A stretch of DNA of 62,576 nt, filler included, from Candidatus Nanoarchaeia archaeon (GTDB taxonomy: Archaea; Nanobdellota; Nanobdellia; Woesearchaeales; DATDTY01): the NCBI GenBank assembly GCA_035290625.1. It is 6 parts of 6 records of this genome, joined end to end, with 100 filler letters (N's around TTAATTAATTAA, not from the genome) between each part and the next. Parts side by side here need not be neighbours in the genome. Positions count along the whole stretch, not along the records: positions 1 to 25,900 come from DATDTY010000056.1; positions 26,001 to 36,001 come from DATDTY010000060.1; positions 36,102 to 40,348 come from DATDTY010000062.1; positions 40,449 to 44,911 come from DATDTY010000063.1; positions 45,012 to 51,149 come from DATDTY010000064.1; positions 51,250 to 62,576 come from DATDTY010000069.1. One strand, 5' to 3'. Position numbers and translations under genes: made by a program. Shown here piece after piece: positions 1-62,576 of the stretch. Under the pieces are notes generated by a model, which did no database searches, had not been told where the DNA came from, and was given only the letters and a program-made list of their open reading frames with translations. Within the stretch, counting starts at the first letter, position 1. Every line of letters starts with the position of its first letter.

Positions 1-140
1 TGCCCTTTGTGAGCCTTCTATTCAAAGTACAGAACAGCGACAAAGGGGTTGCTCCATACGGGAAATGTCGCTTCCCATGAGAGTATGCACAAGGCGAAGT
101 CGGCATTGCCGAACGAAGTGAGCAACTTTTCAATGCGACC
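1..140 (+). repeat. Structured dispersed element, copy A (left end cut by window edge)
   Basis: Aligns by eye with the reverse complement of 8776-8940 (ttgtgagcc...cagcgacaa.ggggttg...aatgtcgct...gcgaa...gagcaacttttcaatgcgacc). Confidence 0.85.
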
Positions 141-192
141 GATTCTGCCGGCTTCTGGCATTCTCATCATTCAGGATGGGCACACCACGGAA

Positions 193-1605
193 CTACTGTA
201 CCCCTTCCTCTATCTCGGTCTCCTGGGAGACCTTCTCCGCAAGCCGGATCTCCTCGGTTACCCTTGTTTGCTTCCATGTGCCCTTAAGAAACCAAAAAAG
301 CCCAATGGTTGCAGAGATGACGTTGGCAATCGGAAACGCCCACCAGATCCCTGCCTCTGCCAAAGCGGTATGCCTTGAAAGGATATAGGCGAGCGGGAAC
401 TGGAACAGCCAGAGCGAGAGGAGCGATAGTATCATTGAGGATGTTGTGTTGCCGGACCCCTGGAATGCGCCGCTTACGATCTGTTGCAGGCCTATAAAAC
501 CGAAGGTTAAGGACATGATGCGGAGGAATGCTGATCCCTCTGCAACCACAAGAGGCTCCCCTGGAACAAAGGATGCAACAAGCTGAGGCGCAAAGGCAAA
601 TACGAGGCCGCCGACAATGGAGAGCACTATAAATCCAAGAAGGCCGCTTATCTTTGCTACCTCTTCGGCGCGGTTAATCTTTCCTGCCCCCATGTTCTGG
701 CCGACAAGTGTTGATGTAGCCATTGAGAATCCAAGCGCAGGGATAACAACAAAGCTGAGGATCCTCACTCCAATCCCATAAGAAGCCACAACAAGTGTCC
801 CGAAACTTGCCACCAGTACTGTCATGATTGCGAAGCCCAATGCCCGGGTCGACTGCTCGACTGAGGCAGGGAGCCCAAGCCGAAACATCTTCTTGATAAT
901 GCTCATATCAAGGGTAAGATTCTCCTTGCGCAGATGGATCCCATACCTTCCGCTCAATAAAAGCATAAGGCCTATGATGGTTGCAAGACTCTGTGTGCCG
1001 ATGGTTGCGAGAGCCGCACCCCCCACACCAAAAGCAGGAATAAATCCATACCCAAAGATGAATAGAGGATCAAGGATGAGGTTAAGCAGGACAGTGCCAA
1101 GGACGATGATAATGGGGGTTCTTACATCCCCGACTCCGCGCATCAGTGACTGGAACACAAAGAAACCAAACAGGAAAACGATTCCTAAAAAGGAGATCTT
1201 CAGGTAGGAAACAGCCATCGGCAGCACGTCGGGCTCTGTTCCCACCAATACCAGCAAAGGCCTTGCCATGAGATAGCCAACTATGCTTATGGCAAGAGAC
1301 ACCAGCAGCATTACGACAAAAGTCTGGCCTGCGATATGATCAATCGCTCTCTGATCTTTTTTTCCCTTGTAATGGCTGATAAGGACTGTACCGGAGATTG
1401 CGAGCCCGCCCCCCAAGGAAATGAGCAGAAAGAGGATAGGAAAACTCAGCGAGACTGCTGCCACTGCTTCTTTCCCCAGCCTTCCAACCCAGAATGTGTC
1501 GACCAGCTGGTAGGCTGTTTGGAGCAGATTCGCGAAAACGATTGGAACTGAAAGCGAAATAATCGATTTGACAATCGATCCTTCAGTCAGGTTAGGGGAA
1601 GCCAT
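193..1605 (-). CDS. MATE family efflux transporter
   Basis: 470 aa, ~12 hydrophobic segments; typical N-terminus LTEGSI..LSVPI...QTAYQLVDTFWVGRLG, RGVGD..TP and VGQNMGA motifs. Confidence 0.93.
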   Translation of the reverse strand: MASPNLTEGSIVKSIISLSVPIVFANLLQTAYQLVDTFWVGRLGKEAVAAVSLSFPILFLLISLGGGLAISGTVLISHYKGKKDQRAIDHIAGQTFVVMLLVSLAISIVGYLMARPLLVLVGTEPDVLPMAVSYLKISFLGIVFLFGFFVFQSLMRGVGDVRTPIIIVLGTVLLNLILDPLFIFGYGFIPAFGVGGAALATIGTQSLATIIGLMLLLSGRYGIHLRKENLTLDMSIIKKMFRLGLPASVEQSTRALGFAIMTVLVASFGTLVVASYGIGVRILSFVVIPALGFSMATSTLVGQNMGAGKINRAEEVAKISGLLGFIVLSIVGGLVFAFAPQLVASFVPGEPLVVAEGSAFLRIMSLTFGFIGLQQIVSGAFQGSGNTTSSMILSLLSLWLFQFPLAYILSRHTALAEAGIWWAFPIANVISATIGLFWFLKGTWKQTRVTEEIRLAEKVSQETEIEEGVQ

Positions 1606-1673
1606 TTGAGAGGGGCTTCTTCGGACTGTTTATAATCGTTATGAATTGGCAGAAAGACAGCCGCGCATTAAAG

Positions 1674-1878
1674 AGTTCAGTAGAAAGTGTGTGTTGCCGC
1701 CTTTTTTGCGAGGGTCAATCAAACGAGACATCAACAGCGGAGGGGGGACGTCCCTTACGGGCGAGGTGCCGCTCTTTGCTGAAAACATGAAGAGCCGAGC
1801 TGCTCCGAAGGAGCGACCAAAAATGCGAAGCATTTTTTAGCACGGCGGCAACAGCGAAGCGGAACTTTCTACTGAGCC
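1674..1878 (+). repeat. Structured dispersed element, copy B
   Basis: Terminal IR tcagtagaaagt/actttctactga, inner stem gttgccgcc/ggcggcaac; flanked by direct repeat cgcattaaagag (1664-1675, 1878-1889). Confidence 0.85.
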
Positions 1879-1893
1879 GCATTAAAGAGAATA

Positions 1894-1901
1894 TTTATAA
1901 A
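1894..1901 (+). promoter_or_regulatory. Archaeal TATA box (leaderless transcript)
   Basis: tttataaa ~23 nt before ATG 1924; the same geometry recurs at 4120 (ATG 4150) and 37393 (ATG 37423). Confidence 0.55.
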
Positions 1902-1923
1902 CATCATCTCCCTCAAGAGCTTT

Positions 1924-2520
1924 ATGCGTCACGGCATAGCACTATTCTGTATGCTTGGCATCCTGGCCATTGCAGGCTGCGCTGCTCCTGAAGACCTTTC
2001 TGGAAAGGCTCATGGCTCTGAGCAGGGAAGCCACGGAACTGATACCCTGGTCTGCAATGCCATCACAGCGAAATGCGGAGGCACAAGATCCTGGAGAAAT
2101 AATAATCCAGGGAATCTTCAGGCTTCTGTAAGCGCTGAATTCTTCTGCGGCGCCAGGATACGGACAGAAGCAACAACTGCGCGAGTCTCGCATGCGATCT
2201 TTGAAACTTACGAAGATGGATGGAATGCCCTGATCTGCGACCTCAACGCCAAGATATCCGGGATATCAACACCGCTCCGTACGAGATATGGCGAAGGATA
2301 TGAGCGTACAAGAACCTTGAGAGACCTGGTGAAGGTGTATATTGGAAGCTCATCAATAAGCAGGGTGAATGGCTACCTTGCTGCAGTCAGGCAGGCCACG
2401 GGATATGGGGCAAATACGATCATTGCTCAGCTTAATGCAACGAGGCTTGCTCCAGGAATCCAGCTTGCTGAGGGATGGATAGAAGGCCAACCACAGAGAG
2501 CACCTACTCCTTCCACTTGA
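1924..2520 (+). CDS. Putative lipoprotein with NNPGN motif (possible lysozyme-like / phage virion-protein domain)
   Basis: Signal peptide with lipobox LAIAGC; RNNNPGNL, F.TYE.G..AL, TL..L...Y and I...EG motifs. Confidence 0.6.
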   Translation: MRHGIALFCMLGILAIAGCAAPEDLSGKAHGSEQGSHGTDTLVCNAITAKCGGTRSWRNNNPGNLQASVSAEFFCGARIRTEATTARVSHAIFETYEDGWNALICDLNAKISGISTPLRTRYGEGYERTRTLRDLVKVYIGSSSISRVNGYLAAVRQATGYGANTIIAQLNATRLAPGIQLAEGWIEGQPQRAPTPST

Positions 2521-3040
2521 TCGAACAACCACCAGAAGGCTGAGGAGCAAAACCGACTTTTCCCTTGCTGAGAAGATTCTTCAATGCCTCTTCGAGTTCA
2601 TGCTTGGTTGCGCTGTAAGGAGCCTCTAAGTTGTCATCAATCCTTCCCCTATATACGAGTTTTCCGGCCTTAAATACGTAGAGGTCAGGAGTGCATTTTG
2701 CATGGAATGCTCTCGCAGCATCCTGGGGCTCATCATAGAGGTAGGGAAAAGCAAGCCTATTCTTTTTTGCAAATTCCTGCATTGCTTCAAAGCTGTCGTC
2801 AGGAAACAGTTCAGCGTCATTTGAGTTGATTGCAACAACATCAACATCCTTCCTGAATTTCTTTTCAATCTCAATCAGTTTCGGCCAGGCAGCTTTTGCA
2901 TACGGGCAATGGTTGCAGGTAAAGACTATCAGCTGCAGCTTTTTCTTCAGTTTTTTGGAATCAATTATTGATCCATCTGCAGCAGGCAGAGTAAACGCAG
3001 GCATTGAATCGTTAACATCTAACCCTCCTTTTGCCATCAT
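2504..3040 (-). CDS. Thioredoxin-family (AhpC/TSA-like) protein
   Basis: FTCNHCPY, AINSND, FPYLYDE, CTPD, YRGRIDD and C-terminal GCSIKW. Confidence 0.92.
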   Translation of the reverse strand: MMAKGGLDVNDSMPAFTLPAADGSIIDSKKLKKKLQLIVFTCNHCPYAKAAWPKLIEIEKKFRKDVDVVAINSNDAELFPDDSFEAMQEFAKKNRLAFPYLYDEPQDAARAFHAKCTPDLYVFKAGKLVYRGRIDDNLEAPYSATKHELEEALKNLLSKGKVGFAPQPSGGCSIKWKE

Positions 3041-3344
3041 GAATGCAATAAAAATCACCTCTTCTGCAGGATTCTTTCCTGCCCTTTTTATTCTTTGCGA
3101 TGGGATTTTGTCTTGCGTAAAATATAGAACTGATGAAAGGGAGGGAAAGCTAATAAAATTTAGGTTACTACGATGCTAGAACTCCAGTCGCAGTATGAAG
3201 TAAACTCCCGCCCTTAACTAAAGCGGAAGAACTTAGTAATCGTAGATAAGTTGTAAATTCTTCCTTATATATCAAACGAAAAAACATACGAAAATTTACT
3301 TCGTTTGCTATAAATGTAAAAAAGATAGGCTGGAATCTCAAACG

Positions 3345-4031
3345 TTACTTTGAAATCTCTGGCAGTTTTTCCAAAACGTACTGAGACCTCTCTTCAAAAT
3401 GTTTTGCAACATTTTCAAACGGATTCTTAACATTCTCCAAAACATATATCGTGGAACCCAAGATTGCAAAACCGCCAAATACCGCAGGTAATACTTTAAG
3501 CCCTAAGTCTTGGAAAGCATAATTGGCGCCACTATCAATTAGTTCTTGAAGTCCTGCAAGACCAGCAATTCCCAAACCTACCCCAATAGCAACGCTTGTT
3601 GCAATCGCTGCATTTCTTATTTTTCTTGCAATTCCGGGATTACTATAGATATTCCCGTTACACTGCCAAAGAATCCCTTGTTTAACTGCCCTAAGTGGGC
3701 GATCGTCGTGAGAACTGTAAGTTCTGGTGTTGCCAGACCAAATATCTTTCCCGAAAATTTCAGCAAGAGAATCCAGATTTGATATTTTCTCTTGACCCCA
3801 GTACTCTGAAAGTCTATGGTATTGAATTGTGCTTCCTCGTCTTACCTCTTTCTCAACTTCTCGTAGGTCTGAGGCAAGCGCCTTTGCTCTTTCTCGTAAA
3901 GACGGCAGTTCTTCTCTGAACTGTTCCAATGTTTGCTCTAAATATATTCTTCGTGCTCTTCGTGAATCCGAGCACCGTTTACAATGTTCTTTGTCTCTTT
4001 CTATATCTATGATAGCGTTGTAAAGTGTCAT
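3345..4031 (-). CDS. Hypothetical membrane protein (coiled coil plus two C-terminal TM helices)
   Basis: Long ORF; likely start MTLYNA at 4031; divergent from trmB. Confidence 0.7.
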   Translation of the reverse strand: MTLYNAIIDIERDKEHCKRCSDSRRARRIYLEQTLEQFREELPSLRERAKALASDLREVEKEVRRGSTIQYHRLSEYWGQEKISNLDSLAEIFGKDIWSGNTRTYSSHDDRPLRAVKQGILWQCNGNIYSNPGIARKIRNAAIATSVAIGVGLGIAGLAGLQELIDSGANYAFQDLGLKVLPAVFGGFAILGSTIYVLENVKNPFENVAKHFEERSQYVLEKLPEISK

Positions 4032-4087
4032 TTTTCTCACCTTCTGATTGTTATACCAAAGGGGTAACACAATACCTATATTAATAT

Positions 4088-4110
4088 TTGTTGTAATTTT
4101 GTGACAACAA
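4088..4110. promoter_or_regulatory. Inverted repeat between divergent TATA boxes, candidate TrmB operator
   Basis: ttgttgt-N9-acaacaa immediately upstream of gaaaggtttataaa. Confidence 0.45.
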
Positions 4111-4149
4111 TTAGAAAGGTTTATAAACAATCTCAATACCCCCTAAGGT

Positions 4150-4899
4150 ATGACTGATATAACTGCCACCTTACATAGATTAGGGCTTGAAGAACAGGAA
4201 GTTAAAACGTATCTTGCTCTTTTGGACTTGGGAGAGTCTCCTGCTGCGAAATTAGCCGAAAGAACGGGGTTAGGCAGGGTGCATATGTACCAGATTGTCA
4301 ATAGACTGATTGGAAGAGGCCTGGCTTCTTATATACTCAAAAACAACGTCAAATATTTCTCCGCATCAGATCCTGGAACTCTCCTTACAGATATCCAACA
4401 AAAAGCGCAGGATTTGAAAAAGATTCTTCCTGAACTTAAAGCGAGGCAAAAAAGATTAATTCCAGAAACAAAAGTTGAAATTTACCGCGGCAGAGAGGGA
4501 ATACATACAATTCTCAAGATGATTCTCAAAGATGAAAAGGCATATTTTATTCTTGGCGGAGCACAAGAGGCATGTTCTATCTTTGAATTAGAGAATACTG
4601 TCTTTGTTAAACATGCAGAAAAACTAAAATTGCCTGGAAAGATACTAGGAAGAAAAAAGGATGAATTCTTTATAGGAAAGAATGAAGAGTATCGGTTTAT
4701 TCCAGAGCATTTGATATCCTCAACGACGATGATGGTATGGCATGATAAAACTGCAATCTTTGTATGGTCAGAGCCGTACTATGCGATACTTATAGAGAAT
4801 GAGGGAATAACAAAAACGAATTTAGCTACATTTAGGTATTTATGGAGCATTGCAGAAAAGCCAGGGAAAGACGATAGAAAGAAGAGGCTCCTGACCTAA
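4150..4899 (+). CDS. TrmB-family transcriptional regulator
   Basis: LGL...EVKTYLALL.LG wHTH, L...GL, VEIYRG.EGI effector domain. Confidence 0.9.
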   Translation: MTDITATLHRLGLEEQEVKTYLALLDLGESPAAKLAERTGLGRVHMYQIVNRLIGRGLASYILKNNVKYFSASDPGTLLTDIQQKAQDLKKILPELKARQKRLIPETKVEIYRGREGIHTILKMILKDEKAYFILGGAQEACSIFELENTVFVKHAEKLKLPGKILGRKKDEFFIGKNEEYRFIPEHLISSTTMMVWHDKTAIFVWSEPYYAILIENEGITKTNLATFRYLWSIAEKPGKDDRKKRLLT

Positions 4900-5162
4900 T
4901 ACCCCTGAATCTTCACAACGCCTTTCTTGATCCTGCACTGGCACCCCAGCCTCATCTTCGCATCATCCCCAACCAAATCCATCTCTTTTTCATTTTTCTC
5001 AGAAAGGTTCTCCATGCCTTCTTCAATTTCCAGCATGCAGGTTCCGCAGATCCCGTCCTTGCAGCCGAATGGAACTCCTGCTTCCTCAAGAGCTTCCTTG
5101 ATCGGCCCTCCGTCCGCAACCTCTTTCTCCTGGTTGCTTGATAAAAAAACAAGTTTAGCCAT
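4896..5162 (-). CDS. 2Fe-2S ferredoxin
   Basis: C-x4-C-x2-C (CKDGICGTC) plus RLGCQC. Confidence 0.92.
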   Translation of the reverse strand: MAKLVFLSSNQEKEVADGGPIKEALEEAGVPFGCKDGICGTCMLEIEEGMENLSEKNEKEMDLVGDDAKMRLGCQCRIKKGVVKIQGY

Positions 5163-5206
5163 GGAAAATGGAGAATGCTGACGCTTTATAAAACTTTAGA
5201 TGCCAA

Positions 5207-5360
5207 ATGGCGTTCAAAATCTTGCGGGTTGCCGCCGGCTCGGCTCTGGCTGTTCACGGAAAGGAGCGGTTCCCTCCCGGATGGAGCCTCCCCTTCCGCT
5301 GCGCATCCTATGTTGATTGAGCCTCGCGGAATTGGCGGCAACCTTCATTTTGAACGCCAT
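5207..5360 (-). repeat. Structured dispersed element, copy C
   Basis: 14-bp terminal IR atggcgttcaaaat/attttgaacgccat; core homologous to copies B and G. Confidence 0.85.
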
Positions 5361-5381
5361 GCAAAGTAAGAGAGTAAGAAT

Positions 5382-5960
5382 TTAGAATCCAACCGAGCTT
5401 CCGCAGCCGCAGCTGTGGTGCACATTCGGGTTGTTGACCTTGAAGCCTGCTCCCTGCAAGCCATCAACCCAGTCGATCTCGCTTCCGTTCAGCTTCTCCA
5501 GATCATGCTTATCCACAAATACATTTACGCCTGCGGATTCGAAGGCAACATCATCCTTTCCGGCCTTTTCCTGGAACGCAATATCATACTGGTAGCCTGA
5601 ACAGCCTGCTTTCATAAGGCCAACCTTGATGCCCCAGCCTTCTTTCTTAAACTTCTTTGAAAGCTCCTTGACTTTTTCTGCTGCATGCTTCGTAATGCCA
5701 ACGGCATCATTGACGCTTTCTGTCCGCTGCACTTCATCATTCAATTCCTTCACGAGAGAATCAAGCTCCTCTTCGCTCATCCCATGGCCTAAGACTCCTT
5801 CTTCAATCGTCTCAAACACAGAAGCTCCGCAGCCGATGCAGTGCAGGCCTGCAGAAGTCATGATCTGGGCTAATTTTTGCGCCTTCCCTGGATACAACTG
5901 GAAGATCTCCTGAATAGTAAGGTCCCTTGTTATTTTTGCTTGATCGTGGAGCTGTTCCAT
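5382..5960 (-). CDS. DUF1858-like domain fused to HesB/IscA Fe-S assembly protein
   Basis: N-terminal GLHCIGC..S.FETIEEG...HG; C-terminal GCSG.QY and NPN...CGCG.S. Confidence 0.88.
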   Translation of the reverse strand: MEQLHDQAKITRDLTIQEIFQLYPGKAQKLAQIMTSAGLHCIGCGASVFETIEEGVLGHGMSEEELDSLVKELNDEVQRTESVNDAVGITKHAAEKVKELSKKFKKEGWGIKVGLMKAGCSGYQYDIAFQEKAGKDDVAFESAGVNVFVDKHDLEKLNGSEIDWVDGLQGAGFKVNNPNVHHSCGCGSSVGF

Positions 5961-6109
5961 AGATTAACGATAGTTAATAGGAGGTATTTAAAGGTTGCGG
6001 AAAACGCGCAGTTTAGTCTTCATATCTGCTGGACCTAAAGTTTCAGCGAAAGAGCCGTCTGACCAAATGCTTGGATTGCCTACATCTTTTCTATCAAGTG
6101 TTTTTTGGG

Positions 6110-6835
6110 TCATTTTAGCACCCCGTATCTTGCCCTTCCGTCAATTTTGACCAACCTCTGAAGCTCTTTGTTTGTTTCATCAAGGCCAAAATGGTCGAAG
6201 TCGAAATCCTCTCCAAGCCATTCGACAATTCTCTCTTTGTATTCCTTATTATTTTTATTCTTCTTGATTTTTTGCAGCTCATAATATCCTGGAACGCTTC
6301 CACAATCTTCAGGAGGACAAGCCCTCTCGCCACCTAAGCAAAAAGGGATAAATAGAGCATCAGCAGAATATAGAATCTTTTCAACAATGAGTGTATGTTC
6401 CCAATTATCGCCGAAATCGTATACGTAATTGAATCTTTGCTTCTCTGAATTAATCAAGGCACTTATCTTGGATTTTAGCTTGTAGGCGACAGTCTTTTTG
6501 TTTTTTTCTTGCTCTTTTAGGATCTTATTGATTTTATCAACGTCTAAGGATGCAAAGCCATTTTTCAGCTTTGTTTGCTCAAGCATCTTAATAAACTCAG
6601 GCGACTGATATAATTTTTTGAAGCTGGACTCAGCCAGATTATGCCCTTCTTCCTCTGCTGAAATGCAAACGTCATTTATCTGAAACTCGAACATATGATA
6701 GTCATCCCAGCCCATAACTATCTGAATAGTGTCGTGCAGTTCCTGAAAGGTGATATTTTCTTTTACTAAAAATCTTCTCCAGATTTTTGGCGTTATGCCT
6801 TCTAATGATATGTTTAGTTGGAGTATTTTTGTCAT
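6110..6835 (-). CDS. Plasmid pRiA4b ORF-3 family protein
   Basis: P.IWRR, LH..IQ..MGW...H..EF, Y.YDFGD.W.H, G.RACPPEDCG. Confidence 0.9.
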   Translation of the reverse strand: MTKILQLNISLEGITPKIWRRFLVKENITFQELHDTIQIVMGWDDYHMFEFQINDVCISAEEEGHNLAESSFKKLYQSPEFIKMLEQTKLKNGFASLDVDKINKILKEQEKNKKTVAYKLKSKISALINSEKQRFNYVYDFGDNWEHTLIVEKILYSADALFIPFCLGGERACPPEDCGSVPGYYELQKIKKNKNNKEYKERIVEWLGEDFDFDHFGLDETNKELQRLVKIDGRARYGVLK

Positions 6836-7446
6836 TGGCTTCCGCCTGCATCTGTTTTAAGTTTTGTTATTAGAATAATGCTTTCTTTCACTGTTCTTAT
6901 TTTATTGAGAATATCATCCGGAACGTATTTTTCTATCTTTTCTTTAGGATAGGTTATCCGCTCTGCCTTCTTGCAGTATAATTCCAGAAATTCTGAATGA
7001 AGCTCATTGACATTATTTTCTACCATCGCATCTTTTATAGTGGCTTTCAATACTTCCTCTCTTTTCTGCAATTCCACCAGCTCTCTTTTGATGTTGTAGT
7101 ACTCTTCTAATATATCTTTATCAACTATGCCTATATCTGTAGCGGGCTTGAAAGGCGCATTGTAGAACCTTTGAAAATCCAAAATAATTTCATCCTGATT
7201 CTTTACAGCTTCCTTTCCGTTTTCTGTCAAGGACACTACAATTATTGAAAAGCTTAGGCCAACATTCATCTCTTTCAAGTAGCCTTTCTCTATAAGCTGT
7301 GATAAGAGATCGTTTGCTTGCTGTATCGAAAATCCTCTAAATTCGTGCCAAACCATCTTGGACAAATTATCCTTGCCATAATTGATTTTCTGTCTATTAA
7401 TGAATTCCAGAATCTGCAATCCGGTCTTATTAGTGAACGTGCTCAT
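6832..7446 (-). CDS. Hypothetical protein with RQC-like winged helix and C-terminal coiled coil
   Basis: YGK..L, LI.KGYL, LTE.G resemble the RecQ RQC domain; ATGA-coupled at both ends. Confidence 0.55.
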   Translation of the reverse strand: MSTFTNKTGLQILEFINRQKINYGKDNLSKMVWHEFRGFSIQQANDLLSQLIEKGYLKEMNVGLSFSIIVVSLTENGKEAVKNQDEIILDFQRFYNAPFKPATDIGIVDKDILEEYYNIKRELVELQKREEVLKATIKDAMVENNVNELHSEFLELYCKKAERITYPKEKIEKYVPDDILNKIRTVKESIILITKLKTDAGGSQ

Positions 7447-7575
7447 TTCAGGCTTTCCTCGATAAGCTTCTTTTCTTCTTCAGTGATTCCGTACAGCTTA
7501 TAGACTTCTTCGTCTATTTCATGGTCCAGCTTTTGGATTTCTTTTTCTAATTGTGCTTTTGAGCCGGTTTGCTTG
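7443..7575 (-). pseudogene. Orphan C-terminal tail of a type IIG (Eco57I/TaqI-like) restriction-modification enzyme, copy 1
   Basis: KAQLEKEIQKLDHEIDEEVYKLYGITEEEKKLIEESLK with no catalytic domains. Confidence 0.7.
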
Positions 7576-8595
7576 CTATTCATCCTTAGTCTCAAGCAGA
7601 TTTTGCAGTTTTTTTTGCAGCTCTTCTTTGTCTGGAAGGTATAGCTGATATTTTGAAACAAATAGCTTATTGGATAGCCCTCCCAACGCGTACTGGATTT
7701 CTATATGCTCTTTTTCAGCGGCAAGAACAATTCCGATAGGAGGGTTGTCTCCTTCAGAGCATTCCTCGCTTTTGAAATAGTTGAGATAGGTATTCATCTG
7801 CCCGATATCCGCATGATTCACTTCGTTTATCTTCAAGTCTATCAAAACAAAGCATTTCAGGATTCTATGATAAAACACGAGGTCCACATAATAATGCCTG
7901 TTGCCTAAGGTAATCCTATATTGCCTGCCAACAAATGAAAATCCTTTTCCAAGTTCAAGCAGGAACATTTGCAGATTATCAATAATTCTCTGCTCAAGCT
8001 CTTTTTCAGAGTAGCGATAATCCTCGGGCAGTTTCAGAAATTCAAAAACATAAGGATCTTTTACTAAGTCTTTAGCGTCATCAATAATCTGCCCTTTTCT
8101 CGATAATTGGATTATCCCTTTCTTATCCTTGCTCAATGCTAAGCGCTTGAACAGAGCTGAATTTTTCTGTCTTTTTAGTTCTCTATTGCTCCATTTCTCA
8201 GTAATGCTCTGCTTCTCATAAAATGACCGCTCTAAATCATCTTCTATCTTTAAAAGCTCAAAATAATGGCTCCATGACAATTGGTGAGACAGCGTCTCAC
8301 TTTTTGGATATTTAAGATAAAACAGCCTCATATAAACAAGGTTGCTCTTGCTAAACCCTTTTCCATGCATTAACCTCAAGTCTTTGGAAAGGTTTTCCAG
8401 AAGCGCAGAGCCATACTCTGCCTTTTCCTTCCCATACTGCTCAAATTCAACAATCCTTTTTCCAATTTCCCAGTATGTTTTGACAAGGATTTCATTCACT
8501 GCATGATATGCGTGCGTTCTGCCTTGCTCCAAAAGATCGCCTATATCTGAGATTAAGGAAGGATATTTATCTTTTGGATTGGTTATCTTTTTCAT
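7576..8595 (-). CDS. DUF1016 / YhcG PD-(D/E)XK nuclease family protein
   Basis: YWEIG, LSWSHY, KDPYVFEFL, FLLELG.GF.FVGRQ, DLVFYH, DLK, GQM..Y. Confidence 0.95.
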   Translation of the reverse strand: MKKITNPKDKYPSLISDIGDLLEQGRTHAYHAVNEILVKTYWEIGKRIVEFEQYGKEKAEYGSALLENLSKDLRLMHGKGFSKSNLVYMRLFYLKYPKSETLSHQLSWSHYFELLKIEDDLERSFYEKQSITEKWSNRELKRQKNSALFKRLALSKDKKGIIQLSRKGQIIDDAKDLVKDPYVFEFLKLPEDYRYSEKELEQRIIDNLQMFLLELGKGFSFVGRQYRITLGNRHYYVDLVFYHRILKCFVLIDLKINEVNHADIGQMNTYLNYFKSEECSEGDNPPIGIVLAAEKEHIEIQYALGGLSNKLFVSKYQLYLPDKEELQKKLQNLLETKDE

Positions 8596-8729
8596 TTCAG
8601 GCTTTCCTCGATAAGCTTCTTTTCTTCTTCAGTAATGCCATATAAGGTATAGACTTCTTGGCCAATTTCGTTGTCTAGTCTTTTAATTTCTTCTTTCGCT
8701 TGTTCTTTTGTTGCTTGTCTTAGAACCAT
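8592..8729 (-). pseudogene. Orphan C-terminal tail of a type IIG R-M enzyme, copy 2
   Basis: KEEIKRLDNEIGQEVYTLYGITEEEKKLIEESLK; 8592-8633 is identical to 7443-7484 (42 bp). Confidence 0.7.
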
Positions 8730-8775
8730 CCGAATATAAAAGAGGCTATTTGATATATAAATGTTCTTCCGTTTC

Positions 8776-8940
8776 GGTCGCATTGAAAAGTTGCTCGCTT
8801 CGCTCGGCAGCGCCAAGTTCGCTATGCACAAGTCAGGCAGAGTAGCGACATTCCCCGGATGGGACAACCCCCTTGTCGCTGTGCCGCCGCTCCGTTATAA
8901 TGGCTCACAAGAGGGCGCTGCATGACTTTTCAATGCCACC
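8776..8940 (-). repeat. Structured dispersed element, copy D
   Basis: IR ggtcgcattgaaaagt/acttttcaatgccacc directly flanked by 8-bp direct repeat tccgtttc (8768-8775, 8941-8948). Confidence 0.88.
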
Positions 8941-9048
8941 TCCGTTTCATAAGGATTGAAGAAAGAATGTCGTTGCACTTTACTCTCTCAAATTGCCGAA
9001 TTCCGAGTCGGCTGCCCACTCCGGTAGGTTCGCCGGAGCCTCCCAGTT

Positions 9049-9375
9049 TCAAGGATGTGCTAAATTCACAATAAGGCGATTTTTATCCGGCACAGAAACA
9101 AAGACTTCTTCACCGCCTTTCAGATTTAAGCTCCGGGCAACATCCCGGTTGATATACATGCCAAGCCCATCATGAGAAAGTTTTATTATTTTCTGTTTTA
9201 TTGCCAAGGGAGTCTCCGTTATTTTGATTTCGTTTATTGCCTTGCTGATTGATTTCTTTTCAAAATAAAAATATCCGCATTTGGCGCATTGATAACTCGT
9301 TACAGGACTATCTGCATCTTGAATTTTTACTTTGACTTCTTTCATCTTTCCATCACATTTTGGGCATTTTTCCAT
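9049..9375 (-). CDS. Zinc-ribbon plus AbrB-like domain protein (putative antitoxin)
   Basis: CPKC...CAKC; C-terminal LGMYINRDVARSLNLKGGEEV. Confidence 0.75.
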   Translation of the reverse strand: MEKCPKCDGKMKEVKVKIQDADSPVTSYQCAKCGYFYFEKKSISKAINEIKITETPLAIKQKIIKLSHDGLGMYINRDVARSLNLKGGEEVFVSVPDKNRLIVNLAHP

Positions 9376-9386
9376 ATTAATCATCT

Positions 9387-9600
9387 TTATTTTCTTTTGA
9401 CGTTTATAACATACAGGATTTTATCTTTCAATTCACACAAAATGTAAAACTTATCATCTTCAATTTCGATTTTATCGCCTTTCTTCCGCTTATTTTTAAT
9501 AACATATATCAGCCTGATAACTTCATTCCAACCTCAAGTACCTTTATGATAAAGCTCGAAATGTTCGCTTCTCCTTATTTCTTCCCGATATAGGTAATCA
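9387..9600 (-). pseudogene. Degraded small toxin-like gene upstream of the zinc-ribbon gene
   Basis: Frame EEIRRSEHFELYHKGT*GWNEVIRLIY...ILYVINVKRK has an internal TGA and no in-frame start. Confidence 0.45.
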
Positions 9601-9681
9601 TCTCTTTTTGACTATAATTTAATAGTCATAACTACTATATAGAACTTTGGAAACTGAGGGAATCCTCTAACGAAAACCGCA

Positions 9682-11133
9682 CTAATCCCTGCCGGAAAAA
9701 TAGACATGCTTCTTATGAAAACCGATAAGCTCAACGCCCGTCTTGCCATCCTGGGCAGGCTGGAGGTGTCCAACAGCTCTGGCCTCTAATCCGTATTTTT
9801 TAATAGCACGTATGGCTGCATCGGAATCTGCCGTCGATATAAATCCATCATTCCCCATCGGCCACATTCCATATGCCTCCTCTGCAGAGAGCTGCGCTGC
9901 TTCCACAAGAGCCAAGTCCCTGTAATCGGGCGGAAACAGGTCCTGCAACTTAATGAACAAGCCATGACTAGCTAAAGGCTTCGCAAGCTTTCCTTCGAAC
10001 GCTCCTCCGCTCATATGGTAGACGCTTGTTGCAAGGCTCTGATCAATAAGGTCTTTAAAGACACCGTAGAGGATTGTGGATGGCGCTGTGAGATACTCCA
10101 AAAATGGTTTCCCTTCCTCTTTGGTGTGCCAGTCCTCACCGAAGAGCCGAACCATGATCCTTCTTCTCACAGTAATGCCATTTGAGCGCGGATTTGGCTT
10201 GCCGCGAATTGCAACCAAGGACTCTCCAGCAGAAGGCTTCAAAGGATGCGCAAGCCGTTCCTCGTCAATGGTGCTTACAACAGAGCCGCTCAGATTGTAG
10301 CAAGACTCTGAGTAGCCTCGGATGCGGTCGCCTACATCTTCCCTGCAAAGAAGGGAAAGAAATCCCAATTCCTTTGCAACTGCCTGTGCCTCAGCAGCGA
10401 TCCTGCCAAAAGGGATATCCCCTCTTGTTTCAACAACGCCAGCAACAACCTTGGGGTCAGCTCCAAGTTTGCTTGCGTCATCAAGAGTCATGGCATCGAA
10501 ATCATGGATCACTTTTTCATAGCTTCCTGAGCGCTCATAGCATTCTACCTTGGTCCCAACTCCGTCAGCATTGATAAAAACAGGCTTTCCCTGATGATCG
10601 AATAGGGCATAACGAAATGTCCGGCTTGCAAAAACCCCAGGAATGGCAGCCATAGGATACCTGTCCTTCGGTGCAATGCTGATCATCGTTCCAATGCTGT
10701 TAGCAATTCCGTTCACCCGGCTCCCAAGACCTGCCAGCTCTCCATTCAGGATCGCTAGGCCATGCTGATCTGCTTTTTCTTTAAGAGTTCCAGTAATAGC
10801 CGCCAAAACATCCAATCTGATCTTAGGGATGTCAATCACATCAGCAAAGCCATGTGGCTGGAATCCCATTTCCTCTGCCTGGCCAACCAAACGGTCCACT
10901 AAAGAAGCAGTGTACTTCTCAAGATTAGGCTCCTTAGGATCCCCAGCCGCTGAATGCACTGCAGCATAATAATCTTGGGGTATCCTCAAAACATTAATCC
11001 CGTGCATCCCTTCCTTAATTATATCCACAAGCTTTGAATTCCTTAGCGTCTGAGCTACCTGCTGTGCAATCAAGGCAGAACCCGTGTCACCACTCTTTAT
11101 CACAGTTTCGATGTAGTCTTCGACGTTTCCCAT
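9682..11133 (-). CDS. purM: AIR synthase (PurM-like) with duplicated N-terminal domain
   Basis: DGVGTK, RSNG, YLTAPSTILY, H.SGG; extra N-terminal AIRS-like unit ending ILNGELA. Confidence 0.8.
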   Translation of the reverse strand: MGNVEDYIETVIKSGDTGSALIAQQVAQTLRNSKLVDIIKEGMHGINVLRIPQDYYAAVHSAAGDPKEPNLEKYTASLVDRLVGQAEEMGFQPHGFADVIDIPKIRLDVLAAITGTLKEKADQHGLAILNGELAGLGSRVNGIANSIGTMISIAPKDRYPMAAIPGVFASRTFRYALFDHQGKPVFINADGVGTKVECYERSGSYEKVIHDFDAMTLDDASKLGADPKVVAGVVETRGDIPFGRIAAEAQAVAKELGFLSLLCREDVGDRIRGYSESCYNLSGSVVSTIDEERLAHPLKPSAGESLVAIRGKPNPRSNGITVRRRIMVRLFGEDWHTKEEGKPFLEYLTAPSTILYGVFKDLIDQSLATSVYHMSGGAFEGKLAKPLASHGLFIKLQDLFPPDYRDLALVEAAQLSAEEAYGMWPMGNDGFISTADSDAAIRAIKKYGLEARAVGHLQPAQDGKTGVELIGFHKKHVYFSGRD

Positions 11134-11138
11134 TCTCT

Positions 11139-12698
11139 TCACTCCCACTCTACCGTTGCAGGAGGCTTCTGCGAGGTGTCATAAAAAACACGGCAGACAC
11201 CTGGAACCTCGTTCATGATTCGGGTAGAGATCGCCTGCAGATCATCCAGCTCAAAAGGATAGGCATCAGCAGTCATGAAATCACGGGTAACAATGGCCCT
11301 CAACGCCACAATTGCCTCATGGACATGTTTATCCCCCTTGACTCCGACAGCCTTTGAATCAAGGACTCCTGCAAATGCCTGGCTTACCTTTCTGCATAAT
11401 CCTCTTTGGTTTAATTCTTCCATAAAAATCGCATCTGCTTTTCTCACGATATCGAGCTTTTCAGGCGTAACTGCCCCAATGATGCGGACTGCAAGCCCGG
11501 GGCCTGGAAATGGATGCTGCCAGACAACCTCTTCAGGGATGCCAAGTTCCTCAAGAGCGATCTTCCTCACTTCATCCTTGAAGAGATCCCGGAAAGGCTC
11601 AACAAGCTGATGCCTCAGGTCTTCAGGCAATCCCCCGACATTATGATGGCGTTTTATCGTCGAAGAAGAGCCATGAACAGCAACGCTCTCGATCACATCA
11701 GGGTAGAGAGTACCCTGGAGAAGATAGTCTATCTTGATGCCTTCGCGCTGTTCGATTTTCCGAGATTCTTCTTCAAAAACCCGGATGAACGTAGTGCCAA
11801 TGATCTTCCTCTTTTTATCAGAATCAACAACCGGGCTGAAGCTTGACGGAGAGTTCAGCTTACTGAGAAATCTTTGGGAAGCATCCACAAAATAGAGGCC
11901 AATCCCAAGCTTGCCAAGCCTTTGCTTTACTTCCTCTGCTTCATTAAGCCTCAACAATCCAGTATCAACAAAAATAGGATAGAAGCTTTTTCCTGCAATC
12001 CTATTCATAAGGACAGCGGCTGTTGTCGAGTCAACCCCGCCGCTCACCGCCCCTATCCCGTGTTTTCCTTCAACCTGCCTGGAAATGGCTTCAACAATCA
12101 TTTCATATTGTTTTGCAGAATTCCAGGTTCTTTGGGCATTGCATATCTTCAGGAAATTGTCAAGGATCTTCCTTCCATAGGTGGTATGGTCAACCTCTGG
12201 ATGGAACTGGACTGCGTAGATATTTCTGTGTGTATTCTGCATTGAGGCGACATGGCCTGCTGCTGACTTGGCAACAATCTGGAAACCAGAAGGAGCTTCT
12301 GTAACAACATCGCCATGGCTCATCCAGACAGTGAACTGTGTTTCAGGCAGGGAGCTGAAGAGTGGGCTTTCGGCAAGAACATTGAGTGTTGTCTTGCCAT
12401 ATTCCTTGTTGCTGGTCTGCTCCACCTTCCCCCCCAGTAGATAAGCAATCGACTGCTGGCCATAGCAGATGCCTAGGATTGGAACAGGGCTTTCCAGGAT
12501 CTCTTTTGGATAAAGCGGGCTGCCCTTTTCATACACGCTGTACTGGCCTCCTGAGATGATAATGCCCTCAAGATCTGACTTGAAGATCTCAGAAGGAATG
12601 GTATGGAAAGGAACAATCTCTGCATATACTTTATGCTCTCTCACCCTTCTTGCAATGTTTTGGGTGTACTGGCTTCCGCAGTCGATGATTCGGATCAT
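11139..12698 (-). CDS. guaA: GMP synthase (fused glutaminase and synthetase)
   Basis: GSQYTQ, PILGICYG, QFHPEV, SGGVDS, QGTLYPDVIES, PFPGPGL, KPPATVEWE. Confidence 0.97.
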   Translation of the reverse strand: MIRIIDCGSQYTQNIARRVREHKVYAEIVPFHTIPSEIFKSDLEGIIISGGQYSVYEKGSPLYPKEILESPVPILGICYGQQSIAYLLGGKVEQTSNKEYGKTTLNVLAESPLFSSLPETQFTVWMSHGDVVTEAPSGFQIVAKSAAGHVASMQNTHRNIYAVQFHPEVDHTTYGRKILDNFLKICNAQRTWNSAKQYEMIVEAISRQVEGKHGIGAVSGGVDSTTAAVLMNRIAGKSFYPIFVDTGLLRLNEAEEVKQRLGKLGIGLYFVDASQRFLSKLNSPSSFSPVVDSDKKRKIIGTTFIRVFEEESRKIEQREGIKIDYLLQGTLYPDVIESVAVHGSSSTIKRHHNVGGLPEDLRHQLVEPFRDLFKDEVRKIALEELGIPEEVVWQHPFPGPGLAVRIIGAVTPEKLDIVRKADAIFMEELNQRGLCRKVSQAFAGVLDSKAVGVKGDKHVHEAIVALRAIVTRDFMTADAYPFELDDLQAISTRIMNEVPGVCRVFYDTSQKPPATVEWE

Positions 12699-12700
12699 TG

Positions 12701-14026
12701 CTAATGCTTAAAGCTCCTCTGGCCTGTAAACACCATTGTTGCTCCTGCTTCATTGCATGCTTGGATGGCCTCAAAATCCCTCTCGCTTCCTCCGGGCTGG
12801 ATGATTGCAGTAATCCCTTCATTCAGGCACACATCAACACCATCCCTGAACGGAAAGAATGCGTCTGAAACTGCAACTGCGCCTTCAAGTCCTCCCTTGC
12901 TTTCTTGTGCAGACCAGAGGATGGATCTTTGAAGCTGCTGGGGGTCTTTAAGAGACTCAAAGATTTCCCTGCTTTTCCTGGTAGGAATCTCCTTACCGCT
13001 GAGGCCAAGCTCCAGCTCATTGAAAGAGAGCGCTCCGGTTTCCTGGAAACAAAGAGTATCCTTACAATTATCGTAAGCCTTTCTCACCGCTTGCTTTGCA
13101 ATGCCTACGCGATCCTGGCCACCAGTTCCGATAGAGACTGTTGCCAAATCCTTAACAAAGAGGACTGAATTTGACGCCACTCCACTTTCCACAAGCCATC
13201 CAAACCCCATATCCAGATATTCTGCTTCAGTCGGCGTTCTCTTGATCTCAAATCTTCCTCGTGTTTTTGTTTCATGATAGCCTAAGGGCAGGGCCTTGAT
13301 ATCATCCAAGGTTCGTGCCTGAGGGATGAATGAGGTCTGCACAAGCTGCCCTCCATCTATGAGAGTTTTGAACTCCAAGACAGGAAACCCGATATACTCA
13401 TGCAGCCCGTCCATGTTGGCTATCCTCATGACTCTCAGATTCTTTGATGTTGCCAGGATGCCCAGGACTCCTTCCTCATAGTCAGGAGCTACCACAACCT
13501 CTGAATAGTTCTGGATAATAGCTTCTGCAGTCTCCTTATCAAGAGTGCGGTTTAATGCAATTGTCCCGCCAAAAGCAGCAACCCGATCAGCCATGTTTGC
13601 TTTTTGGTATGCATCCAGCAGCGTAGTTCCAACCGCGACTCCGCATGGGTTGTTATGCTTCATGATTGCTGCAACAGGAGCATCCATGAAATATCTCAGG
13701 ATATTCAATGCATTGTCAGGATCAGTGATGTTGGTCTTGCCTGGATGCTTCCCTGACTGGAGAAGCTCAGGGCTTGATGCAAGCCACTTCCCATCATATA
13801 ATATCCGCACATCACCAAGCACAAGATTCCCGTTAATGGGCTTATACAACGCAGCCGTCTGGCCAGGGTTGTCTCCATATCTCAATCCCTTTATTTCGCC
13901 TCCGATCTCCCACCCTACTTTCTCATACAGAAATACGGACTCCCCAAATCTGATCTCCATAGTACTTGGAAAATGGTCTCCAAGGATTGTTTTATACATT
14001 GTCTGAAGTTTTTCCATTTTATTCAC
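12701..14026 (-). CDS. purH: AICAR transformylase (C-terminal half of PurH)
   Basis: LRYGDNP.Q, KHNNPCG, AFGG, SNSV, SDAFFPFRDG, IIQPGGS, TGQRSFKH. Confidence 0.9.
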   Translation of the reverse strand: MNKMEKLQTMYKTILGDHFPSTMEIRFGESVFLYEKVGWEIGGEIKGLRYGDNPGQTAALYKPINGNLVLGDVRILYDGKWLASSPELLQSGKHPGKTNITDPDNALNILRYFMDAPVAAIMKHNNPCGVAVGTTLLDAYQKANMADRVAAFGGTIALNRTLDKETAEAIIQNYSEVVVAPDYEEGVLGILATSKNLRVMRIANMDGLHEYIGFPVLEFKTLIDGGQLVQTSFIPQARTLDDIKALPLGYHETKTRGRFEIKRTPTEAEYLDMGFGWLVESGVASNSVLFVKDLATVSIGTGGQDRVGIAKQAVRKAYDNCKDTLCFQETGALSFNELELGLSGKEIPTRKSREIFESLKDPQQLQRSILWSAQESKGGLEGAVAVSDAFFPFRDGVDVCLNEGITAIIQPGGSERDFEAIQACNEAGATMVFTGQRSFKH

Positions 14027-14775
14027 CTCGTATCAGAAAATGTGTAGCAGTTCCGAAGAGCCTGACGATTCCGCACAATCTCGTTAAGCATATACCTAGC
14101 AATAGTATTGTCGTATGCAGCACTCATTTCAAAAGCCTTTGGAGCAAGTTCCGTCCTCTGGTCAAATGTCGTGCAGCCATCATTCGCCAGGATGGTCTGC
14201 AGAACACGTACGTAATCAGCGGGATCACAGACAGCAGCGCAACCAAGAAAATTCTTCGAAGCTCCGCGTATCATTGCAGGCCCTCCAATATCAATGTTCC
14301 CCCGTGCTGACTCAAAATCATAAGGTTTTCCTGTTTTCGGATTGACTTCGCCAGCCTGAATCTTAGAAACAATATCCTTGAAAGGATAAAGATTCACCAC
14401 AACCATATCGATATACACTGCTCCACCAAGTTGATCTTGGAGATAGGCCTGATGAGCTGGGTTATTCCGCTCCCCCAATATACCTGCATGAATCTTAGGG
14501 TGCAGAGTCTTGACTAATCCCCCTTCCATCTCAGGGAATTGTGTGTACTCTGCAACTTCAGTCAAATGCTTTTCTGCCGAGGGTCCCAGGATTGCTTCAA
14601 TTGATTTATACGTTCCTCCTGTCGACATGATCATAACTTCCATTCCATTTGCATCTTGTGCTTCGACCAATCCAGGGATTAATACCTCGAGCCCTGTCTT
14701 GTCAAAAACACTCACCAGAACATTCTTTACAGGTATTTTATCATCAACGGTTCCTTGTGCGTCTCGTATAGTCAT
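14023..14775 (-). CDS. purH: IMP cyclohydrolase (N-terminal MGS-like half of PurH)
   Basis: LVSVFDKTG, STGGT, VKTLHPKIH.GIL, VVVNLYPF, IDIGGP. Confidence 0.92.
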   Translation of the reverse strand: MTIRDAQGTVDDKIPVKNVLVSVFDKTGLEVLIPGLVEAQDANGMEVMIMSTGGTYKSIEAILGPSAEKHLTEVAEYTQFPEMEGGLVKTLHPKIHAGILGERNNPAHQAYLQDQLGGAVYIDMVVVNLYPFKDIVSKIQAGEVNPKTGKPYDFESARGNIDIGGPAMIRGASKNFLGCAAVCDPADYVRVLQTILANDGCTTFDQRTELAPKAFEMSAAYDNTIARYMLNEIVRNRQALRNCYTFSDTR

Positions 14776-14798
14776 TGTTCGACCTCAGCCTGCTTTTT

Positions 14799-15794
14799 TT
14801 ACTCACCCACTCCAAACTGCCATCCATTCGGGATTTGCACACCGTCAAAATAGAGACTGCCTTTTCCATCCTTTGCATATTTCCCTCTTGCTAATGAATC
14901 AATCACTTTTGGAAATATGACCCAATCTCCATGCACCTTTAATCGCTCCTGGCAGTCTTTTGCATAGCCATAAAGGGGATATTTTTCAGCAGTTATCTGG
15001 TCTAAGTCAGGGAGCTCGGTCCCTCTTTGCTGCGCTGCTGCCAGAGGCCCATTCACCAATGGCTTGGCCTGGTCCATGATGGCGTTAAACCCGTCCATAA
15101 ATGCTTTGATTTCCTTAATGATATTTCCACCACCTAAGGCCGCAACCCTGTCATCCAGATCCAGGATTTCCCGCGAAAGCGGCTGGGGCTCTGAGATACC
15201 CATCAAAGGGCCGCAGTCAAGATCAGGAGTTACGAGATGCACAGAGGTGTATACCTCATTCTCCCCTGCAAGGATAGCCTTTGCGCTAGGAATCCAGCCC
15301 AGACCCCGGTATTTCGGCCTCCCGTTGCTTCCTCGGACACGCAAATCTCCAGGATGGACATTGACTGTAACAAAATTCTCGCAGATTACAGGAGTGACCA
15401 CCCAGTCATAGCCTGCGAGGCAAACTGCATCCACAGAAAACAGCTTTAAGGCTTCACTCTGGACAACATCATAGTTGGCACGCACGTCCATGTCGCTCAG
15501 GGCGTGTTCCCTCTCATTCGCCTTTTTATAGTAACTTTGTATAGGATTACAGAAAAGGTTGATATCAATACCTTTCTCCTTGTACTCCTCCTGGATTGTT
15601 GAGGCGTTGGATTCCATATTATCAGTAAAAAGAAAGACAGGCTCAAAGGAAACATCTCCGCTTGAGCGTTGCTCAATATACGTGTCAAGTATCTTCTTCA
15701 CATTCGAGCCTGTGCCTGACATGAATAAGGCAAGCCTCATCGGATCCTTCTTGGGAGAGTAGAGTGGCGTCAGATCCAAAGTTCCGTTTCTCAT
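14799..15794 (-). CDS. purN: Phosphoribosylglycinamide formyltransferase-like protein, extended
   Basis: FMSGTGSN, LAGY, NVHP, SVH.V...LD.GP. Confidence 0.8.
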   Translation of the reverse strand: MRNGTLDLTPLYSPKKDPMRLALFMSGTGSNVKKILDTYIEQRSSGDVSFEPVFLFTDNMESNASTIQEEYKEKGIDINLFCNPIQSYYKKANEREHALSDMDVRANYDVVQSEALKLFSVDAVCLAGYDWVVTPVICENFVTVNVHPGDLRVRGSNGRPKYRGLGWIPSAKAILAGENEVYTSVHLVTPDLDCGPLMGISEPQPLSREILDLDDRVAALGGGNIIKEIKAFMDGFNAIMDQAKPLVNGPLAAAQQRGTELPDLDQITAEKYPLYGYAKDCQERLKVHGDWVIFPKVIDSLARGKYAKDGKGSLYFDGVQIPNGWQFGVGE

Positions 15795-17119
15795 TTTAAC
15801 CCCTTTGCCCCAATATCCGTTCGGTAATGGAAGACGTTCCGATTATTAGCTCCCATTGTTGCTGCATCAATAAATTGGACAGACGCATAGGCTTGCTCCA
15901 GTGCTTCAGCCAAGCCTTGCTCTGAATAGCTTGTGACTCCCAATACACGCCCGCTTGCAGTCACTACTTCATCCTTATCATCTATTGCGGTTCCGGCATG
16001 AAAGACTTTGACATGCCAAGCAGCTGTCTCCTTTAATCCTGAGATTGGAAATCCTGTCGCAAAATTTTCTCGTTCACCATATCCATCTGAAGCCATCACC
16101 ACGCAACAAGCAGCGCCTTCCTTAAGAGGGAATAGGGCCTCATGCAGCCTTCCTTCCAAAGCAAGTTTTATTGGCTGATAGAGCCCTGACTTTAGCATCA
16201 TCACAAGAGCCTGGGTCTCAGGATCTCCCAGCCTGCAGTTGTACTCCAGAACCTTTGGGCCTTCTACTGTCATAATCATGCCTGCATAGAGGAAGCCGGT
16301 ATAGGGCGTTTCTATCTCTGCAAGCTTGCGGATAATGGGGGTCATCATGGTATCTGCAGCCCTACGCACAATGTCTGCATCAGCAATAGGGACAGGGCAG
16401 TAAGCGCCCATTCCGCCTGTGTTCGGGCCTTGGTCATTATCGTAAAGAGGCTTATGGTCCTGTACAGCAGTCTCAATTGGAAGGAAGCTTTTCCCGTCTG
16501 CAATTCCAAACACAGAGAATTCCTGGCCAAAGAGGCGCTCAACAACAAGGAGTTCATGGCCATATTTTTCTGCATGGCTGTCAAGCTTTGCTAATGCCTC
16601 TTCTTTGGTGCCGCAAACCAGGACTCCTTTGCCTCCTGTGGGGCCACGAGGCTTGAGAACAACGCCCTCGGAATCCACTTTAGGTATCCATTTCCTTGCA
16701 GAACCCGGATTGGGGCAGAGATACGATGCTGCCCTTGGTATGCCAAGCGATGCCATCAGCTGCTCAGAGAGGAATTTATCTGCCTCTATCTGAGATGCCC
16801 GTGCTGTCGGCCCGAATATATGCGTATATCCCCGGTCATGGAAAAAATCAGTAATTCCATCAAGAAGGGGCTGCTCAGGACCAACAACAATCATCTCTAT
16901 GGATTCCTTTTCAACAATATCTGCAAGCTTTTCAAAATTCACTTTTTTTGTTCCATCAAGAGGCTTTGCGTCAACAACTACATTCCTGGATTTCTCCTCT
17001 GCTGCTGTTCCGGGATTTCCTTTTGCATACAGAACCTCTTCAACCTCAGGATCCTGTGCTATGCTCCATCCTAATGCGTGCTCCCGCCCGCCATTTCCGA
17101 CAATCATAACCTTTGCCAT
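15791..17119 (-). CDS. purD: Phosphoribosylamine-glycine ligase
   Basis: G.GGREHAL, VVGPE.PL, QDHK, GPNTGGMGAY, EYN.RLGDPE, FHAGT, GRVL. Confidence 0.96.
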   Translation of the reverse strand: MAKVMIVGNGGREHALGWSIAQDPEVEEVLYAKGNPGTAAEEKSRNVVVDAKPLDGTKKVNFEKLADIVEKESIEMIVVGPEQPLLDGITDFFHDRGYTHIFGPTARASQIEADKFLSEQLMASLGIPRAASYLCPNPGSARKWIPKVDSEGVVLKPRGPTGGKGVLVCGTKEEALAKLDSHAEKYGHELLVVERLFGQEFSVFGIADGKSFLPIETAVQDHKPLYDNDQGPNTGGMGAYCPVPIADADIVRRAADTMMTPIIRKLAEIETPYTGFLYAGMIMTVEGPKVLEYNCRLGDPETQALVMMLKSGLYQPIKLALEGRLHEALFPLKEGAACCVVMASDGYGERENFATGFPISGLKETAAWHVKVFHAGTAIDDKDEVVTASGRVLGVTSYSEQGLAEALEQAYASVQFIDAATMGANNRNVFHYRTDIGAKGLK

Positions 17120-17130
17120 TGTTTCACCTC

Positions 17131-18036
17131 TTACATCAAATGCTGAGCTGCATAGTCAACTCCATTCTTCAATATCTGAAGCCCTGCTCCTTCTTTGGGC
17201 AGGCTTCCAGCTAACCTCAGCCTTTCAGCAATTGCAGGATTATCCTTGTCAACATAGCTTCTTTCCAAAATCCTCTGCAATGAAGCAAGAGGATGGTTCA
17301 AAGGAGTATTGTATCTTTCAGGATGGGGCATCAAGCCGAATATCCTTCCAGTCGGATCGCAGATCCCTGCAATTGCCTCCAAAGATCCATTGGGATTATC
17401 TGGAACCTCCTTTGCTGGATTTCCATCCTGATCAACATATTGATACACAACCTGCCCATTGTCAAATAATCTTCTGAGCGTGTCCGGAGCTGCATAGAAC
17501 TTGCCCTCGCCATGAGCAACAGGAAGCTCAATAGTGCTGATTCCATTGGTCCACACACAACTGTTGCCTTCAGCGGCCTTTAATCGTGTCCATCTGCATT
17601 CAAATCTCTGGCTGTCGTTATATGTCAAGGTTACGGTCTGTTCTTTCTGGCCATCAAACATCGGCAATAATCCTGCTTTCACAAGAATCTGAAAGCCATT
17701 GCAGATTCCGATAATCAGCTTTCCGTCATCAATAAATTTGCTAATCTCATCTCCAAGATACTGCTTTAACTCCTGGCTGGCTATGACTCCTGCATTTACA
17801 TAGTCTCCTTTGGAGAATCCTCCTGGAATCGCAAGGATATGGTAGTCACCAAGCCTTAGGATATCTACAGGACTGGCGCTCAATCTGCTTTGGCCGAAGA
17901 CAGGATTATAATGGTGCCGCAAAGAATTGATATGGACAATCTCTGCGTGTGCTCCGACCTGATTAAAGGCATGAGCAGCCTCTCTGTCGCAATTTGTTCC
18001 ATCAAACCGTATAACACAGACTCTTGGTTTTTTCAT
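17131..18036 (-). CDS. purQ: FGAM synthase glutaminase subunit
   Basis: GTNCD, PGGFS.GD, GICNGFQIL, AHGEG, NPNGS, GLMPHPER. Confidence 0.95.
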   Translation of the reverse strand: MKKPRVCVIRFDGTNCDREAAHAFNQVGAHAEIVHINSLRHHYNPVFGQSRLSASPVDILRLGDYHILAIPGGFSKGDYVNAGVIASQELKQYLGDEISKFIDDGKLIIGICNGFQILVKAGLLPMFDGQKEQTVTLTYNDSQRFECRWTRLKAAEGNSCVWTNGISTIELPVAHGEGKFYAAPDTLRRLFDNGQVVYQYVDQDGNPAKEVPDNPNGSLEAIAGICDPTGRIFGLMPHPERYNTPLNHPLASLQRILERSYVDKDNPAIAERLRLAGSLPKEGAGLQILKNGVDYAAQHLM

Positions 18037-21000
18037 CTAGGCAGACCTCAGTCTTTCAGGTGTGATCGTTCCTTTGTTTGCTTCCCGTAATTGATCGACA
18101 GTTGTTGCTACAACGCCAGCTCCATAGCTTGTTATTTTGAATTCCTTATCTTTCCGAACATCTCCTATCAGCCTGAGATACGCTCCTTTCATTGATTCCT
18201 CAAACTCTTTTCGGTTTGAGGGATGCACACTTACAACAAATCTTCCTGTTGATTCAGAGAACAAGAGAGTATCCGGCCTCGTTCCCAAAGGAGTATCGAG
18301 AGCGCCCAGTTCCACAAAGACACCAAGGTCGCCTCCAAGCGATGAGTTTGCAAGGCTAGCAGCCAGGCCGCCTTTGGCAATGTACTGGCACGAATGAACC
18401 AGATCCTGCTTGATGGCGTTGCTCACTGCAGCATACCTTTCCTTTATCTCTGCAAAATCTGACTTGGGGACATTTCTTCCTGTCTCTCCGTGGAGCAGAT
18501 AGAACTCACTGGCTCCTAATTCGTTCCTTGTCTCCCCAACAATATACACAAGATCTCCAGGAAGCTTGAAATCAGAGGTTGTTAATGTTGAGTCATCAGG
18601 GATTACTCCTACAGCACTCATCAGCAGCTCACATTTTGCTTTCACATGCACGTTTTTCCCTGTCTCTGTGCTTGTGTAGGTCCTCTCCATGGATGTGCTG
18701 TCTTTTCCTGAGATTGTGGGAGCATTAAACGCTTCTTCGGCATCAGCAGCCCCCTTTAGCATCCTCATGACCTGGGCAGCAACATAAGGATCTTCCTCTG
18801 GCTTCGGGCATGTTGTATTTCCATTAAAAGTAATCTTGTAGGTATCCCTGTCAGGAAGATGGCCTCCTGCAGCAACGATTCTGCCGATGGCGTCAACAAC
18901 ACTGTTCCTTCCCATGTGATGTGCATCAATGTCTCCCTGCCAGGGGTTTGAGCCCCAGGTCTCGAGAACAACTTCGTTCTCTCCAAGCACCGGATGATAG
19001 GCAATAGTGTCGCTCTTTGCTCTGCCGATCCCGACTAATGGCTTGATCAGGCTTCCTCCCTGGACTTCATGGTCGTATCTCGTTACAATCCACTCATAAC
19101 TCTGCATGTTCGGCCTGCCAACCAGGTTCAGCAAGGTATCAGTAAGATTCTCTAAAGGCTCAATCTCAGGCTCTTGGTTCTTGCTTGGAGCCCAGTGCGC
19201 CTTTATCCTCATCTGCGGCAATCCCTGATCAAGGAAATCTATCGGAAGGAACACGATTGGGGTGTCCTGGTCCTTGACATGATAATAGCCAGTATCATCA
19301 AAGACAGCAATCTGGGTTGCCTCAACATTGTTATGCTTGCAGATCTCTGCTACATGTTCAAGATTCTCTGGCTTGATCACAATCACCACTCTTTCCTGAG
19401 CCTCTGAAATCAGCTTCTCCCATCCTGCCAAGCCTGCATACTTCTCAAGAACATGGGTCAGATCCATCACAACCCCTCCTTTGCCGTTGCTTTTTCTTGG
19501 AAAGATCTCCCCAGAATCTATTTCTGAGCGCATCTGATCATAGAAAGGAGAAGCGATCCGTTCAGGAAGGATCTCTGAAACTGCAGAAAGCCGCTCTTCA
19601 ATGCTGCTTTGAGAAGTGATGCCTTGTTCAATAAAGAAGGTTTGTATCTCATATCTTTTCTTCTCCATGTGATGGAGTAATTCAGCTAATTCTCCAACAG
19701 CAGAATTCCAGCCGCCTGCTCCGCAATCCTGAGTTGCTTCAATATATCCGATACTTCGTAAAGCATCCATGGCTTCAAAAACCCCTTTCTCAACAATTGG
19801 AGCTCCTATCTGCACGCTTTGGTTAATATCCTGCCTTTGCTCTGCATCAGCAGAAAGAGCTATTGAAGAAGCAGTTGCTCCATGGACTCCATCCTTTCCG
19901 ACTCTGCCCCCTAAAGATAATGCGATATAACCAAGCTCTATATTTTTAGTGTGTGTTGGCACTCCATCAATTTCTGACTCTGCAACAGCAACGCAGCCAA
20001 CAAGAACTCCAGGCTTAAGCCATCCATCATCAATAAAGACGCTGCCGCATTGGGTTGGAACCCCGAATTTGTTTCCATAATCCTCAACACCTGCAACGAC
20101 ACCCTCCAGAGTCCTTACAGGAGACTGGATATCCAGAGGAAGGTCTTTGTAAGAATCCGGATGTGGTGTCCTAAAGCCGTACTGGCTTGAGACAGGATGC
20201 ATGCCTTTTCCTGTGCACCCAGGATCCCGGAGAACCCCCCCTGTGCCTGTGTCTGCTCCTCCAAACCCATCCAGGCCTGAAGGATGGTTATGCGACTCAA
20301 CCTTATGGGAAAGATTCCATCTCCTGTTTAATTCAATAACCCCAGAATTGTCTTCAGTAACAGACTTAAGCCAGTTAATATATCGAGAAATCCTCTCAGT
20401 GGATGCCTTAATGATAGATTTGAAGATACTGTCGGTTATAGTGGGCAGCCCCGCCTCATCATTCAGATCATCAGAAGTGTACCCCCAGAGTGCATTGAGT
20501 TTCTTGTGGCAGCAATGCTCTGACCATTTCTGTGCAATGCCTTCAAGCTCTGCATCTGTTGGCATTGCCTCTAAGCCAAGCTTTCTTCTTTGGAGAAGAT
20601 AATCAGAATCTGCTCCAACAGATTGCGGATCTGCAAACAGCCTCTTAATAGTCAGCATCTCTTCAAGATTCAAGGCAAGAAGGCGGTTATTGCTTAGCTC
20701 TACCAGATTGTTATCCGGAATCATGATATCAACATACTTAAAAGGAGTAACCTTGGGGAGTTCAACATACGGAAAATGAAATCCAATCTCAGCTAGCGGG
20801 TCTTGATCGCGTCTCACTGCAACTTTAACCTCACGGGTGACAGGATTTGCGAGCATCTTCCTGATTCCAATGAACTGCTCATCATCCCATTTTCCTGACC
20901 AGAGGTATTGTTGAGCGAATGAAACCTCTCCAACCGGCCTTCCAAGAACCTGCTCCAGGGCTTTCCTTGCAGTCTGGCCTTCAGGGTCATTCACTCCTGG

Positions 21001-21249
21001 CTTTGGCGATACCTCAATCAGCGCATCAGGCAGAACAAAGCCTTCTTCAAGAGGGAAACCCTGGAGAACAGAGCGGTTTGCTGAGGCAATATCAACAAGA
21101 GGGTCTGCAAGAAGCGCCAGGACGCTCTTCGTTTCTTCAGGAAGGAAGGCATCATCAATGTTATAGACGCGTATCGGCCTGCTTAATACAAGGCCATCAG
21201 AAGCAGCAAGACTTCCCCGCGTCATGACTTCTATTCGAGTCCCCATCAC
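18037..21249 (-). CDS. purL: FGAM synthase PurL with fused N-terminal PurS-like domain
   Basis: KPGV.DP.G, WSEHC.HK, KVESHNHPS, GG.LRD, DCGAGG, SEAQER, YDHEVQG, ISGKDS, LFSES.GR. Confidence 0.95.
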   Translation of the reverse strand: MMGTRIEVMTRGSLAASDGLVLSRPIRVYNIDDAFLPEETKSVLALLADPLVDIASANRSVLQGFPLEEGFVLPDALIEVSPKPGVNDPEGQTARKALEQVLGRPVGEVSFAQQYLWSGKWDDEQFIGIRKMLANPVTREVKVAVRRDQDPLAEIGFHFPYVELPKVTPFKYVDIMIPDNNLVELSNNRLLALNLEEMLTIKRLFADPQSVGADSDYLLQRRKLGLEAMPTDAELEGIAQKWSEHCCHKKLNALWGYTSDDLNDEAGLPTITDSIFKSIIKASTERISRYINWLKSVTEDNSGVIELNRRWNLSHKVESHNHPSGLDGFGGADTGTGGVLRDPGCTGKGMHPVSSQYGFRTPHPDSYKDLPLDIQSPVRTLEGVVAGVEDYGNKFGVPTQCGSVFIDDGWLKPGVLVGCVAVAESEIDGVPTHTKNIELGYIALSLGGRVGKDGVHGATASSIALSADAEQRQDINQSVQIGAPIVEKGVFEAMDALRSIGYIEATQDCGAGGWNSAVGELAELLHHMEKKRYEIQTFFIEQGITSQSSIEERLSAVSEILPERIASPFYDQMRSEIDSGEIFPRKSNGKGGVVMDLTHVLEKYAGLAGWEKLISEAQERVVIVIKPENLEHVAEICKHNNVEATQIAVFDDTGYYHVKDQDTPIVFLPIDFLDQGLPQMRIKAHWAPSKNQEPEIEPLENLTDTLLNLVGRPNMQSYEWIVTRYDHEVQGGSLIKPLVGIGRAKSDTIAYHPVLGENEVVLETWGSNPWQGDIDAHHMGRNSVVDAIGRIVAAGGHLPDRDTYKITFNGNTTCPKPEEDPYVAAQVMRMLKGAADAEEAFNAPTISGKDSTSMERTYTSTETGKNVHVKAKCELLMSAVGVIPDDSTLTTSDFKLPGDLVYIVGETRNELGASEFYLLHGETGRNVPKSDFAEIKERYAAVSNAIKQDLVHSCQYIAKGGLAASLANSSLGGDLGVFVELGALDTPLGTRPDTLLFSESTGRFVVSVHPSNRKEFEESMKGAYLRLIGDVRKDKEFKITSYGAGVVATTVDQLREANKGTITPERLRSA

Positions 21250-21397
21250 TAAGAGAACCCACTCCAGACTTCTATAAATACCTTTCCATTGTCAGCATTC
21301 CAAAGTAGTCTCATTTTGGTAACAAAGAAAGCAGTTATTCCGATCAGAATAATTTTGACAGGAGTTTATTTAAAGGGAGCCTCGACCCATCTAAGAT

Positions 21398-21775
21398 ATG
21401 ATTGAAGGAATGATTAATGAGGAGTATCAGAGGCACGAAGGAAAGATAGAAGGCGTGATCCAGAGAGCAATGAAAGGCCATCTGTTTCTGTCAGGAAGAG
21501 CACTATGGGGCAGGATATACACTGCATTGGAGGATGAAGCAGAAAAATTTTTGCCAGGGAGTGATTATGGAAACGCGCTTCTTCAGGCAAGACAGGCGCT
21601 CATAGAAAGAAATCACCATGCATCCATCTTCAGAGCAGGCACAAAAAGCAAGTATGGTCCAAAACCGTACAGCGCGATCTTTGGATTTGCGGTAATCCCC
21701 AACAACGAAGCTGATGAAGCTACACCACTGCCTACTTACCTACATACTGATACGTCTATATTCAAATACAATTAA
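21398..21775 (+). CDS. Hypothetical protein
   Basis: 125-aa ORF with a TATA-like element upstream. Confidence 0.6.
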
Positions 21776-21833
21776 ACTTAAAAAGAAGAAAACAACACCA
21801 GCGCTAAGGTCAAGTATCCGGGGGGAATCAACA

Positions 21834-22991
21834 ATGCAAAAAATCACCTATATAACTTCTGAAAGCGTGACTGAAGGCCATCCGGACAAGATTTGCGACC
21901 AGATAAGCGATGCAATACTGGACACACTGATTGTCCAGGATCCAAGGTCACGGGTTGCTGTCGAATGCCTCACAACAACAGGCTTGATTATCGTTGCAGG
22001 AGAGGTAACTACAAAAGGGTATGCAGATATCCAGGGAATCGCAAGAAGGGTTCTGAGGGAGATAGGCTATACCAACCCTGAATTCGGGATTGACTGCGAG
22101 GATGCAGGAGTATTGGTAAGCGTCCATGGCCAGAGCGCAGATATAGCACAAGGCGTTGAGGAAAAAGGTGAGAAAGAGCAGGGCGCTGGCGACCAGGGAA
22201 TGATGTATGGGTTTGCATGCAACGAGACTCCTGAATTCATGCCCTTTCCTATTATCATGGCTCATAAGCTCACGAGAAGGCTTGCAGAAGTCAGGAAGCA
22301 GGGCATCATCCAGGGGCTTGGGCCTGACGGAAAATCCCAGGTTTCTGTAGAATACCATGATGGAACGCCTAAAAGGATCTCAGCAATCGTCATTGCCCAG
22401 CAGCATACTGAAGATGTGAGTGAAGAGCAGCTGAAGAGCGACATCCTTGAGAAAGTGGTCAAGTATGTCTGCGGCAGTTTCATGGATGCAAACACTAAGG
22501 TCCATATCAATGCAACAGGAAAATTCGTGATTGGAGGCCCGGAGGGAGACACTGGCCTCACAGGAAGAAAGATCATCGTAGACACCTACGGAGGGATTGG
22601 AAGGCATGGCGGAGGCTGCTTTTCAGGAAAGGATCCTTCAAAAGTGGACAGGTCAGGAGCCTATGCAGCAAGATATGTTGCAAAGAACATTGTGGCAGCT
22701 GGCTTGGCTGAGAAATGCGAGGTCCAGCTTTCCTATGCAATCGGTGTCGCTGAACCCACCTCAATCAATGTTGACTGCTTCGGCACAAACAAGATCCCTG
22801 AAGAGAAGATCAATGAGCTTGTCAGGAAGCATTTTAACTTAAAGCCAAAAGGGATTATCCAGATGCTGGATCTTCTCAGGCCGATCTACAGGAAGGCGGC
22901 TGCCTACGGCCACTTCGGCAGAAATGACCTGGACTTCACTTGGGAGAGGACGGACAAGGCTGAAGCGCTGAGGAGAGAGGCTGGGTTGTAG
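21834..22991 (+). CDS. metK: S-adenosylmethionine synthetase (bacterial/eukaryotic type)
   Basis: [50 protein letters not shown]. Confidence 0.97.
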
Positions 22992-23033
22992 TTAAGGCTG
23001 ATTCTTCAATTTGACCGCTGATACTCGTTGATA

Positions 23034-23444
23034 CTACTTCCGTTTGATACCATACCACTCAGGATGCAACTCAGAATCAAGATGAGAAATGAGAGGCTCA
23101 CCCCAAACGTCATGCATGGTTGCCATCCCATGGTTTGAATGATAGTACAACCCATAAAGGCCTTCGCGCACAAACGAGTCGGCTGCAGCAGCAAGCCCAA
23201 GCCAGGTAGCAGCATCATAAGGGGTGGGGTCGATATCCGCCCCAAATATCTTGCTTGCAGTGGAAGCTGCAGCGTAGAATCCCAACACGAGATTTGTAAT
23301 TCTTGAGGTAGTACTCATAAGCGATGCGGCTTCAGTGTTCCCCTGAGAAAGGCGCATCTGCAGTCGTGGAGGAAGAAGCCCTGTGACAGGCCCAGAAAGG
23401 ATGGCTGCAATTTTGCCAACCAGGGAGAGGTCTCGCGTGATCAT
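23034..23444 (-). CDS. Hypothetical membrane protein
   Basis: 136-aa ORF with hydrophobic segments. Confidence 0.6.
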   Translation of the reverse strand: MITRDLSLVGKIAAILSGPVTGLLPPRLQMRLSQGNTEAASLMSTTSRITNLVLGFYAAASTASKIFGADIDPTPYDAATWLGLAAAADSFVREGLYGLYYHSNHGMATMHDVWGEPLISHLDSELHPEWYGIKRK

Positions 23445-23529
23445 AAGCTCGAGAGGCCTTTACAGATATAAAAATATTTGGGTGTTTCGGCTCTGGTTAG
23501 ATCCCGTGCAGCACCAATAGGTGCGGGCA

Positions 23530-24066
23530 TCACTCCCCCTCAAACTCAACAAGGTTAAAGACAGGATATCCTGCGTCCTGAAGCCTCTTCTTTCCGCCTA
23601 AATCAGGAAGGTCAACAATAAAGCTGCACTCAACAACGTCTCCTCCTAATTTTTTGACAAGATTTGCAGCAGCCAGCATTGTGCCGCCAGTGGCAACTAA
23701 ATCATCTACAAGCAAAACATGCATTCCTTTCTCAATCGCGTCCTTGTGAATCTCAACCTTATCTTTCCCATACTCCAACGCATATTCCTCTGAAAGAGTG
23801 GCTGCAGGCAGCTTTCCCGGCTTCCGTATCGGAACAAAGCCAACACCCAACCTGTGGGCAAGCGCAGCTCCGGTAATGAATCCTCTTGCTTCAATCCCTA
23901 CAACAACATCTATTTGCATATCTTTATACCGAGAAACAAACAATTCAACCATGTGATTGAAACCCTCTGTGTCTTTAAGCAAGGTTGTAATATCCCGAAA
24001 CATAATCCCCTGCTTCGGCCAGTGCGGAACGGTTCTTATTTTTGGTTTTAGTGTGTGCGGCATCAT
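23530..24066 (-). CDS. apt: Adenine phosphoribosyltransferase
   Basis: [35 protein letters not shown]. Confidence 0.96.
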
Positions 24067-24701
24067 TTCACCTTCATCCGATAAACTGCTTTCCTCAGCT
24101 CATCCAAATCCTTTCCTTGGATTATTCTTCCATGGCCAGGAATGATTACATCAGCTATTTCTGCAATCTTCCTGGCGCTGTCAATGTACTCCTGATTTGG
24201 AGGCACTCCAAAGGTTCCTGTCTTAATGCGCTCCTCCCGGATCGCGTCTCCTGCAATCACATAGGTCTTTCCTCCGGACTTCACGACATAGGATGTATGA
24301 TTCTCAGCATGGCCAGGGGTAGGGAGGATTGCAACTCCAGGAATCTTGACGGAATCACTGCTTTTGAACATGGTAAGGGTTTGATTTGGGTAATCTACAA
24401 TTCTGCCGCGCACGATGCTTGCATTCCTGAAGAGGTAAGTGTTGAACACATGATCCATATGGGTATGGGTGATGAGGACAAACTCAATATCCTCTGGTTT
24501 CAGCCCTTCTTTTTTAAGGCTCGCCAAAATCTCATCAGCGTAGCCCGGGCTTCCGGTATCTGCAATGATGTTTTTCTCTCCTGGCTTTTCGGCTTTGAGC
24601 AGGACAACAGCGCTGCAGATTTTGCTGATATGGTTTTCTATCTCTTGGCTCACTGATCCTTGGTCGTCGTGGACGCCCTTCTTTAGGATGACGAGTTTCA
24701 T
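24063..24701 (-). CDS. MBL-fold metallo-hydrolase
   Basis: DTG, THTHMDH, TPGH, AGD, IIPGHG. Confidence 0.9.
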
Positions 24702-24717
24702 TGGCGTGCTTCAACTT

Positions 24718-25467
24718 TCATTTTATTCTAGGTATAACCTCAACCAATAATCGAGTCACCTTATCAGCATTCTCTTTAAACACCTTCAGCACTTCTTCCC
24801 AGGTGACGGGCTTCTCATCCTGTTTCCAGCAGTCATAGTCTGTTGACATCGCAACAGCAGCATACGGCAATCCAATCTCATTCGATAAAATGCATTCAGG
24901 GGCGATAGACATGTTAATCACATCAGCTCCCCACTGCCTGAACATGAAGCTTTCTGCCCGTGTTGAAAACCTTGGGCCTTCGATCGTAACCACCGTGCCT
25001 TTCTCATGGTGCTTCAAACGCAGTTCTTTGCACGCCTGAATCAGGATGTTCCTTAGCTTCGCATCAAAAGGATCAGCCATTGGCGTATGCATTGGCTTAT
25101 TGGGCTCAAAGCGCTCATGAAATGTCAAAGGCCGGAGCCTGGTAAAATCAATAAACTGATCGAGGATCACAAAATCCCCTCTGCCGATCCCTTCCCTCAG
25201 GCTTCCGACAGCGGTTGTAGCGATGATGTGGCTGCATCCTGCGTCTTTCAATGCATGGATATTTGCCCGGAAATTGACCTGTGTTGGGGGAGTCGTGTGC
25301 TGTCTGCCGTGCCTTGCTATCAGCACGACATCTACTCCCTTTATTTTCCCGAATGTCAGAGGGGAGGAGGGCTTTCCGAAGGGCGTGGATACCTCTTTCT
25401 CATAGGGCTGTTCCAGAATCTTCGGATCATCCAGTCCTGAGCCGCCGATGATGGCTATTCTGCCCAT
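24718..25467 (-). CDS. mtnP: 5'-methylthioadenosine phosphorylase
   Basis: [37 protein letters not shown]. Confidence 0.95.
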
Positions 25468-25533
25468 CCAGAGGAGGAGTGCCGCCTGCCTTTATAAGGG
25501 TTTATGAGAGCAAACCGGCTAATGCAGGTTCGT

Positions 25534-25900
25534 TCATGATTTCACGCCTTTAAACTCAGGCAATAGCTTCTTTATCTCAAGCATAAACTCTCTTGCCCGC
25601 TTTAAGGAAGTCCTTGCTTTCTGCTCCTGAATGCTTTCAGTCATGTCATACTGGAACCTTGAGCGCTTATCAAGCTCCATTGCATAAAAAGCCACAAGCT
25701 CTTCTGACCTGATGGAAGCAATTTCCAAGGCATCTTCTTTTGCGTCCTGATACTCTTCCAAGAGCCCTTTCCTGATTTTGTCCATAATCAGAACAATCAA
25801 AGCATCGCTTGTAACTTTATGGACTATTTTGTCTCCTGTTTTATATCCGAGATTCAGCAGAACAGCGTTTGCAATATAAAACATCGAATAATACGAGTTC
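25534..25900 (-). CDS. HEPN-domain protein (5' end lost in gap)
   Basis: SYYSMFY.ANA.L...G, H, and R..FQY HEPN-like signature. Confidence 0.75.
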
Positions 25901-26000
25901 NNNNNNNNNNNNNNNNNNNNNNNNNNNNNNNNNNNNNNNNNNNNTTAATTAATTAANNNNNNNNNNNNNNNNNNNNNNNNNNNNNNNNNNNNNNNNNNNN
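25901..26000. other. Artificial contig spacer (also 36002-36101, 40349-40448, 44912-45011, 51150-51249)
   Basis: N-runs around the six-frame stop linker TTAATTAATTAA. Confidence 0.98.
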
Positions 26001-26088
26001 GACTTCGACTGCCTGATGATATGCTTCCTCTGTGAGGTCCATGGACGAAGATTTGCCAGTACTGCTATTTAAATTCTTGCTTTGAGAA

Positions 26089-26342
26089 GCTCGGTAGAAG
26101 ATGGCGATGGCGGCCATTTGTGAGCCCCTGAAGCCAAGGACACAATAACGACAAGGGGGTTGCCACAATCAAAACGCCGTCGGGCGTTTTGGTGTGCCAA
26201 AAGAGCGTAGCTCTTTTTAGCACCTTCGGGGAATGTCGCTTAACACTCAAAACAACACTGGGCGAAGTTTGCGGCAGCCGGTGGCTTGTTAGCGAGTGAG
26301 AACGAGCTCACTCGCAAGCCACAGCGAGATTTCACCGGAGCC
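26089..26342 (+). repeat. Structured dispersed element, copy E (with nested hairpin insertions)
   Basis: tttgtgagcc, cgacaagggggttg, gaatgtcg, ggcgaa and gatttcaccggagc shared with copies A/D/F. Confidence 0.8.
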
Positions 26343-26343
26343 C

Positions 26344-27300
26344 CTACGGTATGATCCTGAACCTTGTGCTGATGAGGAGCCAGTCGAAGACCCAGAGAAG
26401 GATGGCAATGAGCAGTAGAGCAGGAGCAAGCGGCAGGGTGATTGTCTTTCGCGTAAAGTCCGCAATCTGCGAGAATGCCGTATTCAATTCCGGAATGTCC
26501 TGGCCCCGGAAATACAAGCCTCCGGTCTGCTCTGCGATCTCTTTGAGAGTCTCCTCATCAAGCTTTGTCGTCACGTTGAGATCCCGGAAGAATCCGCCTT
26601 CGAGCGTGCCTACCCCAATTGTATGAACGACTACATCCTTCTGGCTTGCGTATGAAATTGCATCATTTGGCCCGACGCCGATATTGCTCTGCCCATCAGT
26701 CAGCAGAATGACTGCCTTTGCGTTTTTTGCCTGGCTCAGCAGATTCACTGATGTGATGATTGCGCCTCCAAGGTCAGTTCCTCCAATGTTCCTTATTGCA
26801 ATGCGCTGTATAGCATTTCCCACCTCTGCTTCCGAATCTGTCATGTCCAATTCAATGAAGCTGGTTCCGGAGAAGGTCACCAGGCCAATGGACGCAGGTG
26901 AAACAAGCTTTTGAAAGGCGCCCGCAGCCTCTTTGGCAGCCTCAAGGCGATTCGGCTGCAAGTCTTCGCTCAGCATTGATGATGAGATGTCAATCGCGAG
27001 GACAAAATCAAAATTTGGGGCCTCTCCACTGTAGGAATAGATCAGGCCGGAAACTGCCAGCACAAGGCAGGTTAAAGATGTGACCCTTACCGCCAAGGGC
27101 ACAAGGTTTTTGTACTGAAAGATGCTCAGGAGGGGCTGTTCCTTCTCCATGCGCCGCCTGATCTTTGCCAGGGCCTCAAAGTTGGCGAATTCTATCGCCT
27201 TCTGGCTGCTGGAGCGCAGGCTGACAAAATGGACAATAATGAGGAATGGTATGCTTAGGAAAAACCAGAGGTATTGCGGGTTGGTAAATTCAAATGCCAT
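26344..27300 (-). CDS. BatA-like VWA domain membrane protein
   Basis: N-terminal F.NP..L TM segment, MIDAS DISSSM, PNRL, GT..G, LLTDG. Confidence 0.92.
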   Translation of the reverse strand: MAFEFTNPQYLWFFLSIPFLIIVHFVSLRSSSQKAIEFANFEALAKIRRRMEKEQPLLSIFQYKNLVPLAVRVTSLTCLVLAVSGLIYSYSGEAPNFDFVLAIDISSSMLSEDLQPNRLEAAKEAAGAFQKLVSPASIGLVTFSGTSFIELDMTDSEAEVGNAIQRIAIRNIGGTDLGGAIITSVNLLSQAKNAKAVILLTDGQSNIGVGPNDAISYASQKDVVVHTIGVGTLEGGFFRDLNVTTKLDEETLKEIAEQTGGLYFRGQDIPELNTAFSQIADFTRKTITLPLAPALLLIAILLWVFDWLLISTRFRIIP

Positions 27301-27312
27301 CTTTCACTTCTC

Positions 27313-28200
27313 TCACCTGAATTTCCTCTGCCTGCGCCTGAAGAAGTCTATCAGCGGTGTTACGAAGGCTTTGTCTGTTGAGAGCGCTATGAAGTCAGCG
27401 CCTTTCTGAAAAAACATGTTCTGGATTTCGTGCTCCTGTTCCTTCACATAGGACTCGTATGCATCCTTCATATCCTCAGGAACAAAGAGCAGCTGCTTCC
27501 CTGTGAAGGGGTCCTTTACCATGACCTGGACATTGTCCTGGGGAAGCGTTCTGTCGCGTGGGTCCCGAATCATCACACCTATAAGGTCAAGCTTCTGGCT
27601 AGCAACGCTCAGGTATTTCGTATAGTCTTCTTTTATGCCGATAAAATCCGAGACAACAAACGTCATGGTTCCTTTTGGAAGCCTCTTCACGCAAAATTCC
27701 AGCGCATTGCTCAGATTGCAGCCGCCGCCATAATTTCCCGGGTTTTCGAGGTCCTGCGTCAACTGGAAGAACCGGATCTTTGTGCTGGCAGGAGGAACTT
27801 TCTTGTGCACATGCTCATTGAAAAAGGCATAGCCTACAGCATCGCGGTTCCCGAGCATCACATACGCAAACGATGCAACAAACTCCGCTGCGTATTCGCT
27901 TTTCAGCTTTTCAGTCGATCCATACATCATTGAGGCGCTTGTGTCGACAAGGAAGAAAATATTGAGGTTTCGCTCCTCCATAAACTCCTTGATCAGGAGC
28001 TGGTCTGATCTTCTGGAAGCTTTCCAGTCGATTAGCGTGGCATCATCATTCTGTGTGTAGGGGCGGTAACCCACAAACTCAAGGCCAGATCCCCTGAATG
28101 CGGACTGGTAGCCTCCGCTGAGGCCCCCTCCGATGAGATCCTTGGTAGCAAGCTCTATCTGCTTGACAATCTTTGATATGTCTATATGGAGCCTTGCCAT
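27313..28200 (-). CDS. DUF58 family protein
   Basis: G.GLEF...R.Y...DD...IDWKAS, EER, D.S.SM, SDF. Confidence 0.93.
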   Translation of the reverse strand: MARLHIDISKIVKQIELATKDLIGGGLSGGYQSAFRGSGLEFVGYRPYTQNDDATLIDWKASRRSDQLLIKEFMEERNLNIFFLVDTSASMMYGSTEKLKSEYAAEFVASFAYVMLGNRDAVGYAFFNEHVHKKVPPASTKIRFFQLTQDLENPGNYGGGCNLSNALEFCVKRLPKGTMTFVVSDFIGIKEDYTKYLSVASQKLDLIGVMIRDPRDRTLPQDNVQVMVKDPFTGKQLLFVPEDMKDAYESYVKEQEHEIQNMFFQKGADFIALSTDKAFVTPLIDFFRRRQRKFR

Positions 28201-29180
28201 TAGGGTATTGGCACCCTGACCAGAATCTCTTTCACTACATCATCAGTCCTGATTCCTTCAGCTATCCCCTCATAGTTCAGAAGGATCCTGTGCCTGAGAA
28301 TGTCCAGGGCAACATTCTTTACAAACTGCGGGTCTACATAGTCGCTTCCGTGGAGCAATGCCTCAGCCTTTGCAGCAATGCTGAGGTTGATTGATGCGCG
28401 GGGAGACGCCCCCCACTCAATATACTTCCCCAAGGCCACATTGTACTTTTGGGGGTGGCGGCTGGCATCAACGATGCTGACTATGTACTTCTTAATATCC
28501 TCTCCCAGATATATATCCTTCACTACCTGCTGCATCTTCACAATGTCATTTGGCCCTACAATATTCTTCAGCTGGTACTCTTCGAACTTGTGGATATTGA
28601 TATTCGTGTCGATCACTGTCTTCTCCTCATCCAGTGAGGGGTAATCGATCAGGATTTTGAACAGGAACCTGTCCATCTGCGCTTCAGGAAGCTGGTAGGT
28701 TCCTGTGGACTCGATGGGGTTTTGCGTTGCCATGACAAAGAAGGGATCCTGAAGCCGAAAGGTTTCTTTTCCGATTGTGACCTGCTTTTCCTGCATAGCT
28801 TCCAGCAAGGCAGACTGCGTCTTTGCAGGAGCGCGGTTGATCTCATCTGCCAAAACGAATTCAGCGAAGATCGGGCCTTTTACGATGCTGAATCCCTTGC
28901 GCTCTTCATAGATCGTGATTCCAGTGATGTCTGTAGGGAGCAGGTCAACAGTAAACTGGATTCGCGAGAACTTGCAGCCTGTCACTGCCGCCAATGCCCG
29001 GATCACAAGCGTTTTTGCAGTTCCCGGAACCCCCTCCACCAGCACATGCCCGTTTGCGAGAAGCGCCCTCAGCAGGCCTGTTATGATTCTTTCCTGGCCA
29101 ACAATGATCCTTGACAGCTCCTTGCGTATACTTTCAAGCTGTGCTGCGTACTGCCTGATGTCTTGCCCCTGATTGCCCAT
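28200..29180 (-). CDS. MoxR family AAA+ ATPase
   Basis: GHVLVEGVPGTAKT, RIQFT.DLLP.D, DEINRAP.KTQSALLEAM, ATQNP.E, LPEAQ.DRF. Confidence 0.96.
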   Translation of the reverse strand: MGNQGQDIRQYAAQLESIRKELSRIIVGQERIITGLLRALLANGHVLVEGVPGTAKTLVIRALAAVTGCKFSRIQFTVDLLPTDITGITIYEERKGFSIVKGPIFAEFVLADEINRAPAKTQSALLEAMQEKQVTIGKETFRLQDPFFVMATQNPIESTGTYQLPEAQMDRFLFKILIDYPSLDEEKTVIDTNINIHKFEEYQLKNIVGPNDIVKMQQVVKDIYLGEDIKKYIVSIVDASRHPQKYNVALGKYIEWGASPRASINLSIAAKAEALLHGSDYVDPQFVKNVALDILRHRILLNYEGIAEGIRTDDVVKEILVRVPIP

Positions 29181-29273
29181 GCCACCAGCCAACCTTTTTT
29201 GCCTTTATTAAGCTTTAGTGTTACTCTGCAATGCTCCTAATCTTTTTTAAAGCGTCGAGTTCCTAGCAGGTGT

Positions 29274-30119
29274 ATGGCGTATGTGAAGGCGAAGCCTGTT
29301 TTGGTTAGTGGTATCTTTGTGCTTGCTGCGTCTTCTGTCTCTGCTGTTCAAATCCTTGGAGAGGAATATCCTCTGCTTATCCTGTTGCCGATCCCGATTA
29401 TCGTTCTCATGATGCTCATCTTTGCTGTGCTTCTCATCCGTGACCTCTTCCGCAAACGATCGCCTAAGAAACCGGAACTGCGGCCTCTGGCTGGGGCTCC
29501 TCCAAAGCGATGGCACGGTTTCAGGACATTGTTCCGTAAGCCTTCGGGAAGCATCCCTGAGCTCAGGCATCTTGAATCATACGAACACGCACTTGAGATT
29601 ATTGATGAACTTGAGCAGGATCTTGCTTATACTGATTCTTACACAGTCTTTGAGAGGCTTATCCAAACCATCAGGAGATTTTTTGCAGACTACCTCAACA
29701 TCAATTATGAATTCACGTATGAGGAACTTGAGCAGGAATTGGCAAAGAACAACAAGGACATCATCTTTTTTTCAAAAAATCTTTCCAAGCTCCAGTACAG
29801 CCAGGATGGATATTCCAAAAATGAGCTTCGCGGCCTTATTGGAGAATTTCGGTCCATCATCATGAAGCTTGCTGACCGCAAACGATCCCAGCTTAAAGGC
29901 ATATTTAAATCTGAGGCAGACCACCATGAAAAGGTCAAGAAAATCGACGATTTGCTGGCCAAGGGGCGGCAAACCCTCCAGGACAATCCAAGGGAAGCAG
30001 TTGGAGTCTATCGTGATATCTATACTGCCTACCAGAACCTCGCTTCATCGGAGAAACAGATTGTTGGGCAGCGGATTCGGGCATTTTATTCTGATCTTCA
30101 GCAGCATCTGAAAGGGTAA
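29274..30119 (+). CDS. Hypothetical membrane-anchored protein
   Basis: Signal/TM N-terminus and helical C-terminus. Confidence 0.7.
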   Translation: MAYVKAKPVLVSGIFVLAASSVSAVQILGEEYPLLILLPIPIIVLMMLIFAVLLIRDLFRKRSPKKPELRPLAGAPPKRWHGFRTLFRKPSGSIPELRHLESYEHALEIIDELEQDLAYTDSYTVFERLIQTIRRFFADYLNINYEFTYEELEQELAKNNKDIIFFSKNLSKLQYSQDGYSKNELRGLIGEFRSIIMKLADRKRSQLKGIFKSEADHHEKVKKIDDLLAKGRQTLQDNPREAVGVYRDIYTAYQNLASSEKQIVGQRIRAFYSDLQQHLKG

Positions 30120-30318
30120 GCTTGGCGCAAATCTTAACTCGACAGTGGCAATATGTTGTTAATGCTCATTACTATCAACTGAGAAAAGTCTTATTTTATC
30201 GGAAGGGAATGGGCGCTTGCCTTATGTCAATAGGTACCCATTCACCCCAAATAGGAAGTAATAAATAAGACTTCCATCTTAAGGATACTGCTTAAAATAT
30301 TAACCAAGGAGGTGAAAA

Positions 30319-30888
30319 ATGAAGCAGAAAAACTCGAAAAACTCGACCTATTTAGTTTTGATTCTAGCCGCTGTGGCAATATTCTTATTAGGCTATGTCC
30401 AGAGTTCGGGCATAACCGGGGAAGCAAAAAATCCTCTGGTAAAAACACAGTGCAACGATGGCGTGGACAACGATGGAGATGGCTATTGTGATTATTTGAC
30501 TAAAAGCACAAGATGTAGAGATGGCTCTCTACCTGGTGATGCAGACTGTGCAAGCAAGGAAGACAACAAGGAATTGCCAGACTGTGAGCCTGTGCCAGAA
30601 AGATGCGACGGCTTTGACAATAACTGCAATGGCCAGGCTGATGAAAATCTGTCAATAGCATGCAGCACAGCAGGCGATTGCGGGCAATCAGGATGGACAG
30701 GCACTCCGTATTGCGGGGGTGATGGAAATGTGCACAGGGAATTCACGAGTTATGCGTGCAGTTTCCCAGGAACCTGCAGTTCAAGCTGCTCCAGCCAGAC
30801 CGTAGATTATGTATACCAATGGTGCTCAAATTGGTGCTTGAGCGGACAGTGCTTGCCTAGTGGAAATCAAACAAATTCCACGGGTTGA
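30319..30888 (+). CDS. Secreted Cys-rich protein with putative metal-binding repeats
   Basis: TM plus ITG; CNDGVDNDGDG..D and E.CDG.DNNCNG..DE repeats. Confidence 0.8.
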   Translation: MKQKNSKNSTYLVLILAAVAIFLLGYVQSSGITGEAKNPLVKTQCNDGVDNDGDGYCDYLTKSTRCRDGSLPGDADCASKEDNKELPDCEPVPERCDGFDNNCNGQADENLSIACSTAGDCGQSGWTGTPYCGGDGNVHREFTSYACSFPGTCSSSCSSQTVDYVYQWCSNWCLSGQCLPSGNQTNSTG

Positions 30889-31010
30889 TTTTTTTATTTT
30901 TTTTATTTTATATTTTGGTGCCATGATTGCTACTGCTTTTTTGTGAGTGCTCCCCCCCGATTGGTCTTGATGGCCCTCCGGGCTTGTTGGGATCGTGCGG
31001 CCCCTGCGCC

Positions 31011-36001
<4,991 letters not shown>

Positions 36002-36297
36002 NNNNNNNNNNNNNNNNNNNNNNNNNNNNNNNNNNNNNNNNNNNNTTAATTAATTAANNNNNNNNNNNNNNNNNNNNNNNNNNNNNNNNNNNNNNNNNNN
36101 NATAGCTAAAGCTACTCAGATCTGTCTGTATCATTTGATCTTCCTCCGAAGGATAGCACAGCTTCAACGCTTTTTGGCTATCCTTCGGTTTTCTTTAAGA
36201 AAAAGGAGATTTTATGTTTTCCCACTTAAGTTGACTTAACCGCAAAAAAGCAACATTTATAAAGGAAAATATTAATATTAGTATAAAAGGTGGAAAT

Positions 36298-36537
36298 ATG
36301 GAGAAAAAACCAATTATTGTTTTTGATGATTCTGTTAAATCTAAAGTAATCAGTTCTTTGGGATTTAAAGAAGATGCAGAATCAAACTTAGTTGAAAACG
36401 ATGGCAAATTAGCAACCTCCCAAGATTTTGAAAGTATTACTTCTGGTGAATTTGGGGGGGTTTTGCAGGGTTCAAAAATCCCTATAAAAAATAAAGATTC
36501 TGAACTTGTTAAATATTTTATCTCTGGTAAATGTTAA
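36298..36537 (+). CDS. Hypothetical protein (AT-rich)
   Basis: 79 aa with a GGTGG RBS. Confidence 0.65.
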   Translation: MEKKPIIVFDDSVKSKVISSLGFKEDAESNLVENDGKLATSQDFESITSGEFGGVLQGSKIPIKNKDSELVKYFISGKC

Positions 36538-36538
36538 A

Positions 36539-37342
36539 ATGGGGTTCTGGGATTTCTTAAAAGGAATAATCCCTGAAAAATTCATTAATATAGACAATAG
36601 GAAAATCGAGATTAATAATTCTTCAATCAATTTTGGTGACCAAACTATTAATGATCCAAAAATAGTTGATAATGTGTTAGATAAATTAGCAGAATATAAG
36701 GATAAAGATAGTTTGCCTTGTCAAGTAATTCATAAAGATCTAGATAACAGTTATACCGAATACGAAGAAATAACCATTGATCAAAAAGAAAGTTTGAAAA
36801 AACTGAGAACCGTGTTACCAGAAGAAGAGATTGAATGTATTTTAATGGCTAGGCGTGTAAAACTAGCATACGATAAAAAGGATGCTGAGTTGGCTAAAAA
36901 ATTACATAAACAGTTAATTGACAACTATCCAAGAAAAGGGAACAAAGTTTATAATCTTATCGGAGGAGGTTATTTCGACGAGATGATAATCCCTTTCATC
37001 GAAATATTTAAGTCACAATATGACGATAAATCTGCAGAAGAATATAGGAAGTTTTATTATGACATAATCAAATTTTTCCCTCTTGCATTCTTTGTAGGCA
37101 ATGGTACAACAACAAATCAAATTGTTGATGGCATAAATGATAGATTAAAACTATCTGTGCCTTTTGTTAGATTACATGCAATAGGCAGTAATAACATTGA
37201 AAAGATTGAAGAAGCGTTAGAATCAGTAAACATTGGCGGTAACTACTCAATAAAAGATAACCGCTTCACAAGTCCAATAGGCCTGAAAGCCCAAATTTTG
37301 GAAATTAAAATAAAGAAGTCTGATGAAAGTAAAGAAAGTTAA
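36539..37342 (+). CDS. Hypothetical protein (AT-rich)
   Basis: 267-aa ORF starting 1 nt after the upstream stop. Confidence 0.75.
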   Translation: MGFWDFLKGIIPEKFINIDNRKIEINNSSINFGDQTINDPKIVDNVLDKLAEYKDKDSLPCQVIHKDLDNSYTEYEEITIDQKESLKKLRTVLPEEEIECILMARRVKLAYDKKDAELAKKLHKQLIDNYPRKGNKVYNLIGGGYFDEMIIPFIEIFKSQYDDKSAEEYRKFYYDIIKFFPLAFFVGNGTTTNQIVDGINDRLKLSVPFVRLHAIGSNNIEKIEEALESVNIGGNYSIKDNRFTSPIGLKAQILEIKIKKSDESKES

Positions 37343-37422
37343 GAGCACCCCTTCTATCTTTTAGCCCTCTTTCCCGATTGAAACTAACAACCTTTATAAA
37401 CCACACCTCTCCTCTACAATCC

Positions 37423-38832
37423 ATGTTTAAGGAAAAACTCCAGAGAATCAACGATTTTGAGCTTGTTCTCCCAAAGTCTGCAAGGGAAGGCATGAATGTA
37501 GATGCCAAGATTATAGCAAATGAGGCTATTATCAATGCGATTGAGGATGATGCTATCAAGCAGCTCACGAATGTAGCAATGATGCCCGGCGTTGTGGAGC
37601 CGGTTGTTGCAATGTCAGATTGCCACTGGGGGTATGGGCTGCCAGTAGGAAGTGTTGCTGCCTTTGATGCTGAAAAAGGCATGATCTCTGCAGGACTATG
37701 CGGCTTTGACATCAACTGCGGGATTCATGTCCTTAAGACAAATTTAACTGCAGACGAGATCCGTGAGAAATCGCAGGAGCTCTGCAATGAGTTATTCAGG
37801 GCAGTGCCGTGCGGCGTTGGAGGAACGGGAAAGCTGAGGATCACCAATGAGCAGCTTGATGAGGTCTTTGTGAATGGTGTTGATTGGGCGATAGAGAACG
37901 AATTTGGGACTGTAAAAGACAAGAAGCAGATTGAGGAGAAAGGCCACATGGAAGGCGCTGACCCAAAAAAAGTATCAGATCTTGCCAGAAAGCGAGGCCA
38001 CGCGCAGCTTGGGACCTTAGGCGCGGGAAATCATTTCATCGAGATCCAGAGAGTCGATCAGGTGTACGATGAGAAGACTGCAAAAAAATGGGGAATCGGA
38101 GAGGTTGACCAGGGACTAGTCATGATTCATTGCGGAAGCAGGGGATTAGGCCACCAGATAGCGACAGACTATCTTAAAGTGCAGGAAGCAGCAGTAAAAA
38201 AATACAAGATTACGCTTGCAGACAGGCAGCTTGCCTGCGCTCCCATTGCCTCTCAGGAGGGCCAGGACTATTTTAAGGCAATGATATGCGCTGTAAATTA
38301 TTCATTTACCAACAAGCTTGTCATGACCCAATGGATCAGGGAAACATTTGCTAAAGTGTTTAAGAGAGACTGGGAATCCATGGACATGTCAACTGTTTAC
38401 GGGATTGCGCATAATGTTGTCAAGAAAGAGAAGTATATGATTGATGGGGCAAAGAAAGAGGTGTATGTCCATAGAAAAGGAGCTACGCGCAGCTTTCCCG
38501 ATGAGCCAGTCTTGATTGCAGGCAGCATGGGAACTGCATCATATATCCTGAAAGGAACAGAGGCTGCCTTGCTGAAATCCTTCGGCAGTTCTGCGCATGG
38601 CGCAGGAAGAGCGATGTCGCGAACCCAGGCATTAAGGGATTTTGACGGAAGGAAGCTTGAGAAGGAATTGAACAGCAGAGGGATCGCAACCAAAGCCTCA
38701 ACTCCGAGATCCCTTGCAGAGGAAGCTCCTAAAGCCTATAAGGATGTTGACGCAGTCATTGATTCGATCCACGGAGCAGGCATCTCTTCCAAAGTGATCA
38801 GGATGACTCCTTTGGGTGTTGTGAAAGGGTAA
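37423..38832 (+). CDS. rtcB: RNA-splicing ligase RtcB
   Basis: D.H.GYG.P.G, G.DINCG, LGTLG.GNHF.E, H.GSRG.GH, HN, HRKGAT, HGAGR, EEAP.AYK. Confidence 0.96.
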   Translation: MFKEKLQRINDFELVLPKSAREGMNVDAKIIANEAIINAIEDDAIKQLTNVAMMPGVVEPVVAMSDCHWGYGLPVGSVAAFDAEKGMISAGLCGFDINCGIHVLKTNLTADEIREKSQELCNELFRAVPCGVGGTGKLRITNEQLDEVFVNGVDWAIENEFGTVKDKKQIEEKGHMEGADPKKVSDLARKRGHAQLGTLGAGNHFIEIQRVDQVYDEKTAKKWGIGEVDQGLVMIHCGSRGLGHQIATDYLKVQEAAVKKYKITLADRQLACAPIASQEGQDYFKAMICAVNYSFTNKLVMTQWIRETFAKVFKRDWESMDMSTVYGIAHNVVKKEKYMIDGAKKEVYVHRKGATRSFPDEPVLIAGSMGTASYILKGTEAALLKSFGSSAHGAGRAMSRTQALRDFDGRKLEKELNSRGIATKASTPRSLAEEAPKAYKDVDAVIDSIHGAGISSKVIRMTPLGVVKG

Positions 38833-38891
38833 TAGGGAATGGCCTCTCTGAAACCACAATATTAATAAACAAAGGTTCATTTATTCTTCAT

Positions 38892-39116
38892 ATGGCAAAA
38901 ACATTTCATGTGATCATAGAGCAGGATGAAGACGGGGGCTATGTAGGAAAGGTTCTAGAGCTTCAGGGCTGCCTTAGCCAGGGAGACACATTAGATGAAT
39001 TAATGAAGAATATTAAAGAAGCTATTGAGCTTTGCCTTGAAGTGCAAGAAGATGAAAAGAAAACAGTCGAGGAGGAAAGCATTAAGTTTGTTGGAGTTCA
39101 AGAGATTATTGTCTGA
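38892..39116 (+). CDS. hicB: HicB family antitoxin
   Basis: VIIEQDEDGGY...V.EL.GC.SQG.T.DE...NI.EAI. Confidence 0.92.
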   Translation: MAKTFHVIIEQDEDGGYVGKVLELQGCLSQGDTLDELMKNIKEAIELCLEVQEDEKKTVEEESIKFVGVQEIIV

Positions 39117-39343
39117 TGAAGCTTCCTCTGCTTTCTTCTAAAGAGCTTTGCAAATTTCTTGAGAAAGAGGGTTTTCAGTGCATTAGGCAAAAAGGAAGCC
39201 ATAGATTCTATCGGCATCCTGATAAGAGAACAACAGTAGTGCCTATGCACACCAACAAGGACATTAAACGAAGCCTGTTAAAAGGAATCTTGAATGAGAT
39301 AGGTATAGAGAGGAAGGAGTTTTTTAGGAAATATACGGGATGA
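39116..39343 (+). CDS. hicA: HicA family toxin
   Basis: GF...RQKGSH...HPD...VVP.H. Confidence 0.93.
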   Translation: MKLPLLSSKELCKFLEKEGFQCIRQKGSHRFYRHPDKRTTVVPMHTNKDIKRSLLKGILNEIGIERKEFFRKYTG

Positions 39344-39419
39344 AGCTGAATGACTCCTTTGGGTGTTGTGAAAGGGTGAGGGAAACCTCAGCATATGCCA
39401 TTGGCATGCCGCCTTATTA

Positions 39420-40142
39420 TTACTTGTCTCTGAAAACCGTCTGCTTGTACATAATCTGGAATGCCTCGCAGAATTTGATGTCACGGTTAATCGGATAGGC
39501 ATTCATAGCCCGGAACGCAGCCAATGTAGAGATGTCATCCAGTATGGTTTTTCCAAGAATGGGGAACTGCGATATTTGAGTCTTCATAGCAGTAATTTTA
39601 CGTTGGATCTCATGATCAATAACGACAAAGAGATAGAGATCTGGACGAACTTGAAGAGTGCTCCTAGGGTTCTCTCCGTACAATAAGGCTGCGCAGACAG
39701 AAGAACCCCAATCAGGACGTATTGGTTCAGAAGCCTGAAACCTTGCAGGCCGGCTAAACTGCGCACTCCACATATGGTCCGGATGGTTATAATCTTCATG
39801 CATGGTGACGATGGTATCAGGATGGAATTGACGTATGTGCTGCAGGAGGTCATTATAGGCATCTGAATGATTGTCATGGAGCGCCCGTGTATCATACGGC
39901 AGGATTATCCGCTTACTTACGCCGAGAATTTTGTCTGCCTCTTGAGATTCTTCCTTCCTCTCTTGCTTTAGCTTTTCAGAATCTTTCCTTGCAGCACCTC
40001 CATTTGTCAATGTAAGGTAACACACTTCTCCGCCGCTTTCTGCAACCTTGATCGTGAGGCCTGCAGCCATAAGGATGCCGTCATCTGCATGAGGCTCAAG
40101 AACAAGCAGCCTCTCGATGTTCCATTCGTCAACTCGAACCAT
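39420..40142 (-). CDS. PIG-L family deacetylase
   Basis: PHADD, LTNG, R..E, HPDH, SQ, EAF. Confidence 0.9.
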   Translation of the reverse strand: MVRVDEWNIERLLVLEPHADDGILMAAGLTIKVAESGGEVCYLTLTNGGAARKDSEKLKQERKEESQEADKILGVSKRIILPYDTRALHDNHSDAYNDLLQHIRQFHPDTIVTMHEDYNHPDHMWSAQFSRPARFQASEPIRPDWGSSVCAALLYGENPRSTLQVRPDLYLFVVIDHEIQRKITAMKTQISQFPILGKTILDDISTLAAFRAMNAYPINRDIKFCEAFQIMYKQTVFRDK

Positions 40143-40203
40143 TCCCTGCAAGAATCAGCAACCGCTTAAAAAGCTTTTGCGTGGTTTGGCTCTGAAGACA
40201 AGA

Positions 40204-40348
40204 GGACAGGGTTAAGTCAACACGCGTGTGTTGACTTTCTTTGATTGTAGTGGTAGAACCATAGCCCAAAGAATGCTTGAGCGCCTCCCAAACTCTGGAA
40301 TGTGCTGAACCACTTAACCCTTCGTTTAATCTCTCTATTCAGCCTCTC
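40204..40348 (-). mobile_element. DDE transposase C-terminus and IS end (IS6-like), truncated by gap
   Basis: ERLNREIKRRVKWFSTFQS...A.AF...YHYN; element end starts GG (ggacagggttaag). Confidence 0.65.
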
Positions 40349-40448
40349 NNNNNNNNNNNNNNNNNNNNNNNNNNNNNNNNNNNNNNNNNNNNTTAATTAA
40401 TTAANNNNNNNNNNNNNNNNNNNNNNNNNNNNNNNNNNNNNNNNNNNN

Positions 40449-40589
40449 GGAGCCATATGATTTTAGCGAAGCGACCCGAAGGGGAAAATCATAATGAGCG
40501 AGAAAAAAGTAGCTTTCTTCCACATTTGCCGAAGGCGCTTGCGATAGCTTTTCCTAAGAGGCTTCAGCCGTAAGGCTGGAGAGTTTCAC
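40449..40589 (+). mobile_element. Hairpin-rich contig end, possibly an IS200/IS605-type right-end remnant
   Basis: gcgaagc and ccgaagg mini-hairpins; ends ggcttcagcc...ggagagtttcac. Confidence 0.35.
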
Positions 40590-40600
40590 TCCTATAAAAA

Positions 40601-40942
40601 ATGAAACCCCTAAAATTCGCAGAACCACTTGCACGCCTTATCCTAGAAGGTAAGAAAGACACAACCTGGAGAATAAACGATGATAAAGATATTCAAGAGA
40701 ATGATGAACTCTCATTATGTTATAACGATGGAAAGGAATTCACAAAAGCAAAAGTTACAGAGGTAAGAGAAACAATATTTGAAAACCTGAGTGAAAAAAA
40801 CAAAGAAGGCCATGAAACATTCAGATTTGACAAGGAGATGCACAAAACCTACTCTTCTTACTATCATGTTCATGTCAAGCCATCCACTCTTGTCAAGGTC
40901 ATCAAATTCAAGCTGGAACCGCCTCCGCAACAAGCTTTATAA
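40601..40942 (+). CDS. ASCH domain protein
   Basis: LKF...L...IL.G.K.TT.R, G.E.F, Y..YY, VI.F. Confidence 0.85.
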   Translation: MKPLKFAEPLARLILEGKKDTTWRINDDKDIQENDELSLCYNDGKEFTKAKVTEVRETIFENLSEKNKEGHETFRFDKEMHKTYSSYYHVHVKPSTLVKVIKFKLEPPPQQAL

Positions 40943-41080
40943 ATCCCAAATCCTCAAGTGCCTCTATACTCACGGGCAAATATAATCGAGCAATTGTTGC
41001 CCGTTCGTAATAAGTAAAGGCAATAATTTATGCTCAATTATTTGTTACCTTTACTATACAACAAAAAAGAGGTGCGTAGT

Positions 41081-41275
41081 ATGGAAAAAAACGCATTGGA
41101 CTGGATCAGCCTGATCCTTGTCATCATTGGCGGGCTGAACTGGGGCCTTGTCGGGCTCTTTGACCTGAATCTGGTGGAGACTATCTTAGGATCTATTCCG
41201 ATCCTCCCGAAGATAGTCTACATCCTTGTCGGGCTGGCGGCGCTCTACACCATCTATTATGTATCCAAGAACTGA
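41081..41275 (+). CDS. DUF378 family membrane protein
   Basis: LVIIGGLNWGLVGLF..NLV...IVYILVGLA. Confidence 0.93.
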   Translation: MEKNALDWISLILVIIGGLNWGLVGLFDLNLVETILGSIPILPKIVYILVGLAALYTIYYVSKN

Positions 41276-41341
41276 TTTTTCTTTTTCTCTTTTTTGATTG
41301 TGTACCAAAAGCTAATAAACTTAAGCTTTCTCTGATCCTCC

Positions 41342-41944
41342 ATGAAGCTTTTGGCATTCACTGACACGCATGGAAGCAGCAAGGCCATCAACGAACTCGC
41401 GAAAAGGGTGAAGCAGGACGATCCTGAAGCGCTGATTTGTGCTGGCGATGTCTCAATCTTTGCCAACAACCTCAAGAGCATCTTGGAGAAGATCAGCAGC
41501 CTTGGAAAGATATGCTTTATCATCCACGGAAACCACGAGACAGAGACCGAGATGAAGGCTGCATGCTCGGGCTTTGAGAGCATCATCTTCCTCCATAGAA
41601 AGAGCGCAGCATTCAAACACTGCATTTTTCTTGGCTGGGGAGGGGGAGGATTTTCGACCACTGATAAGGAGTTTGAGCGCTTCATTCCTAAATTTGAGAA
41701 GGAGATCAGGAGCAATCCCGGGAAAAAGGTGATTCTCATCACCCATGGGCCTCCGTATGGAACAAAGCTTGACAAGCTTATCGGAGGCTATTGCGGGAGC
41801 AAGAGCTATCGTGCGTTCCTTGAGAAGAATCCTGTTGACCTCCACATCTGCGGCCATATCCATGAAAACGAGGACAAGCACGACAAGGTAGGACATGCAA
41901 GAATCCTCAATCCCGGGCCGTTTGGAAAGATTGTGGTGATATGA
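41342..41944 (+). CDS. Metallophosphoesterase
   Basis: DTHG, AGD, GNHE, H.PP, GHIHE, NPG. Confidence 0.93.
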   Translation: MKLLAFTDTHGSSKAINELAKRVKQDDPEALICAGDVSIFANNLKSILEKISSLGKICFIIHGNHETETEMKAACSGFESIIFLHRKSAAFKHCIFLGWGGGGFSTTDKEFERFIPKFEKEIRSNPGKKVILITHGPPYGTKLDKLIGGYCGSKSYRAFLEKNPVDLHICGHIHENEDKHDKVGHARILNPGPFGKIVVI

Positions 41945-41997
41945 CAACGCTATAATCCGACGATAAGAATATAAACAAGCATCATTATACCTCTTCT

Positions 41998-42207
41998 ATG
42001 AAGATAGTCTATTCGGATCACGCTAAAAAGAGGTTACGGCAAAGAGGAGTCACAGAATTGGAAATTGAGCACGTGCTCAAATATCCAAAATATATTAAGA
42101 AGTCCTTTGAAGGAAGGAAGATTGCTGCAGGAGAGGCTAATAAAAGAGAACTCAAAATATCCTTTATCGAAAAGGAAAGCTATATAAAGATAATCACAGT
42201 ACTTTAG
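41998..42207 (+). CDS. DUF4258-like (RelE-fold) putative toxin
   Basis: YSDHAKKRL.QR...IITV. Confidence 0.8.
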   Translation: MKIVYSDHAKKRLRQRGVTELEIEHVLKYPKYIKKSFEGRKIAAGEANKRELKISFIEKESYIKIITVL

Positions 42208-42211
42208 GTTC

Positions 42212-42412
42212 ATGAAATTTGAATACGACAAAGACGCGGACGCAGCATATGTATACTTCCAGTACCCTATAAGAGATGGTGAAGCGAAGAATACCATTGA
42301 ATTAAATGATAACATAGTTCTTGATTTTGATGCACAAGGAAAGCTCCTCGGAGTTGAAATTCTCAATGCAAGTACTGTGTTAAAAAAGGAAGTTCTAAAG
42401 GCAAAGGCGTAG
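42212..42412 (+). CDS. DUF2283 family protein (putative antitoxin)
   Basis: YD..ADA.Y, LD.D..G.L.G.EIL.AS. Confidence 0.9.
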   Translation: MKFEYDKDADAAYVYFQYPIRDGEAKNTIELNDNIVLDFDAQGKLLGVEILNASTVLKKEVLKAKA

Positions 42413-42521
42413 TATCTTCGTCTTCTCCATACGTCGCATTGAAAGGTTCCAGCAGAAAAACGTTCTTAATGCTTTCTAGGGTGTGAACTGCACCAGATTT
42501 TGTTTGCCTCAAGCTGAGGTC

Positions 42522-43103
42522 TTACTGTTCATGCCTAAAAAATTTGGAATCCATTGAAGTGATGTAAATTTCATTTCTTGGGATGTAACCCATCACTTCT
42601 ATTCTCCTGCTTGTACCTCGTAGCTGTTTAGACTCAAAAGGATAGCAAGCTGCAGGAAATCTCCTTTTATCAATCATTATCATTTCTTCGGCGCTGATTT
42701 GCTCCAATGGCTTTAATCTATCTTTGATGCCATCAAAATCTTTTTGGCAAATGCATATCTTTGGATAAATGGTATCTTTGTGTTCTTCTCCTAGGTATTT
42801 CTCGTATACTTCATAAATAGCTTTAGTACATAGTTCACCGAACGTGTACTGATCCTTAAGAGTTAATACGGTGTCGCTATCTATCTCGGCCCTTGCAGCC
42901 CAGTCAGTCAAATACCCTTCTTTTAACATCATCAGGAAATCTTCTATTTGATACTCAGAAACTTTTTCCAGCTCTTCTTGGGTTATAGTTACTAAGGTAT
43001 CCCCTTTTTTTACTTTAAGACCCTCTTGGCCTCTTATGACCTTGAGAAGACCCTAACAAGGATCTTTCAGGTTATTATAGCACATTGCGCATTCTTGTGT
43101 CAT
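42522..43103 (-). pseudogene. Hypothetical gene with premature in-frame TAG
   Basis: GGAGG RBS and ATG at 43103; TAG at 43053-43055; frame stays open to 42522. Confidence 0.6.
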
Positions 43104-43155
43104 TTTTCCTCCTGTTCAAGGCGCGAAAATATTTTTTGGACCTGACGATGGACAT

Positions 43156-43548
43156 CTATCCATTGCGCTTCCGTTGCGCTTCCATCCGCGCTTCAATCTC
43201 CTTGATTTCTATCCTATAATGAGCCTGGTCTATTTGCTCTATTTCCCGGTATAGTTGCTCAGCCAGATGAAGTTTATACTTGGCCTCCCTCTTCTGTTCA
43301 AGTGAGAGTGTGTCAACATTCTCCATGACGGCGAGCGTCAAAGATTGAAGACGGCCCAAATAATCCATTTTTACATCTCCCCATTTAGTGTTATACGCCC
43401 GGCTATTTGCATAAGTTTGCGCGTTATCATTTACTTTTCCTGGAAGCTGAGATAATCCTCGCCCGATACTGATCATCTCTCTAATATGACCATCAATAAT
43501 TGCCGTCAAATCCTTTTCGTTATCCATCGTTGTTGCCTCCTCTATCAT
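43156..43548 (-). CDS. Hypothetical helical protein
   Basis: 130 aa, divergent from trmB; true start may be MDNEK after GAGG. Confidence 0.65.
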   Translation of the reverse strand: MIEEATTMDNEKDLTAIIDGHIREMISIGRGLSQLPGKVNDNAQTYANSRAYNTKWGDVKMDYLGRLQSLTLAVMENVDTLSLEQKREAKYKLHLAEQLYREIEQIDQAHYRIEIKEIEARMEAQRKRNG

Positions 43549-43668
43549 GATATAATGTTCAATCTCATTACTTCTTAGGAATCACACATACCTATATCAA
43601 TCTTATTCCCCCCTTAATACGGAATAAATAGCAAATCTTAAATACTTCCGGGCTCTTCTCCCTGCCTG

Positions 43669-44418
43669 ATGGACGCAACACTTCTTGAGCATGTAGGCTT
43701 CACCACCGGCGAAGTGAAGGTATACCTCGCCCTCCTGGAACTGGGGGAAACGACAACAGGGGCCATCATCAAGAAATCAAAGATTACGGGTTCTAAAGTC
43801 TATGAAATCTTGGATAAGCTAATCGAAAAGGGGCTTGTTTCATACATCCTCAGAGAGAAAACAAAATATTTTCAGTCTTCTTCTCCAAGAAGATTACTTG
43901 ATTATGTTAATAAAAAAGAGGGCGAGATAAACCACCAAAAGACAGAGATAGAGAAGATTATCCCATCACTGGAACAACTTCAAAAGTTCAAACAAAAAGG
44001 GCAATCTTCTCAAATATTTGAGGGTTACGATGGAATTAAGACAGTTTTTAATATGATCTTAGAAAATCTATCGCCAAATGAAGAATACTATGCATTTTCC
44101 TTAGGAGAAGAATTAAGGAATGAAAATTTGATGATATTTCTTCAAAATTATCATACTAAAAGGATAAAGAAGAAAATAAGAGTAAAGATTATAGCCAGCC
44201 AAAAAGAAAAATCTCTGTTTAATAAACTATCAAGATTAAAAGACCTCCAGGTTAGGTATCATAAAACTCCTGTTCCATTAGGGGTCTTTATCTTTAAAGA
44301 CCATGTCGCAACATTTACCTTCAAGGAGAAGCCTACTGCATTTTTAATCAAGAGCCAGCAGGTTTCTGCGTCCTATAGGGATTTTTTCAATGGGCTTTGG
44401 GCTGAGGCAAAGGCGTAG
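43669..44418 (+). CDS. TrmB-family transcriptional regulator
   Basis: G.T.GE.KVYLALLELG, SKVYEILDKLIEKGLV, IFEG..GIK. Confidence 0.92.
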   Translation: MDATLLEHVGFTTGEVKVYLALLELGETTTGAIIKKSKITGSKVYEILDKLIEKGLVSYILREKTKYFQSSSPRRLLDYVNKKEGEINHQKTEIEKIIPSLEQLQKFKQKGQSSQIFEGYDGIKTVFNMILENLSPNEEYYAFSLGEELRNENLMIFLQNYHTKRIKKKIRVKIIASQKEKSLFNKLSRLKDLQVRYHKTPVPLGVFIFKDHVATFTFKEKPTAFLIKSQQVSASYRDFFNGLWAEAKA

Positions 44419-44482
44419 TATCTTGAGGGGTTCCTCTATCATCATCACAACCTTTAAATAACTCAGCAGAGTCAAGAGATGC

Positions 44483-44911
44483 ATGATCAGCAAAAAACTC
44501 TTTCATGAATTGCGGACCGAGCTCAAAACCTATGACAGCCAGAGAGAAGACCTGATTGGCAAAGCCCGCGGCCTGCTCAAAGAGAGCAAGCATATGATCT
44601 ATGAGATTCATAGGGGGGGCAGTGCTCCAGATAGCCTCCGCAGGCTCAGGCAGCAGAAGGCAGCTTTGGATAGGATCGCAGGAAAAAACCCTCTCCTATT
44701 CCAGGAAGGCAGCTACTCAGATGCTGTCCAAGAGTATTGCGAAGCAGAGACCTATCACTCCTTTGTGTCCAGGAAGCCACTGCCTACAGCAAAGCAGCTC
44801 AAGATTGGAACAGAGGACTACCTGATGGGATTATGCGACCTCACTGGAGAGCTGACACGAAGAGCTGTCCGCCACGCTACTGTGCGTGATTTTGAGGAGG
44901 TCAAGAGAATC
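44483..44911 (+). CDS. Translin/C3PO-like protein (3' end lost in gap)
   Basis: RE..I...R, QEY.EA, DYL.GL.DL.GEL.R. Confidence 0.85.
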
Positions 44912-45011
44912 NNNNNNNNNNNNNNNNNNNNNNNNNNNNNNNNNNNNNNNNNNNNTTAATTAATTAANNNNNNNNNNNNNNNNNNNNNNNNNNNNNNNNN
45001 NNNNNNNNNNN

Positions 45012-45773
45012 CAGCCAATCTGCTGCAGAATCCAGGTTTGCCAAAGCATCTGAGTAGCTGTAACTTGGAGCAAAGACCTTATAGCCTTCTGCCTCAAGCT
45101 GCTTGATCCTCTCCCGAAATGCCCCTCCATTCTGAGACGTTCCGTGAAGAAGGATATACGCCTGATCCCCTGGCTTCAGGCTTTTCATGGTTTTCTTGTT
45201 CCAGCCATCCACAATCTCCTTCCCAAAAGTGATATCAAAGGCATTCAGACCCATAGAGAGGAGTGTCCTTGCCAGATTATCAAGCCTCCTCTTAGGCCCA
45301 GGAATGCCATGACTAAGCCGAGCTCGCTCCTTAAGCAATTTACGGTATAAGTCCTTGGTAGGATCTTGCGTTTCAAGTGTATCAGTCCAGTCTGTTCCCG
45401 GCATTGGACCAGTATGCACAATATCAGAATAGAGCTGCCTGTCAAATCGTTTTGCTTCCCTGGCAAGCCTCTTCGGAGCTGTAACCCGTGCTTGGATGAT
45501 AGAATCAATAGCCGGCAGAAGCTCATCTTCAGGGTTCTTTTGCTCACCCGGCTTCCCAACTCCCCGCCTGGCCTCCACTTCCTTAATCCGATCCTCAAGC
45601 TTGGAGATAGAAGGGATCCTCAGCCCATTATAATACGGCTTCAGCCTTTTTACCAGCTCCTTATCAGAAAGAACCTTTTTTGGCCCTTTCCCGCGATAGC
45701 CTACCTCGGCCTTTACTCCGCCATTTCTTTCCTTAGCTGTGTAGTACAGTGAATGGTTTGTTTTAGTGCTCAT
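45012..45773 (-). CDS. Putative alpha/beta hydrolase with long basic N-terminal region (truncated by gap)
   Basis: ILLHG, L...GY.VF..SY near the contig end. Confidence 0.6.
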
Positions 45774-45918
45774 TATACGCCTCACCGCAGCTTGGGCATT
45801 TCACAATTTCCTGGCTGATATGCTCCATTCTATGGCCGCATGCTCCGCAGAGGAATGTTGCTTGAAGTATCAAAAGCTCCTCATCGAGCTGCACGTCCAA
45901 ACCTTGTGTAATTGACAT
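45763..45918 (-). CDS. Small zinc-ribbon protein (51 aa, below ORF-track cutoff)
   Basis: MSITQG...CGACG...CPSCG; GGGGG RBS; overlaps the next start codon. Confidence 0.65.
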   Translation of the reverse strand: MSITQGLDVQLDEELLILQATFLCGACGHRMEHISQEIVKCPSCGEAYNEH

Positions 45919-46013
45919 AGTTCCCCCTATAACCAATAGTACAGTATAGGGAAGAGCTAGTATATAAACATTTCTATTTTTAACTACTAATAAATAGTAA
46001 CAATAGGCTGCAT

Positions 46014-47762
46014 CTACGTCTTTTTTTGCTCTTTATAAAGCCGCTCCACCAAGGCCAGGCTGGAAACCTCTGACTTGTCCTCACGCAGCCTGACTACTCT
46101 CGGAAACCGCAAAGCATACCCTGACCCATACGTAGGGGATTTCTGTATCTCCTCATAACTCACCTCGACTATCACCCTGGGCCTGACCCGGACAGAAGTG
46201 CCTTTTTCCTCAGTTATGAGTGGTTTCAGGAGAGCTGTAAGCTCTGCAAAAGTCACCCCACCCTGCTCCTCCTTCTCTTTTATGCCAGTCCCAACCTTGC
46301 CTACTTCGATATACTTGCCATGAGATTCACATGCCAAAGTAAAAGAGCTCAGCCAGCTCGACCTCTTTCCCTCTCCCCATTCAGCTCCCACAATCACTAA
46401 ATCAAGGGTCTCCATCATAGATTTCAGCTTCACCATATAGCCAACCCTTGCCCCCGGCTTATAGGGAGCACCCGGCGCTTTCATCATCACCCCTTCATTG
46501 CCTGCTTTAAGCGACTCCTCGTAGAATGCTTGCGCCTTCTCTCTGTCATCAGTAACCAGCTGCCGTGAAAGCACGATTTTCCTTGGGCTAGCCTCTATGA
46601 TCTTCTTCAGCATCTTTCTCCGCTCTGCAAAAGGCTCCTCGATAAGGTTCTTTCCATCGAGATAAAGAATATCAAAGACATTGACCTCGACAGGAAGCTT
46701 TTGGGCAAGCAGCTCGATGTCATGTTTCCGCTTAATGCGTTGAGAAATATGCTGGAAAGGCACATAGTTCCTGGTCTTCGGATCATAGCCAACAGCCTCA
46801 GAATCCAGGATGCAGGAATCCGCCCTGGCATACCTTGAAACAGAATCCACGACATCTGGAAACTGGCGTGTCACATCCTCCAGTCTGCGCGTGAAGACAC
46901 GTATCTTCTTTCCGTTCTTATGGATCTGCAGGCGGAGGCCATCATATTTGTACTCGATCGCAGCAGGCTCTCCGACTTCCTCAAAGCCGGAATCAATATC
47001 TGAAACCTTGATTGCAAGCATGCACTTGATGGGGACACCGATAGCTAATGGAATCTTTTCTATGTCTTTAAGGCCTTTCTGCGCCTGGACAGCAACCATT
47101 CCCCAGTCTGCCGAAAGGTCAAAGCCGCGCTGGACTGCCTCAACAGCAGCAGTATAGGCTTCCCGCTCAGGAATTCCAATCTCCTGGGTTGAGGGGTCGT
47201 ACGAAATCTTCAGCTGCTTCCCAAAATTCACCCAGACAATGCTGTCGCGCAGCACTCCAGCTCCTACCCCTACCCTTAATTCTCCCAAGATGGTCCTGCA
47301 GATGTATTTAGCCTCAAGAGGGCTGGCAGAGGTGAGCAGCTCTGCAATCAGCTGGATCTTCCGGTCTACAGTCCCTGCTCCCTCTATCTCTGCAAGCTTC
47401 TTGAGATTCTCAAAGACCTTCCTGACCGAAAGCTTTTGATGGCTCAGCGTCGATTGTGATTTCTTGGAGATAATGTGCTGGCTGACAATCCCAAGATCTC
47501 CTGTCTTTTTCCACTCAGTTATAATCCCCTCATGAGATACACCAGATGCAACAGCGATAGCCCTGGCAAGCAGCTTTGACGCTACACCAATCTTATGCTC
47601 ATCAGCTGCAGGATACAGGCTGCCCTGCAACAGCAGCATGATTGCGCCTAAATCGCTCTCATGCACAGACTTCAGAAACTCAGAGATGATAAAGGTCTTC
47701 TGAAGCCGCTTTGCGCTCTGCTCCAGCCTCTCATAGACCTCGCAAAGTTTTTTGTAGTCCAT
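46014..47762 (-). CDS. lig: ATP-dependent DNA ligase (archaeal type)
   Basis: EYKYDG.R, EGVMMK, K.K, DLVIVGAEWGEG.R, LRFPR; start MDYKKL. Confidence 0.96.
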   Translation of the reverse strand: MDYKKLCEVYERLEQSAKRLQKTFIISEFLKSVHESDLGAIMLLLQGSLYPAADEHKIGVASKLLARAIAVASGVSHEGIITEWKKTGDLGIVSQHIISKKSQSTLSHQKLSVRKVFENLKKLAEIEGAGTVDRKIQLIAELLTSASPLEAKYICRTILGELRVGVGAGVLRDSIVWVNFGKQLKISYDPSTQEIGIPEREAYTAAVEAVQRGFDLSADWGMVAVQAQKGLKDIEKIPLAIGVPIKCMLAIKVSDIDSGFEEVGEPAAIEYKYDGLRLQIHKNGKKIRVFTRRLEDVTRQFPDVVDSVSRYARADSCILDSEAVGYDPKTRNYVPFQHISQRIKRKHDIELLAQKLPVEVNVFDILYLDGKNLIEEPFAERRKMLKKIIEASPRKIVLSRQLVTDDREKAQAFYEESLKAGNEGVMMKAPGAPYKPGARVGYMVKLKSMMETLDLVIVGAEWGEGKRSSWLSSFTLACESHGKYIEVGKVGTGIKEKEEQGGVTFAELTALLKPLITEEKGTSVRVRPRVIVEVSYEEIQKSPTYGSGYALRFPRVVRLREDKSEVSSLALVERLYKEQKKT

Positions 47763-47801
47763 TTGATAGGTAATTTTATAAATACAGGATATATAAAAAG
47801 C

Positions 47802-48455
47802 ATGAGCATGGAAACGCTGCAGGCAATAGCAACAAGGAGGAGTGTCCGGAAATACATCGACAAGCATGTTCCCTGGGAGTTGGTTGGGAGGATTCTTGCT
47901 GCAGGCGCAGCTGCCCCTTCTGCAGGCAACCTCCAGGATTGGAGGTTTATCATTGTCAGAGATGACGAGAAGAGGAAGGCGATAACAGAGGCCTGCATGC
48001 TGCAAAGCTGGATGATGCAGGCTCCGGTGCATATCGTGGTTATCGGAGAGCCTGCAAAGCTCAAGCGGTTCTACGGAACCCGGGGAGAGCGGTTATACTC
48101 TGTCCAGGACAGCGGCGCTGCCTGCCAGAACATGCTGCTGGCTGCCCATGATTCAGGCCTTGGAGCTTGCTGGGTCGGTGCATTGGATGAGGAAAAGCTG
48201 AAGATTCTCCTGAAATGCCCTCCTGAGACAAGGCCGCAGGCAGTGATCACAATTGGCTGGCCTGCAGAGCAGCCCCAAAAGCCTGAGCAGTTCCAGATGA
48301 TGAATGTCTCATATATTGAGAGATGGGATGGAAGGATTGCAGATGTGGATTACACGCTCGGATACACCAGCGCAGCAGTAAGAAAGACAGTCAAAACTGC
48401 AGGAAACCTCCTCAAAAGGTTCCATGAGTGGCTGGTGAAGAAGCGCTCAAGCTGA
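47802..48455 (+). CDS. Nitroreductase family protein
   Basis: RRSVRKY, APSAGN.Q.W.F, QNMLLAA...GLG.CW. Confidence 0.93.
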   Translation: MSMETLQAIATRRSVRKYIDKHVPWELVGRILAAGAAAPSAGNLQDWRFIIVRDDEKRKAITEACMLQSWMMQAPVHIVVIGEPAKLKRFYGTRGERLYSVQDSGAACQNMLLAAHDSGLGACWVGALDEEKLKILLKCPPETRPQAVITIGWPAEQPQKPEQFQMMNVSYIERWDGRIADVDYTLGYTSAAVRKTVKTAGNLLKRFHEWLVKKRSS

Positions 48456-48458
48456 GTT

Positions 48459-49526
48459 TTAGCTTATTTCTGGAGCATGCTTGGGCGCAGGAAGCTTTCG
48501 AAGGCCGTACTTACGCAGCCTCTCTCTGACACTTTTTCTGCTTGTCTTTAGAATCCTGGCCATCTCAGAAAGATTGCCTTGGGTTTCTGTATACAGGCAC
48601 GTGTATAATTCTTGCTCAACAAGACCAACAACATTGGGGCGGGTTTGAGACTGCGCTGCAGCTTTCAGCACTGCTGCAATAGCATCTTCAAGGCATGGTG
48701 GAACCGGAGTAGCAAGCCAAGGGAAATCTTTTTTGGTTAGGTCTTGTCTGTCGGAAGGCGCAGCAAAAACAGCACTCTTTATCGTGTGCTGCAGCTCACG
48801 CACATTTCCCCTGACAAACCCATAGTCCTGAAAAAGAGCATACGCGGAATCTGAAAAGGCCAGGTCGTGATACTGCAGCGCCTTCCTGATTTTGGTGTTA
48901 TAGATCGTCAAAAAGAAGTCTGCAAGAAGGCAGATATCACCAGGCCGATCCTTCAGTAGAGGAAGATGAATCCTATTTTGATTGAGCCGGAGATAGAAGC
49001 CCTCATCCAAGCTTCCAGACCCAATCTCGATTTCAGGATGCTCCGGAAGAGCTGCTATGACCCGGGCATCCACGCTGTTAGAGGCAACAGACCCAAGCCG
49101 CCGCGTTGCCTTCCCGTCTAAAAAAGAGAGGAGCGACCACTGGATCTCTTTTGGGAGATGATGCGGAAAAGGAATGTAGAGTGTTCCCTTACAGGCATAC
49201 TCAATCATGCCCCTGGTGGCCGATTTTGATCCGGCAAAATTGGTATGCACATGCCCAAAGATATCATTCTCTGGCGCTTCAGGCCCGATCAGAACAAATG
49301 GTGTGCTAACTCCTCGAGAGGAATTTGAGGCGTGATGGATGTACTTCGCAGCAAGATCCTTTCCAGTGCCGCTTGCTCCCATAAGCAGGAGGGAAATATC
49401 TAACCGAGATGCCCGCTCTAAGAGGCCTAACACATGCTGCATTACAGGGCTGATTCCATAGATCCTTCTCTCATTGCCCTTATGATTGATCTCTTCAGTA
49501 AACGAAATGTATGTTTTTTGTTCCAT
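48459..49526 (-). CDS. Degenerate sigma-54 activator-like AAA+ protein with Fis-type HTH
   Basis: G.SGTGKD..A..IH, FGH, VDARVIAA, FY.RLN, P.L.DR..DI, GNVREL, GN.S..ARIL..SR. Confidence 0.85.
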   Translation of the reverse strand: MEQKTYISFTEEINHKGNERRIYGISPVMQHVLGLLERASRLDISLLLMGASGTGKDLAAKYIHHASNSSRGVSTPFVLIGPEAPENDIFGHVHTNFAGSKSATRGMIEYACKGTLYIPFPHHLPKEIQWSLLSFLDGKATRRLGSVASNSVDARVIAALPEHPEIEIGSGSLDEGFYLRLNQNRIHLPLLKDRPGDICLLADFFLTIYNTKIRKALQYHDLAFSDSAYALFQDYGFVRGNVRELQHTIKSAVFAAPSDRQDLTKKDFPWLATPVPPCLEDAIAAVLKAAAQSQTRPNVVGLVEQELYTCLYTETQGNLSEMARILKTSRKSVRERLRKYGLRKLPAPKHAPEIS

Positions 49527-49649
49527 CGGATACGCATGCGAGAGGTTCCGGACAGGGGTTTCCCCAGCTTTAAAAAGGTTACCCCTTGGCAGTTGAGTCA
49601 GGCTGGCAGCGTAATGCTTTTTAAAGAAATGCAGCTTTTTCTCAGCTAC

Positions 49650-49742
49650 GCTCCTGTGGTCTAGTGGACAGGATACAACCCTGCGGATCAGCCATGATGC
49701 AGTTGAAAGGTTGCGGCCCGGGTTCAAATCCCGGCAGGAGCG
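49650..49742 (+). tRNA. tRNA-Arg(GCG) with ~21-nt intron at the canonical 37/38 position
   Basis: Acceptor GCTCCTG/CAGGAGC, anticodon stem CAACC/GGTTG with loop CT-GCG-G, T arm CCGGG-TTCAAAT-CCCGG. Confidence 0.9.
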
Positions 49743-49767
49743 TATTATTTTGAAGGAGTTAGGAGGT

Positions 49768-50163
49768 TTAATACTTCTCCAATGTAAGATTTGGGATCCT
49801 TGTGAAATGCTTAGGATTCCCTGTGAGAAGCGGTTCGTTGTGTACTAATGCGATTGCCGCTATCATAATGTCTTCTATATCGATGGTCTCCCCTTTTTTA
49901 ATAAGAGCCGCTTCAATCTCTCCTGCTGTCCTTGCTTCCTCGTCACCAAAAGAATAAACCGGGAGGGACTGGATAATCTCGTGAACCTTCTTTTTCTCCT
50001 TCTCCCGATTCTGGCTTTGGAGAGCGCCACTCCATAACTCCATAACTGAGATAGAAGTGATGGCTTTTATTGCAAATTTTCTATCCAGATTCTCTGCCTT
50101 CTCCTTTGCAGAGAGATTCTTACCGCGCAGAAGTTCGATTAAGAATGATGTGTCCAGAATCAT
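49768..50163 (-). CDS. vapC: PIN-domain toxin
   Basis: ILDTSFLI, S..EL, D.MIAA.A, L.T.N..HF. Confidence 0.94.
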   Translation of the reverse strand: MILDTSFLIELLRGKNLSAKEKAENLDRKFAIKAITSISVMELWSGALQSQNREKEKKKVHEIIQSLPVYSFGDEEARTAGEIEAALIKKGETIDIEDIMIAAIALVHNEPLLTGNPKHFTRIPNLTLEKY

Positions 50164-50390
50164 TGTTGGAGCAGCCGTTTCTTATGAGAGCTTAAATGGG
50201 ATTTCCTCGCGTCCCTGATGGATTCCTCTAACGCATTTGCGCTTTCCTCGCTCAATGCACCATAAAAAGAGGAGAGATTTTTCTTACCTGATAGTTTGAT
50301 GATTGCTTCGCTAAAACTCTCGGTAACCGTCTTCTTTGACTTGAGGATAGTATATGCCTCTTCAGTGATGGATATCGTTTTGGTAGCCAT
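50160..50390 (-). CDS. vapB: VapB-type (DUF217-like) antitoxin
   Basis: KTISI.EEAY..L...K...ESFS..I. Confidence 0.9.
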   Translation of the reverse strand: MATKTISITEEAYTILKSKKTVTESFSEAIIKLSGKKNLSSFYGALSEESANALEESIRDARKSHLSSHKKRLLQQ

Positions 50391-50510
50391 GTGTATGTGT
50401 ATGTATGTGCACTATATAAATCTTTCTTTTTAAGCGATGTGTTCAGATAAATGTCCTCATTCCCGGGGGGAATATATCTAAGAAAAAGTAATTAAAAAAG
50501 AAAAAAAGAC

Positions 50511-50906
50511 TTACGGGTTCGCCGCAAGTCCGTAAATCTCACGCAATGCAACGACGATGCTTGCTGGCAATACAAAGGCAAGGATGCTGTTCAGGATGGT
50601 CTGAAGCTGTGGACCAATGATGGGGGTGGCCACGAGTGTAGCTCCGCCAAGTCCTGTAACAACCACGATTGCTAACGCCGCAAACAAGAACGCCTGGGTC
50701 TCATGGCTGCTGACATTCAGGAGCCCGACAATGAGCCCAAGTACAGCCAGGGTAGGGATAATCCAGACTGCCTGGCCTGCCATAAACCCGGAGAGCAGCG
50801 CAATAACAACTCCTCCGATAAATGACCAGCTGCCTATCTTTTCAAGCCCATCACTCGCAGTGGGAAGCGCCGGGGTTCGTTTCATGAATTCACCTCTTTT
50901 TTTCAT
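50511..50906 (-). CDS. Hypothetical 4-TM membrane protein
   Basis: GSWSF..G, LGLIVGLLNV...E...FL.A. Confidence 0.75.
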   Translation of the reverse strand: MKKRGEFMKRTPALPTASDGLEKIGSWSFIGGVVIALLSGFMAGQAVWIIPTLAVLGLIVGLLNVSSHETQAFLFAALAIVVVTGLGGATLVATPIIGPQLQTILNSILAFVLPASIVVALREIYGLAANP

Positions 50907-50995
50907 AGGAGTAACCTCCTCTTTACCGATTTAGAGGTATTGGGCTTTTACCTTTTTAAGATTTTCAGAGTACTTAGAAGGGGTAAATAAGTGAA

Positions 50996-51081
50996 TAGCC
51001 CCGCCCGGATTTTCGACATCCTTTCGAACCGAGGTCCTCAGGTCCAAAGCCTGAGATGCTTGGCCGCTACACCACGGGGCT
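50996..51081 (-). tRNA. tRNA-Gln(TTG) with 13-nt insertion (putative intron) in the T loop
   Basis: AGCCCCG/CGGGGCT-A acceptor, TCAGG-CTTTGGA-CCTGA anticodon arm; T loop is 20 nt instead of 7. Confidence 0.88.
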
Positions 51082-51128
51082 AATGGACGACAAAAAAGAG
51101 CCGAGCATTATAAAGATTTCTGATGGGT

Positions 51129-51149
51129 GGTCTCTGGTGAAAATCCCGC
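51129..51149 (-). repeat. End of a further structured element (copy I) cut by gap
   Basis: Reverse complement gcgggattttcaccagag matches the right ends of copies F and H. Confidence 0.5.
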
Positions 51150-51249
51150 NNNNNNNNNNNNNNNNNNNNNNNNNNNNNNNNNNNNNNNNNNNNTTAATTA
51201 ATTAANNNNNNNNNNNNNNNNNNNNNNNNNNNNNNNNNNNNNNNNNNNN

Positions 51250-51390
51250 AATACTAACACGGGCTATTTTCCTCGCTTGATAGGTTGTCCAGCCATCATT
51301 CTTGCGCCTTATGGTCTCCATAAGCTTCCCTCTGGTGAGTTTCATGCTCCAATGTAACTCACCGTAGGGAAATAGTTTCGGGATAAGACA
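51250..51390 (-). mobile_element. IS481-like left end and transposase N-terminus, truncated by gap
   Basis: End begins TGTCTTATCCCGAAACTA; GGAG RBS then MKLTRGKLMETIRRK..GWTTYQARK HTH-like start at 51345. Confidence 0.6.
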
Positions 51391-51444
51391 CCCCGGAATC
51401 AAAACCATAGCTTTAAAAACCATACCAATTCCACTCTTTTTTTA

Positions 51445-52719
51445 ATGAACCCGCAGGCTGAGGAGCTTAACGCCGTACTTCAAAAGGATTCTCCTGCTAT
51501 CTATCGTCTCCTTTCTGAGAGAGGAAAGGGAATCTACTACCCTAAGAAAGGGATTCTTGCGCAGACTGCCGAAGCAAAGGGAAAAGGCATCAACGCGACC
51601 ATAGGCGCAGCAATCGAAGATGACGGAACACCGATGCGGCTTGGCTCAATAGAAAAGCAGCTTTCTCTGAACCCCTCTGAGGCTTTCTCCTACGCGCCCA
51701 GCTATGGCAAGCCGGAGCTCAGAACCCTTTGGCTCGAGAAGATCAGGCAGAAGAACCCTTCACTTAAGGGAAGGACAAGCGTTCCTGTTGTCACATGCGC
51801 TGTTACTCATGGGTTGACCTTGGCTGGCTACTTATTTGTTGGTCCAGGCGATCATATCATCCTTACAGACAAGTTTTGGGGAAACTATCGCCTTATCTTT
51901 GAGAATGGCTTTGGAGGAGTGCTTGACTTTTTCGACACCTTTGCCAAAGAGGGATTCAATGTTGGCGCATTCAGAAAAAAGCTGGGATCTGTGAAAGGGA
52001 AGACCACCATACTCCTGAATTTTCCTAATAACCCCTCCGGCTATACCGTCACTCAGGCTGAGGCCAGGGAGATTATTGCTGCAATTAAAGAGCATGCTGA
52101 AAAGGGCAATGACACCTTGGTGATATGCGATGATGCGTATTTCGGGCTCGTCTATGAGGATGGAGTGTATGAGGAATCGCTTTTTGCCCAGCTTGCAACA
52201 CTTCATGAGCGTGTCCTTGCCATGAAGCTGGATGGTGTGACTAAAGAAGAGTATGCCTGGGGATTTCGTGTCGGCTTTATCACTTTTGCTTGCAGGGGAA
52301 TCACAGAAGGGGTGTGCGCAGCACTTGAGGCAAAGACTGCCGGCGCTGTTCGCGGAACCATAAGCAATGCGCCCCACATCTCCCAGAGCCTTGTGCTTAA
52401 AGCATTCACTTCACGCTCCTATGCTGCAGAGAAAAGCCAGAAATACTCCATCCTGAAATCGAGGTTTGAGAAAGTGCGCCAATCGCTGTCTGATCCAAAA
52501 TACCTGCGCTATTTTAAAGCCCTGCCTTTCAACTCTGGCTATTTCATGTGCATCGAGCTGAAGCACGACGCTGAGCCTGTGCGCAAAAGGCTGCTGGAGG
52601 CATATGATACTGGCGTCATTTCAATCGGAAACATGCTGAGGATCGCCTATTCAAGCGTCCCTGAGAGTGATATCCCCCAGCTGTTCGAGAACATCTATAA
52701 GGCATGCAAGGAGCAATAA
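51445..52719 (+). CDS. Class I/II PLP aminotransferase
   Basis: NFPNNPSG, DDAY, DG.TKE...WG.RVG. Confidence 0.93.
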   Translation: MNPQAEELNAVLQKDSPAIYRLLSERGKGIYYPKKGILAQTAEAKGKGINATIGAAIEDDGTPMRLGSIEKQLSLNPSEAFSYAPSYGKPELRTLWLEKIRQKNPSLKGRTSVPVVTCAVTHGLTLAGYLFVGPGDHIILTDKFWGNYRLIFENGFGGVLDFFDTFAKEGFNVGAFRKKLGSVKGKTTILLNFPNNPSGYTVTQAEAREIIAAIKEHAEKGNDTLVICDDAYFGLVYEDGVYEESLFAQLATLHERVLAMKLDGVTKEEYAWGFRVGFITFACRGITEGVCAALEAKTAGAVRGTISNAPHISQSLVLKAFTSRSYAAEKSQKYSILKSRFEKVRQSLSDPKYLRYFKALPFNSGYFMCIELKHDAEPVRKRLLEAYDTGVISIGNMLRIAYSSVPESDIPQLFENIYKACKEQ

Positions 52720-52720
52720 G

Positions 52721-54577
52721 ATGGATACACTTGACACACAAAGCCGGAAAAAGCTTGAGGCCCTTAATAATCCTCACGCAGTTAAAATCGTTGAGGACTA
52801 CATCAGCCTATGCAAGCCCAGCAAAGTGGCTGTTCTCACAGACTCTGCAGAAGATCTTGCGTACATAAGAAAGAAAGCTTTGGAGACCCAGGAGGAAGAT
52901 TCTCTTAGGATCCGCGGCCATACTGTGCATTTTGACGGAATCCAGGATCAGGGAAGGGATCTGGTGAACACAAGGGTGCTGCTTCCCAAGGGAAAGCAGC
53001 TCAGCAAGTCTATTGAGACCCTTGAGCGCGATACAGGATTGAAAGAGGTTATGCGCCTCCTCGATGGAATCATGAAAGGCAAGGAGATGTTCGTCAAGTT
53101 CTACTGCCTTGGCCCGGTAAATTCGCAATTCTCAATCCCGGCGCTTCAGATTACAGACTCTGCTTATGTGGTTCACGCAGAAGATATTTTATACCGCCAG
53201 GGATATGGCCAGTTCAAGAATCTGAATGGCTCAAGCAGCTTCTTTCATTTTGTGCACGCTGCTGGTGAACTTGATGATCGAAAGGTCTCAAAGAATGTGG
53301 GCCAGCGCAGGGTCTATATGGACCTGGAAGAGGAGCGTGTGTTTGCCATTAACACCCAGTATGCAGGGAACAGCGTAGGCCTTAAGAAGCTGGCGCTCCG
53401 GCTGGCGATCAGCAAGGCAAATAAGGAGGATTGGCTCTGCGAGCACATGTTCCTGATGGGCGTGCATCCTCCAGGGAAAAAAAGGGTTACCTATTTCACA
53501 GGGGCATATCCGACTGCCTGCGGCAAGACCAGCACAGCCATGGTCCCGGGCCAGAGCATTATAGGAGATGACATTGCCTATATCCGGCCGGACGAATCAG
53601 GAAGAGCAACGGCAGTCAATGTGGAGCAGGGAATCTTTGGGATTATCGCAGACATTAATCCTACGGATGATCCCCTGATCTACGCTGCATTGACAACCCC
53701 GCGTGAGCTGATTTTTTCAAACATCCTGATTGCTGATAAGCATCCGTATTGGTTAGGCATGGGAAAAGAGCCCCCAAATCAGGGAGTGAATTTCTCCGGG
53801 GAATGGCAAAAAGGAAAGAAGGATGCAGCAGGCAAGGAGATCTCCTTTAGCCATAAGAACGCCCGTTATACAATCAGGATCAGCGAGCTTGGAAATGCAG
53901 ACCCGCACAGAGATGCCCCTAATGGAGTGCCTGTCTCTGCGTTCATCTACGGAGGAAGGGATACCGACACCTCTGTTCCGGTGCTGCAGAGCCTGAGCTG
54001 GCCCCACGGAGTGTTTATAGGAGCCTGCCTGGAATCCGAGACAGCTGCAGGAACATCTGAGAAAGAAGGGACACGGAAGCACAACCCGATGTCAAACATT
54101 GAGTTTCTGACAGTTCCCCTTGGAGTATATATCAGGAATCACCTTGAATTTGGCGAGAGGCTTGATGCCCCTCCCTTAATCTTTGCGACAAATTACTTCC
54201 TCCAGAAGGATGGAAACTTCCTCAATGAGAAAACCGATAAGAAGGTCTGGCTGATGTGGATGGAGGGCAGGGTCCACGGAGAGTATGATGCCCTGGCAAC
54301 GCCTGTTGGGTTTATTCCAAAGTATGAAGATCTCCATACTCTCTTTAGGGATATCTTTAAGAAAGAGTACACGCATAAGGAGTATGAGCATCAGTTCTCG
54401 ATCCGGATTTCTAAGCTGCTTGAAAGGATCGCAAGGATTGAGGTAGCCTACGCTGAGGAGAATCTTCCGCAGCTCTTCCACCAGCATCTGGATCAGCAGA
54501 GAAAGAGGCTTCTCGAAGCCAAGAGGGAGTTTGGGGATGTAGTGCCCCCTTCATCATTCTCGGGCCAATATTCCTAG
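52721..54577 (+). CDS. pckG: Phosphoenolpyruvate carboxykinase (GTP)
   Basis: ITDS.YV, YAGNS..LKK, WL.EHM, A.P.ACGKT..AM, GDDIA, E.G.FG, N.R, YGGR. Confidence 0.94.
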   Translation: MDTLDTQSRKKLEALNNPHAVKIVEDYISLCKPSKVAVLTDSAEDLAYIRKKALETQEEDSLRIRGHTVHFDGIQDQGRDLVNTRVLLPKGKQLSKSIETLERDTGLKEVMRLLDGIMKGKEMFVKFYCLGPVNSQFSIPALQITDSAYVVHAEDILYRQGYGQFKNLNGSSSFFHFVHAAGELDDRKVSKNVGQRRVYMDLEEERVFAINTQYAGNSVGLKKLALRLAISKANKEDWLCEHMFLMGVHPPGKKRVTYFTGAYPTACGKTSTAMVPGQSIIGDDIAYIRPDESGRATAVNVEQGIFGIIADINPTDDPLIYAALTTPRELIFSNILIADKHPYWLGMGKEPPNQGVNFSGEWQKGKKDAAGKEISFSHKNARYTIRISELGNADPHRDAPNGVPVSAFIYGGRDTDTSVPVLQSLSWPHGVFIGACLESETAAGTSEKEGTRKHNPMSNIEFLTVPLGVYIRNHLEFGERLDAPPLIFATNYFLQKDGNFLNEKTDKKVWLMWMEGRVHGEYDALATPVGFIPKYEDLHTLFRDIFKKEYTHKEYEHQFSIRISKLLERIARIEVAYAEENLPQLFHQHLDQQRKRLLEAKREFGDVVPPSSFSGQYS

Positions 54578-54626
54578 ATGCAAACCGATAGATTTTGAAC
54601 GCTGCCCAATTCTATCCATTTCTAGG

Positions 54627-55163
54627 CTACACATGCACCTTTGTGATGAGGTCAGCCTTTGTGATGACTCCCTGAACCCTGCCTTTTTCCATCACAATAA
54701 TCAGGGGATAATATCTGAGCAGATGTGAGAATGCGCTGACTCCTGCTGATGCAGGAACCAGAGGAGGGCAATCGCTCATAACCTCACGCACAGTTTTTCC
54801 TTTGCCTGTAAGAAGGCTGTCAAGAATTATGGATTCAGATATGATCCCAACTGGCTTCTCATGCTCTGTCACGACAAGCTGCGATATTCCATATCTCTTC
54901 ATCTTGTTTGTTGCAGCCTTGATCGGGCTTTCAGGATCGATTGCAACCACCTTCCTGTTCATAACGTCTTGCGCCTTAAGCTCCTTTCTGTTCTGAATGG
55001 AACTCAGGCTCTCAAAGATTTTCTTTGCATTCGAGTATGTCGGATCGATCTTGCCGGACTCAATCTTGGCGATGAGGCTCTGGCTGACCCCTGCCAGCTT
55101 GGCCAGCCCTGTCTGGGTAAGTTCAAACTTCCTTCTCAGCTGTTTGATGTCGTGGAGCTCCAT
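54627..55163 (-). CDS. HTH-CBS transcriptional regulator
   Basis: LTQ..LA..AGVSQSLIAKIESG.IDP plus a CBS pair. Confidence 0.92.
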   Translation of the reverse strand: MELHDIKQLRRKFELTQTGLAKLAGVSQSLIAKIESGKIDPTYSNAKKIFESLSSIQNRKELKAQDVMNRKVVAIDPESPIKAATNKMKRYGISQLVVTEHEKPVGIISESIILDSLLTGKGKTVREVMSDCPPLVPASAGVSAFSHLLRYYPLIIVMEKGRVQGVITKADLITKVHV

Positions 55164-55235
55164 ACGGATTAGGTGAATGGAGGGGATATATATTGATTAC
55201 TGTTTTTTCATCGTAAAAATTCTTATTGGAATATT

Positions 55236-55401
55236 GGCTCCGGTGAAAATCAATGCTGCCGCCCTTTGTGAGCAACAGGGCAAGAACAATAACCTCGACC
55301 TCGGGGGGATGCCCCTTACGGGGCGAATGTCGATTTGGTGAAGGATTTTTCAGCCATTGCGAACTCCGCGGCAGCTGCGAAGCAAGATTTTCACCGGAGC
55401 C
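55236..55401 (+). repeat. Structured dispersed element, copy F
   Basis: Perfect 16-bp IR ggctccggtgaaaatc/gattttcaccggagcc flanked by ggaatat(t/g) direct repeat. Confidence 0.88.
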
Positions 55402-55461
55402 GGAATATGAAAAGAACAGTGAAACACACCCTGGAGCAAGCCCTGGAAGATCGGATCCCAG

Positions 55462-56403
55462 TCAACTCACTGCGCCGACTCCAGCCCGAAATGCGGCAAA
55501 CATGGCAAGGCAGGCACCAGCAATGAATGGAAAATAGAGCAGCCCTGACAGGACTTTTCCTTCCTTGATGACCCCGATCAGGGATGCAGAAAGAAGGGAG
55601 GTAACGACAAGCAGGATGACAGATGCCATTGTAAGGAATTCAGGAGTGATGGCTATGCTTCCAAATATGTCGCTTCGCTGCTGCATATCCGCCATGATCC
55701 CTACAAAGCGGATGGAAACTGCCAAGAGCATCGGTGCTCCTACAATGACGGTGAAGAGGATGAACATAGTATAGGTCTTTGTTGTTGTCACCAAATCCTT
55801 TTTGAGCATCTGCAGCTCAGAGAGGTCCTGGCTAAGATTCTCCAGGAGATCAGCAAGATGGGCTCCAGATCGCATTGCCGTAGTGAAGAGCCGCAGCGCC
55901 CGGTCAAGCATTTCAGACTTCACATGATTCCTGATGCTCAGCAGGCTTTCCTCAAAGGACTCAGTTCCAAGGCTGCGCTCTATCGCCTGTTCAATCTCCT
56001 CTTTTAGTATTCCAAACTCGGTTCTGTTGGAAGCTCGCAGCGCCTGGAATGGTGTCATTCCGGAGCGGAGGTTTGATGCAATCATTTGTATGCAATCCGG
56101 CAAAACACGCTCAACCTGTTTCCTTCGTGATTCTATCTTAAAATAGAGCAGGAGATACGCCATGAACTGGGCAAATAGAAACACGAAAGCAGCAGCGATA
56201 CCTGCATACGGCTGATGCAGAAGGCGAACAATGGCGAATGCCGCAAGCCCTGCAGCCAAGGCCGTAGTTATCCATCCTCCAAGATACTGCTCAGGCGATG
56301 TCGCTTTGCCTGCATAGCGAAGCTTCGTTGCAGTTGCCTTTCTGATGCCTTCAGGGATCATGCCGCCTAAACTCCGGTAGAATCTTATACTGTATCCTTT
56401 CAT
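55462..56403 (-). CDS. Type IV pilus/T2SS F (TadC/FlaJ-like) membrane platform
   Basis: LPD...MASN.RSG, FG.L..E, SG..LA.LL and multiple TMs. Confidence 0.88.
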   Translation of the reverse strand: MKGYSIRFYRSLGGMIPEGIRKATATKLRYAGKATSPEQYLGGWITTALAAGLAAFAIVRLLHQPYAGIAAAFVFLFAQFMAYLLLYFKIESRRKQVERVLPDCIQMIASNLRSGMTPFQALRASNRTEFGILKEEIEQAIERSLGTESFEESLLSIRNHVKSEMLDRALRLFTTAMRSGAHLADLLENLSQDLSELQMLKKDLVTTTKTYTMFILFTVIVGAPMLLAVSIRFVGIMADMQQRSDIFGSIAITPEFLTMASVILLVVTSLLSASLIGVIKEGKVLSGLLYFPFIAGACLAMFAAFRAGVGAVS

Positions 56404-57236
56404 ATCGTTACTACAGGCCTCCGTGACTTGACAAAACCGATCAGGACAATCTGGATGATGAATGTGGCTGCAAGGAAAACAATGAATGCCGATTCTGACA
56501 TTCCATAGCCGGCAAATCCTGAAAGGATAACGAGCAGCGTCGCTCCAATGCTTGGAATTGCAACTGCAAAGAGCATATACAGCAGAGACCAGAGGCTTAA
56601 TTCCCTTCCATAATCCTGTATTTTCCTTTTTTGGTCCTGGGTGAGCTCTTTAATAATCGATTTCAGGGATCCCTCAATGCTCGCCCCGGCTTTGATCGTG
56701 CTCACAAGCTGCCAGATGGTCTTTCTCAGAAACGCTGACCTTGACTGGGCTCCCTGCTTCTCGAGCGCCTTTTCAAGAGGCAGGCCTGCGTTAACATGCC
56801 GAGTGATTGCTTCAAACTCTTTTGAGGCCTGGCCATAGCCAGACTGGCTGATATTTTGTACTGCTGTGAAGAGCGGAATTCCAGAACTGACCTGCAATGT
56901 GAGGTCCTTCAGGCCGAAGATAAGGTGCTTTTCAATCTGCTCAGCCTTCTTGCCCGCCTGGATCTTGGGGGAGATCAGCATTGCCGCAAGCAATACAGCG
57001 GAAATGATCAATGCAAAACCGGCAAGCTGCAACAGGGGCTTTTTTGTCGGCAAGAATATGAGGAAAAAAAGAAGGCCATAGAGTGCGCCATGCAGCAGGC
57101 TAGACGCGAGAAACTCAACCTCATCACCCTCTACATCTTCCCTGAAATACGGGATGAGCTGGCTCATCTTCGCGGCAAGCGGCCTGAAGGGCTTTGAAAG
57201 GCTAGCATCAATCTTTTTTGGAAGAATGAACATCAT
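56400..57236 (-). CDS. Type IV pilus/T2SS F membrane platform
   Basis: SG.PL, YG..S.EF, G...E.AL and multiple TMs. Confidence 0.88.
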   Translation of the reverse strand: MMFILPKKIDASLSKPFRPLAAKMSQLIPYFREDVEGDEVEFLASSLLHGALYGLLFFLIFLPTKKPLLQLAGFALIISAVLLAAMLISPKIQAGKKAEQIEKHLIFGLKDLTLQVSSGIPLFTAVQNISQSGYGQASKEFEAITRHVNAGLPLEKALEKQGAQSRSAFLRKTIWQLVSTIKAGASIEGSLKSIIKELTQDQKRKIQDYGRELSLWSLLYMLFAVAIPSIGATLLVILSGFAGYGMSESAFIVFLAATFIIQIVLIGFVKSRRPVVTI

Positions 57237-58699
57237 AGGATATCCTTGATTTTCTTTTTCTTCTCTGCTGCCTGGTATATGCTCAGCGGATCCTTGTAAT
57301 AGATGCGCATAAGCCTTCCGACATCATCGATCTCCTTGACATTGTTGGCAGCCATCCACTGGAGAATGACTTGTTTCTGTCTTCGGTCTTCTTCAATCTC
57401 TTTTGGCGTCATCCCGGTATGGAGGTTCAGCTCCTCCTGGATCCTGATGCTCTCATTCACCTTCTCAAAGGAATCGCCCCTGGCGCGCCATCTGTAGAGG
57501 TGGTTAAGCTCGATCTTGCCCTCATTCCCCAGGACCTCCGCGACTTCAAGTACTCTCCTCACCCCTTTCCTCCTGTCACGGTATTGCACGACAACAAGGT
57601 GGAGCGCTTCAAGCTCTGCTGAAGGGATAGCCATAGGGGGCTCAGTCAGCCTGCGCCTGACCTGCTCTGCAGTGTCTGCATGCATTGTAGCATAGACGCT
57701 ATGGCCGGTGTGCATTGCCTCAAACAGCGACTCTGCCTGGCGCTTTCTGCGTATCTCTCCCACAATAATCCTGTCAGGCCTCATCCTCAGAGACGCAACC
57801 ATCAGGTCCAGCATCGTCACCTCTCCCATCCCTTCAGGGTTCCTGTTCCTGCTGGAGAGGGGAATCCAGTTCCAAACCAGCTCATTTGGAAGCCTGATCT
57901 CCCGGGTGTCCTCAATGCTGATAATCCTCTGGGACGCAGGCAGGAAACTGCAGATGGAGTTAAGCATCGAGGTCTTGCCAGATGCAGTTCCGCCTGCAAT
58001 CAGGATATTCAGCTCATACTGCATCGCCTGCCAAAGCAGGCTGGCAATCTCTGGAGAAAGCGTCTTTGCCTCTATGAAGTGGACAGGGGTCCAGGGGTTC
58101 CTCGCAAACCTCCGTATTGTAATTGTGTTTTCCTGTGAAACAGGGAAGAGTGTTGCAGCAACCCGGTCGCCTGTTTCGAGATGCGCATCCATGATAGGCT
58201 GAAGGGAATTGATCTCTCTGCCTGCTTTTCTTCCGATCTGGCTGGCAATATTGTATATTTCCTCTTCTGAACCAAATGTCTTGGTTGTCTTGCACCAGCC
58301 GTACTTCTTATGGTAGACAGAGATCGGCTGCTTTGAGCCATTGATGCTGATCTCCTCAAGCCAGTTATCTTTCATCAGGATCTCAAGGAACCCGAGCCCG
58401 AGCATCCTGTGCAGAAGCATTCCTGCCAGAATCTTGATCTCTGATTCCTTCTGGCCAGGAAGCCTCCTTGTAAGTGCTTCCATAGCTTCCTTCAGAAACG
58501 TCTCCTTTTGCATGCTGCCCATCAGCGGAATCTTTGGGCTAAGCTCCTCAGAAAGGTGGTTAAGCAGCGCCTCAGTCCCCTTGTCAAGCTCAGGCATGAT
58601 GATCTCGTACTGCGGGACAAGCTGGAGGCTTACAGAGACGATGCTGATAGTTGCAGGCACAGAATCTGCCGTTACTTTGTAGGTTTCGAGGATTGCCAT
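57233..58699 (-). CDS. Type IV pilus assembly ATPase (CpaF/VirB11 family)
   Basis: GGTASGKTS, SIEDTRE, LRMRPDRIIVGE.R, TGH...T.HA. Confidence 0.95.
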   Translation of the reverse strand: MAILETYKVTADSVPATISIVSVSLQLVPQYEIIMPELDKGTEALLNHLSEELSPKIPLMGSMQKETFLKEAMEALTRRLPGQKESEIKILAGMLLHRMLGLGFLEILMKDNWLEEISINGSKQPISVYHKKYGWCKTTKTFGSEEEIYNIASQIGRKAGREINSLQPIMDAHLETGDRVAATLFPVSQENTITIRRFARNPWTPVHFIEAKTLSPEIASLLWQAMQYELNILIAGGTASGKTSMLNSICSFLPASQRIISIEDTREIRLPNELVWNWIPLSSRNRNPEGMGEVTMLDLMVASLRMRPDRIIVGEIRRKRQAESLFEAMHTGHSVYATMHADTAEQVRRRLTEPPMAIPSAELEALHLVVVQYRDRRKGVRRVLEVAEVLGNEGKIELNHLYRWRARGDSFEKVNESIRIQEELNLHTGMTPKEIEEDRRQKQVILQWMAANNVKEIDDVGRLMRIYYKDPLSIYQAAEKKKKIKDIL

Positions 58700-58706
58700 G
58701 GTGCGT

Positions 58707-59144
58707 TTACTTGCCCCGCCTTATGGTTGCGCCAAATGGAGAATAGCTGATATCAATGAGGCCCTGCTCCTTGAGGACTCCAAGCGCTGCATCGAGCTGC
58801 TCGGCCTGCAGCCCAGTCTTCTCCGAAAGCTCTTTTTCTTGCGCTGGCTTTGTTCGAATTGCCTCTAAAATACTGTCATAGACAGTCATGATCTGGTTTG
58901 GAGACAGCGGCTTAGCCGGAATCCGAGATTCTGGCCGCTCTTTCTGGATTACCATTTCTGCTGTATTGTCACCATAATGTATAAGGACGTAATGCAGGAA
59001 ATAGAGAGAGAAGAAGGAAACTGCCAATCCCAGGCCAAGGACAAGCCATTGCTCCCCAAGAAACCCGTAGACGAACGATATCATGCCTACAGCAAAAATG
59101 GCATTGGCAACAGCCTTGAGCGCCTGAATCCTTGAAATAAGCAT
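58707..59144 (-). CDS. Membrane protein with C-terminal winged helix
   Basis: Two N-terminal TMs; EL...TG.....L...L..L...GLI. Confidence 0.65.
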   Translation of the reverse strand: MLISRIQALKAVANAIFAVGMISFVYGFLGEQWLVLGLGLAVSFFSLYFLHYVLIHYGDNTAEMVIQKERPESRIPAKPLSPNQIMTVYDSILEAIRTKPAQEKELSEKTGLQAEQLDAALGVLKEQGLIDISYSPFGATIRRGK

Positions 59145-59216
59145 CACCCCTCGCACTCTCCCTAGGTTTCAGGTTTAAAAGCGTTTCGATTGTGTTGAGT
59201 AAAGTTATTACCTTCC

Positions 59217-59371
59217 GCTTTTTGCAAAGGGAAGGGTGCCGCCAATTTTGCGAGACTCAATCACGCAAAGATGAGCAGCGGAAGGGGACGCTCCCTCGGG
59301 AAGGTGCCGCGCTTCTCTGAAAACATCCAGAGACGAGTCGGCGGCACCCCGACAAAGCCTTTGCAAAAAGC
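59217..59371 (+). repeat. Structured dispersed element, copy G
   Basis: IR gctttttgcaaagg/cctttgcaaaaagc; gggtgccgcc/ggcggcaccc; core like copies B and C. Confidence 0.85.
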
Positions 59372-59382
59372 ACTTGGGAAGT

Positions 59383-59649
59383 TCAGTATACAGATTGCAT
59401 GGCTCGGGTGAAAATGAGGCCAGACTTGCGAGGCTCAAGCGGCAGCCCACTTATTGCCTCATATCCACCTATCGCTGAACTGAAAGTCAAATACATCAGC
59501 AGACTTCTGGGTGATATATTGAATTTGCCGCTCAAAGAGCTTCCGGATTGTTTCAAGACTGACGTCATTTGGGTCCATGGTGTTGCCTCCTGAGTGCTGG
59601 AACCTTTGAGCTCCAGCGACTCAATGCTGCTTATTAGGAAGAACTTCAT
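59383..59649 (-). CDS. Hypothetical protein
   Basis: 88 aa with a GGAGG RBS. Confidence 0.45.
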   Translation of the reverse strand: MKFFLISSIESLELKGSSTQEATPWTQMTSVLKQSGSSLSGKFNISPRSLLMYLTFSSAIGGYEAISGLPLEPRKSGLIFTRAMQSVY

Positions 59650-59882
59650 TTAAATAGCTCCTCCGAGGTTGTCCAGTGGGGAGTGCAGCTTAATCCACTT
59701 TGGTAAAGAAGATTGCACAGGTTAAATCCGGGATTGGCTAATCTGCCGCAGCCTGCGCCAGAGTCCTGCCGATTCAGAAGGCTCGGTACATGATATCCTA
59801 TTCTATATACCCTATATATTTTATATATTTTATTAGGGAAATGTATATAAATCGTACTTTAACTCTACTTAAGAGTAATAAA

Positions 59883-60041
59883 ATGGTAAAACTATCCACA
59901 ATAACCACCCACGAGGATGCCGTAGATCTGGCGAGGGTTTACTGTATCATGAATAAGGTGACCATGAAGGATTTTGTTGCAGATGTGCTGAAAAAAGAGC
60001 TGAAGGAATTTAAGGAATCACTGAAGAAATTTTCTTATTAG
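59883..60041 (+). CDS. Small ribbon-helix-helix-like protein
   Basis: 52 aa, beta-alpha-alpha pattern, TATA upstream. Confidence 0.55.
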   Translation: MVKLSTITTHEDAVDLARVYCIMNKVTMKDFVADVLKKELKEFKESLKKFSY

Positions 60042-60074
60042 CCCATTAAAGGCATTCTTAACTGCTTATGTTTC

Positions 60075-60620
60075 TTATGATACCATTAAACCGCCTTTTT
60101 TATAATCCCTCGGATTACCCCGAAAAAGATGGAATGCCTCCTGCGCCTCGTGATTAAGCATAATGATAGAAGGTATATCTGCGAGTTGAGAAAGGTCAAG
60201 GTCAAGGGCGGAAGGATGGTTGAGAGGTTTTTCTGCAGGGAGGTGTAGCAGTCCCATTAGGATCCTCCAAGATGAGCTGTGAAGCGGGGGGGGGAAGGCA
60301 CGGATGCTCTTGCAAGCCATGCGCCGCCTCTTCTAGGCATGATATTTATCCCTTTTCCTGTGCCCCGGAGCAAAACATCAATCACACCAAACTCAGAGGT
60401 GTAGCAGAGATAGTCAGGATATCCAATGTTTAGGTCTCCGATATTGACCTGATCCAAGATCTTTCCTTTCCTGACGATACACATATTGTTGTCAGTATTA
60501 GAAGAAAGAGAATCAACAACTAACGGAAGCCTCGCAAACGGAGGATTGTTCAGCACTTTATTCTTCACATCATCATCAACAAAGTAGACCTGCTCTGCAG
60601 AAGGCTTTGTACCTTCTTTT
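60075..60620 (-). CDS. Two TAATG-coupled hypothetical ORFs (60075-60257 and 60257-~60620; upstream one probably 5'-damaged)
   Basis: GGAGG before ATG at 60257; the upstream frame lacks an ATG. Confidence 0.35.
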
Positions 60621-60632
60621 CATGTATTTGGA

Positions 60633-60896
60633 TTAATAAGCTCTTGATCTCTTATCAATTCTTATAATTACTATAAGAGCCTGAGAAGCATCTACATAAT
60701 ACAGTATCCGATAATCTCCTGCTCTGACTCTAAATACTTTATCTTCTTTGTATTCTTCAACTCTTACGGCATCAGAAGGAAAAGGATTTTCTTTGAGTTT
60801 CTCTATTTTTCCTAACAGCCTTCTGGCCAATGTTTTATCTTTAATCTTTTCTATGAATTTGCTCGCAGGCTTTTCTAACCTGAGAGAAGAAGGCAT
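60633..60896 (-). CDS. relE: RelE/ParE family toxin
   Basis: L.ENPFP, FRVRAGDYRILY, IDKRSRAY. Confidence 0.92.
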   Translation of the reverse strand: MPSSLRLEKPASKFIEKIKDKTLARRLLGKIEKLKENPFPSDAVRVEEYKEDKVFRVRAGDYRILYYVDASQALIVIIRIDKRSRAY

Positions 60897-61103
60897 CTAT
60901 ACCCCCATTTTCTTCTTGAGATCCTCTAATGTGATCATATCTGTAAAGTCCCCTTTTCTAGCCTTCCTTATCGTTTCGTCCACTAATCCCCTTTCAGAAG
61001 GGGATAGCTTTGCATCGTCATTAAGCCAACCCTTTATCGTAAGAATCTCTTTCTTTATAAAATCCAAGTCTTCATGAATCTTCTTTAAGGTTATCGTTTC
61101 CAT
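60897..61103 (-). CDS. Antitoxin paired with RelE
   Basis: 68 aa directly upstream of relE; C-terminal LEDLKKKMG. Confidence 0.75.
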   Translation of the reverse strand: METITLKKIHEDLDFIKKEILTIKGWLNDDAKLSPSERGLVDETIRKARKGDFTDMITLEDLKKKMGV

Positions 61104-61169
61104 AGCGAACTACTAAAAGAAGCTACGGTTTATATACATTTGCTTTAAGAAGAAGCAGGTATGTGAATC

Positions 61170-61298
61170 TTACCTATACGCTTCCCAACCCTCAACACTG
61201 CTTGTCCTCAAGCTCTGGAGAAATGCCATGGTTTCTGTATCTTCGGGATTCCTAGCCTGGAAGTCTTCGATAAATACAAGAAGGTCTTGCTGGGTGGG
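61170..61298 (-). pseudogene. Orphan C-terminal gene fragment ending GWEAYR, abutting element H
   Basis: PTQQDLLVFIEDFQARNPEDTETMAFLQSLRTSSVEGWEAYR; homologous to 62068-62292. Confidence 0.5.
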
Positions 61299-61503
61299 GC
61301 TTGCTGAGAATCCCGGTTGCTGCCCTTTTGCGAGGCTCTTAAGGAGTAGTATGAGCTGAGTTGAAGGGGTCGTCCCTTACGGGGGTTCAACGATACATGC
61401 AGAGGGGCAGCACAAGCCGAGCTGCTCCGAAGGAGCGACCAAAAATGAAAAAGCATTTTTGAGTACTGACGGCAGCTGCGAAGCGGGATTTTCACAGCCG
61501 AGC
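61298..61503 (+). repeat. Structured dispersed element, copy H
   Basis: tttgcgagg, gggg..gtcccttacggg; 33-nt identity with copy B (61415-61447 vs 1793-1825). Confidence 0.8.
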
Positions 61504-61544
61504 GTTCAGTTAAATATAAATAGAGGGGCGTATCCTGGGTGCCT

Positions 61545-61748
61545 ATGGAGATAGAGGTACCTAAAGAAACATCTGTAAGAGTGAAGGAAGTATCTCGATT
61601 GTTGGGCATAAAAAAGCAGGAACTCGTAGATAGGGCTATCCTCGTTTATCTGGATTCCATAAGCAGGCATCTTGATCTGAGAAAAGAGATGAAGGCATGG
61701 GACCAATTAAGTGACGAAGCCTTATTGAATTTTGAGAAATCATTATGA
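61545..61748 (+). CDS. RHH antitoxin (MazE-position partner)
   Basis: 67 aa, ATGA-coupled to mazF. Confidence 0.75.
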   Translation: MEIEVPKETSVRVKEVSRLLGIKKQELVDRAILVYLDSISRHLDLRKEMKAWDQLSDEALLNFEKSL

Positions 61749-62071
61749 AAAAGGGAGAAATCTGGTCAGTTGAGATTCCTGCAGTAGATGGGCATGAGCA
61801 AACAGGAACCCGACCAGCAATCATTTTAGCTCAGGCAACCAATATAGCCATAATCATCCCGCTTACCTCTAATGTGCAGGCTTTGCGGTTTCCATACACT
61901 GTTGATATTAGCCCATCAAAAAAGAATGGATTGGACACAACTTCTATAGCATTGGTATTTCAGATAAGGGCCATAGATAGGAAAAGAATAAAGAGGAAAA
62001 TTGGAGTTTTGGAAGAGGGTGCTTTAAAAGATATTAATGTGATTCTTAAGAGGATGTTGGATCTGGATTAA
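61745..62071 (+). CDS. mazF: PemK/MazF family toxin
   Basis: GEIW, G.EQ.G.RPA.I, PLTS, NGL...S, QIRAID..R. Confidence 0.93.
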   Translation: MKKGEIWSVEIPAVDGHEQTGTRPAIILAQATNIAIIIPLTSNVQALRFPYTVDISPSKKNGLDTTSIALVFQIRAIDRKRIKRKIGVLEEGALKDINVILKRMLDLD

Positions 62072-62325
62072 GGATCATGCCTATACTCTTCCCACCCATT
62101 CACAGTGCTTGCGGTAAGTTTTCTCAAAGCCAGTATCTCAACTTCAGGGCTCTTCTCCTCAAATTCTGTTATGATCTCGCGAAGCCCCTGCTGGTTGATA
62201 TCTCCCTTGGAATACGCATCTGCTATGAGGAAGACATCTTTCTTGTCAAGCTCTCCGTTATTGAATACATCTGAGACAAGAGCAGCATTCTTTTACGCAG
62301 GTATTTCCTGATTTAGTTATCTCAT
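62068..62325 (-). pseudogene. Degraded gene fragment ending GWEEYRHDP
   Basis: 75 open codons (62068-62292) with in-frame stops upstream; paralogous to 61170-61298. Confidence 0.5.
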
Positions 62326-62498
62326 TAAAAAGAACAGTTTATTAACTTCAGTCGATTCCTCCAGATCATAGAAATTGCTCAGGGTAAATCATACAATTTA
62401 TATAAACTATTAGGATAAATTATTTATTATATGCCCCCTTACTCTGCTAAAGGGGGGTTAATTGGGTTAAGTTAAAACCAAAAGGAGGGCAAACCAAC

Positions 62499-62576
62499 AT
62501 GTCAACACAAGTCTTAGAGCAAATGCTGGTCTCTGTTCCGGTTCGACTTCAAGAAAGAGCATATCAGACTTTGGAT
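62499..62576 (+). CDS. 5' start of an unidentified gene running off the window
   Basis: GGAGG RBS, MSTQVLEQ... Confidence 0.5.
   Translation, partial: MSTQVLEQMLVSVPVRLQERAYQTLD

Follow-up and report, generated by a model that had tools for sequence, protein, structure and literature searches.

Rod-shaped elements at promoter edges of an archaeal genome, probably a family of non-autonomous DNA transposons

The covarying rod-shaped elements dispersed through this archaeal genome are probably MITEs (non-autonomous DNA transposons) that insert beside promoters and keep a six-helix fold while their sequences diverge. The earlier note had suggested a structured transposition substrate, which comes close: terminal inverted repeats and target duplications of 8 or 9 bp bound these MITEs, and their pairing, that between the two ends included, is kept by compensation along lineages. 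It had also been unable to place them in a known family; no described family was found, and a comparison with Rfam returned no family matching the element, but they are of a known kind, MITEs with IS903-like ends.

The family is large, old and diverse. In a genome of 1.37 Mb, ~150 copies account for 1.7% of the DNA, with nhmmer yielding 152 matches at E<1e-5, spread over 54 of the 84 contigs, and a covariance model 154 matches at E<=1e-5. The 120 full copies of this single genome fall into 73 scaffold clusters, and many copies are truncated or interrupted. The family is also present elsewhere in the order, in 22 of 61 genomes (G000 counted), each from a different family.

Window copies and their ends

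The window, meaning the whole stretch of 62,576 nucleotides that was analysed, consists of several contigs with N linkers between them. The host is a tiny groundwater archaeon of the DPANN type. Run over the window, a covariance model trained on 45 copies from the genome gave exactly the eight copies listed in the earlier note, and a gap-cut end noticed near 51129 proved to be real, with a left terminal repeat at ~51133-51149 that reaches the N linker. The copies and their surroundings are as follows.

1..140, +: copy A, 88.9 bits, model positions 25-161; 5' part lost at the contig start
1665..1673 (left) and 1879-1887 (right): 9-bp target-site duplication of copy B, gcattaaag
1674..1878, +: copy B, 60.5 bits; long form
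1801-1843: extra two-hairpin module of copy B
1894..1901, +: TATA box of copy B, tttataaa, 6 nt past the right duplication and 30 nt ahead of the ATG at 1924
5193-5186, -: TATA-like ttttataa of copy C, 5 nt past the presumed, decayed duplication
5206..5361, -: copy C, 106 bits
8754..8761, -: TATA box of copy D, tttatata, 6 nt past the duplication
8768..8775 and 8941-8948: exact 8-bp target duplication of copy D, gaaacgga on the - strand
8776..8940, -: copy D, 136 bits; GGT-type ends
26066-26073, -: TATA box of copy E, TTTAAATA, 7 nt outside the presumed duplication
26088..26342, +: copy E, 40.8 bits
~26157-26215: extra hairpins of copy E, ~55 nt, within the apical loop
51133..51149, +: left terminal repeat of the cut copy; N linker from 51150
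55236..55401, +: copy F, 117.6 bits; anatomical reference
59216..59372, +: copy G, 98 bits
61298..61503, +: copy H, 49.4 bits (model span 61298-61499); long form with decayed terminal repeats
~61423-61466: extra module of copy H

The outer stem of the first reading consists of terminal inverted repeats 16 nt long, GG[C/T]N5TGAAAA. Among 142 fully flanked copies, 100 are well bounded, their terminal repeats agreeing at 12 or more of the 16 positions, and 51 of these 100 are flanked by target-site duplications where ~1 would be expected. An exact flanking 8-mer repeat is present in 31 and a repeat with one mismatch in a further 20, compared with 0.1 and 0.94 per 100, respectively, in a control with mismatched flanks. 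Duplication length follows the type of end, being 8 bp in all ten GGT-type copies and 9 bp in seven of nine GGC-type copies. The repeat variant of the cut copy is also present elsewhere in the genome list, and the flanks of copy F (ggaatatt and ggaatatg) are identical at seven of eight positions. No empty-site allele was seen.

The rod fold and its open strands

The anatomy is given for copy F.

55236..55251, +: left terminal inverted repeat, GGCTCCGGTGAAAATC, 5' arm of helix 1
55386-55401: right terminal repeat
55255..55263, +: GC stem, 5' arm; 3' arm at 55368-55375
55268..55275, +: tandem-G.A helix, 5' arm; 3' arm at 55357-55364
55270-55271 facing 55361-55362: G.A/A.G mismatches
55276..55294, +: 5' variable strand (L5)
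55295..55333, +: inner stem through the apical hairpin region
55295-55299 with 55329-55333: inner stem arms
55303-55308: G-run bulge
55311-55324: apical hairpin
55334..55356, +: 3' variable strand (L3)
55377..55383, +: GCGAAGC mini-hairpin, with the GC stem before it and the right terminal repeat after it

Support for the six-helix rod is strong. Across 45 copies the architecture described earlier holds (outer stem, GC stem, tandem-G.A helix, inner stem and apical hairpin), with the GAA mini-hairpin as an additional helix. In this set 91.4% of cells are paired, against 33.0-42.3% if the partners are displaced by 1-3 columns, and the stems do vary with pairing preserved, as had been claimed, 36 of 44 pairs having changed on both sides. 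The changes are compensatory at eight of the nine pairs of helix 2 (the GC stem), and both pairs of helix 6 (the GAA mini-hairpin) covary. The covariation score is 0.459 versus 0.064-0.084 and was reached by 0 of 500 shuffles, a significance that overstates independence because the copies share descent. An alignment of 147 distinct copies, itself fitted to the model, gives the same picture. Among the features noted before, the tandem G.A is near-invariant, its four positions being G in 143, A in 147, G in 143 and A in 144 of the 147 copies. G.T exceeds A.C in the inner helices by only 144 to 101, and nearest-neighbour models fold the top and bottom strands about equally well.

Two variable strands are indeed present, but at mostly 17-19 nt (L5) and 17-18 nt (L3) they are shorter than the ~18-22 nt first read, because the G.A helix is 2-3 pairs longer. 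They differ among all eight window copies, but not in every copy, as the genome has identical ones in other places; those of copy A are found in at least three other genome copies. The strands are length-constrained, fast-diverging and recombining.

Insertion at the promoter edge

The duplicated target sits on the upstream BRE edge of a leaderless promoter, ~6 nt ahead of the TATA box, and the element may point in either orientation. A match to TTTAWATA at seven or more of eight positions occurs 0-14 nt outside the duplication in 27 of the 51 duplication-confirmed copies, compared with 3.3% of random genome positions; in 24 of the 51 a strict TATA match within 14 nt is absent. The spacer between duplication and TATA box has its mode at 6 nt (13 cases), followed by 7 nt (five), and the box is on the right only in 13 copies, on the left only in 13 and on both sides in one. 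Beyond 24 of the 28 TATA sides is an ORF of at least 60 aa, its distance from the TATA start being most commonly 30-34 nt. Another five genomes from the order contribute 27 copies and 16 TATA sides with a mode of 7 nt, at a boundary accuracy of ~1 nt. Within the window, the spacing of copies F and G to TATA is not canonical. The same target is struck repeatedly, giving tandem arrays in which one 8-bp target is repeated three times.

What maintains the fold, and which enzyme moves the element

Double changes exceed the expectation under independence (8 vs 2.1, 76 vs 19.1 and 1140 vs 336.5), an excess of 3-4 fold at every distance, and copy pairs that are 95-99% alike in their stems contain 62 pair-breaking single differences. 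Compensation builds up along lineages whereas copies decay once inserted, which suggests that mobility requires the fold. Intramolecular pairing of one strand, as hairpin or cruciform DNA or possibly as a transcript, would be needed for a copy to stay mobile, perhaps because it draws the two ends of the 160-bp element close to each other. If pairing is needed for continued transposition, active lineages rather than resident copies would be under selection. We know of no DDE transposon that needs a folded single strand.

There is some small chance that the fold is instead held by host selection, the element acting in cis as RNA or DNA, such as a hairpin insulator, a terminator or a 3'-UTR stabiliser. 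Its place is stereotyped, with the upstream gene on one side and the next gene's BRE/TATA on the other; whichever way it is read, the terminal repeat on the exit side holds a T4 run; and structured bacterial MITEs have been reported to affect mRNA, which counts for a role of this kind. However, the pair-breaking differences between near-identical copies show that resident copies decay, many copies are truncated or interrupted, and orientation relative to the promoter is random. The tandem arrays suit repeated targeting more than function, and the duplications and diversity show ongoing mobility.

It is more doubtful still that no single strand folds, the helices being subterminal inverted protein-binding sites on double-stranded DNA at both ends and the variable strands the spacers between them. 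Multipartite binding sites typically have spacers of fixed length and free sequence, and the gap between terminal repeat and GC stem is unequal at the two ends (3 nt vs 10-17 nt), as in asymmetric transposon ends. Yet the 73 scaffold variants in one genome would demand equally many co-evolved proteins, so sequence-specific recognition cannot account for the stems, and compensatory change between the arms would not be expected of protein sites. Moreover, three features pair in a strand-specific way: the invariant GA facing GA, which would read TC on the opposite strand, the apical hairpin and the local GAA mini-hairpin.

The earlier idea of a guide-like RNA, a transcript whose two loop strands pair with programmable targets in the manner of an IS110 bridge RNA or H/ACA pockets, is not supported and is highly improbable: neither in the MITE-masked genome nor at a copy's own insertion site do the strands match better than controls. 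For 116 L5 and 126 L3 strands, the best matches in the masked genome follow the shuffled distribution, and the few perfect 17-18-nt matches are unmasked family copies, judging by their paired positions and spacing. The longest match to a copy's own empty site is no better than to the sites of other copies (5.39 vs 5.43 and 5.47 vs 5.37), and copies with identical strands have unrelated duplications and different targets. What speaks for guides is the conserved strand length of 17-19 nt, the wholesale exchange of strands between scaffolds otherwise at least 95% identical, with L5/L3 combinations recombining, and RNA-like motifs (tandem G.A, GAA triloop, UUCG-like apical loops). Against them, terminal repeats and duplications indicate a DDE mechanism, no IS110 or TnpB genes were found in the genome, and orientation relative to the adjacent promoter is random (13:13). 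The elements share with the IS110 bridge RNA the folding of a mobile element's non-coding part and the presence of two internal loops, but differ in lacking loop-target or loop-donor complementarity, in having terminal repeats and duplications, and in residing in a genome without a detected IS110 transposase. As parts of a MITE, the strands would be internal-loop spacers that recombination between elements reshuffles.

The repeat tips and the 9-bp duplication make the IS903 group of the IS5 family the most likely supplier of a transposase, an assignment drawn from end similarity and duplication length only. The repeat tip of a relative, GGCTTTGTTGAA, matches the initial 12 nt of IS903B's inverted repeat exactly, and PMC10569121 prints that repeat with its 9-bp duplication. 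Like IS903-group MITEs, the elements are small, non-coding and dispersed, with inverted repeats of ~16 nt starting GGC and, in the GGC type, a 9-bp duplication; unlike them, they have a conserved covarying interior fold and a fixed distance to TATA boxes. The IS903-like genes of the order carry other ends, however, and the GGT-type elements duplicate 8 bp, a poor fit to IS903. IS6/IS26 elements, abundant in archaea, share the 8-bp duplications, GG tips and related short repeats with a 'caaa' motif, as described in PMC7986276, but the 9-bp subfamily does not fit them.

The statement that the window holds no cognate enzyme stands, and none was found elsewhere. An autonomous element with these ends was not found in the element's own genome, nor was an autonomous partner found in one scan of a genome collection, one metagenome scan and two scans of viral sequences. 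Among 201 genomes of the order (G000 counted), IS903-like genes occur in 6, ISL3-like in 10, IS1595-like in one and IS6-like in 37; no autonomous element with these ends was found among them. As candidate partners, the IS6-type element of this genome (C49:1-915) has unrelated ends, GGTTAAGTCAAC, and IS6 elements across the order showed MITE ends in 0 of 30 loci and five further regions. The genome's Y1 genes are part of a distinct IS200-like element.

Correia, ERIC, RUP and REPIN-like elements of bacteria are likewise intergenic, ~150 nt long and bounded by inverted repeats, and form long imperfect hairpins; REPINs are moved by HUH (RAYT) enzymes without duplications. The present family differs from structured bacterial MITEs in being archaeal, in its asymmetric six-helix form, which has two open strands of fixed length and an invariant tandem G.A, and in its promoter-edge targeting. 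For the targeting, the eukaryotic LTR retroelement Ty3, which integrates at Pol III genes, and other elements that insert beside TBP-containing initiation complexes offer an analogy of mechanism only: promoter distance is near-fixed, the gene is spared and the same site is struck repeatedly. Here, in contrast, a DNA transposon inserts at an archaeal BRE/TATA, and tethering by TBP/TFB would be the corresponding step.

A DDE transposase acting in trans would move the elements, reading the promoter, either as BRE/TATA sequence or as bent DNA bound by TBP/TFB, as a ruler. Such a ruler would give the family a safe place to insert in a gene-dense genome.

Abundance and fold of the repeat family

The rod-shaped elements described in the earlier note are real, abundant and unusually structured MITEs with a precise promoter-edge target. 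All eight copies in the window (A-H, from A at 1-140 to H at 61298-61503) and a linker-cut end near 51133-51149 are found in place when the sequence is read. The source genome, GCA_035290625.1 (G000), comprises 1.37 Mb in 84 contigs, several of which, joined by N linkers, form the window; genes of the window are archaeal in look (RtcB, ATP-dependent DNA ligase, type IV-like ATPase). An HMM built from the eight window copies yields 177 matches in the genome at E<1, and 152 at E<1e-5 distributed over 54 of the 84 contigs. The latter have a median length of 154 nt and sum to 1.7% of the genome DNA; 26 matches lie within 300 nt of a contig end. The search of the genome and related MAGs proposed earlier thus returns about 150 copies in G000. 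Of 61 genomes sampled from the order Woesearchaeales, each from a different family, 22 contain the repeats (G000 included).

As is typical of MITEs, the copies are short and dispersed with no transposase gene inside, and the fold occupies the whole length of the element. That MITEs can be dense in a Woesearchaea genome has been published: a prokaryotic MITE survey gives 105 MITEs per Mb for one such genome (PMC11602168). Full-text literature searches, which covered main texts, returned no description of the fold or of archaeal promoter-edge targeting, and a term search of the Minerva preprint (10.64898/2026.09.22.753630) gave no mention of MITEs.

For alignment A1, 49 copies of 145-172 nt were taken from 100 well-bounded copies and four with wrong bounds were dropped, leaving 45. 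The structure consists of six helices: a terminal helix, a GC stem, a G.A helix formed by seven Watson-Crick pairs around a tandem G.A, an inner stem, an apical hairpin and a mini-hairpin on the 3' side (NN-GAA-N'N'). The fold is real. Paired cells amount to 91.4% in A1 as against 33.0-42.3% when partners are slid by 1-3 columns, both sides change in 36 of 44 pairs, and the covariation score of 0.459 (0.064-0.084 in controls) is reached by none of 500 shuffles. A covariance model built from A1, as the earlier note had suggested, recovers all eight window copies and gives 154 copies in the window and 58 further genome stretches. In the best 150 of these 154 (147 distinct), paired cells reach 91.6% versus 37.4-43.2% and compensatory changes occur in 40 of 43 pairs, figures that overstate independence because the copies are related to one another and the 147-copy alignment was fitted to the covariance model.

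Conservation is highest at the G.A/A.G pair (143, 147, 143 and 144 of 147 copies). That a single strand folds is suggested by three features, namely the invariant GA opposite GA, the hairpin with its GAA triloop, and the G-run. A weak bias toward the top strand is seen in the inner helices (144 G.T versus 101 A.C), and the minimum free energies of top and bottom strands are ~1 kcal/mol apart (RNA p=0.057, DNA p=0.016). The 20 runs listed as containing this DNA include no RNA run, which carries no information about expression. A K-turn was rejected by reading, as there is no 3-nt bulge and the tandem G.A is flanked on both sides by Watson-Crick pairs.

Comparison with Rfam leaves the MITE copies without a family: at gathering score the window matches only a tRNA, and at E<=10 no match falls on a copy (best GA-cis, 18.1 bits against a gathering score of 34.7). 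This tRNA and one weaker match lie outside the copies.

49650-49742: tRNA match, 93 nt against a 71-position model, a span that suggests an intron; overlapped by a sigma-54-activator-like ORF (48459-49727, - strand)
29414-29467, - strand: weak resemblance to a C/D-box sRNA (sR38; E 0.87, 21.7 bits where the gathering score is 50)

Some copies carry additional hairpins.

1801-1843 (copy B): optional two-hairpin module, 3' side, between G.A helix and GC stem
about 61423-61466 (copy H): the same module
about 26157-26215 (copy E): ~55 extra nt in the apical loop, two GC hairpins with A and T run flanks

The optional module is ~45 nt long, with hairpins GCTCC-GAAG-GAGC and AAAAATGC-GAA-GCATTTTT, the first of which is seen in 20 of the 150 copies aligned. 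Its presence explains the size class of 190-210 nt. The extra hairpins of copy E (aaaacgcc..ggcgtttt and aaaagagc..gctctttt) could represent either a small palindromic element nested in the copy or a terminator-like module that works in both directions. Outside the window, at G000:C67:300-760, two further small palindromic modules split the 5' variable strand of a copy, which suggests that further miniature repeat families nest in the MITEs.

Among near-identical copies (95-99% in stems), 102 single-sided changes are found, 62 of them pair-breaking; therefore, resident copies decay. Double changes nevertheless exceed the expectation under independence at every distance (8 versus 2.1, 76 versus 19.1 and 1140 versus 336.5). 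Together, decay of residents and this excess can be read as selection on lineages that keep transposing. Pairing, also between the two ends, would be required for mobility. The dozens of scaffold variants in one genome argue against sequence-specific protein sites as the constraint.

Transposon ends and promoter-edge targets

What had been described as the outer stem is a terminal inverted repeat with the consensus GG[C/T]N5T[G/C]AAAA[T/G][C/T]. As expected of MITEs, the repeats match at 12 or more of 16 positions in 100 of the 142 copies with full flanks. With fixed bounds, 23 of the 100 well-bounded copies are flanked by direct repeats that agree exactly over 7-10 nt, whereas left flanks compared with the right flanks of other copies never give 7 nt or more. 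Allowing 2 nt of slack at the bounds, an exact 8-mer is found in 31 of 100 and a one-mismatch repeat in 20 more (control, 0.1 and 0.94 per 100). The length of the target-site duplication follows the type of end, being 8 bp in 10 of 10 GGT-type and 9 bp in seven of nine GGC-type copies.

Possible sources of the ends are the IS903 group (IS5 family) and the IS6 family. The tip of a MITE copy from a related genome (GGCTTTGTTGAA) is identical at 12/12 positions to the start of the IS903B inverted repeat, which is printed with its 9-bp duplication in PMC10569121. The repeats of G000 align with GGCTTTGTTGAATAAATC of IS903 at a mean score of 4.07 versus 1.89 when shuffled, though shuffles also attain the maximum of 9. 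A duplication of 9 bp, as in the IS903 group, is seen in seven of nine GGC-type copies and not in the GGT-type copies, where it is 8 bp. The IS6 family, as described in PMC7986276, has an 8-bp duplication, GG tips and cTGTt/caaa repeat motifs. The GGT-type MITEs agree with it in duplication length and GG tips; the repeat motif was compared with the MITE ends by eye only. REP/REPIN (RAYT-mobilised) and IS200/IS605 elements are moved by HUH Y1 enzymes that act on hairpins, and insert without a duplication; the duplications at MITE copies do not agree with such membership. Integron attC sites have R''/L''-L'/R' core sites and a single orientation in a cassette array beside intI, whereas the MITE copies, by reading, are found on either strand, with duplications at their bounds and freely variable stems.

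Promoter proximity was assessed in 51 duplication-confirmed copies as a match of at least 7/8 to TTTAWATA located 0-14 nt outside the duplication. Such a match is present beside 27 of the 51, compared with 3.3% of random genome positions, with the box to the right of 13 copies, to the left of another 13, and to either side of one. The most frequent spacer is 6 nt (13 copies), followed by 7 nt (5 copies), and several 7-nt spacers turn into 6 once 9-bp duplications are properly counted. Beyond 24 of 28 TATA sides there is an ORF of at least 60 aa within 120 nt, with the start codon most frequently 30-34 nt from the TATA start, as expected of leaderless archaeal promoters. Copies F and G fall outside the spacing pattern; the other placements in the window are as follows.

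Copy B: TATA 6 nt from the duplication, ATG 30 nt on
Copy C: TATA at 5 nt
Copy D: TATA at 6 nt
Copy E: TATA at 7 nt
Copy H: TATA at about 3 nt, bounds uncertain

In four arrays an identical target recurs between neighbouring copies; in one, CCTTTTCC occurs three times with a TATA box 6 nt off on both sides. Thus, a site remains a target once occupied, and the ruler measures from the side of the promoter. At L030:12423-12805 (a locus of G000:C43), divergent TATA boxes 20 nt apart (6 + 8 + 6) share one 8-bp target that has been struck twice, and this could be a natural test case for target measurement. Five other genomes of the order contribute 16 TATA sides among 27 analysable copies, with a mode of 7 and bounds good to ~1 nt, and clean duplications such as ATTTTTAG, TAGGAAAT and ATAGAGAA.

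Logan contigs of four DNA runs end at MITE copies or run through them, and none contains a joint that skips copies F, G or H. A 6-kb joint from 55263 to 61327, which links two copies via shared repeat sequence, is best read as an assembly join. In four metagenome runs, depth spikes accompanied by numerous loose contig ends mark other DNA outside the MITEs that is repeated or widely shared, one stretch being inside a secretion-ATPase-like gene.

about 57630-57960: depth spike
about 60275-60605: depth spike
about 60940-61270: depth spike

Variable strands of the internal loop

In most copies the 5' variable strand (L5) is 17-19 nt and the 3' strand (L3) 17-18 nt long. Across 45 copy pairs with stems at least 95% identical, identity is no more than 73% for L5 and 78% for L3. 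Strands differ by being replaced as a whole, and L5 and L3 recombine: a single scaffold, for instance, is seen with (a,x), (b,x), (b,y) and (c,y). Among the 120 full copies there are 73 scaffold clusters, 71 L5 types and 72 L3 types.

The earlier note had considered a structured transposition substrate or a guide-like RNA with programmable loop strands. The guide proposal is not supported by the search of these strands against the MITE-masked genome, where the best matches follow the shuffled distribution; the few exceptional matches have paired positions that resemble unmasked MITE copies. Nor do the strands match their own copy's empty site over a greater length than the sites of other copies (longest matches 5.39 versus 5.43 and 5.47 versus 5.37), and copies sharing identical strands occupy unrelated targets. 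The loops of an IS110 bridge RNA pair with target and donor beside a gene for the IS110 (DEDD) transposase, whereas the MITE loops have no excess complementarity and the genome lacks PF01548. Archaeal H/ACA sRNAs combine an ACA box 3' of the lower stem, a K-turn or K-loop and a pseudouridylation pocket; such an identity was rejected, there being no Rfam match and, by reading, neither a 3-nt bulge at the tandem G.A nor a conserved ACA after it.

Candidate enzymes and the proposed role of the rod

No autonomous partner with MITE ends was found in G000, in 201 genomes of the order or in four collection scans. MAGs often lack IS copies. The transposase tallies used five families, and the 201 genomes include G000, in which the following genes were located.

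G000:C61 (locus L001), 271-1821: 516-aa IS4-like DDE transposase on a 2.3-kb contig, the single PF01609 match, with unrelated ends
G000:C49:1-915 (L423), contig start: IS6-family element of ~915 bp, the single PF13610 match, ends GGTTAAGTCAAC / GTTGACTTAACC
G000:C46:22216-22563, C18:70-417 and C49:16170-16517: IS200-like Y1 genes, with pieces on C41, C54, C40, C72 and C39

The IS6 transposase has 277 aa and a zinc-ribbon-like N-terminus. The Y1 (HUH) genes, with six matches in G000, belong to separate IS of ~0.63 kb that do not match the MITE model; they are of two types, one within the ~0.63-kb element, which is present at five or more sites, several of them contig ends. G000 gave no match to PF13586 or PF13737 and has neither PF01548 (IS110) nor a TnpB gene. 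Of the proteins that the earlier note proposed to look for, IS110 is thereby absent from G000; none of the IS4-like gene, the IS6-like element and the IS200-like element (HUH) is tied to the family.

Across the order, matches occur in 6 (PF13737), 10 (PF01610), 1 (PF12762) and 37 (PF13610) of the 201 genomes, the last tally counting the unpublished genome G131, on which no other claim depends. The five MITE-rich genomes hold three PF01609 matches, all in one genome. None of the fetched transposase loci carries MITE ends: neither a DDE_Tnp_1_5 or DDE_Tnp_1 gene between IS903-like MITE ends nor a DDE_Tnp_IS240 (IS6) gene between MITE ends was found, and the PF13737 genes of the 6/201 genomes have other ends.

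Among the matches listed in a 16-mer scan of genome contigs, most are chance; at six loci (L085, L094, L098, L105, L142 and L146), also among the matches listed and all in MAGs titled Woesearchaeota or Nanoarchaeota, the match sits at a contig end or ~120-140 nt away from one. Among the 21 loci of a 20-mer metagenome scan, four contain the MITE (three full, one partial); of the other 17, four that were read are the same unrelated coding sequence and 13 are without a MITE match. Two viral scans gave 180 loci, none related to the family.

A more far-reaching possibility, which we consider improbable, is that the rod is a working single-stranded transposition cofactor (folded DNA or transcript) that assembles the transposase, with the promoter-bound TBP/TFB complex as the landing ruler. 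The invariant G.A helix, the G-run and the mini-hairpin would then be protein contacts. If true, this would amount to structure-dependent, transcription-factor-tethered DDE transposition in Archaea. Less probable still is a variant in which the exchangeable strands of 18 nt would pair with targets in foreign DNA, viral or plasmid.

For the reading as promoter-edge MITEs, there are practical consequences: ~150 copies break MAG assemblies, the elements can be mistaken for structured RNA genes, and the promoter marked by each copy is an aid to annotation. For uncultured lineages, the targeting is a natural means of probing archaeal promoter architecture, and it is an archaeal parallel to promoter-tethered integration in eukaryotes. 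If this reading holds, a DNA transposon family across a DPANN order would depend for its spread on an intramolecular fold, a requirement that, if proven, would be unusual for a DDE element, and would choose, almost to the single base, the upstream edge of BRE/TATA promoters.

Follow-up and report, generated by a model that had tools for sequence, protein, structure and literature searches.

Miniature inverted-repeat transposable elements, or MITEs, are usually viewed as symmetric junk hairpins. Those mobilised by IS5-family transposases, such as the Neisseria IS1106_IS5 elements in the census of PMC11602168, are short, non-coding, bounded by terminal inverted repeats (TIRs) and flanked by target duplications; they are present as many intergenic copies with hairpin folds, and only the TIRs are common to the MITE and the autonomous IS5-family element. 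For a Woesearchaeal genome, a density of 105 MITEs per Mb has already been published in the same source.

Other known systems resemble the element described here in their fold. attC sites act as a folded bottom strand with non-Watson-Crick features, depend for their function on exposure of single-stranded DNA (ssDNA), and lie in cassette arrays beside a tyrosine recombinase, without TIRs or target duplication. REP/BIME sequences with RAYT and the ends of IS200/IS605 elements are abundant intergenic palindromes made of short single hairpins, which likewise lack TIRs and duplications. In ssDNA phage origins and in ssiA, the DNA mini-hairpins d(GCGNAGC)/d(GCGNNAGC) have C-G-closed GNA/GNNA loops with sheared G.A pairs and serve as single priming signals on phage or plasmid ssDNA. 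According to PMC13037366, the melting temperature is 76.5 °C for d(GCGAAGC) and 39 °C for r(GCGAAAGC), CCGAAGG is found in the ssiA priming hairpin, and conventional models give no explanation for the stability of such hairpins. Finally, in the K-turn, the L7Ae motif, an asymmetric loop adjoins a sheared-type tandem G.A/A.G.

The window analysed here is a stretch of 62,576 nt that joins six contigs of a Candidatus Nanoarchaeia archaeon genome (1.37 Mb in 84 contigs, 46% GC), with linkers that read N...TTAATTAATTAA...N. A tRNA in the window contains a 24-nt intron, which identifies the DNA as archaeal. We focused on a non-coding stretch of 166 nt at positions 55236-55401 and found that it is a MITE. 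The left TIR, GGCTCCGGTGAAAATC (55236-55251), forms the 5′ arm of the outermost helix, P1, and is a perfect 16-nt inverted repeat of the right TIR, GATTTTCACCGGAGCC (55386-55401). On either side lie the remains of a target-site duplication, GGAATATT at 55228-55235 and GGAATATG at 55402-55409, identical at 7/8 positions; the duplication has decayed in this copy, and intact family members show perfect 9-bp (or 8-bp) duplications. What looks like an outer helix is thus a TIR pair with direct-repeat flanks, which indicates a transposon rather than an attC, REP or origin signal.

Between the TIRs, the plus strand of the element is organised around a branched core. Three nucleotides separate the left TIR from the 5′ arm of P2, GCTGCCGC (55255-55262), whose partner is GCGGCAGC (55368-55375). 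The pyrimidine-rich asymmetric 5-nt loop J1, CCTTT (55263-55267), leads into P3, whose arms GTGAGC (55268-55273) and GCGAAC (55359-55364) hold the G.A and the A.G of the tandem pair, respectively. Further inside, P4 (CTCGAC/GTCGA, 55294-55333) surrounds a G-run (55303-55308) and the apex hairpin CCCCTTACGGGG (55312-55323), where the bottom strand reads C(GTAA)G. A tail mini-hairpin, GCGAAGC, with the loop C(GAA)G, lies at 55377-55383. The complete order is TIR, P2, CCTTT, P3, variable arm, P4, G-run, apex, P4′, variable arm, P3′, P2′, GCGAAGC, TIR′.

The element is highly repeated in its own genome. BLAST searches with four window copies gave 94-99 genome loci, and three more rounds extended this to 181 loci that cover 27 kb of the genome. 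We analysed the 129 of these 181 loci that have 16-nt inverted arms with at most 3 mismatches. A strict screen for a 9-bp duplication with at most one mismatch was passed by 35 of the 181 loci, and many duplications have decayed. The length of the duplication is fixed by family: GGCTC families have perfect 9-bp duplications, their ends being read as GG..CC, and the GGTGGCATTGAAAAG family has 8-bp duplications. BLAST of the flagged copy against 40 other genomes of the order gave no match; the other scored genomes of the same order (40, and 400 in a wider set) all belong to a different genus and family. A pattern search of contigs for P2-J-P3 was uninformative, and the matches listed came from unrelated GC-rich bacteria.

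The sister copies of the window illustrate the variation. Copies with the P3 arms GCGAGG/CCGAGC lie at 1673-1879 (plus strand, with two side hairpins), at 5205-5362 (minus strand, with a TIR of the GTTCAAAAT type) and at 61296-61511 (plus strand, side hairpins present). The copy at 8776-8940 (minus strand) belongs to the GGTGGCATTGAAAAG family and has an 8-bp duplication, and the copy at 26085-26350 (plus strand) has GTGAGC/GCGAAG arms and three inserted hairpin modules. The TIR differs again in the copy at 59215-59373 (plus strand), and at 51130-51149 (plus strand) the contig end truncates a copy of which only the left TIR is present. Genome-wide, the same P2-P3 core accompanies at least five types of TIR, and within one TIR type the P2 sequences can differ. 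The core thus constitutes an independent module and not a transposase-specific end.

Which enzyme moves these elements can be approached through their TIRs. In a search of metagenome contigs, at least 118 loci matched the commonest 16-nt TIR, several of them identical to contigs of the genome studied here and so not independent samples. At least seven of these loci hold an insertion sequence of about 890 bp with the same TIR. These insertion sequences belong to the GGCTCAGTAGAAAGTC TIR family, and the flagged copy carries another TIR variant. Their open reading frame (P0001) encodes 270 aa; its only Pfam match is PF01609 (E 1.9e-15) and its best NCBIfam match is the IS5 family NF033579 (E 3.2e-35, 122 bits, below the 140-bit cut-off). 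The interior of the insertion sequence has nothing in common with the MITE core beyond the TIRs. One of these insertion sequences, L208, is flanked by the 9-bp duplication CTATCAAAC, with a TATA-like box at +16. In the genome itself we found a second compact IS5-like element (contig C49, 19040-20006; 284 aa; NF033579, E 3.6e-28), 3′ fragments of which lie at three contig starts. Three MITEs share the TIRs of this element and lack the core; mobility as such therefore does not require it.

Two other candidate partners were set aside. The sole PF01609 match of the genome itself, a protein of 511 aa on contig C61, has no matching TIR. A 9-bp duplication is typical of the IS903 group of the IS5 family; the PF13737 domain (DDE_Tnp_1_5) of this group gave no match in the genome and is found in 10/401 genomes of the order, with other TIRs, and P0001 has no Pfam match besides PF01609. 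A search for TIR pairs 450-4000 bp apart, run with loose seeds, returned only noise.

The transposition machinery bears on one alternative, raised by the sequence-only reading, in which the top strand is an oriented ssDNA signal for a dedicated enzyme, as in attC sites, REP/HUH substrates or single-strand origins. The genome does encode Y1/HUH transposases, with six PF01797 (Y1_Tnp) matches. The IS200/IS605 copies of the genome, however, end in other hairpins, CCCCGCCC-TTTA-GGGCGGGG, and no core lies beside them. The elements studied here have TIRs, 8-9-bp duplications and matching IS5-family elements, which together point to DDE transposition of duplex DNA. They are neither arranged in cassette arrays like attC nor short single hairpins like REP sequences and IS200 ends; they are dispersed, flanked by duplications and located upstream of promoters. 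Likewise, 129 dispersed chromosomal copies are unlike a single-strand origin or ssi site, which occurs singly, on a replicon of a plasmid or phage. The one-strand tandem G.A, the GNA mini-hairpins, which include the CCGAAGG of ssiA (PMC13037366), and the regional orientation bias described below would suit such a signal, but the bottom strand has mini-hairpins of its own and the G.A strand is the C/A-rich one, which is presumably less exposed. Altogether, we consider a dedicated-enzyme signal improbable, the least probable of the readings weighed here. Of the earlier proposal, the idea of an oriented signal thus keeps the one-strand G.A, the enriched loops and the regional orientation in its favour, and loses the analogies to attC, REP/HUH substrates and single-strand origins.

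The fold of the core is maintained by covariation. The arms of P3 are GTGAGC/GCGAAC in 37 copies, GCGAGC/GCGAGC in 25, GCGAGG/CCGAGC in 22 and GTGAGG/CCGAGC in 7, with other types besides, so that two pairs (T-A to C-G and C-G to G-C) covary around an invariant GA/AG. The helix first noted in the window, with its GCGAGG/CCGAGC variant and the T-A to C-G change beside GA/AG, is hence seen throughout the genome. P2 covaries between families (GTTGCCGCC, CGGCATC, CAGCGCC), as does P4 (AUCGAC/GUCGAU, GUUGA/UCAAC, GCGG/CCGC, GCUGAC/GUCAGC). RNAalifold on 14 copies gave 28 consensus pairs, 16 of them with compensatory changes, from a MAFFT alignment that misaligns P3 between subfamilies. In 53 parsed copies, J1 has 3-8 nt on its 5′ side and mostly 1-5 nt on its 3′ side, the latter being longer where hairpin modules are inserted. 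These optional modules are A5-stem-T5 hairpins, which give a T-run on both strands.

The motif is not a K-turn, as the sequence-only reading had recognised. In a K-turn, a bulge of 3 nt immediately precedes the tandem G.A on its 5′ side; in the element, P2 is followed by a loop of 3-8 nt, two Watson-Crick pairs and only then GA. The U-rich loop is longer than that of a K-turn (5-6 nt instead of 3), and two Watson-Crick pairs split it from the G.A.

We then compared the two strands. A search for tandem G.A/A.G flanked by two canonical pairs on each side, made without presupposing P2, found the motif on the top strand of 121/129 copies and on the bottom strand of 21/129. The main contexts are CGAG/CGAG (49), TGAG/CGAA (44) and TGAG/CGAG (9), and both arms are Py-GA-Pu in 115 of the 121 top-strand tandems, which bears out the Py-GA-Pu context proposed for both arms from the flagged copy. 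Moreover, 1x1 mismatches on the top strand are purine-purine in 110 cases and pyrimidine-pyrimidine in 50.

The mini-hairpin loops are shared more evenly. With stems of at least 3 bp, C-G-closed GNA/GNNA loops number 84 on the top strand (63 elements) and 64 on the bottom strand (56 elements; p 0.12). In mononucleotide shuffles the count averages 14.4 and never exceeds 23, which corresponds to an approximately five-fold enrichment on both strands. Among 107 predicted triloops, GNA accounts for 46 on the top and 13 on the bottom strand. GCGAAGC and CCGAAGG are common to these elements and to the known DNA mini-hairpins (PMC13037366), which have the same C-G-closed GNA/GNNA loops; the known hairpins are single priming signals, whereas those of the present elements belong to a transposon core and are found on both strands. 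The side hairpins GCGAAGC, CCGAAGG and GCGTAGC reported earlier are indeed present. They are not strictly of the GNA type, since AGG, UUG and AUG variants exist: the first type (n=30) is GCTC-C(GAA)G-GAGC in 23 cases and C(GCA)G in 6, the A5/T5 side hairpin is GCGAAGC in 11/31, and the third (n=16) is C(GTA)G in 10 cases and C(ATG)G in 6.

At the apex, which is the most conserved of the hairpins, it is the bottom strand that gives the G-N-A(-N) reading. The top strand there reads UUAC/AUAC/UUC, that is GUAA/GUAU/GAA on the bottom strand, and in 87 apex loops the bottom-strand readings are GUAA (22), GUAU (14), GGAU (9), GAA (8), GAAU (7) and GUA (5); the flagged copy is a GUAA case. An RNA UNCG tetraloop was considered for the apex and dropped, since only about 8 of 87 copies have a C-G pair closing the loop. 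The assertion that the complementary strand cannot form such motifs therefore fails, given the 64 bottom-strand loops and the C(GTAA)G at 55312-55323. By contrast, the exceptional stability in DNA that had been attributed to GNA mini-hairpins agrees with the published melting temperatures (PMC13037366).

Predicted folding energies are nearly the same for the two strands. For the flagged copy, nearest-neighbour energies of top and bottom are −41.7 and −42.0 kcal/mol as DNA, and −78.1 (z −6.7) and −75.5 (z −6.1) kcal/mol as RNA; over all copies they are −42.5 and −41.8 kcal/mol as DNA and −77.2 and −76.2 kcal/mol as RNA. Equal stability of the strands had been named beforehand as speaking against a strand-specific signal, and equal predicted energies are what we found, in models that miss the stability of the mini-hairpins (PMC13037366). 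As this stability lies outside conventional models, the energies may understate the DNA folding of both strands. Wobble pairs do not distinguish the strands either: G.U pairs number 510 on the top and 555 on the bottom strand over all copies, and 32 and 47 in 12 subfamily consensus sequences (the clusters of at least 3 members, out of 73 clusters). Such a lack of wobble asymmetry is expected if G.T counts as a mismatch. Altogether, the fold is strand-specific only in part.

These comparisons also bear on the idea of a functionless fold, that is a decaying palindrome from one ancestor in which G.A/A.G is a frozen accident and the clustering of orientations a by-product of local hopping or of assembly. 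Equal wobble and mismatch counts on both strands within families are what neutral decay predicts, one metagenome copy (L263) has Watson-Crick pairs in place of G.A/A.G, and core-less MITEs exist. Against this, the pairing of P1-P4 is kept between families by double changes, the G.A tandem persists in at least five TIR families while its neighbours change, and the GNA/GNNA loops far exceed the shuffles. We regard a functionless fold as quite unlikely, though less so than a dedicated-enzyme signal.

The copies lie at a characteristic distance from promoters. In the 128 of 129 copies that had enough flank for scoring, AT-rich 8-mers have one peak ahead of the 5′ end (−24 to −20) and another past the 3′ end (+14 to +16), each seen in about 40% of copies. 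An AT-rich box 11-18 nt from an end is found in 108/128 copies, on the 5′ side only in 41, on the 3′ side only in 38 and on both sides in 29. On the box-bearing sides the nearest gene heads away in 102/128, its ATG mostly 30-36 nt past the box; copies thus lie just upstream of leaderless promoters, about 14 nt from the TATA box, in either orientation. The flagged copy follows this pattern, with a TATA-like box at 55214-55221 (minus strand), 15-22 nt beyond its left end; across the family such boxes peak at 14-22 nt from either end. A second AT-rich box, at 55186-55194, is closer to the ATG of the gene at 54627-55163 (minus strand). Orientation has no link to the direction of the promoter that a copy hugs (41 vs 38, p 0.82). 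Copies are enriched in divergent regions, with 32 in divergent and 11 in convergent regions against a background of 199:168 (p 0.009). We dropped a structured RNA gene with its own TATA promoter, because the box is symmetric about the element and belongs to the genes that head away from it.

A different role in RNA would be that the core acts in read-through transcripts, as a 3′-end stabiliser, a terminator or an insulator before the next promoter, the G.A tandem and the loops being RNA motifs. In RNA, too, tandem sheared G.A pairs are stable when they lie in a C-GA-G context, the covariation fits RNA equally well, and the A5-stem-T5 modules supply a T-run whichever strand is transcribed. On the other hand, the copies lie upstream of the TATA box and hence outside the transcript of the hugged gene; they are enriched in divergent regions, which receive no read-through from either neighbour; and they show no bias relative to the hugged promoter. 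Neither is G.U favoured over A.C on the G.A strand, and triloops and tetraloops are predicted about equally often (107 vs 109). There is no Rfam match for the element: the search at E up to 10 gave none at 55200-55440, and around the sister copy at 1640-1920 it gave four weak matches below gathering, the best with E 0.13. The G.A strand is co-oriented with most genes at ±10 kb and in tandem intergenic regions (counts below), but this preference is at its lowest within ±2 kb, the range in which transcription would be expected to have the greatest effect. A role in transcripts is, in our view, unlikely, while somewhat better placed than a functionless fold.

The orientation of the copies is not random on a regional scale. 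It clusters within contigs, the observed statistic being reached in 103 of 20000 permutations, and same-contig pairs have the same versus opposite orientation in ratios of 22:13, 40:27 and 41:19 for increasing distances up to 30 kb, and of 15:15 beyond. With 1168 crude ORF calls (at least 100 aa, not overlapping elements), we asked whether most coding DNA around a copy has the G.A strand as its sense strand. Within ±2 kb it does in 69 copies and does not in 60; the ratio becomes 74:55 for ±5 kb, 80:49 for ±10 kb, 82:47 for ±20 kb and 86:43 per contig. Once the mean sense-strand third-position skew has been subtracted as a gene correction, the G.A strand shows a negative GC3 skew (46:83 at ±2 kb; rho −0.29 to −0.32, p 2e-4 to 1e-3, values inflated at the element level by the clustering) and a positive AT3 skew (rho 0.26-0.37); the G.A strand thus lies on the C- and A-rich side of the gene-corrected third-position skews. 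Among the 24 contigs with at least 2 copies and a majority orientation, 18 agree with the gene majority, and orientation correlates with residual skew (rho −0.62, p 0.001), the significant tests having been chosen after seeing the data. Copies of one contig are not independent, and orientation is expressed relative to skew and genes in a metagenome-assembled genome of 84 contigs.

Simpler measures gave no significant association, either with the raw GC skew of the surrounding ±4 kb (rho −0.15, p 0.10) or with the local gene strand (rho 0.15, p 0.08); likewise, neighbouring copies shared their orientation in 44/79 cases, and in tandem intergenic regions 43 copies were co-oriented vs 29 (p 0.12). 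At ±2 kb the skew signal can already be seen but not the gene-strand signal, which means that the former does not simply follow from the latter. The comparison of orientation with replication and with transcription that had been suggested from the sequence thus has a divided outcome, with a regional, skew-linked bias on one side and, on the other, no bias relative to the hugged promoter and no significant link to raw GC skew. If the usual rule of a G- and T-rich leading strand holds here, an attC-like functional strand exposed on the lagging-strand template would be expected on the side opposite to that on which the G.A strand is found, which would go against this part of the earlier analogy. 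Under the same rule, by which the leading strand also carries more genes, the gene-strand and the skew correlates disagree with each other.

The preferred reading, to which we give a probability of about 0.45, is that the element is a MITE whose conserved polar hairpin core acts as single-stranded DNA at replication forks, rather than an RNA gene or an attC/REP-type signal. Polarity is confined to the interior of the element, orientation follows strand asymmetry and not the promoter, and the motifs are far more stable in DNA than in RNA; folding of single-stranded DNA explains this combination best. According to this proposal, the core would fold as ssDNA, each strand in its own way, the G.A strand being perhaps the more stable, and its polarity would make an otherwise symmetric element orientable. 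The orientation bias could then arise in two ways, either by fork-coupled insertion through an asymmetric transposase complex, or by preferential loss of copies whose G.A strand is on the exposed lagging-strand template. Replication-linked orientation bias is described for many families of DDE elements, an IS5 group in Firmicutes among them, and is argued to need an asymmetric transposase complex bound to the sliding clamp (PMC3971601).

Several observations count against the ssDNA reading. The same covariation would satisfy RNA folding, nearest-neighbour energies do not favour the G.A strand, and the three core-less MITEs indicate that the core is dispensable for mobility as such. The simpler orientation measures were not significant, the gene-strand and skew correlates point opposite ways under the usual leading-strand rule, and none of the insertion sequences identified carries exactly the TIR variant of the flagged copy. 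A more specific version of the ssDNA reading, which we advance tentatively and with clearly less confidence than the reading itself, is that the core is a swappable cis-acting polar ssDNA module, built from the tandem sheared G.A and the mini-hairpins and captured by different archaeal MITE families, that couples IS5-type transposition or copy survival to the fork. It would still rank a little above the RNA role.

Relative to IS5-mobilised MITEs, the elements described here differ by their archaeal host, the fixed TATA spacing, the branched core found across TIR families, the one-strand G.A and the regional orientation bias. In the available parts of the literature on archaeal/DPANN MITEs and on promoter targets, we did not find a description of TATA spacing, a cross-TIR core, one-strand G.A or orientation bias; a search for tandem sheared GGCGAGCC found no paper, and one for archaeal transposons at TATA boxes had nothing relevant among the matches listed. 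We consider as new the near-universal one-strand tandem G.A, the enrichment of mini-hairpins on both strands, the TIR-independent core and the regional orientation bias. In place of a symmetric hairpin, an elaborate polar fold is here conserved between families whose ends differ. Should this fold function as ssDNA, a DDE-type element would use, or be filtered by, single-strand structure at the fork, which would be new for archaea and would offer a means of reading the direction of replication in uncultured DPANN genomes. If the core is indeed swappable, a symmetric DDE transposon would gain a left and a right, and the strand could be read from genome-wide orientation.

From a practical point of view, these repeats break assemblies and mimic structured-RNA genes beside TATA boxes, and should be masked in screens for small RNAs. 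In contigs from four DNA runs, the assemblies break at the flagged element and no empty-site joint was seen. The only match at gathering score in an Rfam search of the whole window was to a tRNA, which has a 24-nt intron.

The 16-nt terminal inverted repeat (TIR) of the commonest MITE family is also that of a set of IS5-family insertion sequences of about 890 bp found in metagenome loci. One lies at L208:727-1616 on the minus strand and, among the matches listed, others occur at L162, L191, L192, L199, L215 and L226. In these elements, two G-run/C-run hairpins immediately precede the start codon of the transposase on its 5′ side.

The genome of the window (G000) itself carries a compact IS5-like insertion sequence of about 967 bp (G000:C49:19040-20006; L265), with the TIR GGCTCGATTGCAAGTT and TATA-like boxes 13-16 nt beyond its ends. 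Its 284-aa transposase matches the NCBIfam IS5 family model NF033579 with an E-value of 3.6e-28, under the 140-bit cut-off; it has no match in Pfam and was overlooked by the Pfam-based search of the genome. The 3′ end of this element forms the start of three contigs, C74, C41 and C50. Its TIRs also bound MITEs at C15:2072-2290, C30:15139-15357 and C17:1431-1627, whose AT-rich interiors are devoid of the conserved core. IS200/IS605-type elements are present as well, with Y1 transposase genes encoding 140-151 aa at C49:16170-16517, C46:22216-22563 and C18:70-417 and further gene fragments on C72, C39 and C41. Their end hairpins read CCCCGCCC-TTTA-GGGCGGGG, and the 3′ part is repeated on C54, C41, C40 and C18.

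At window 51130-51149, a MITE copy is cut off within its left TIR by the end of a contig, and numerous further copies are likewise located where contigs end; these repeats therefore break the assembly.

At window 55303-55323, the apex of the MITE core contains three runs (G5-6, C4 and G4), as does the equivalent place in sister copies, permitting two exclusive hairpins, G-run/C-run or C-run/second G-run, neither of which is favoured by covariation. In the MITE copy at metagenome locus L263, which has the TIR of the commonest family, the tandem G.A/A.G of helix P3 is replaced by Watson-Crick pairs (TCGAGCCAT / ATGGCTCGA).

Elsewhere in the window, the contig depth summed over four metagenome runs is raised 3-5-fold at 57672-57915 and 60356-60599, accompanied by joints at 57724/58011 and 57787/57959; these stretches look like other repeats within or adjoining genes. 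Two 133-nt direct repeats (7429-7561 and 8578-8710) are 78% alike with a spacing of 1149 nt. Finally, a tRNA gene at 49650-49742 (plus strand), interrupted by a 24-nt intron, was detected by the Rfam tRNA model (52.4 bits) and not by ARAGORN.
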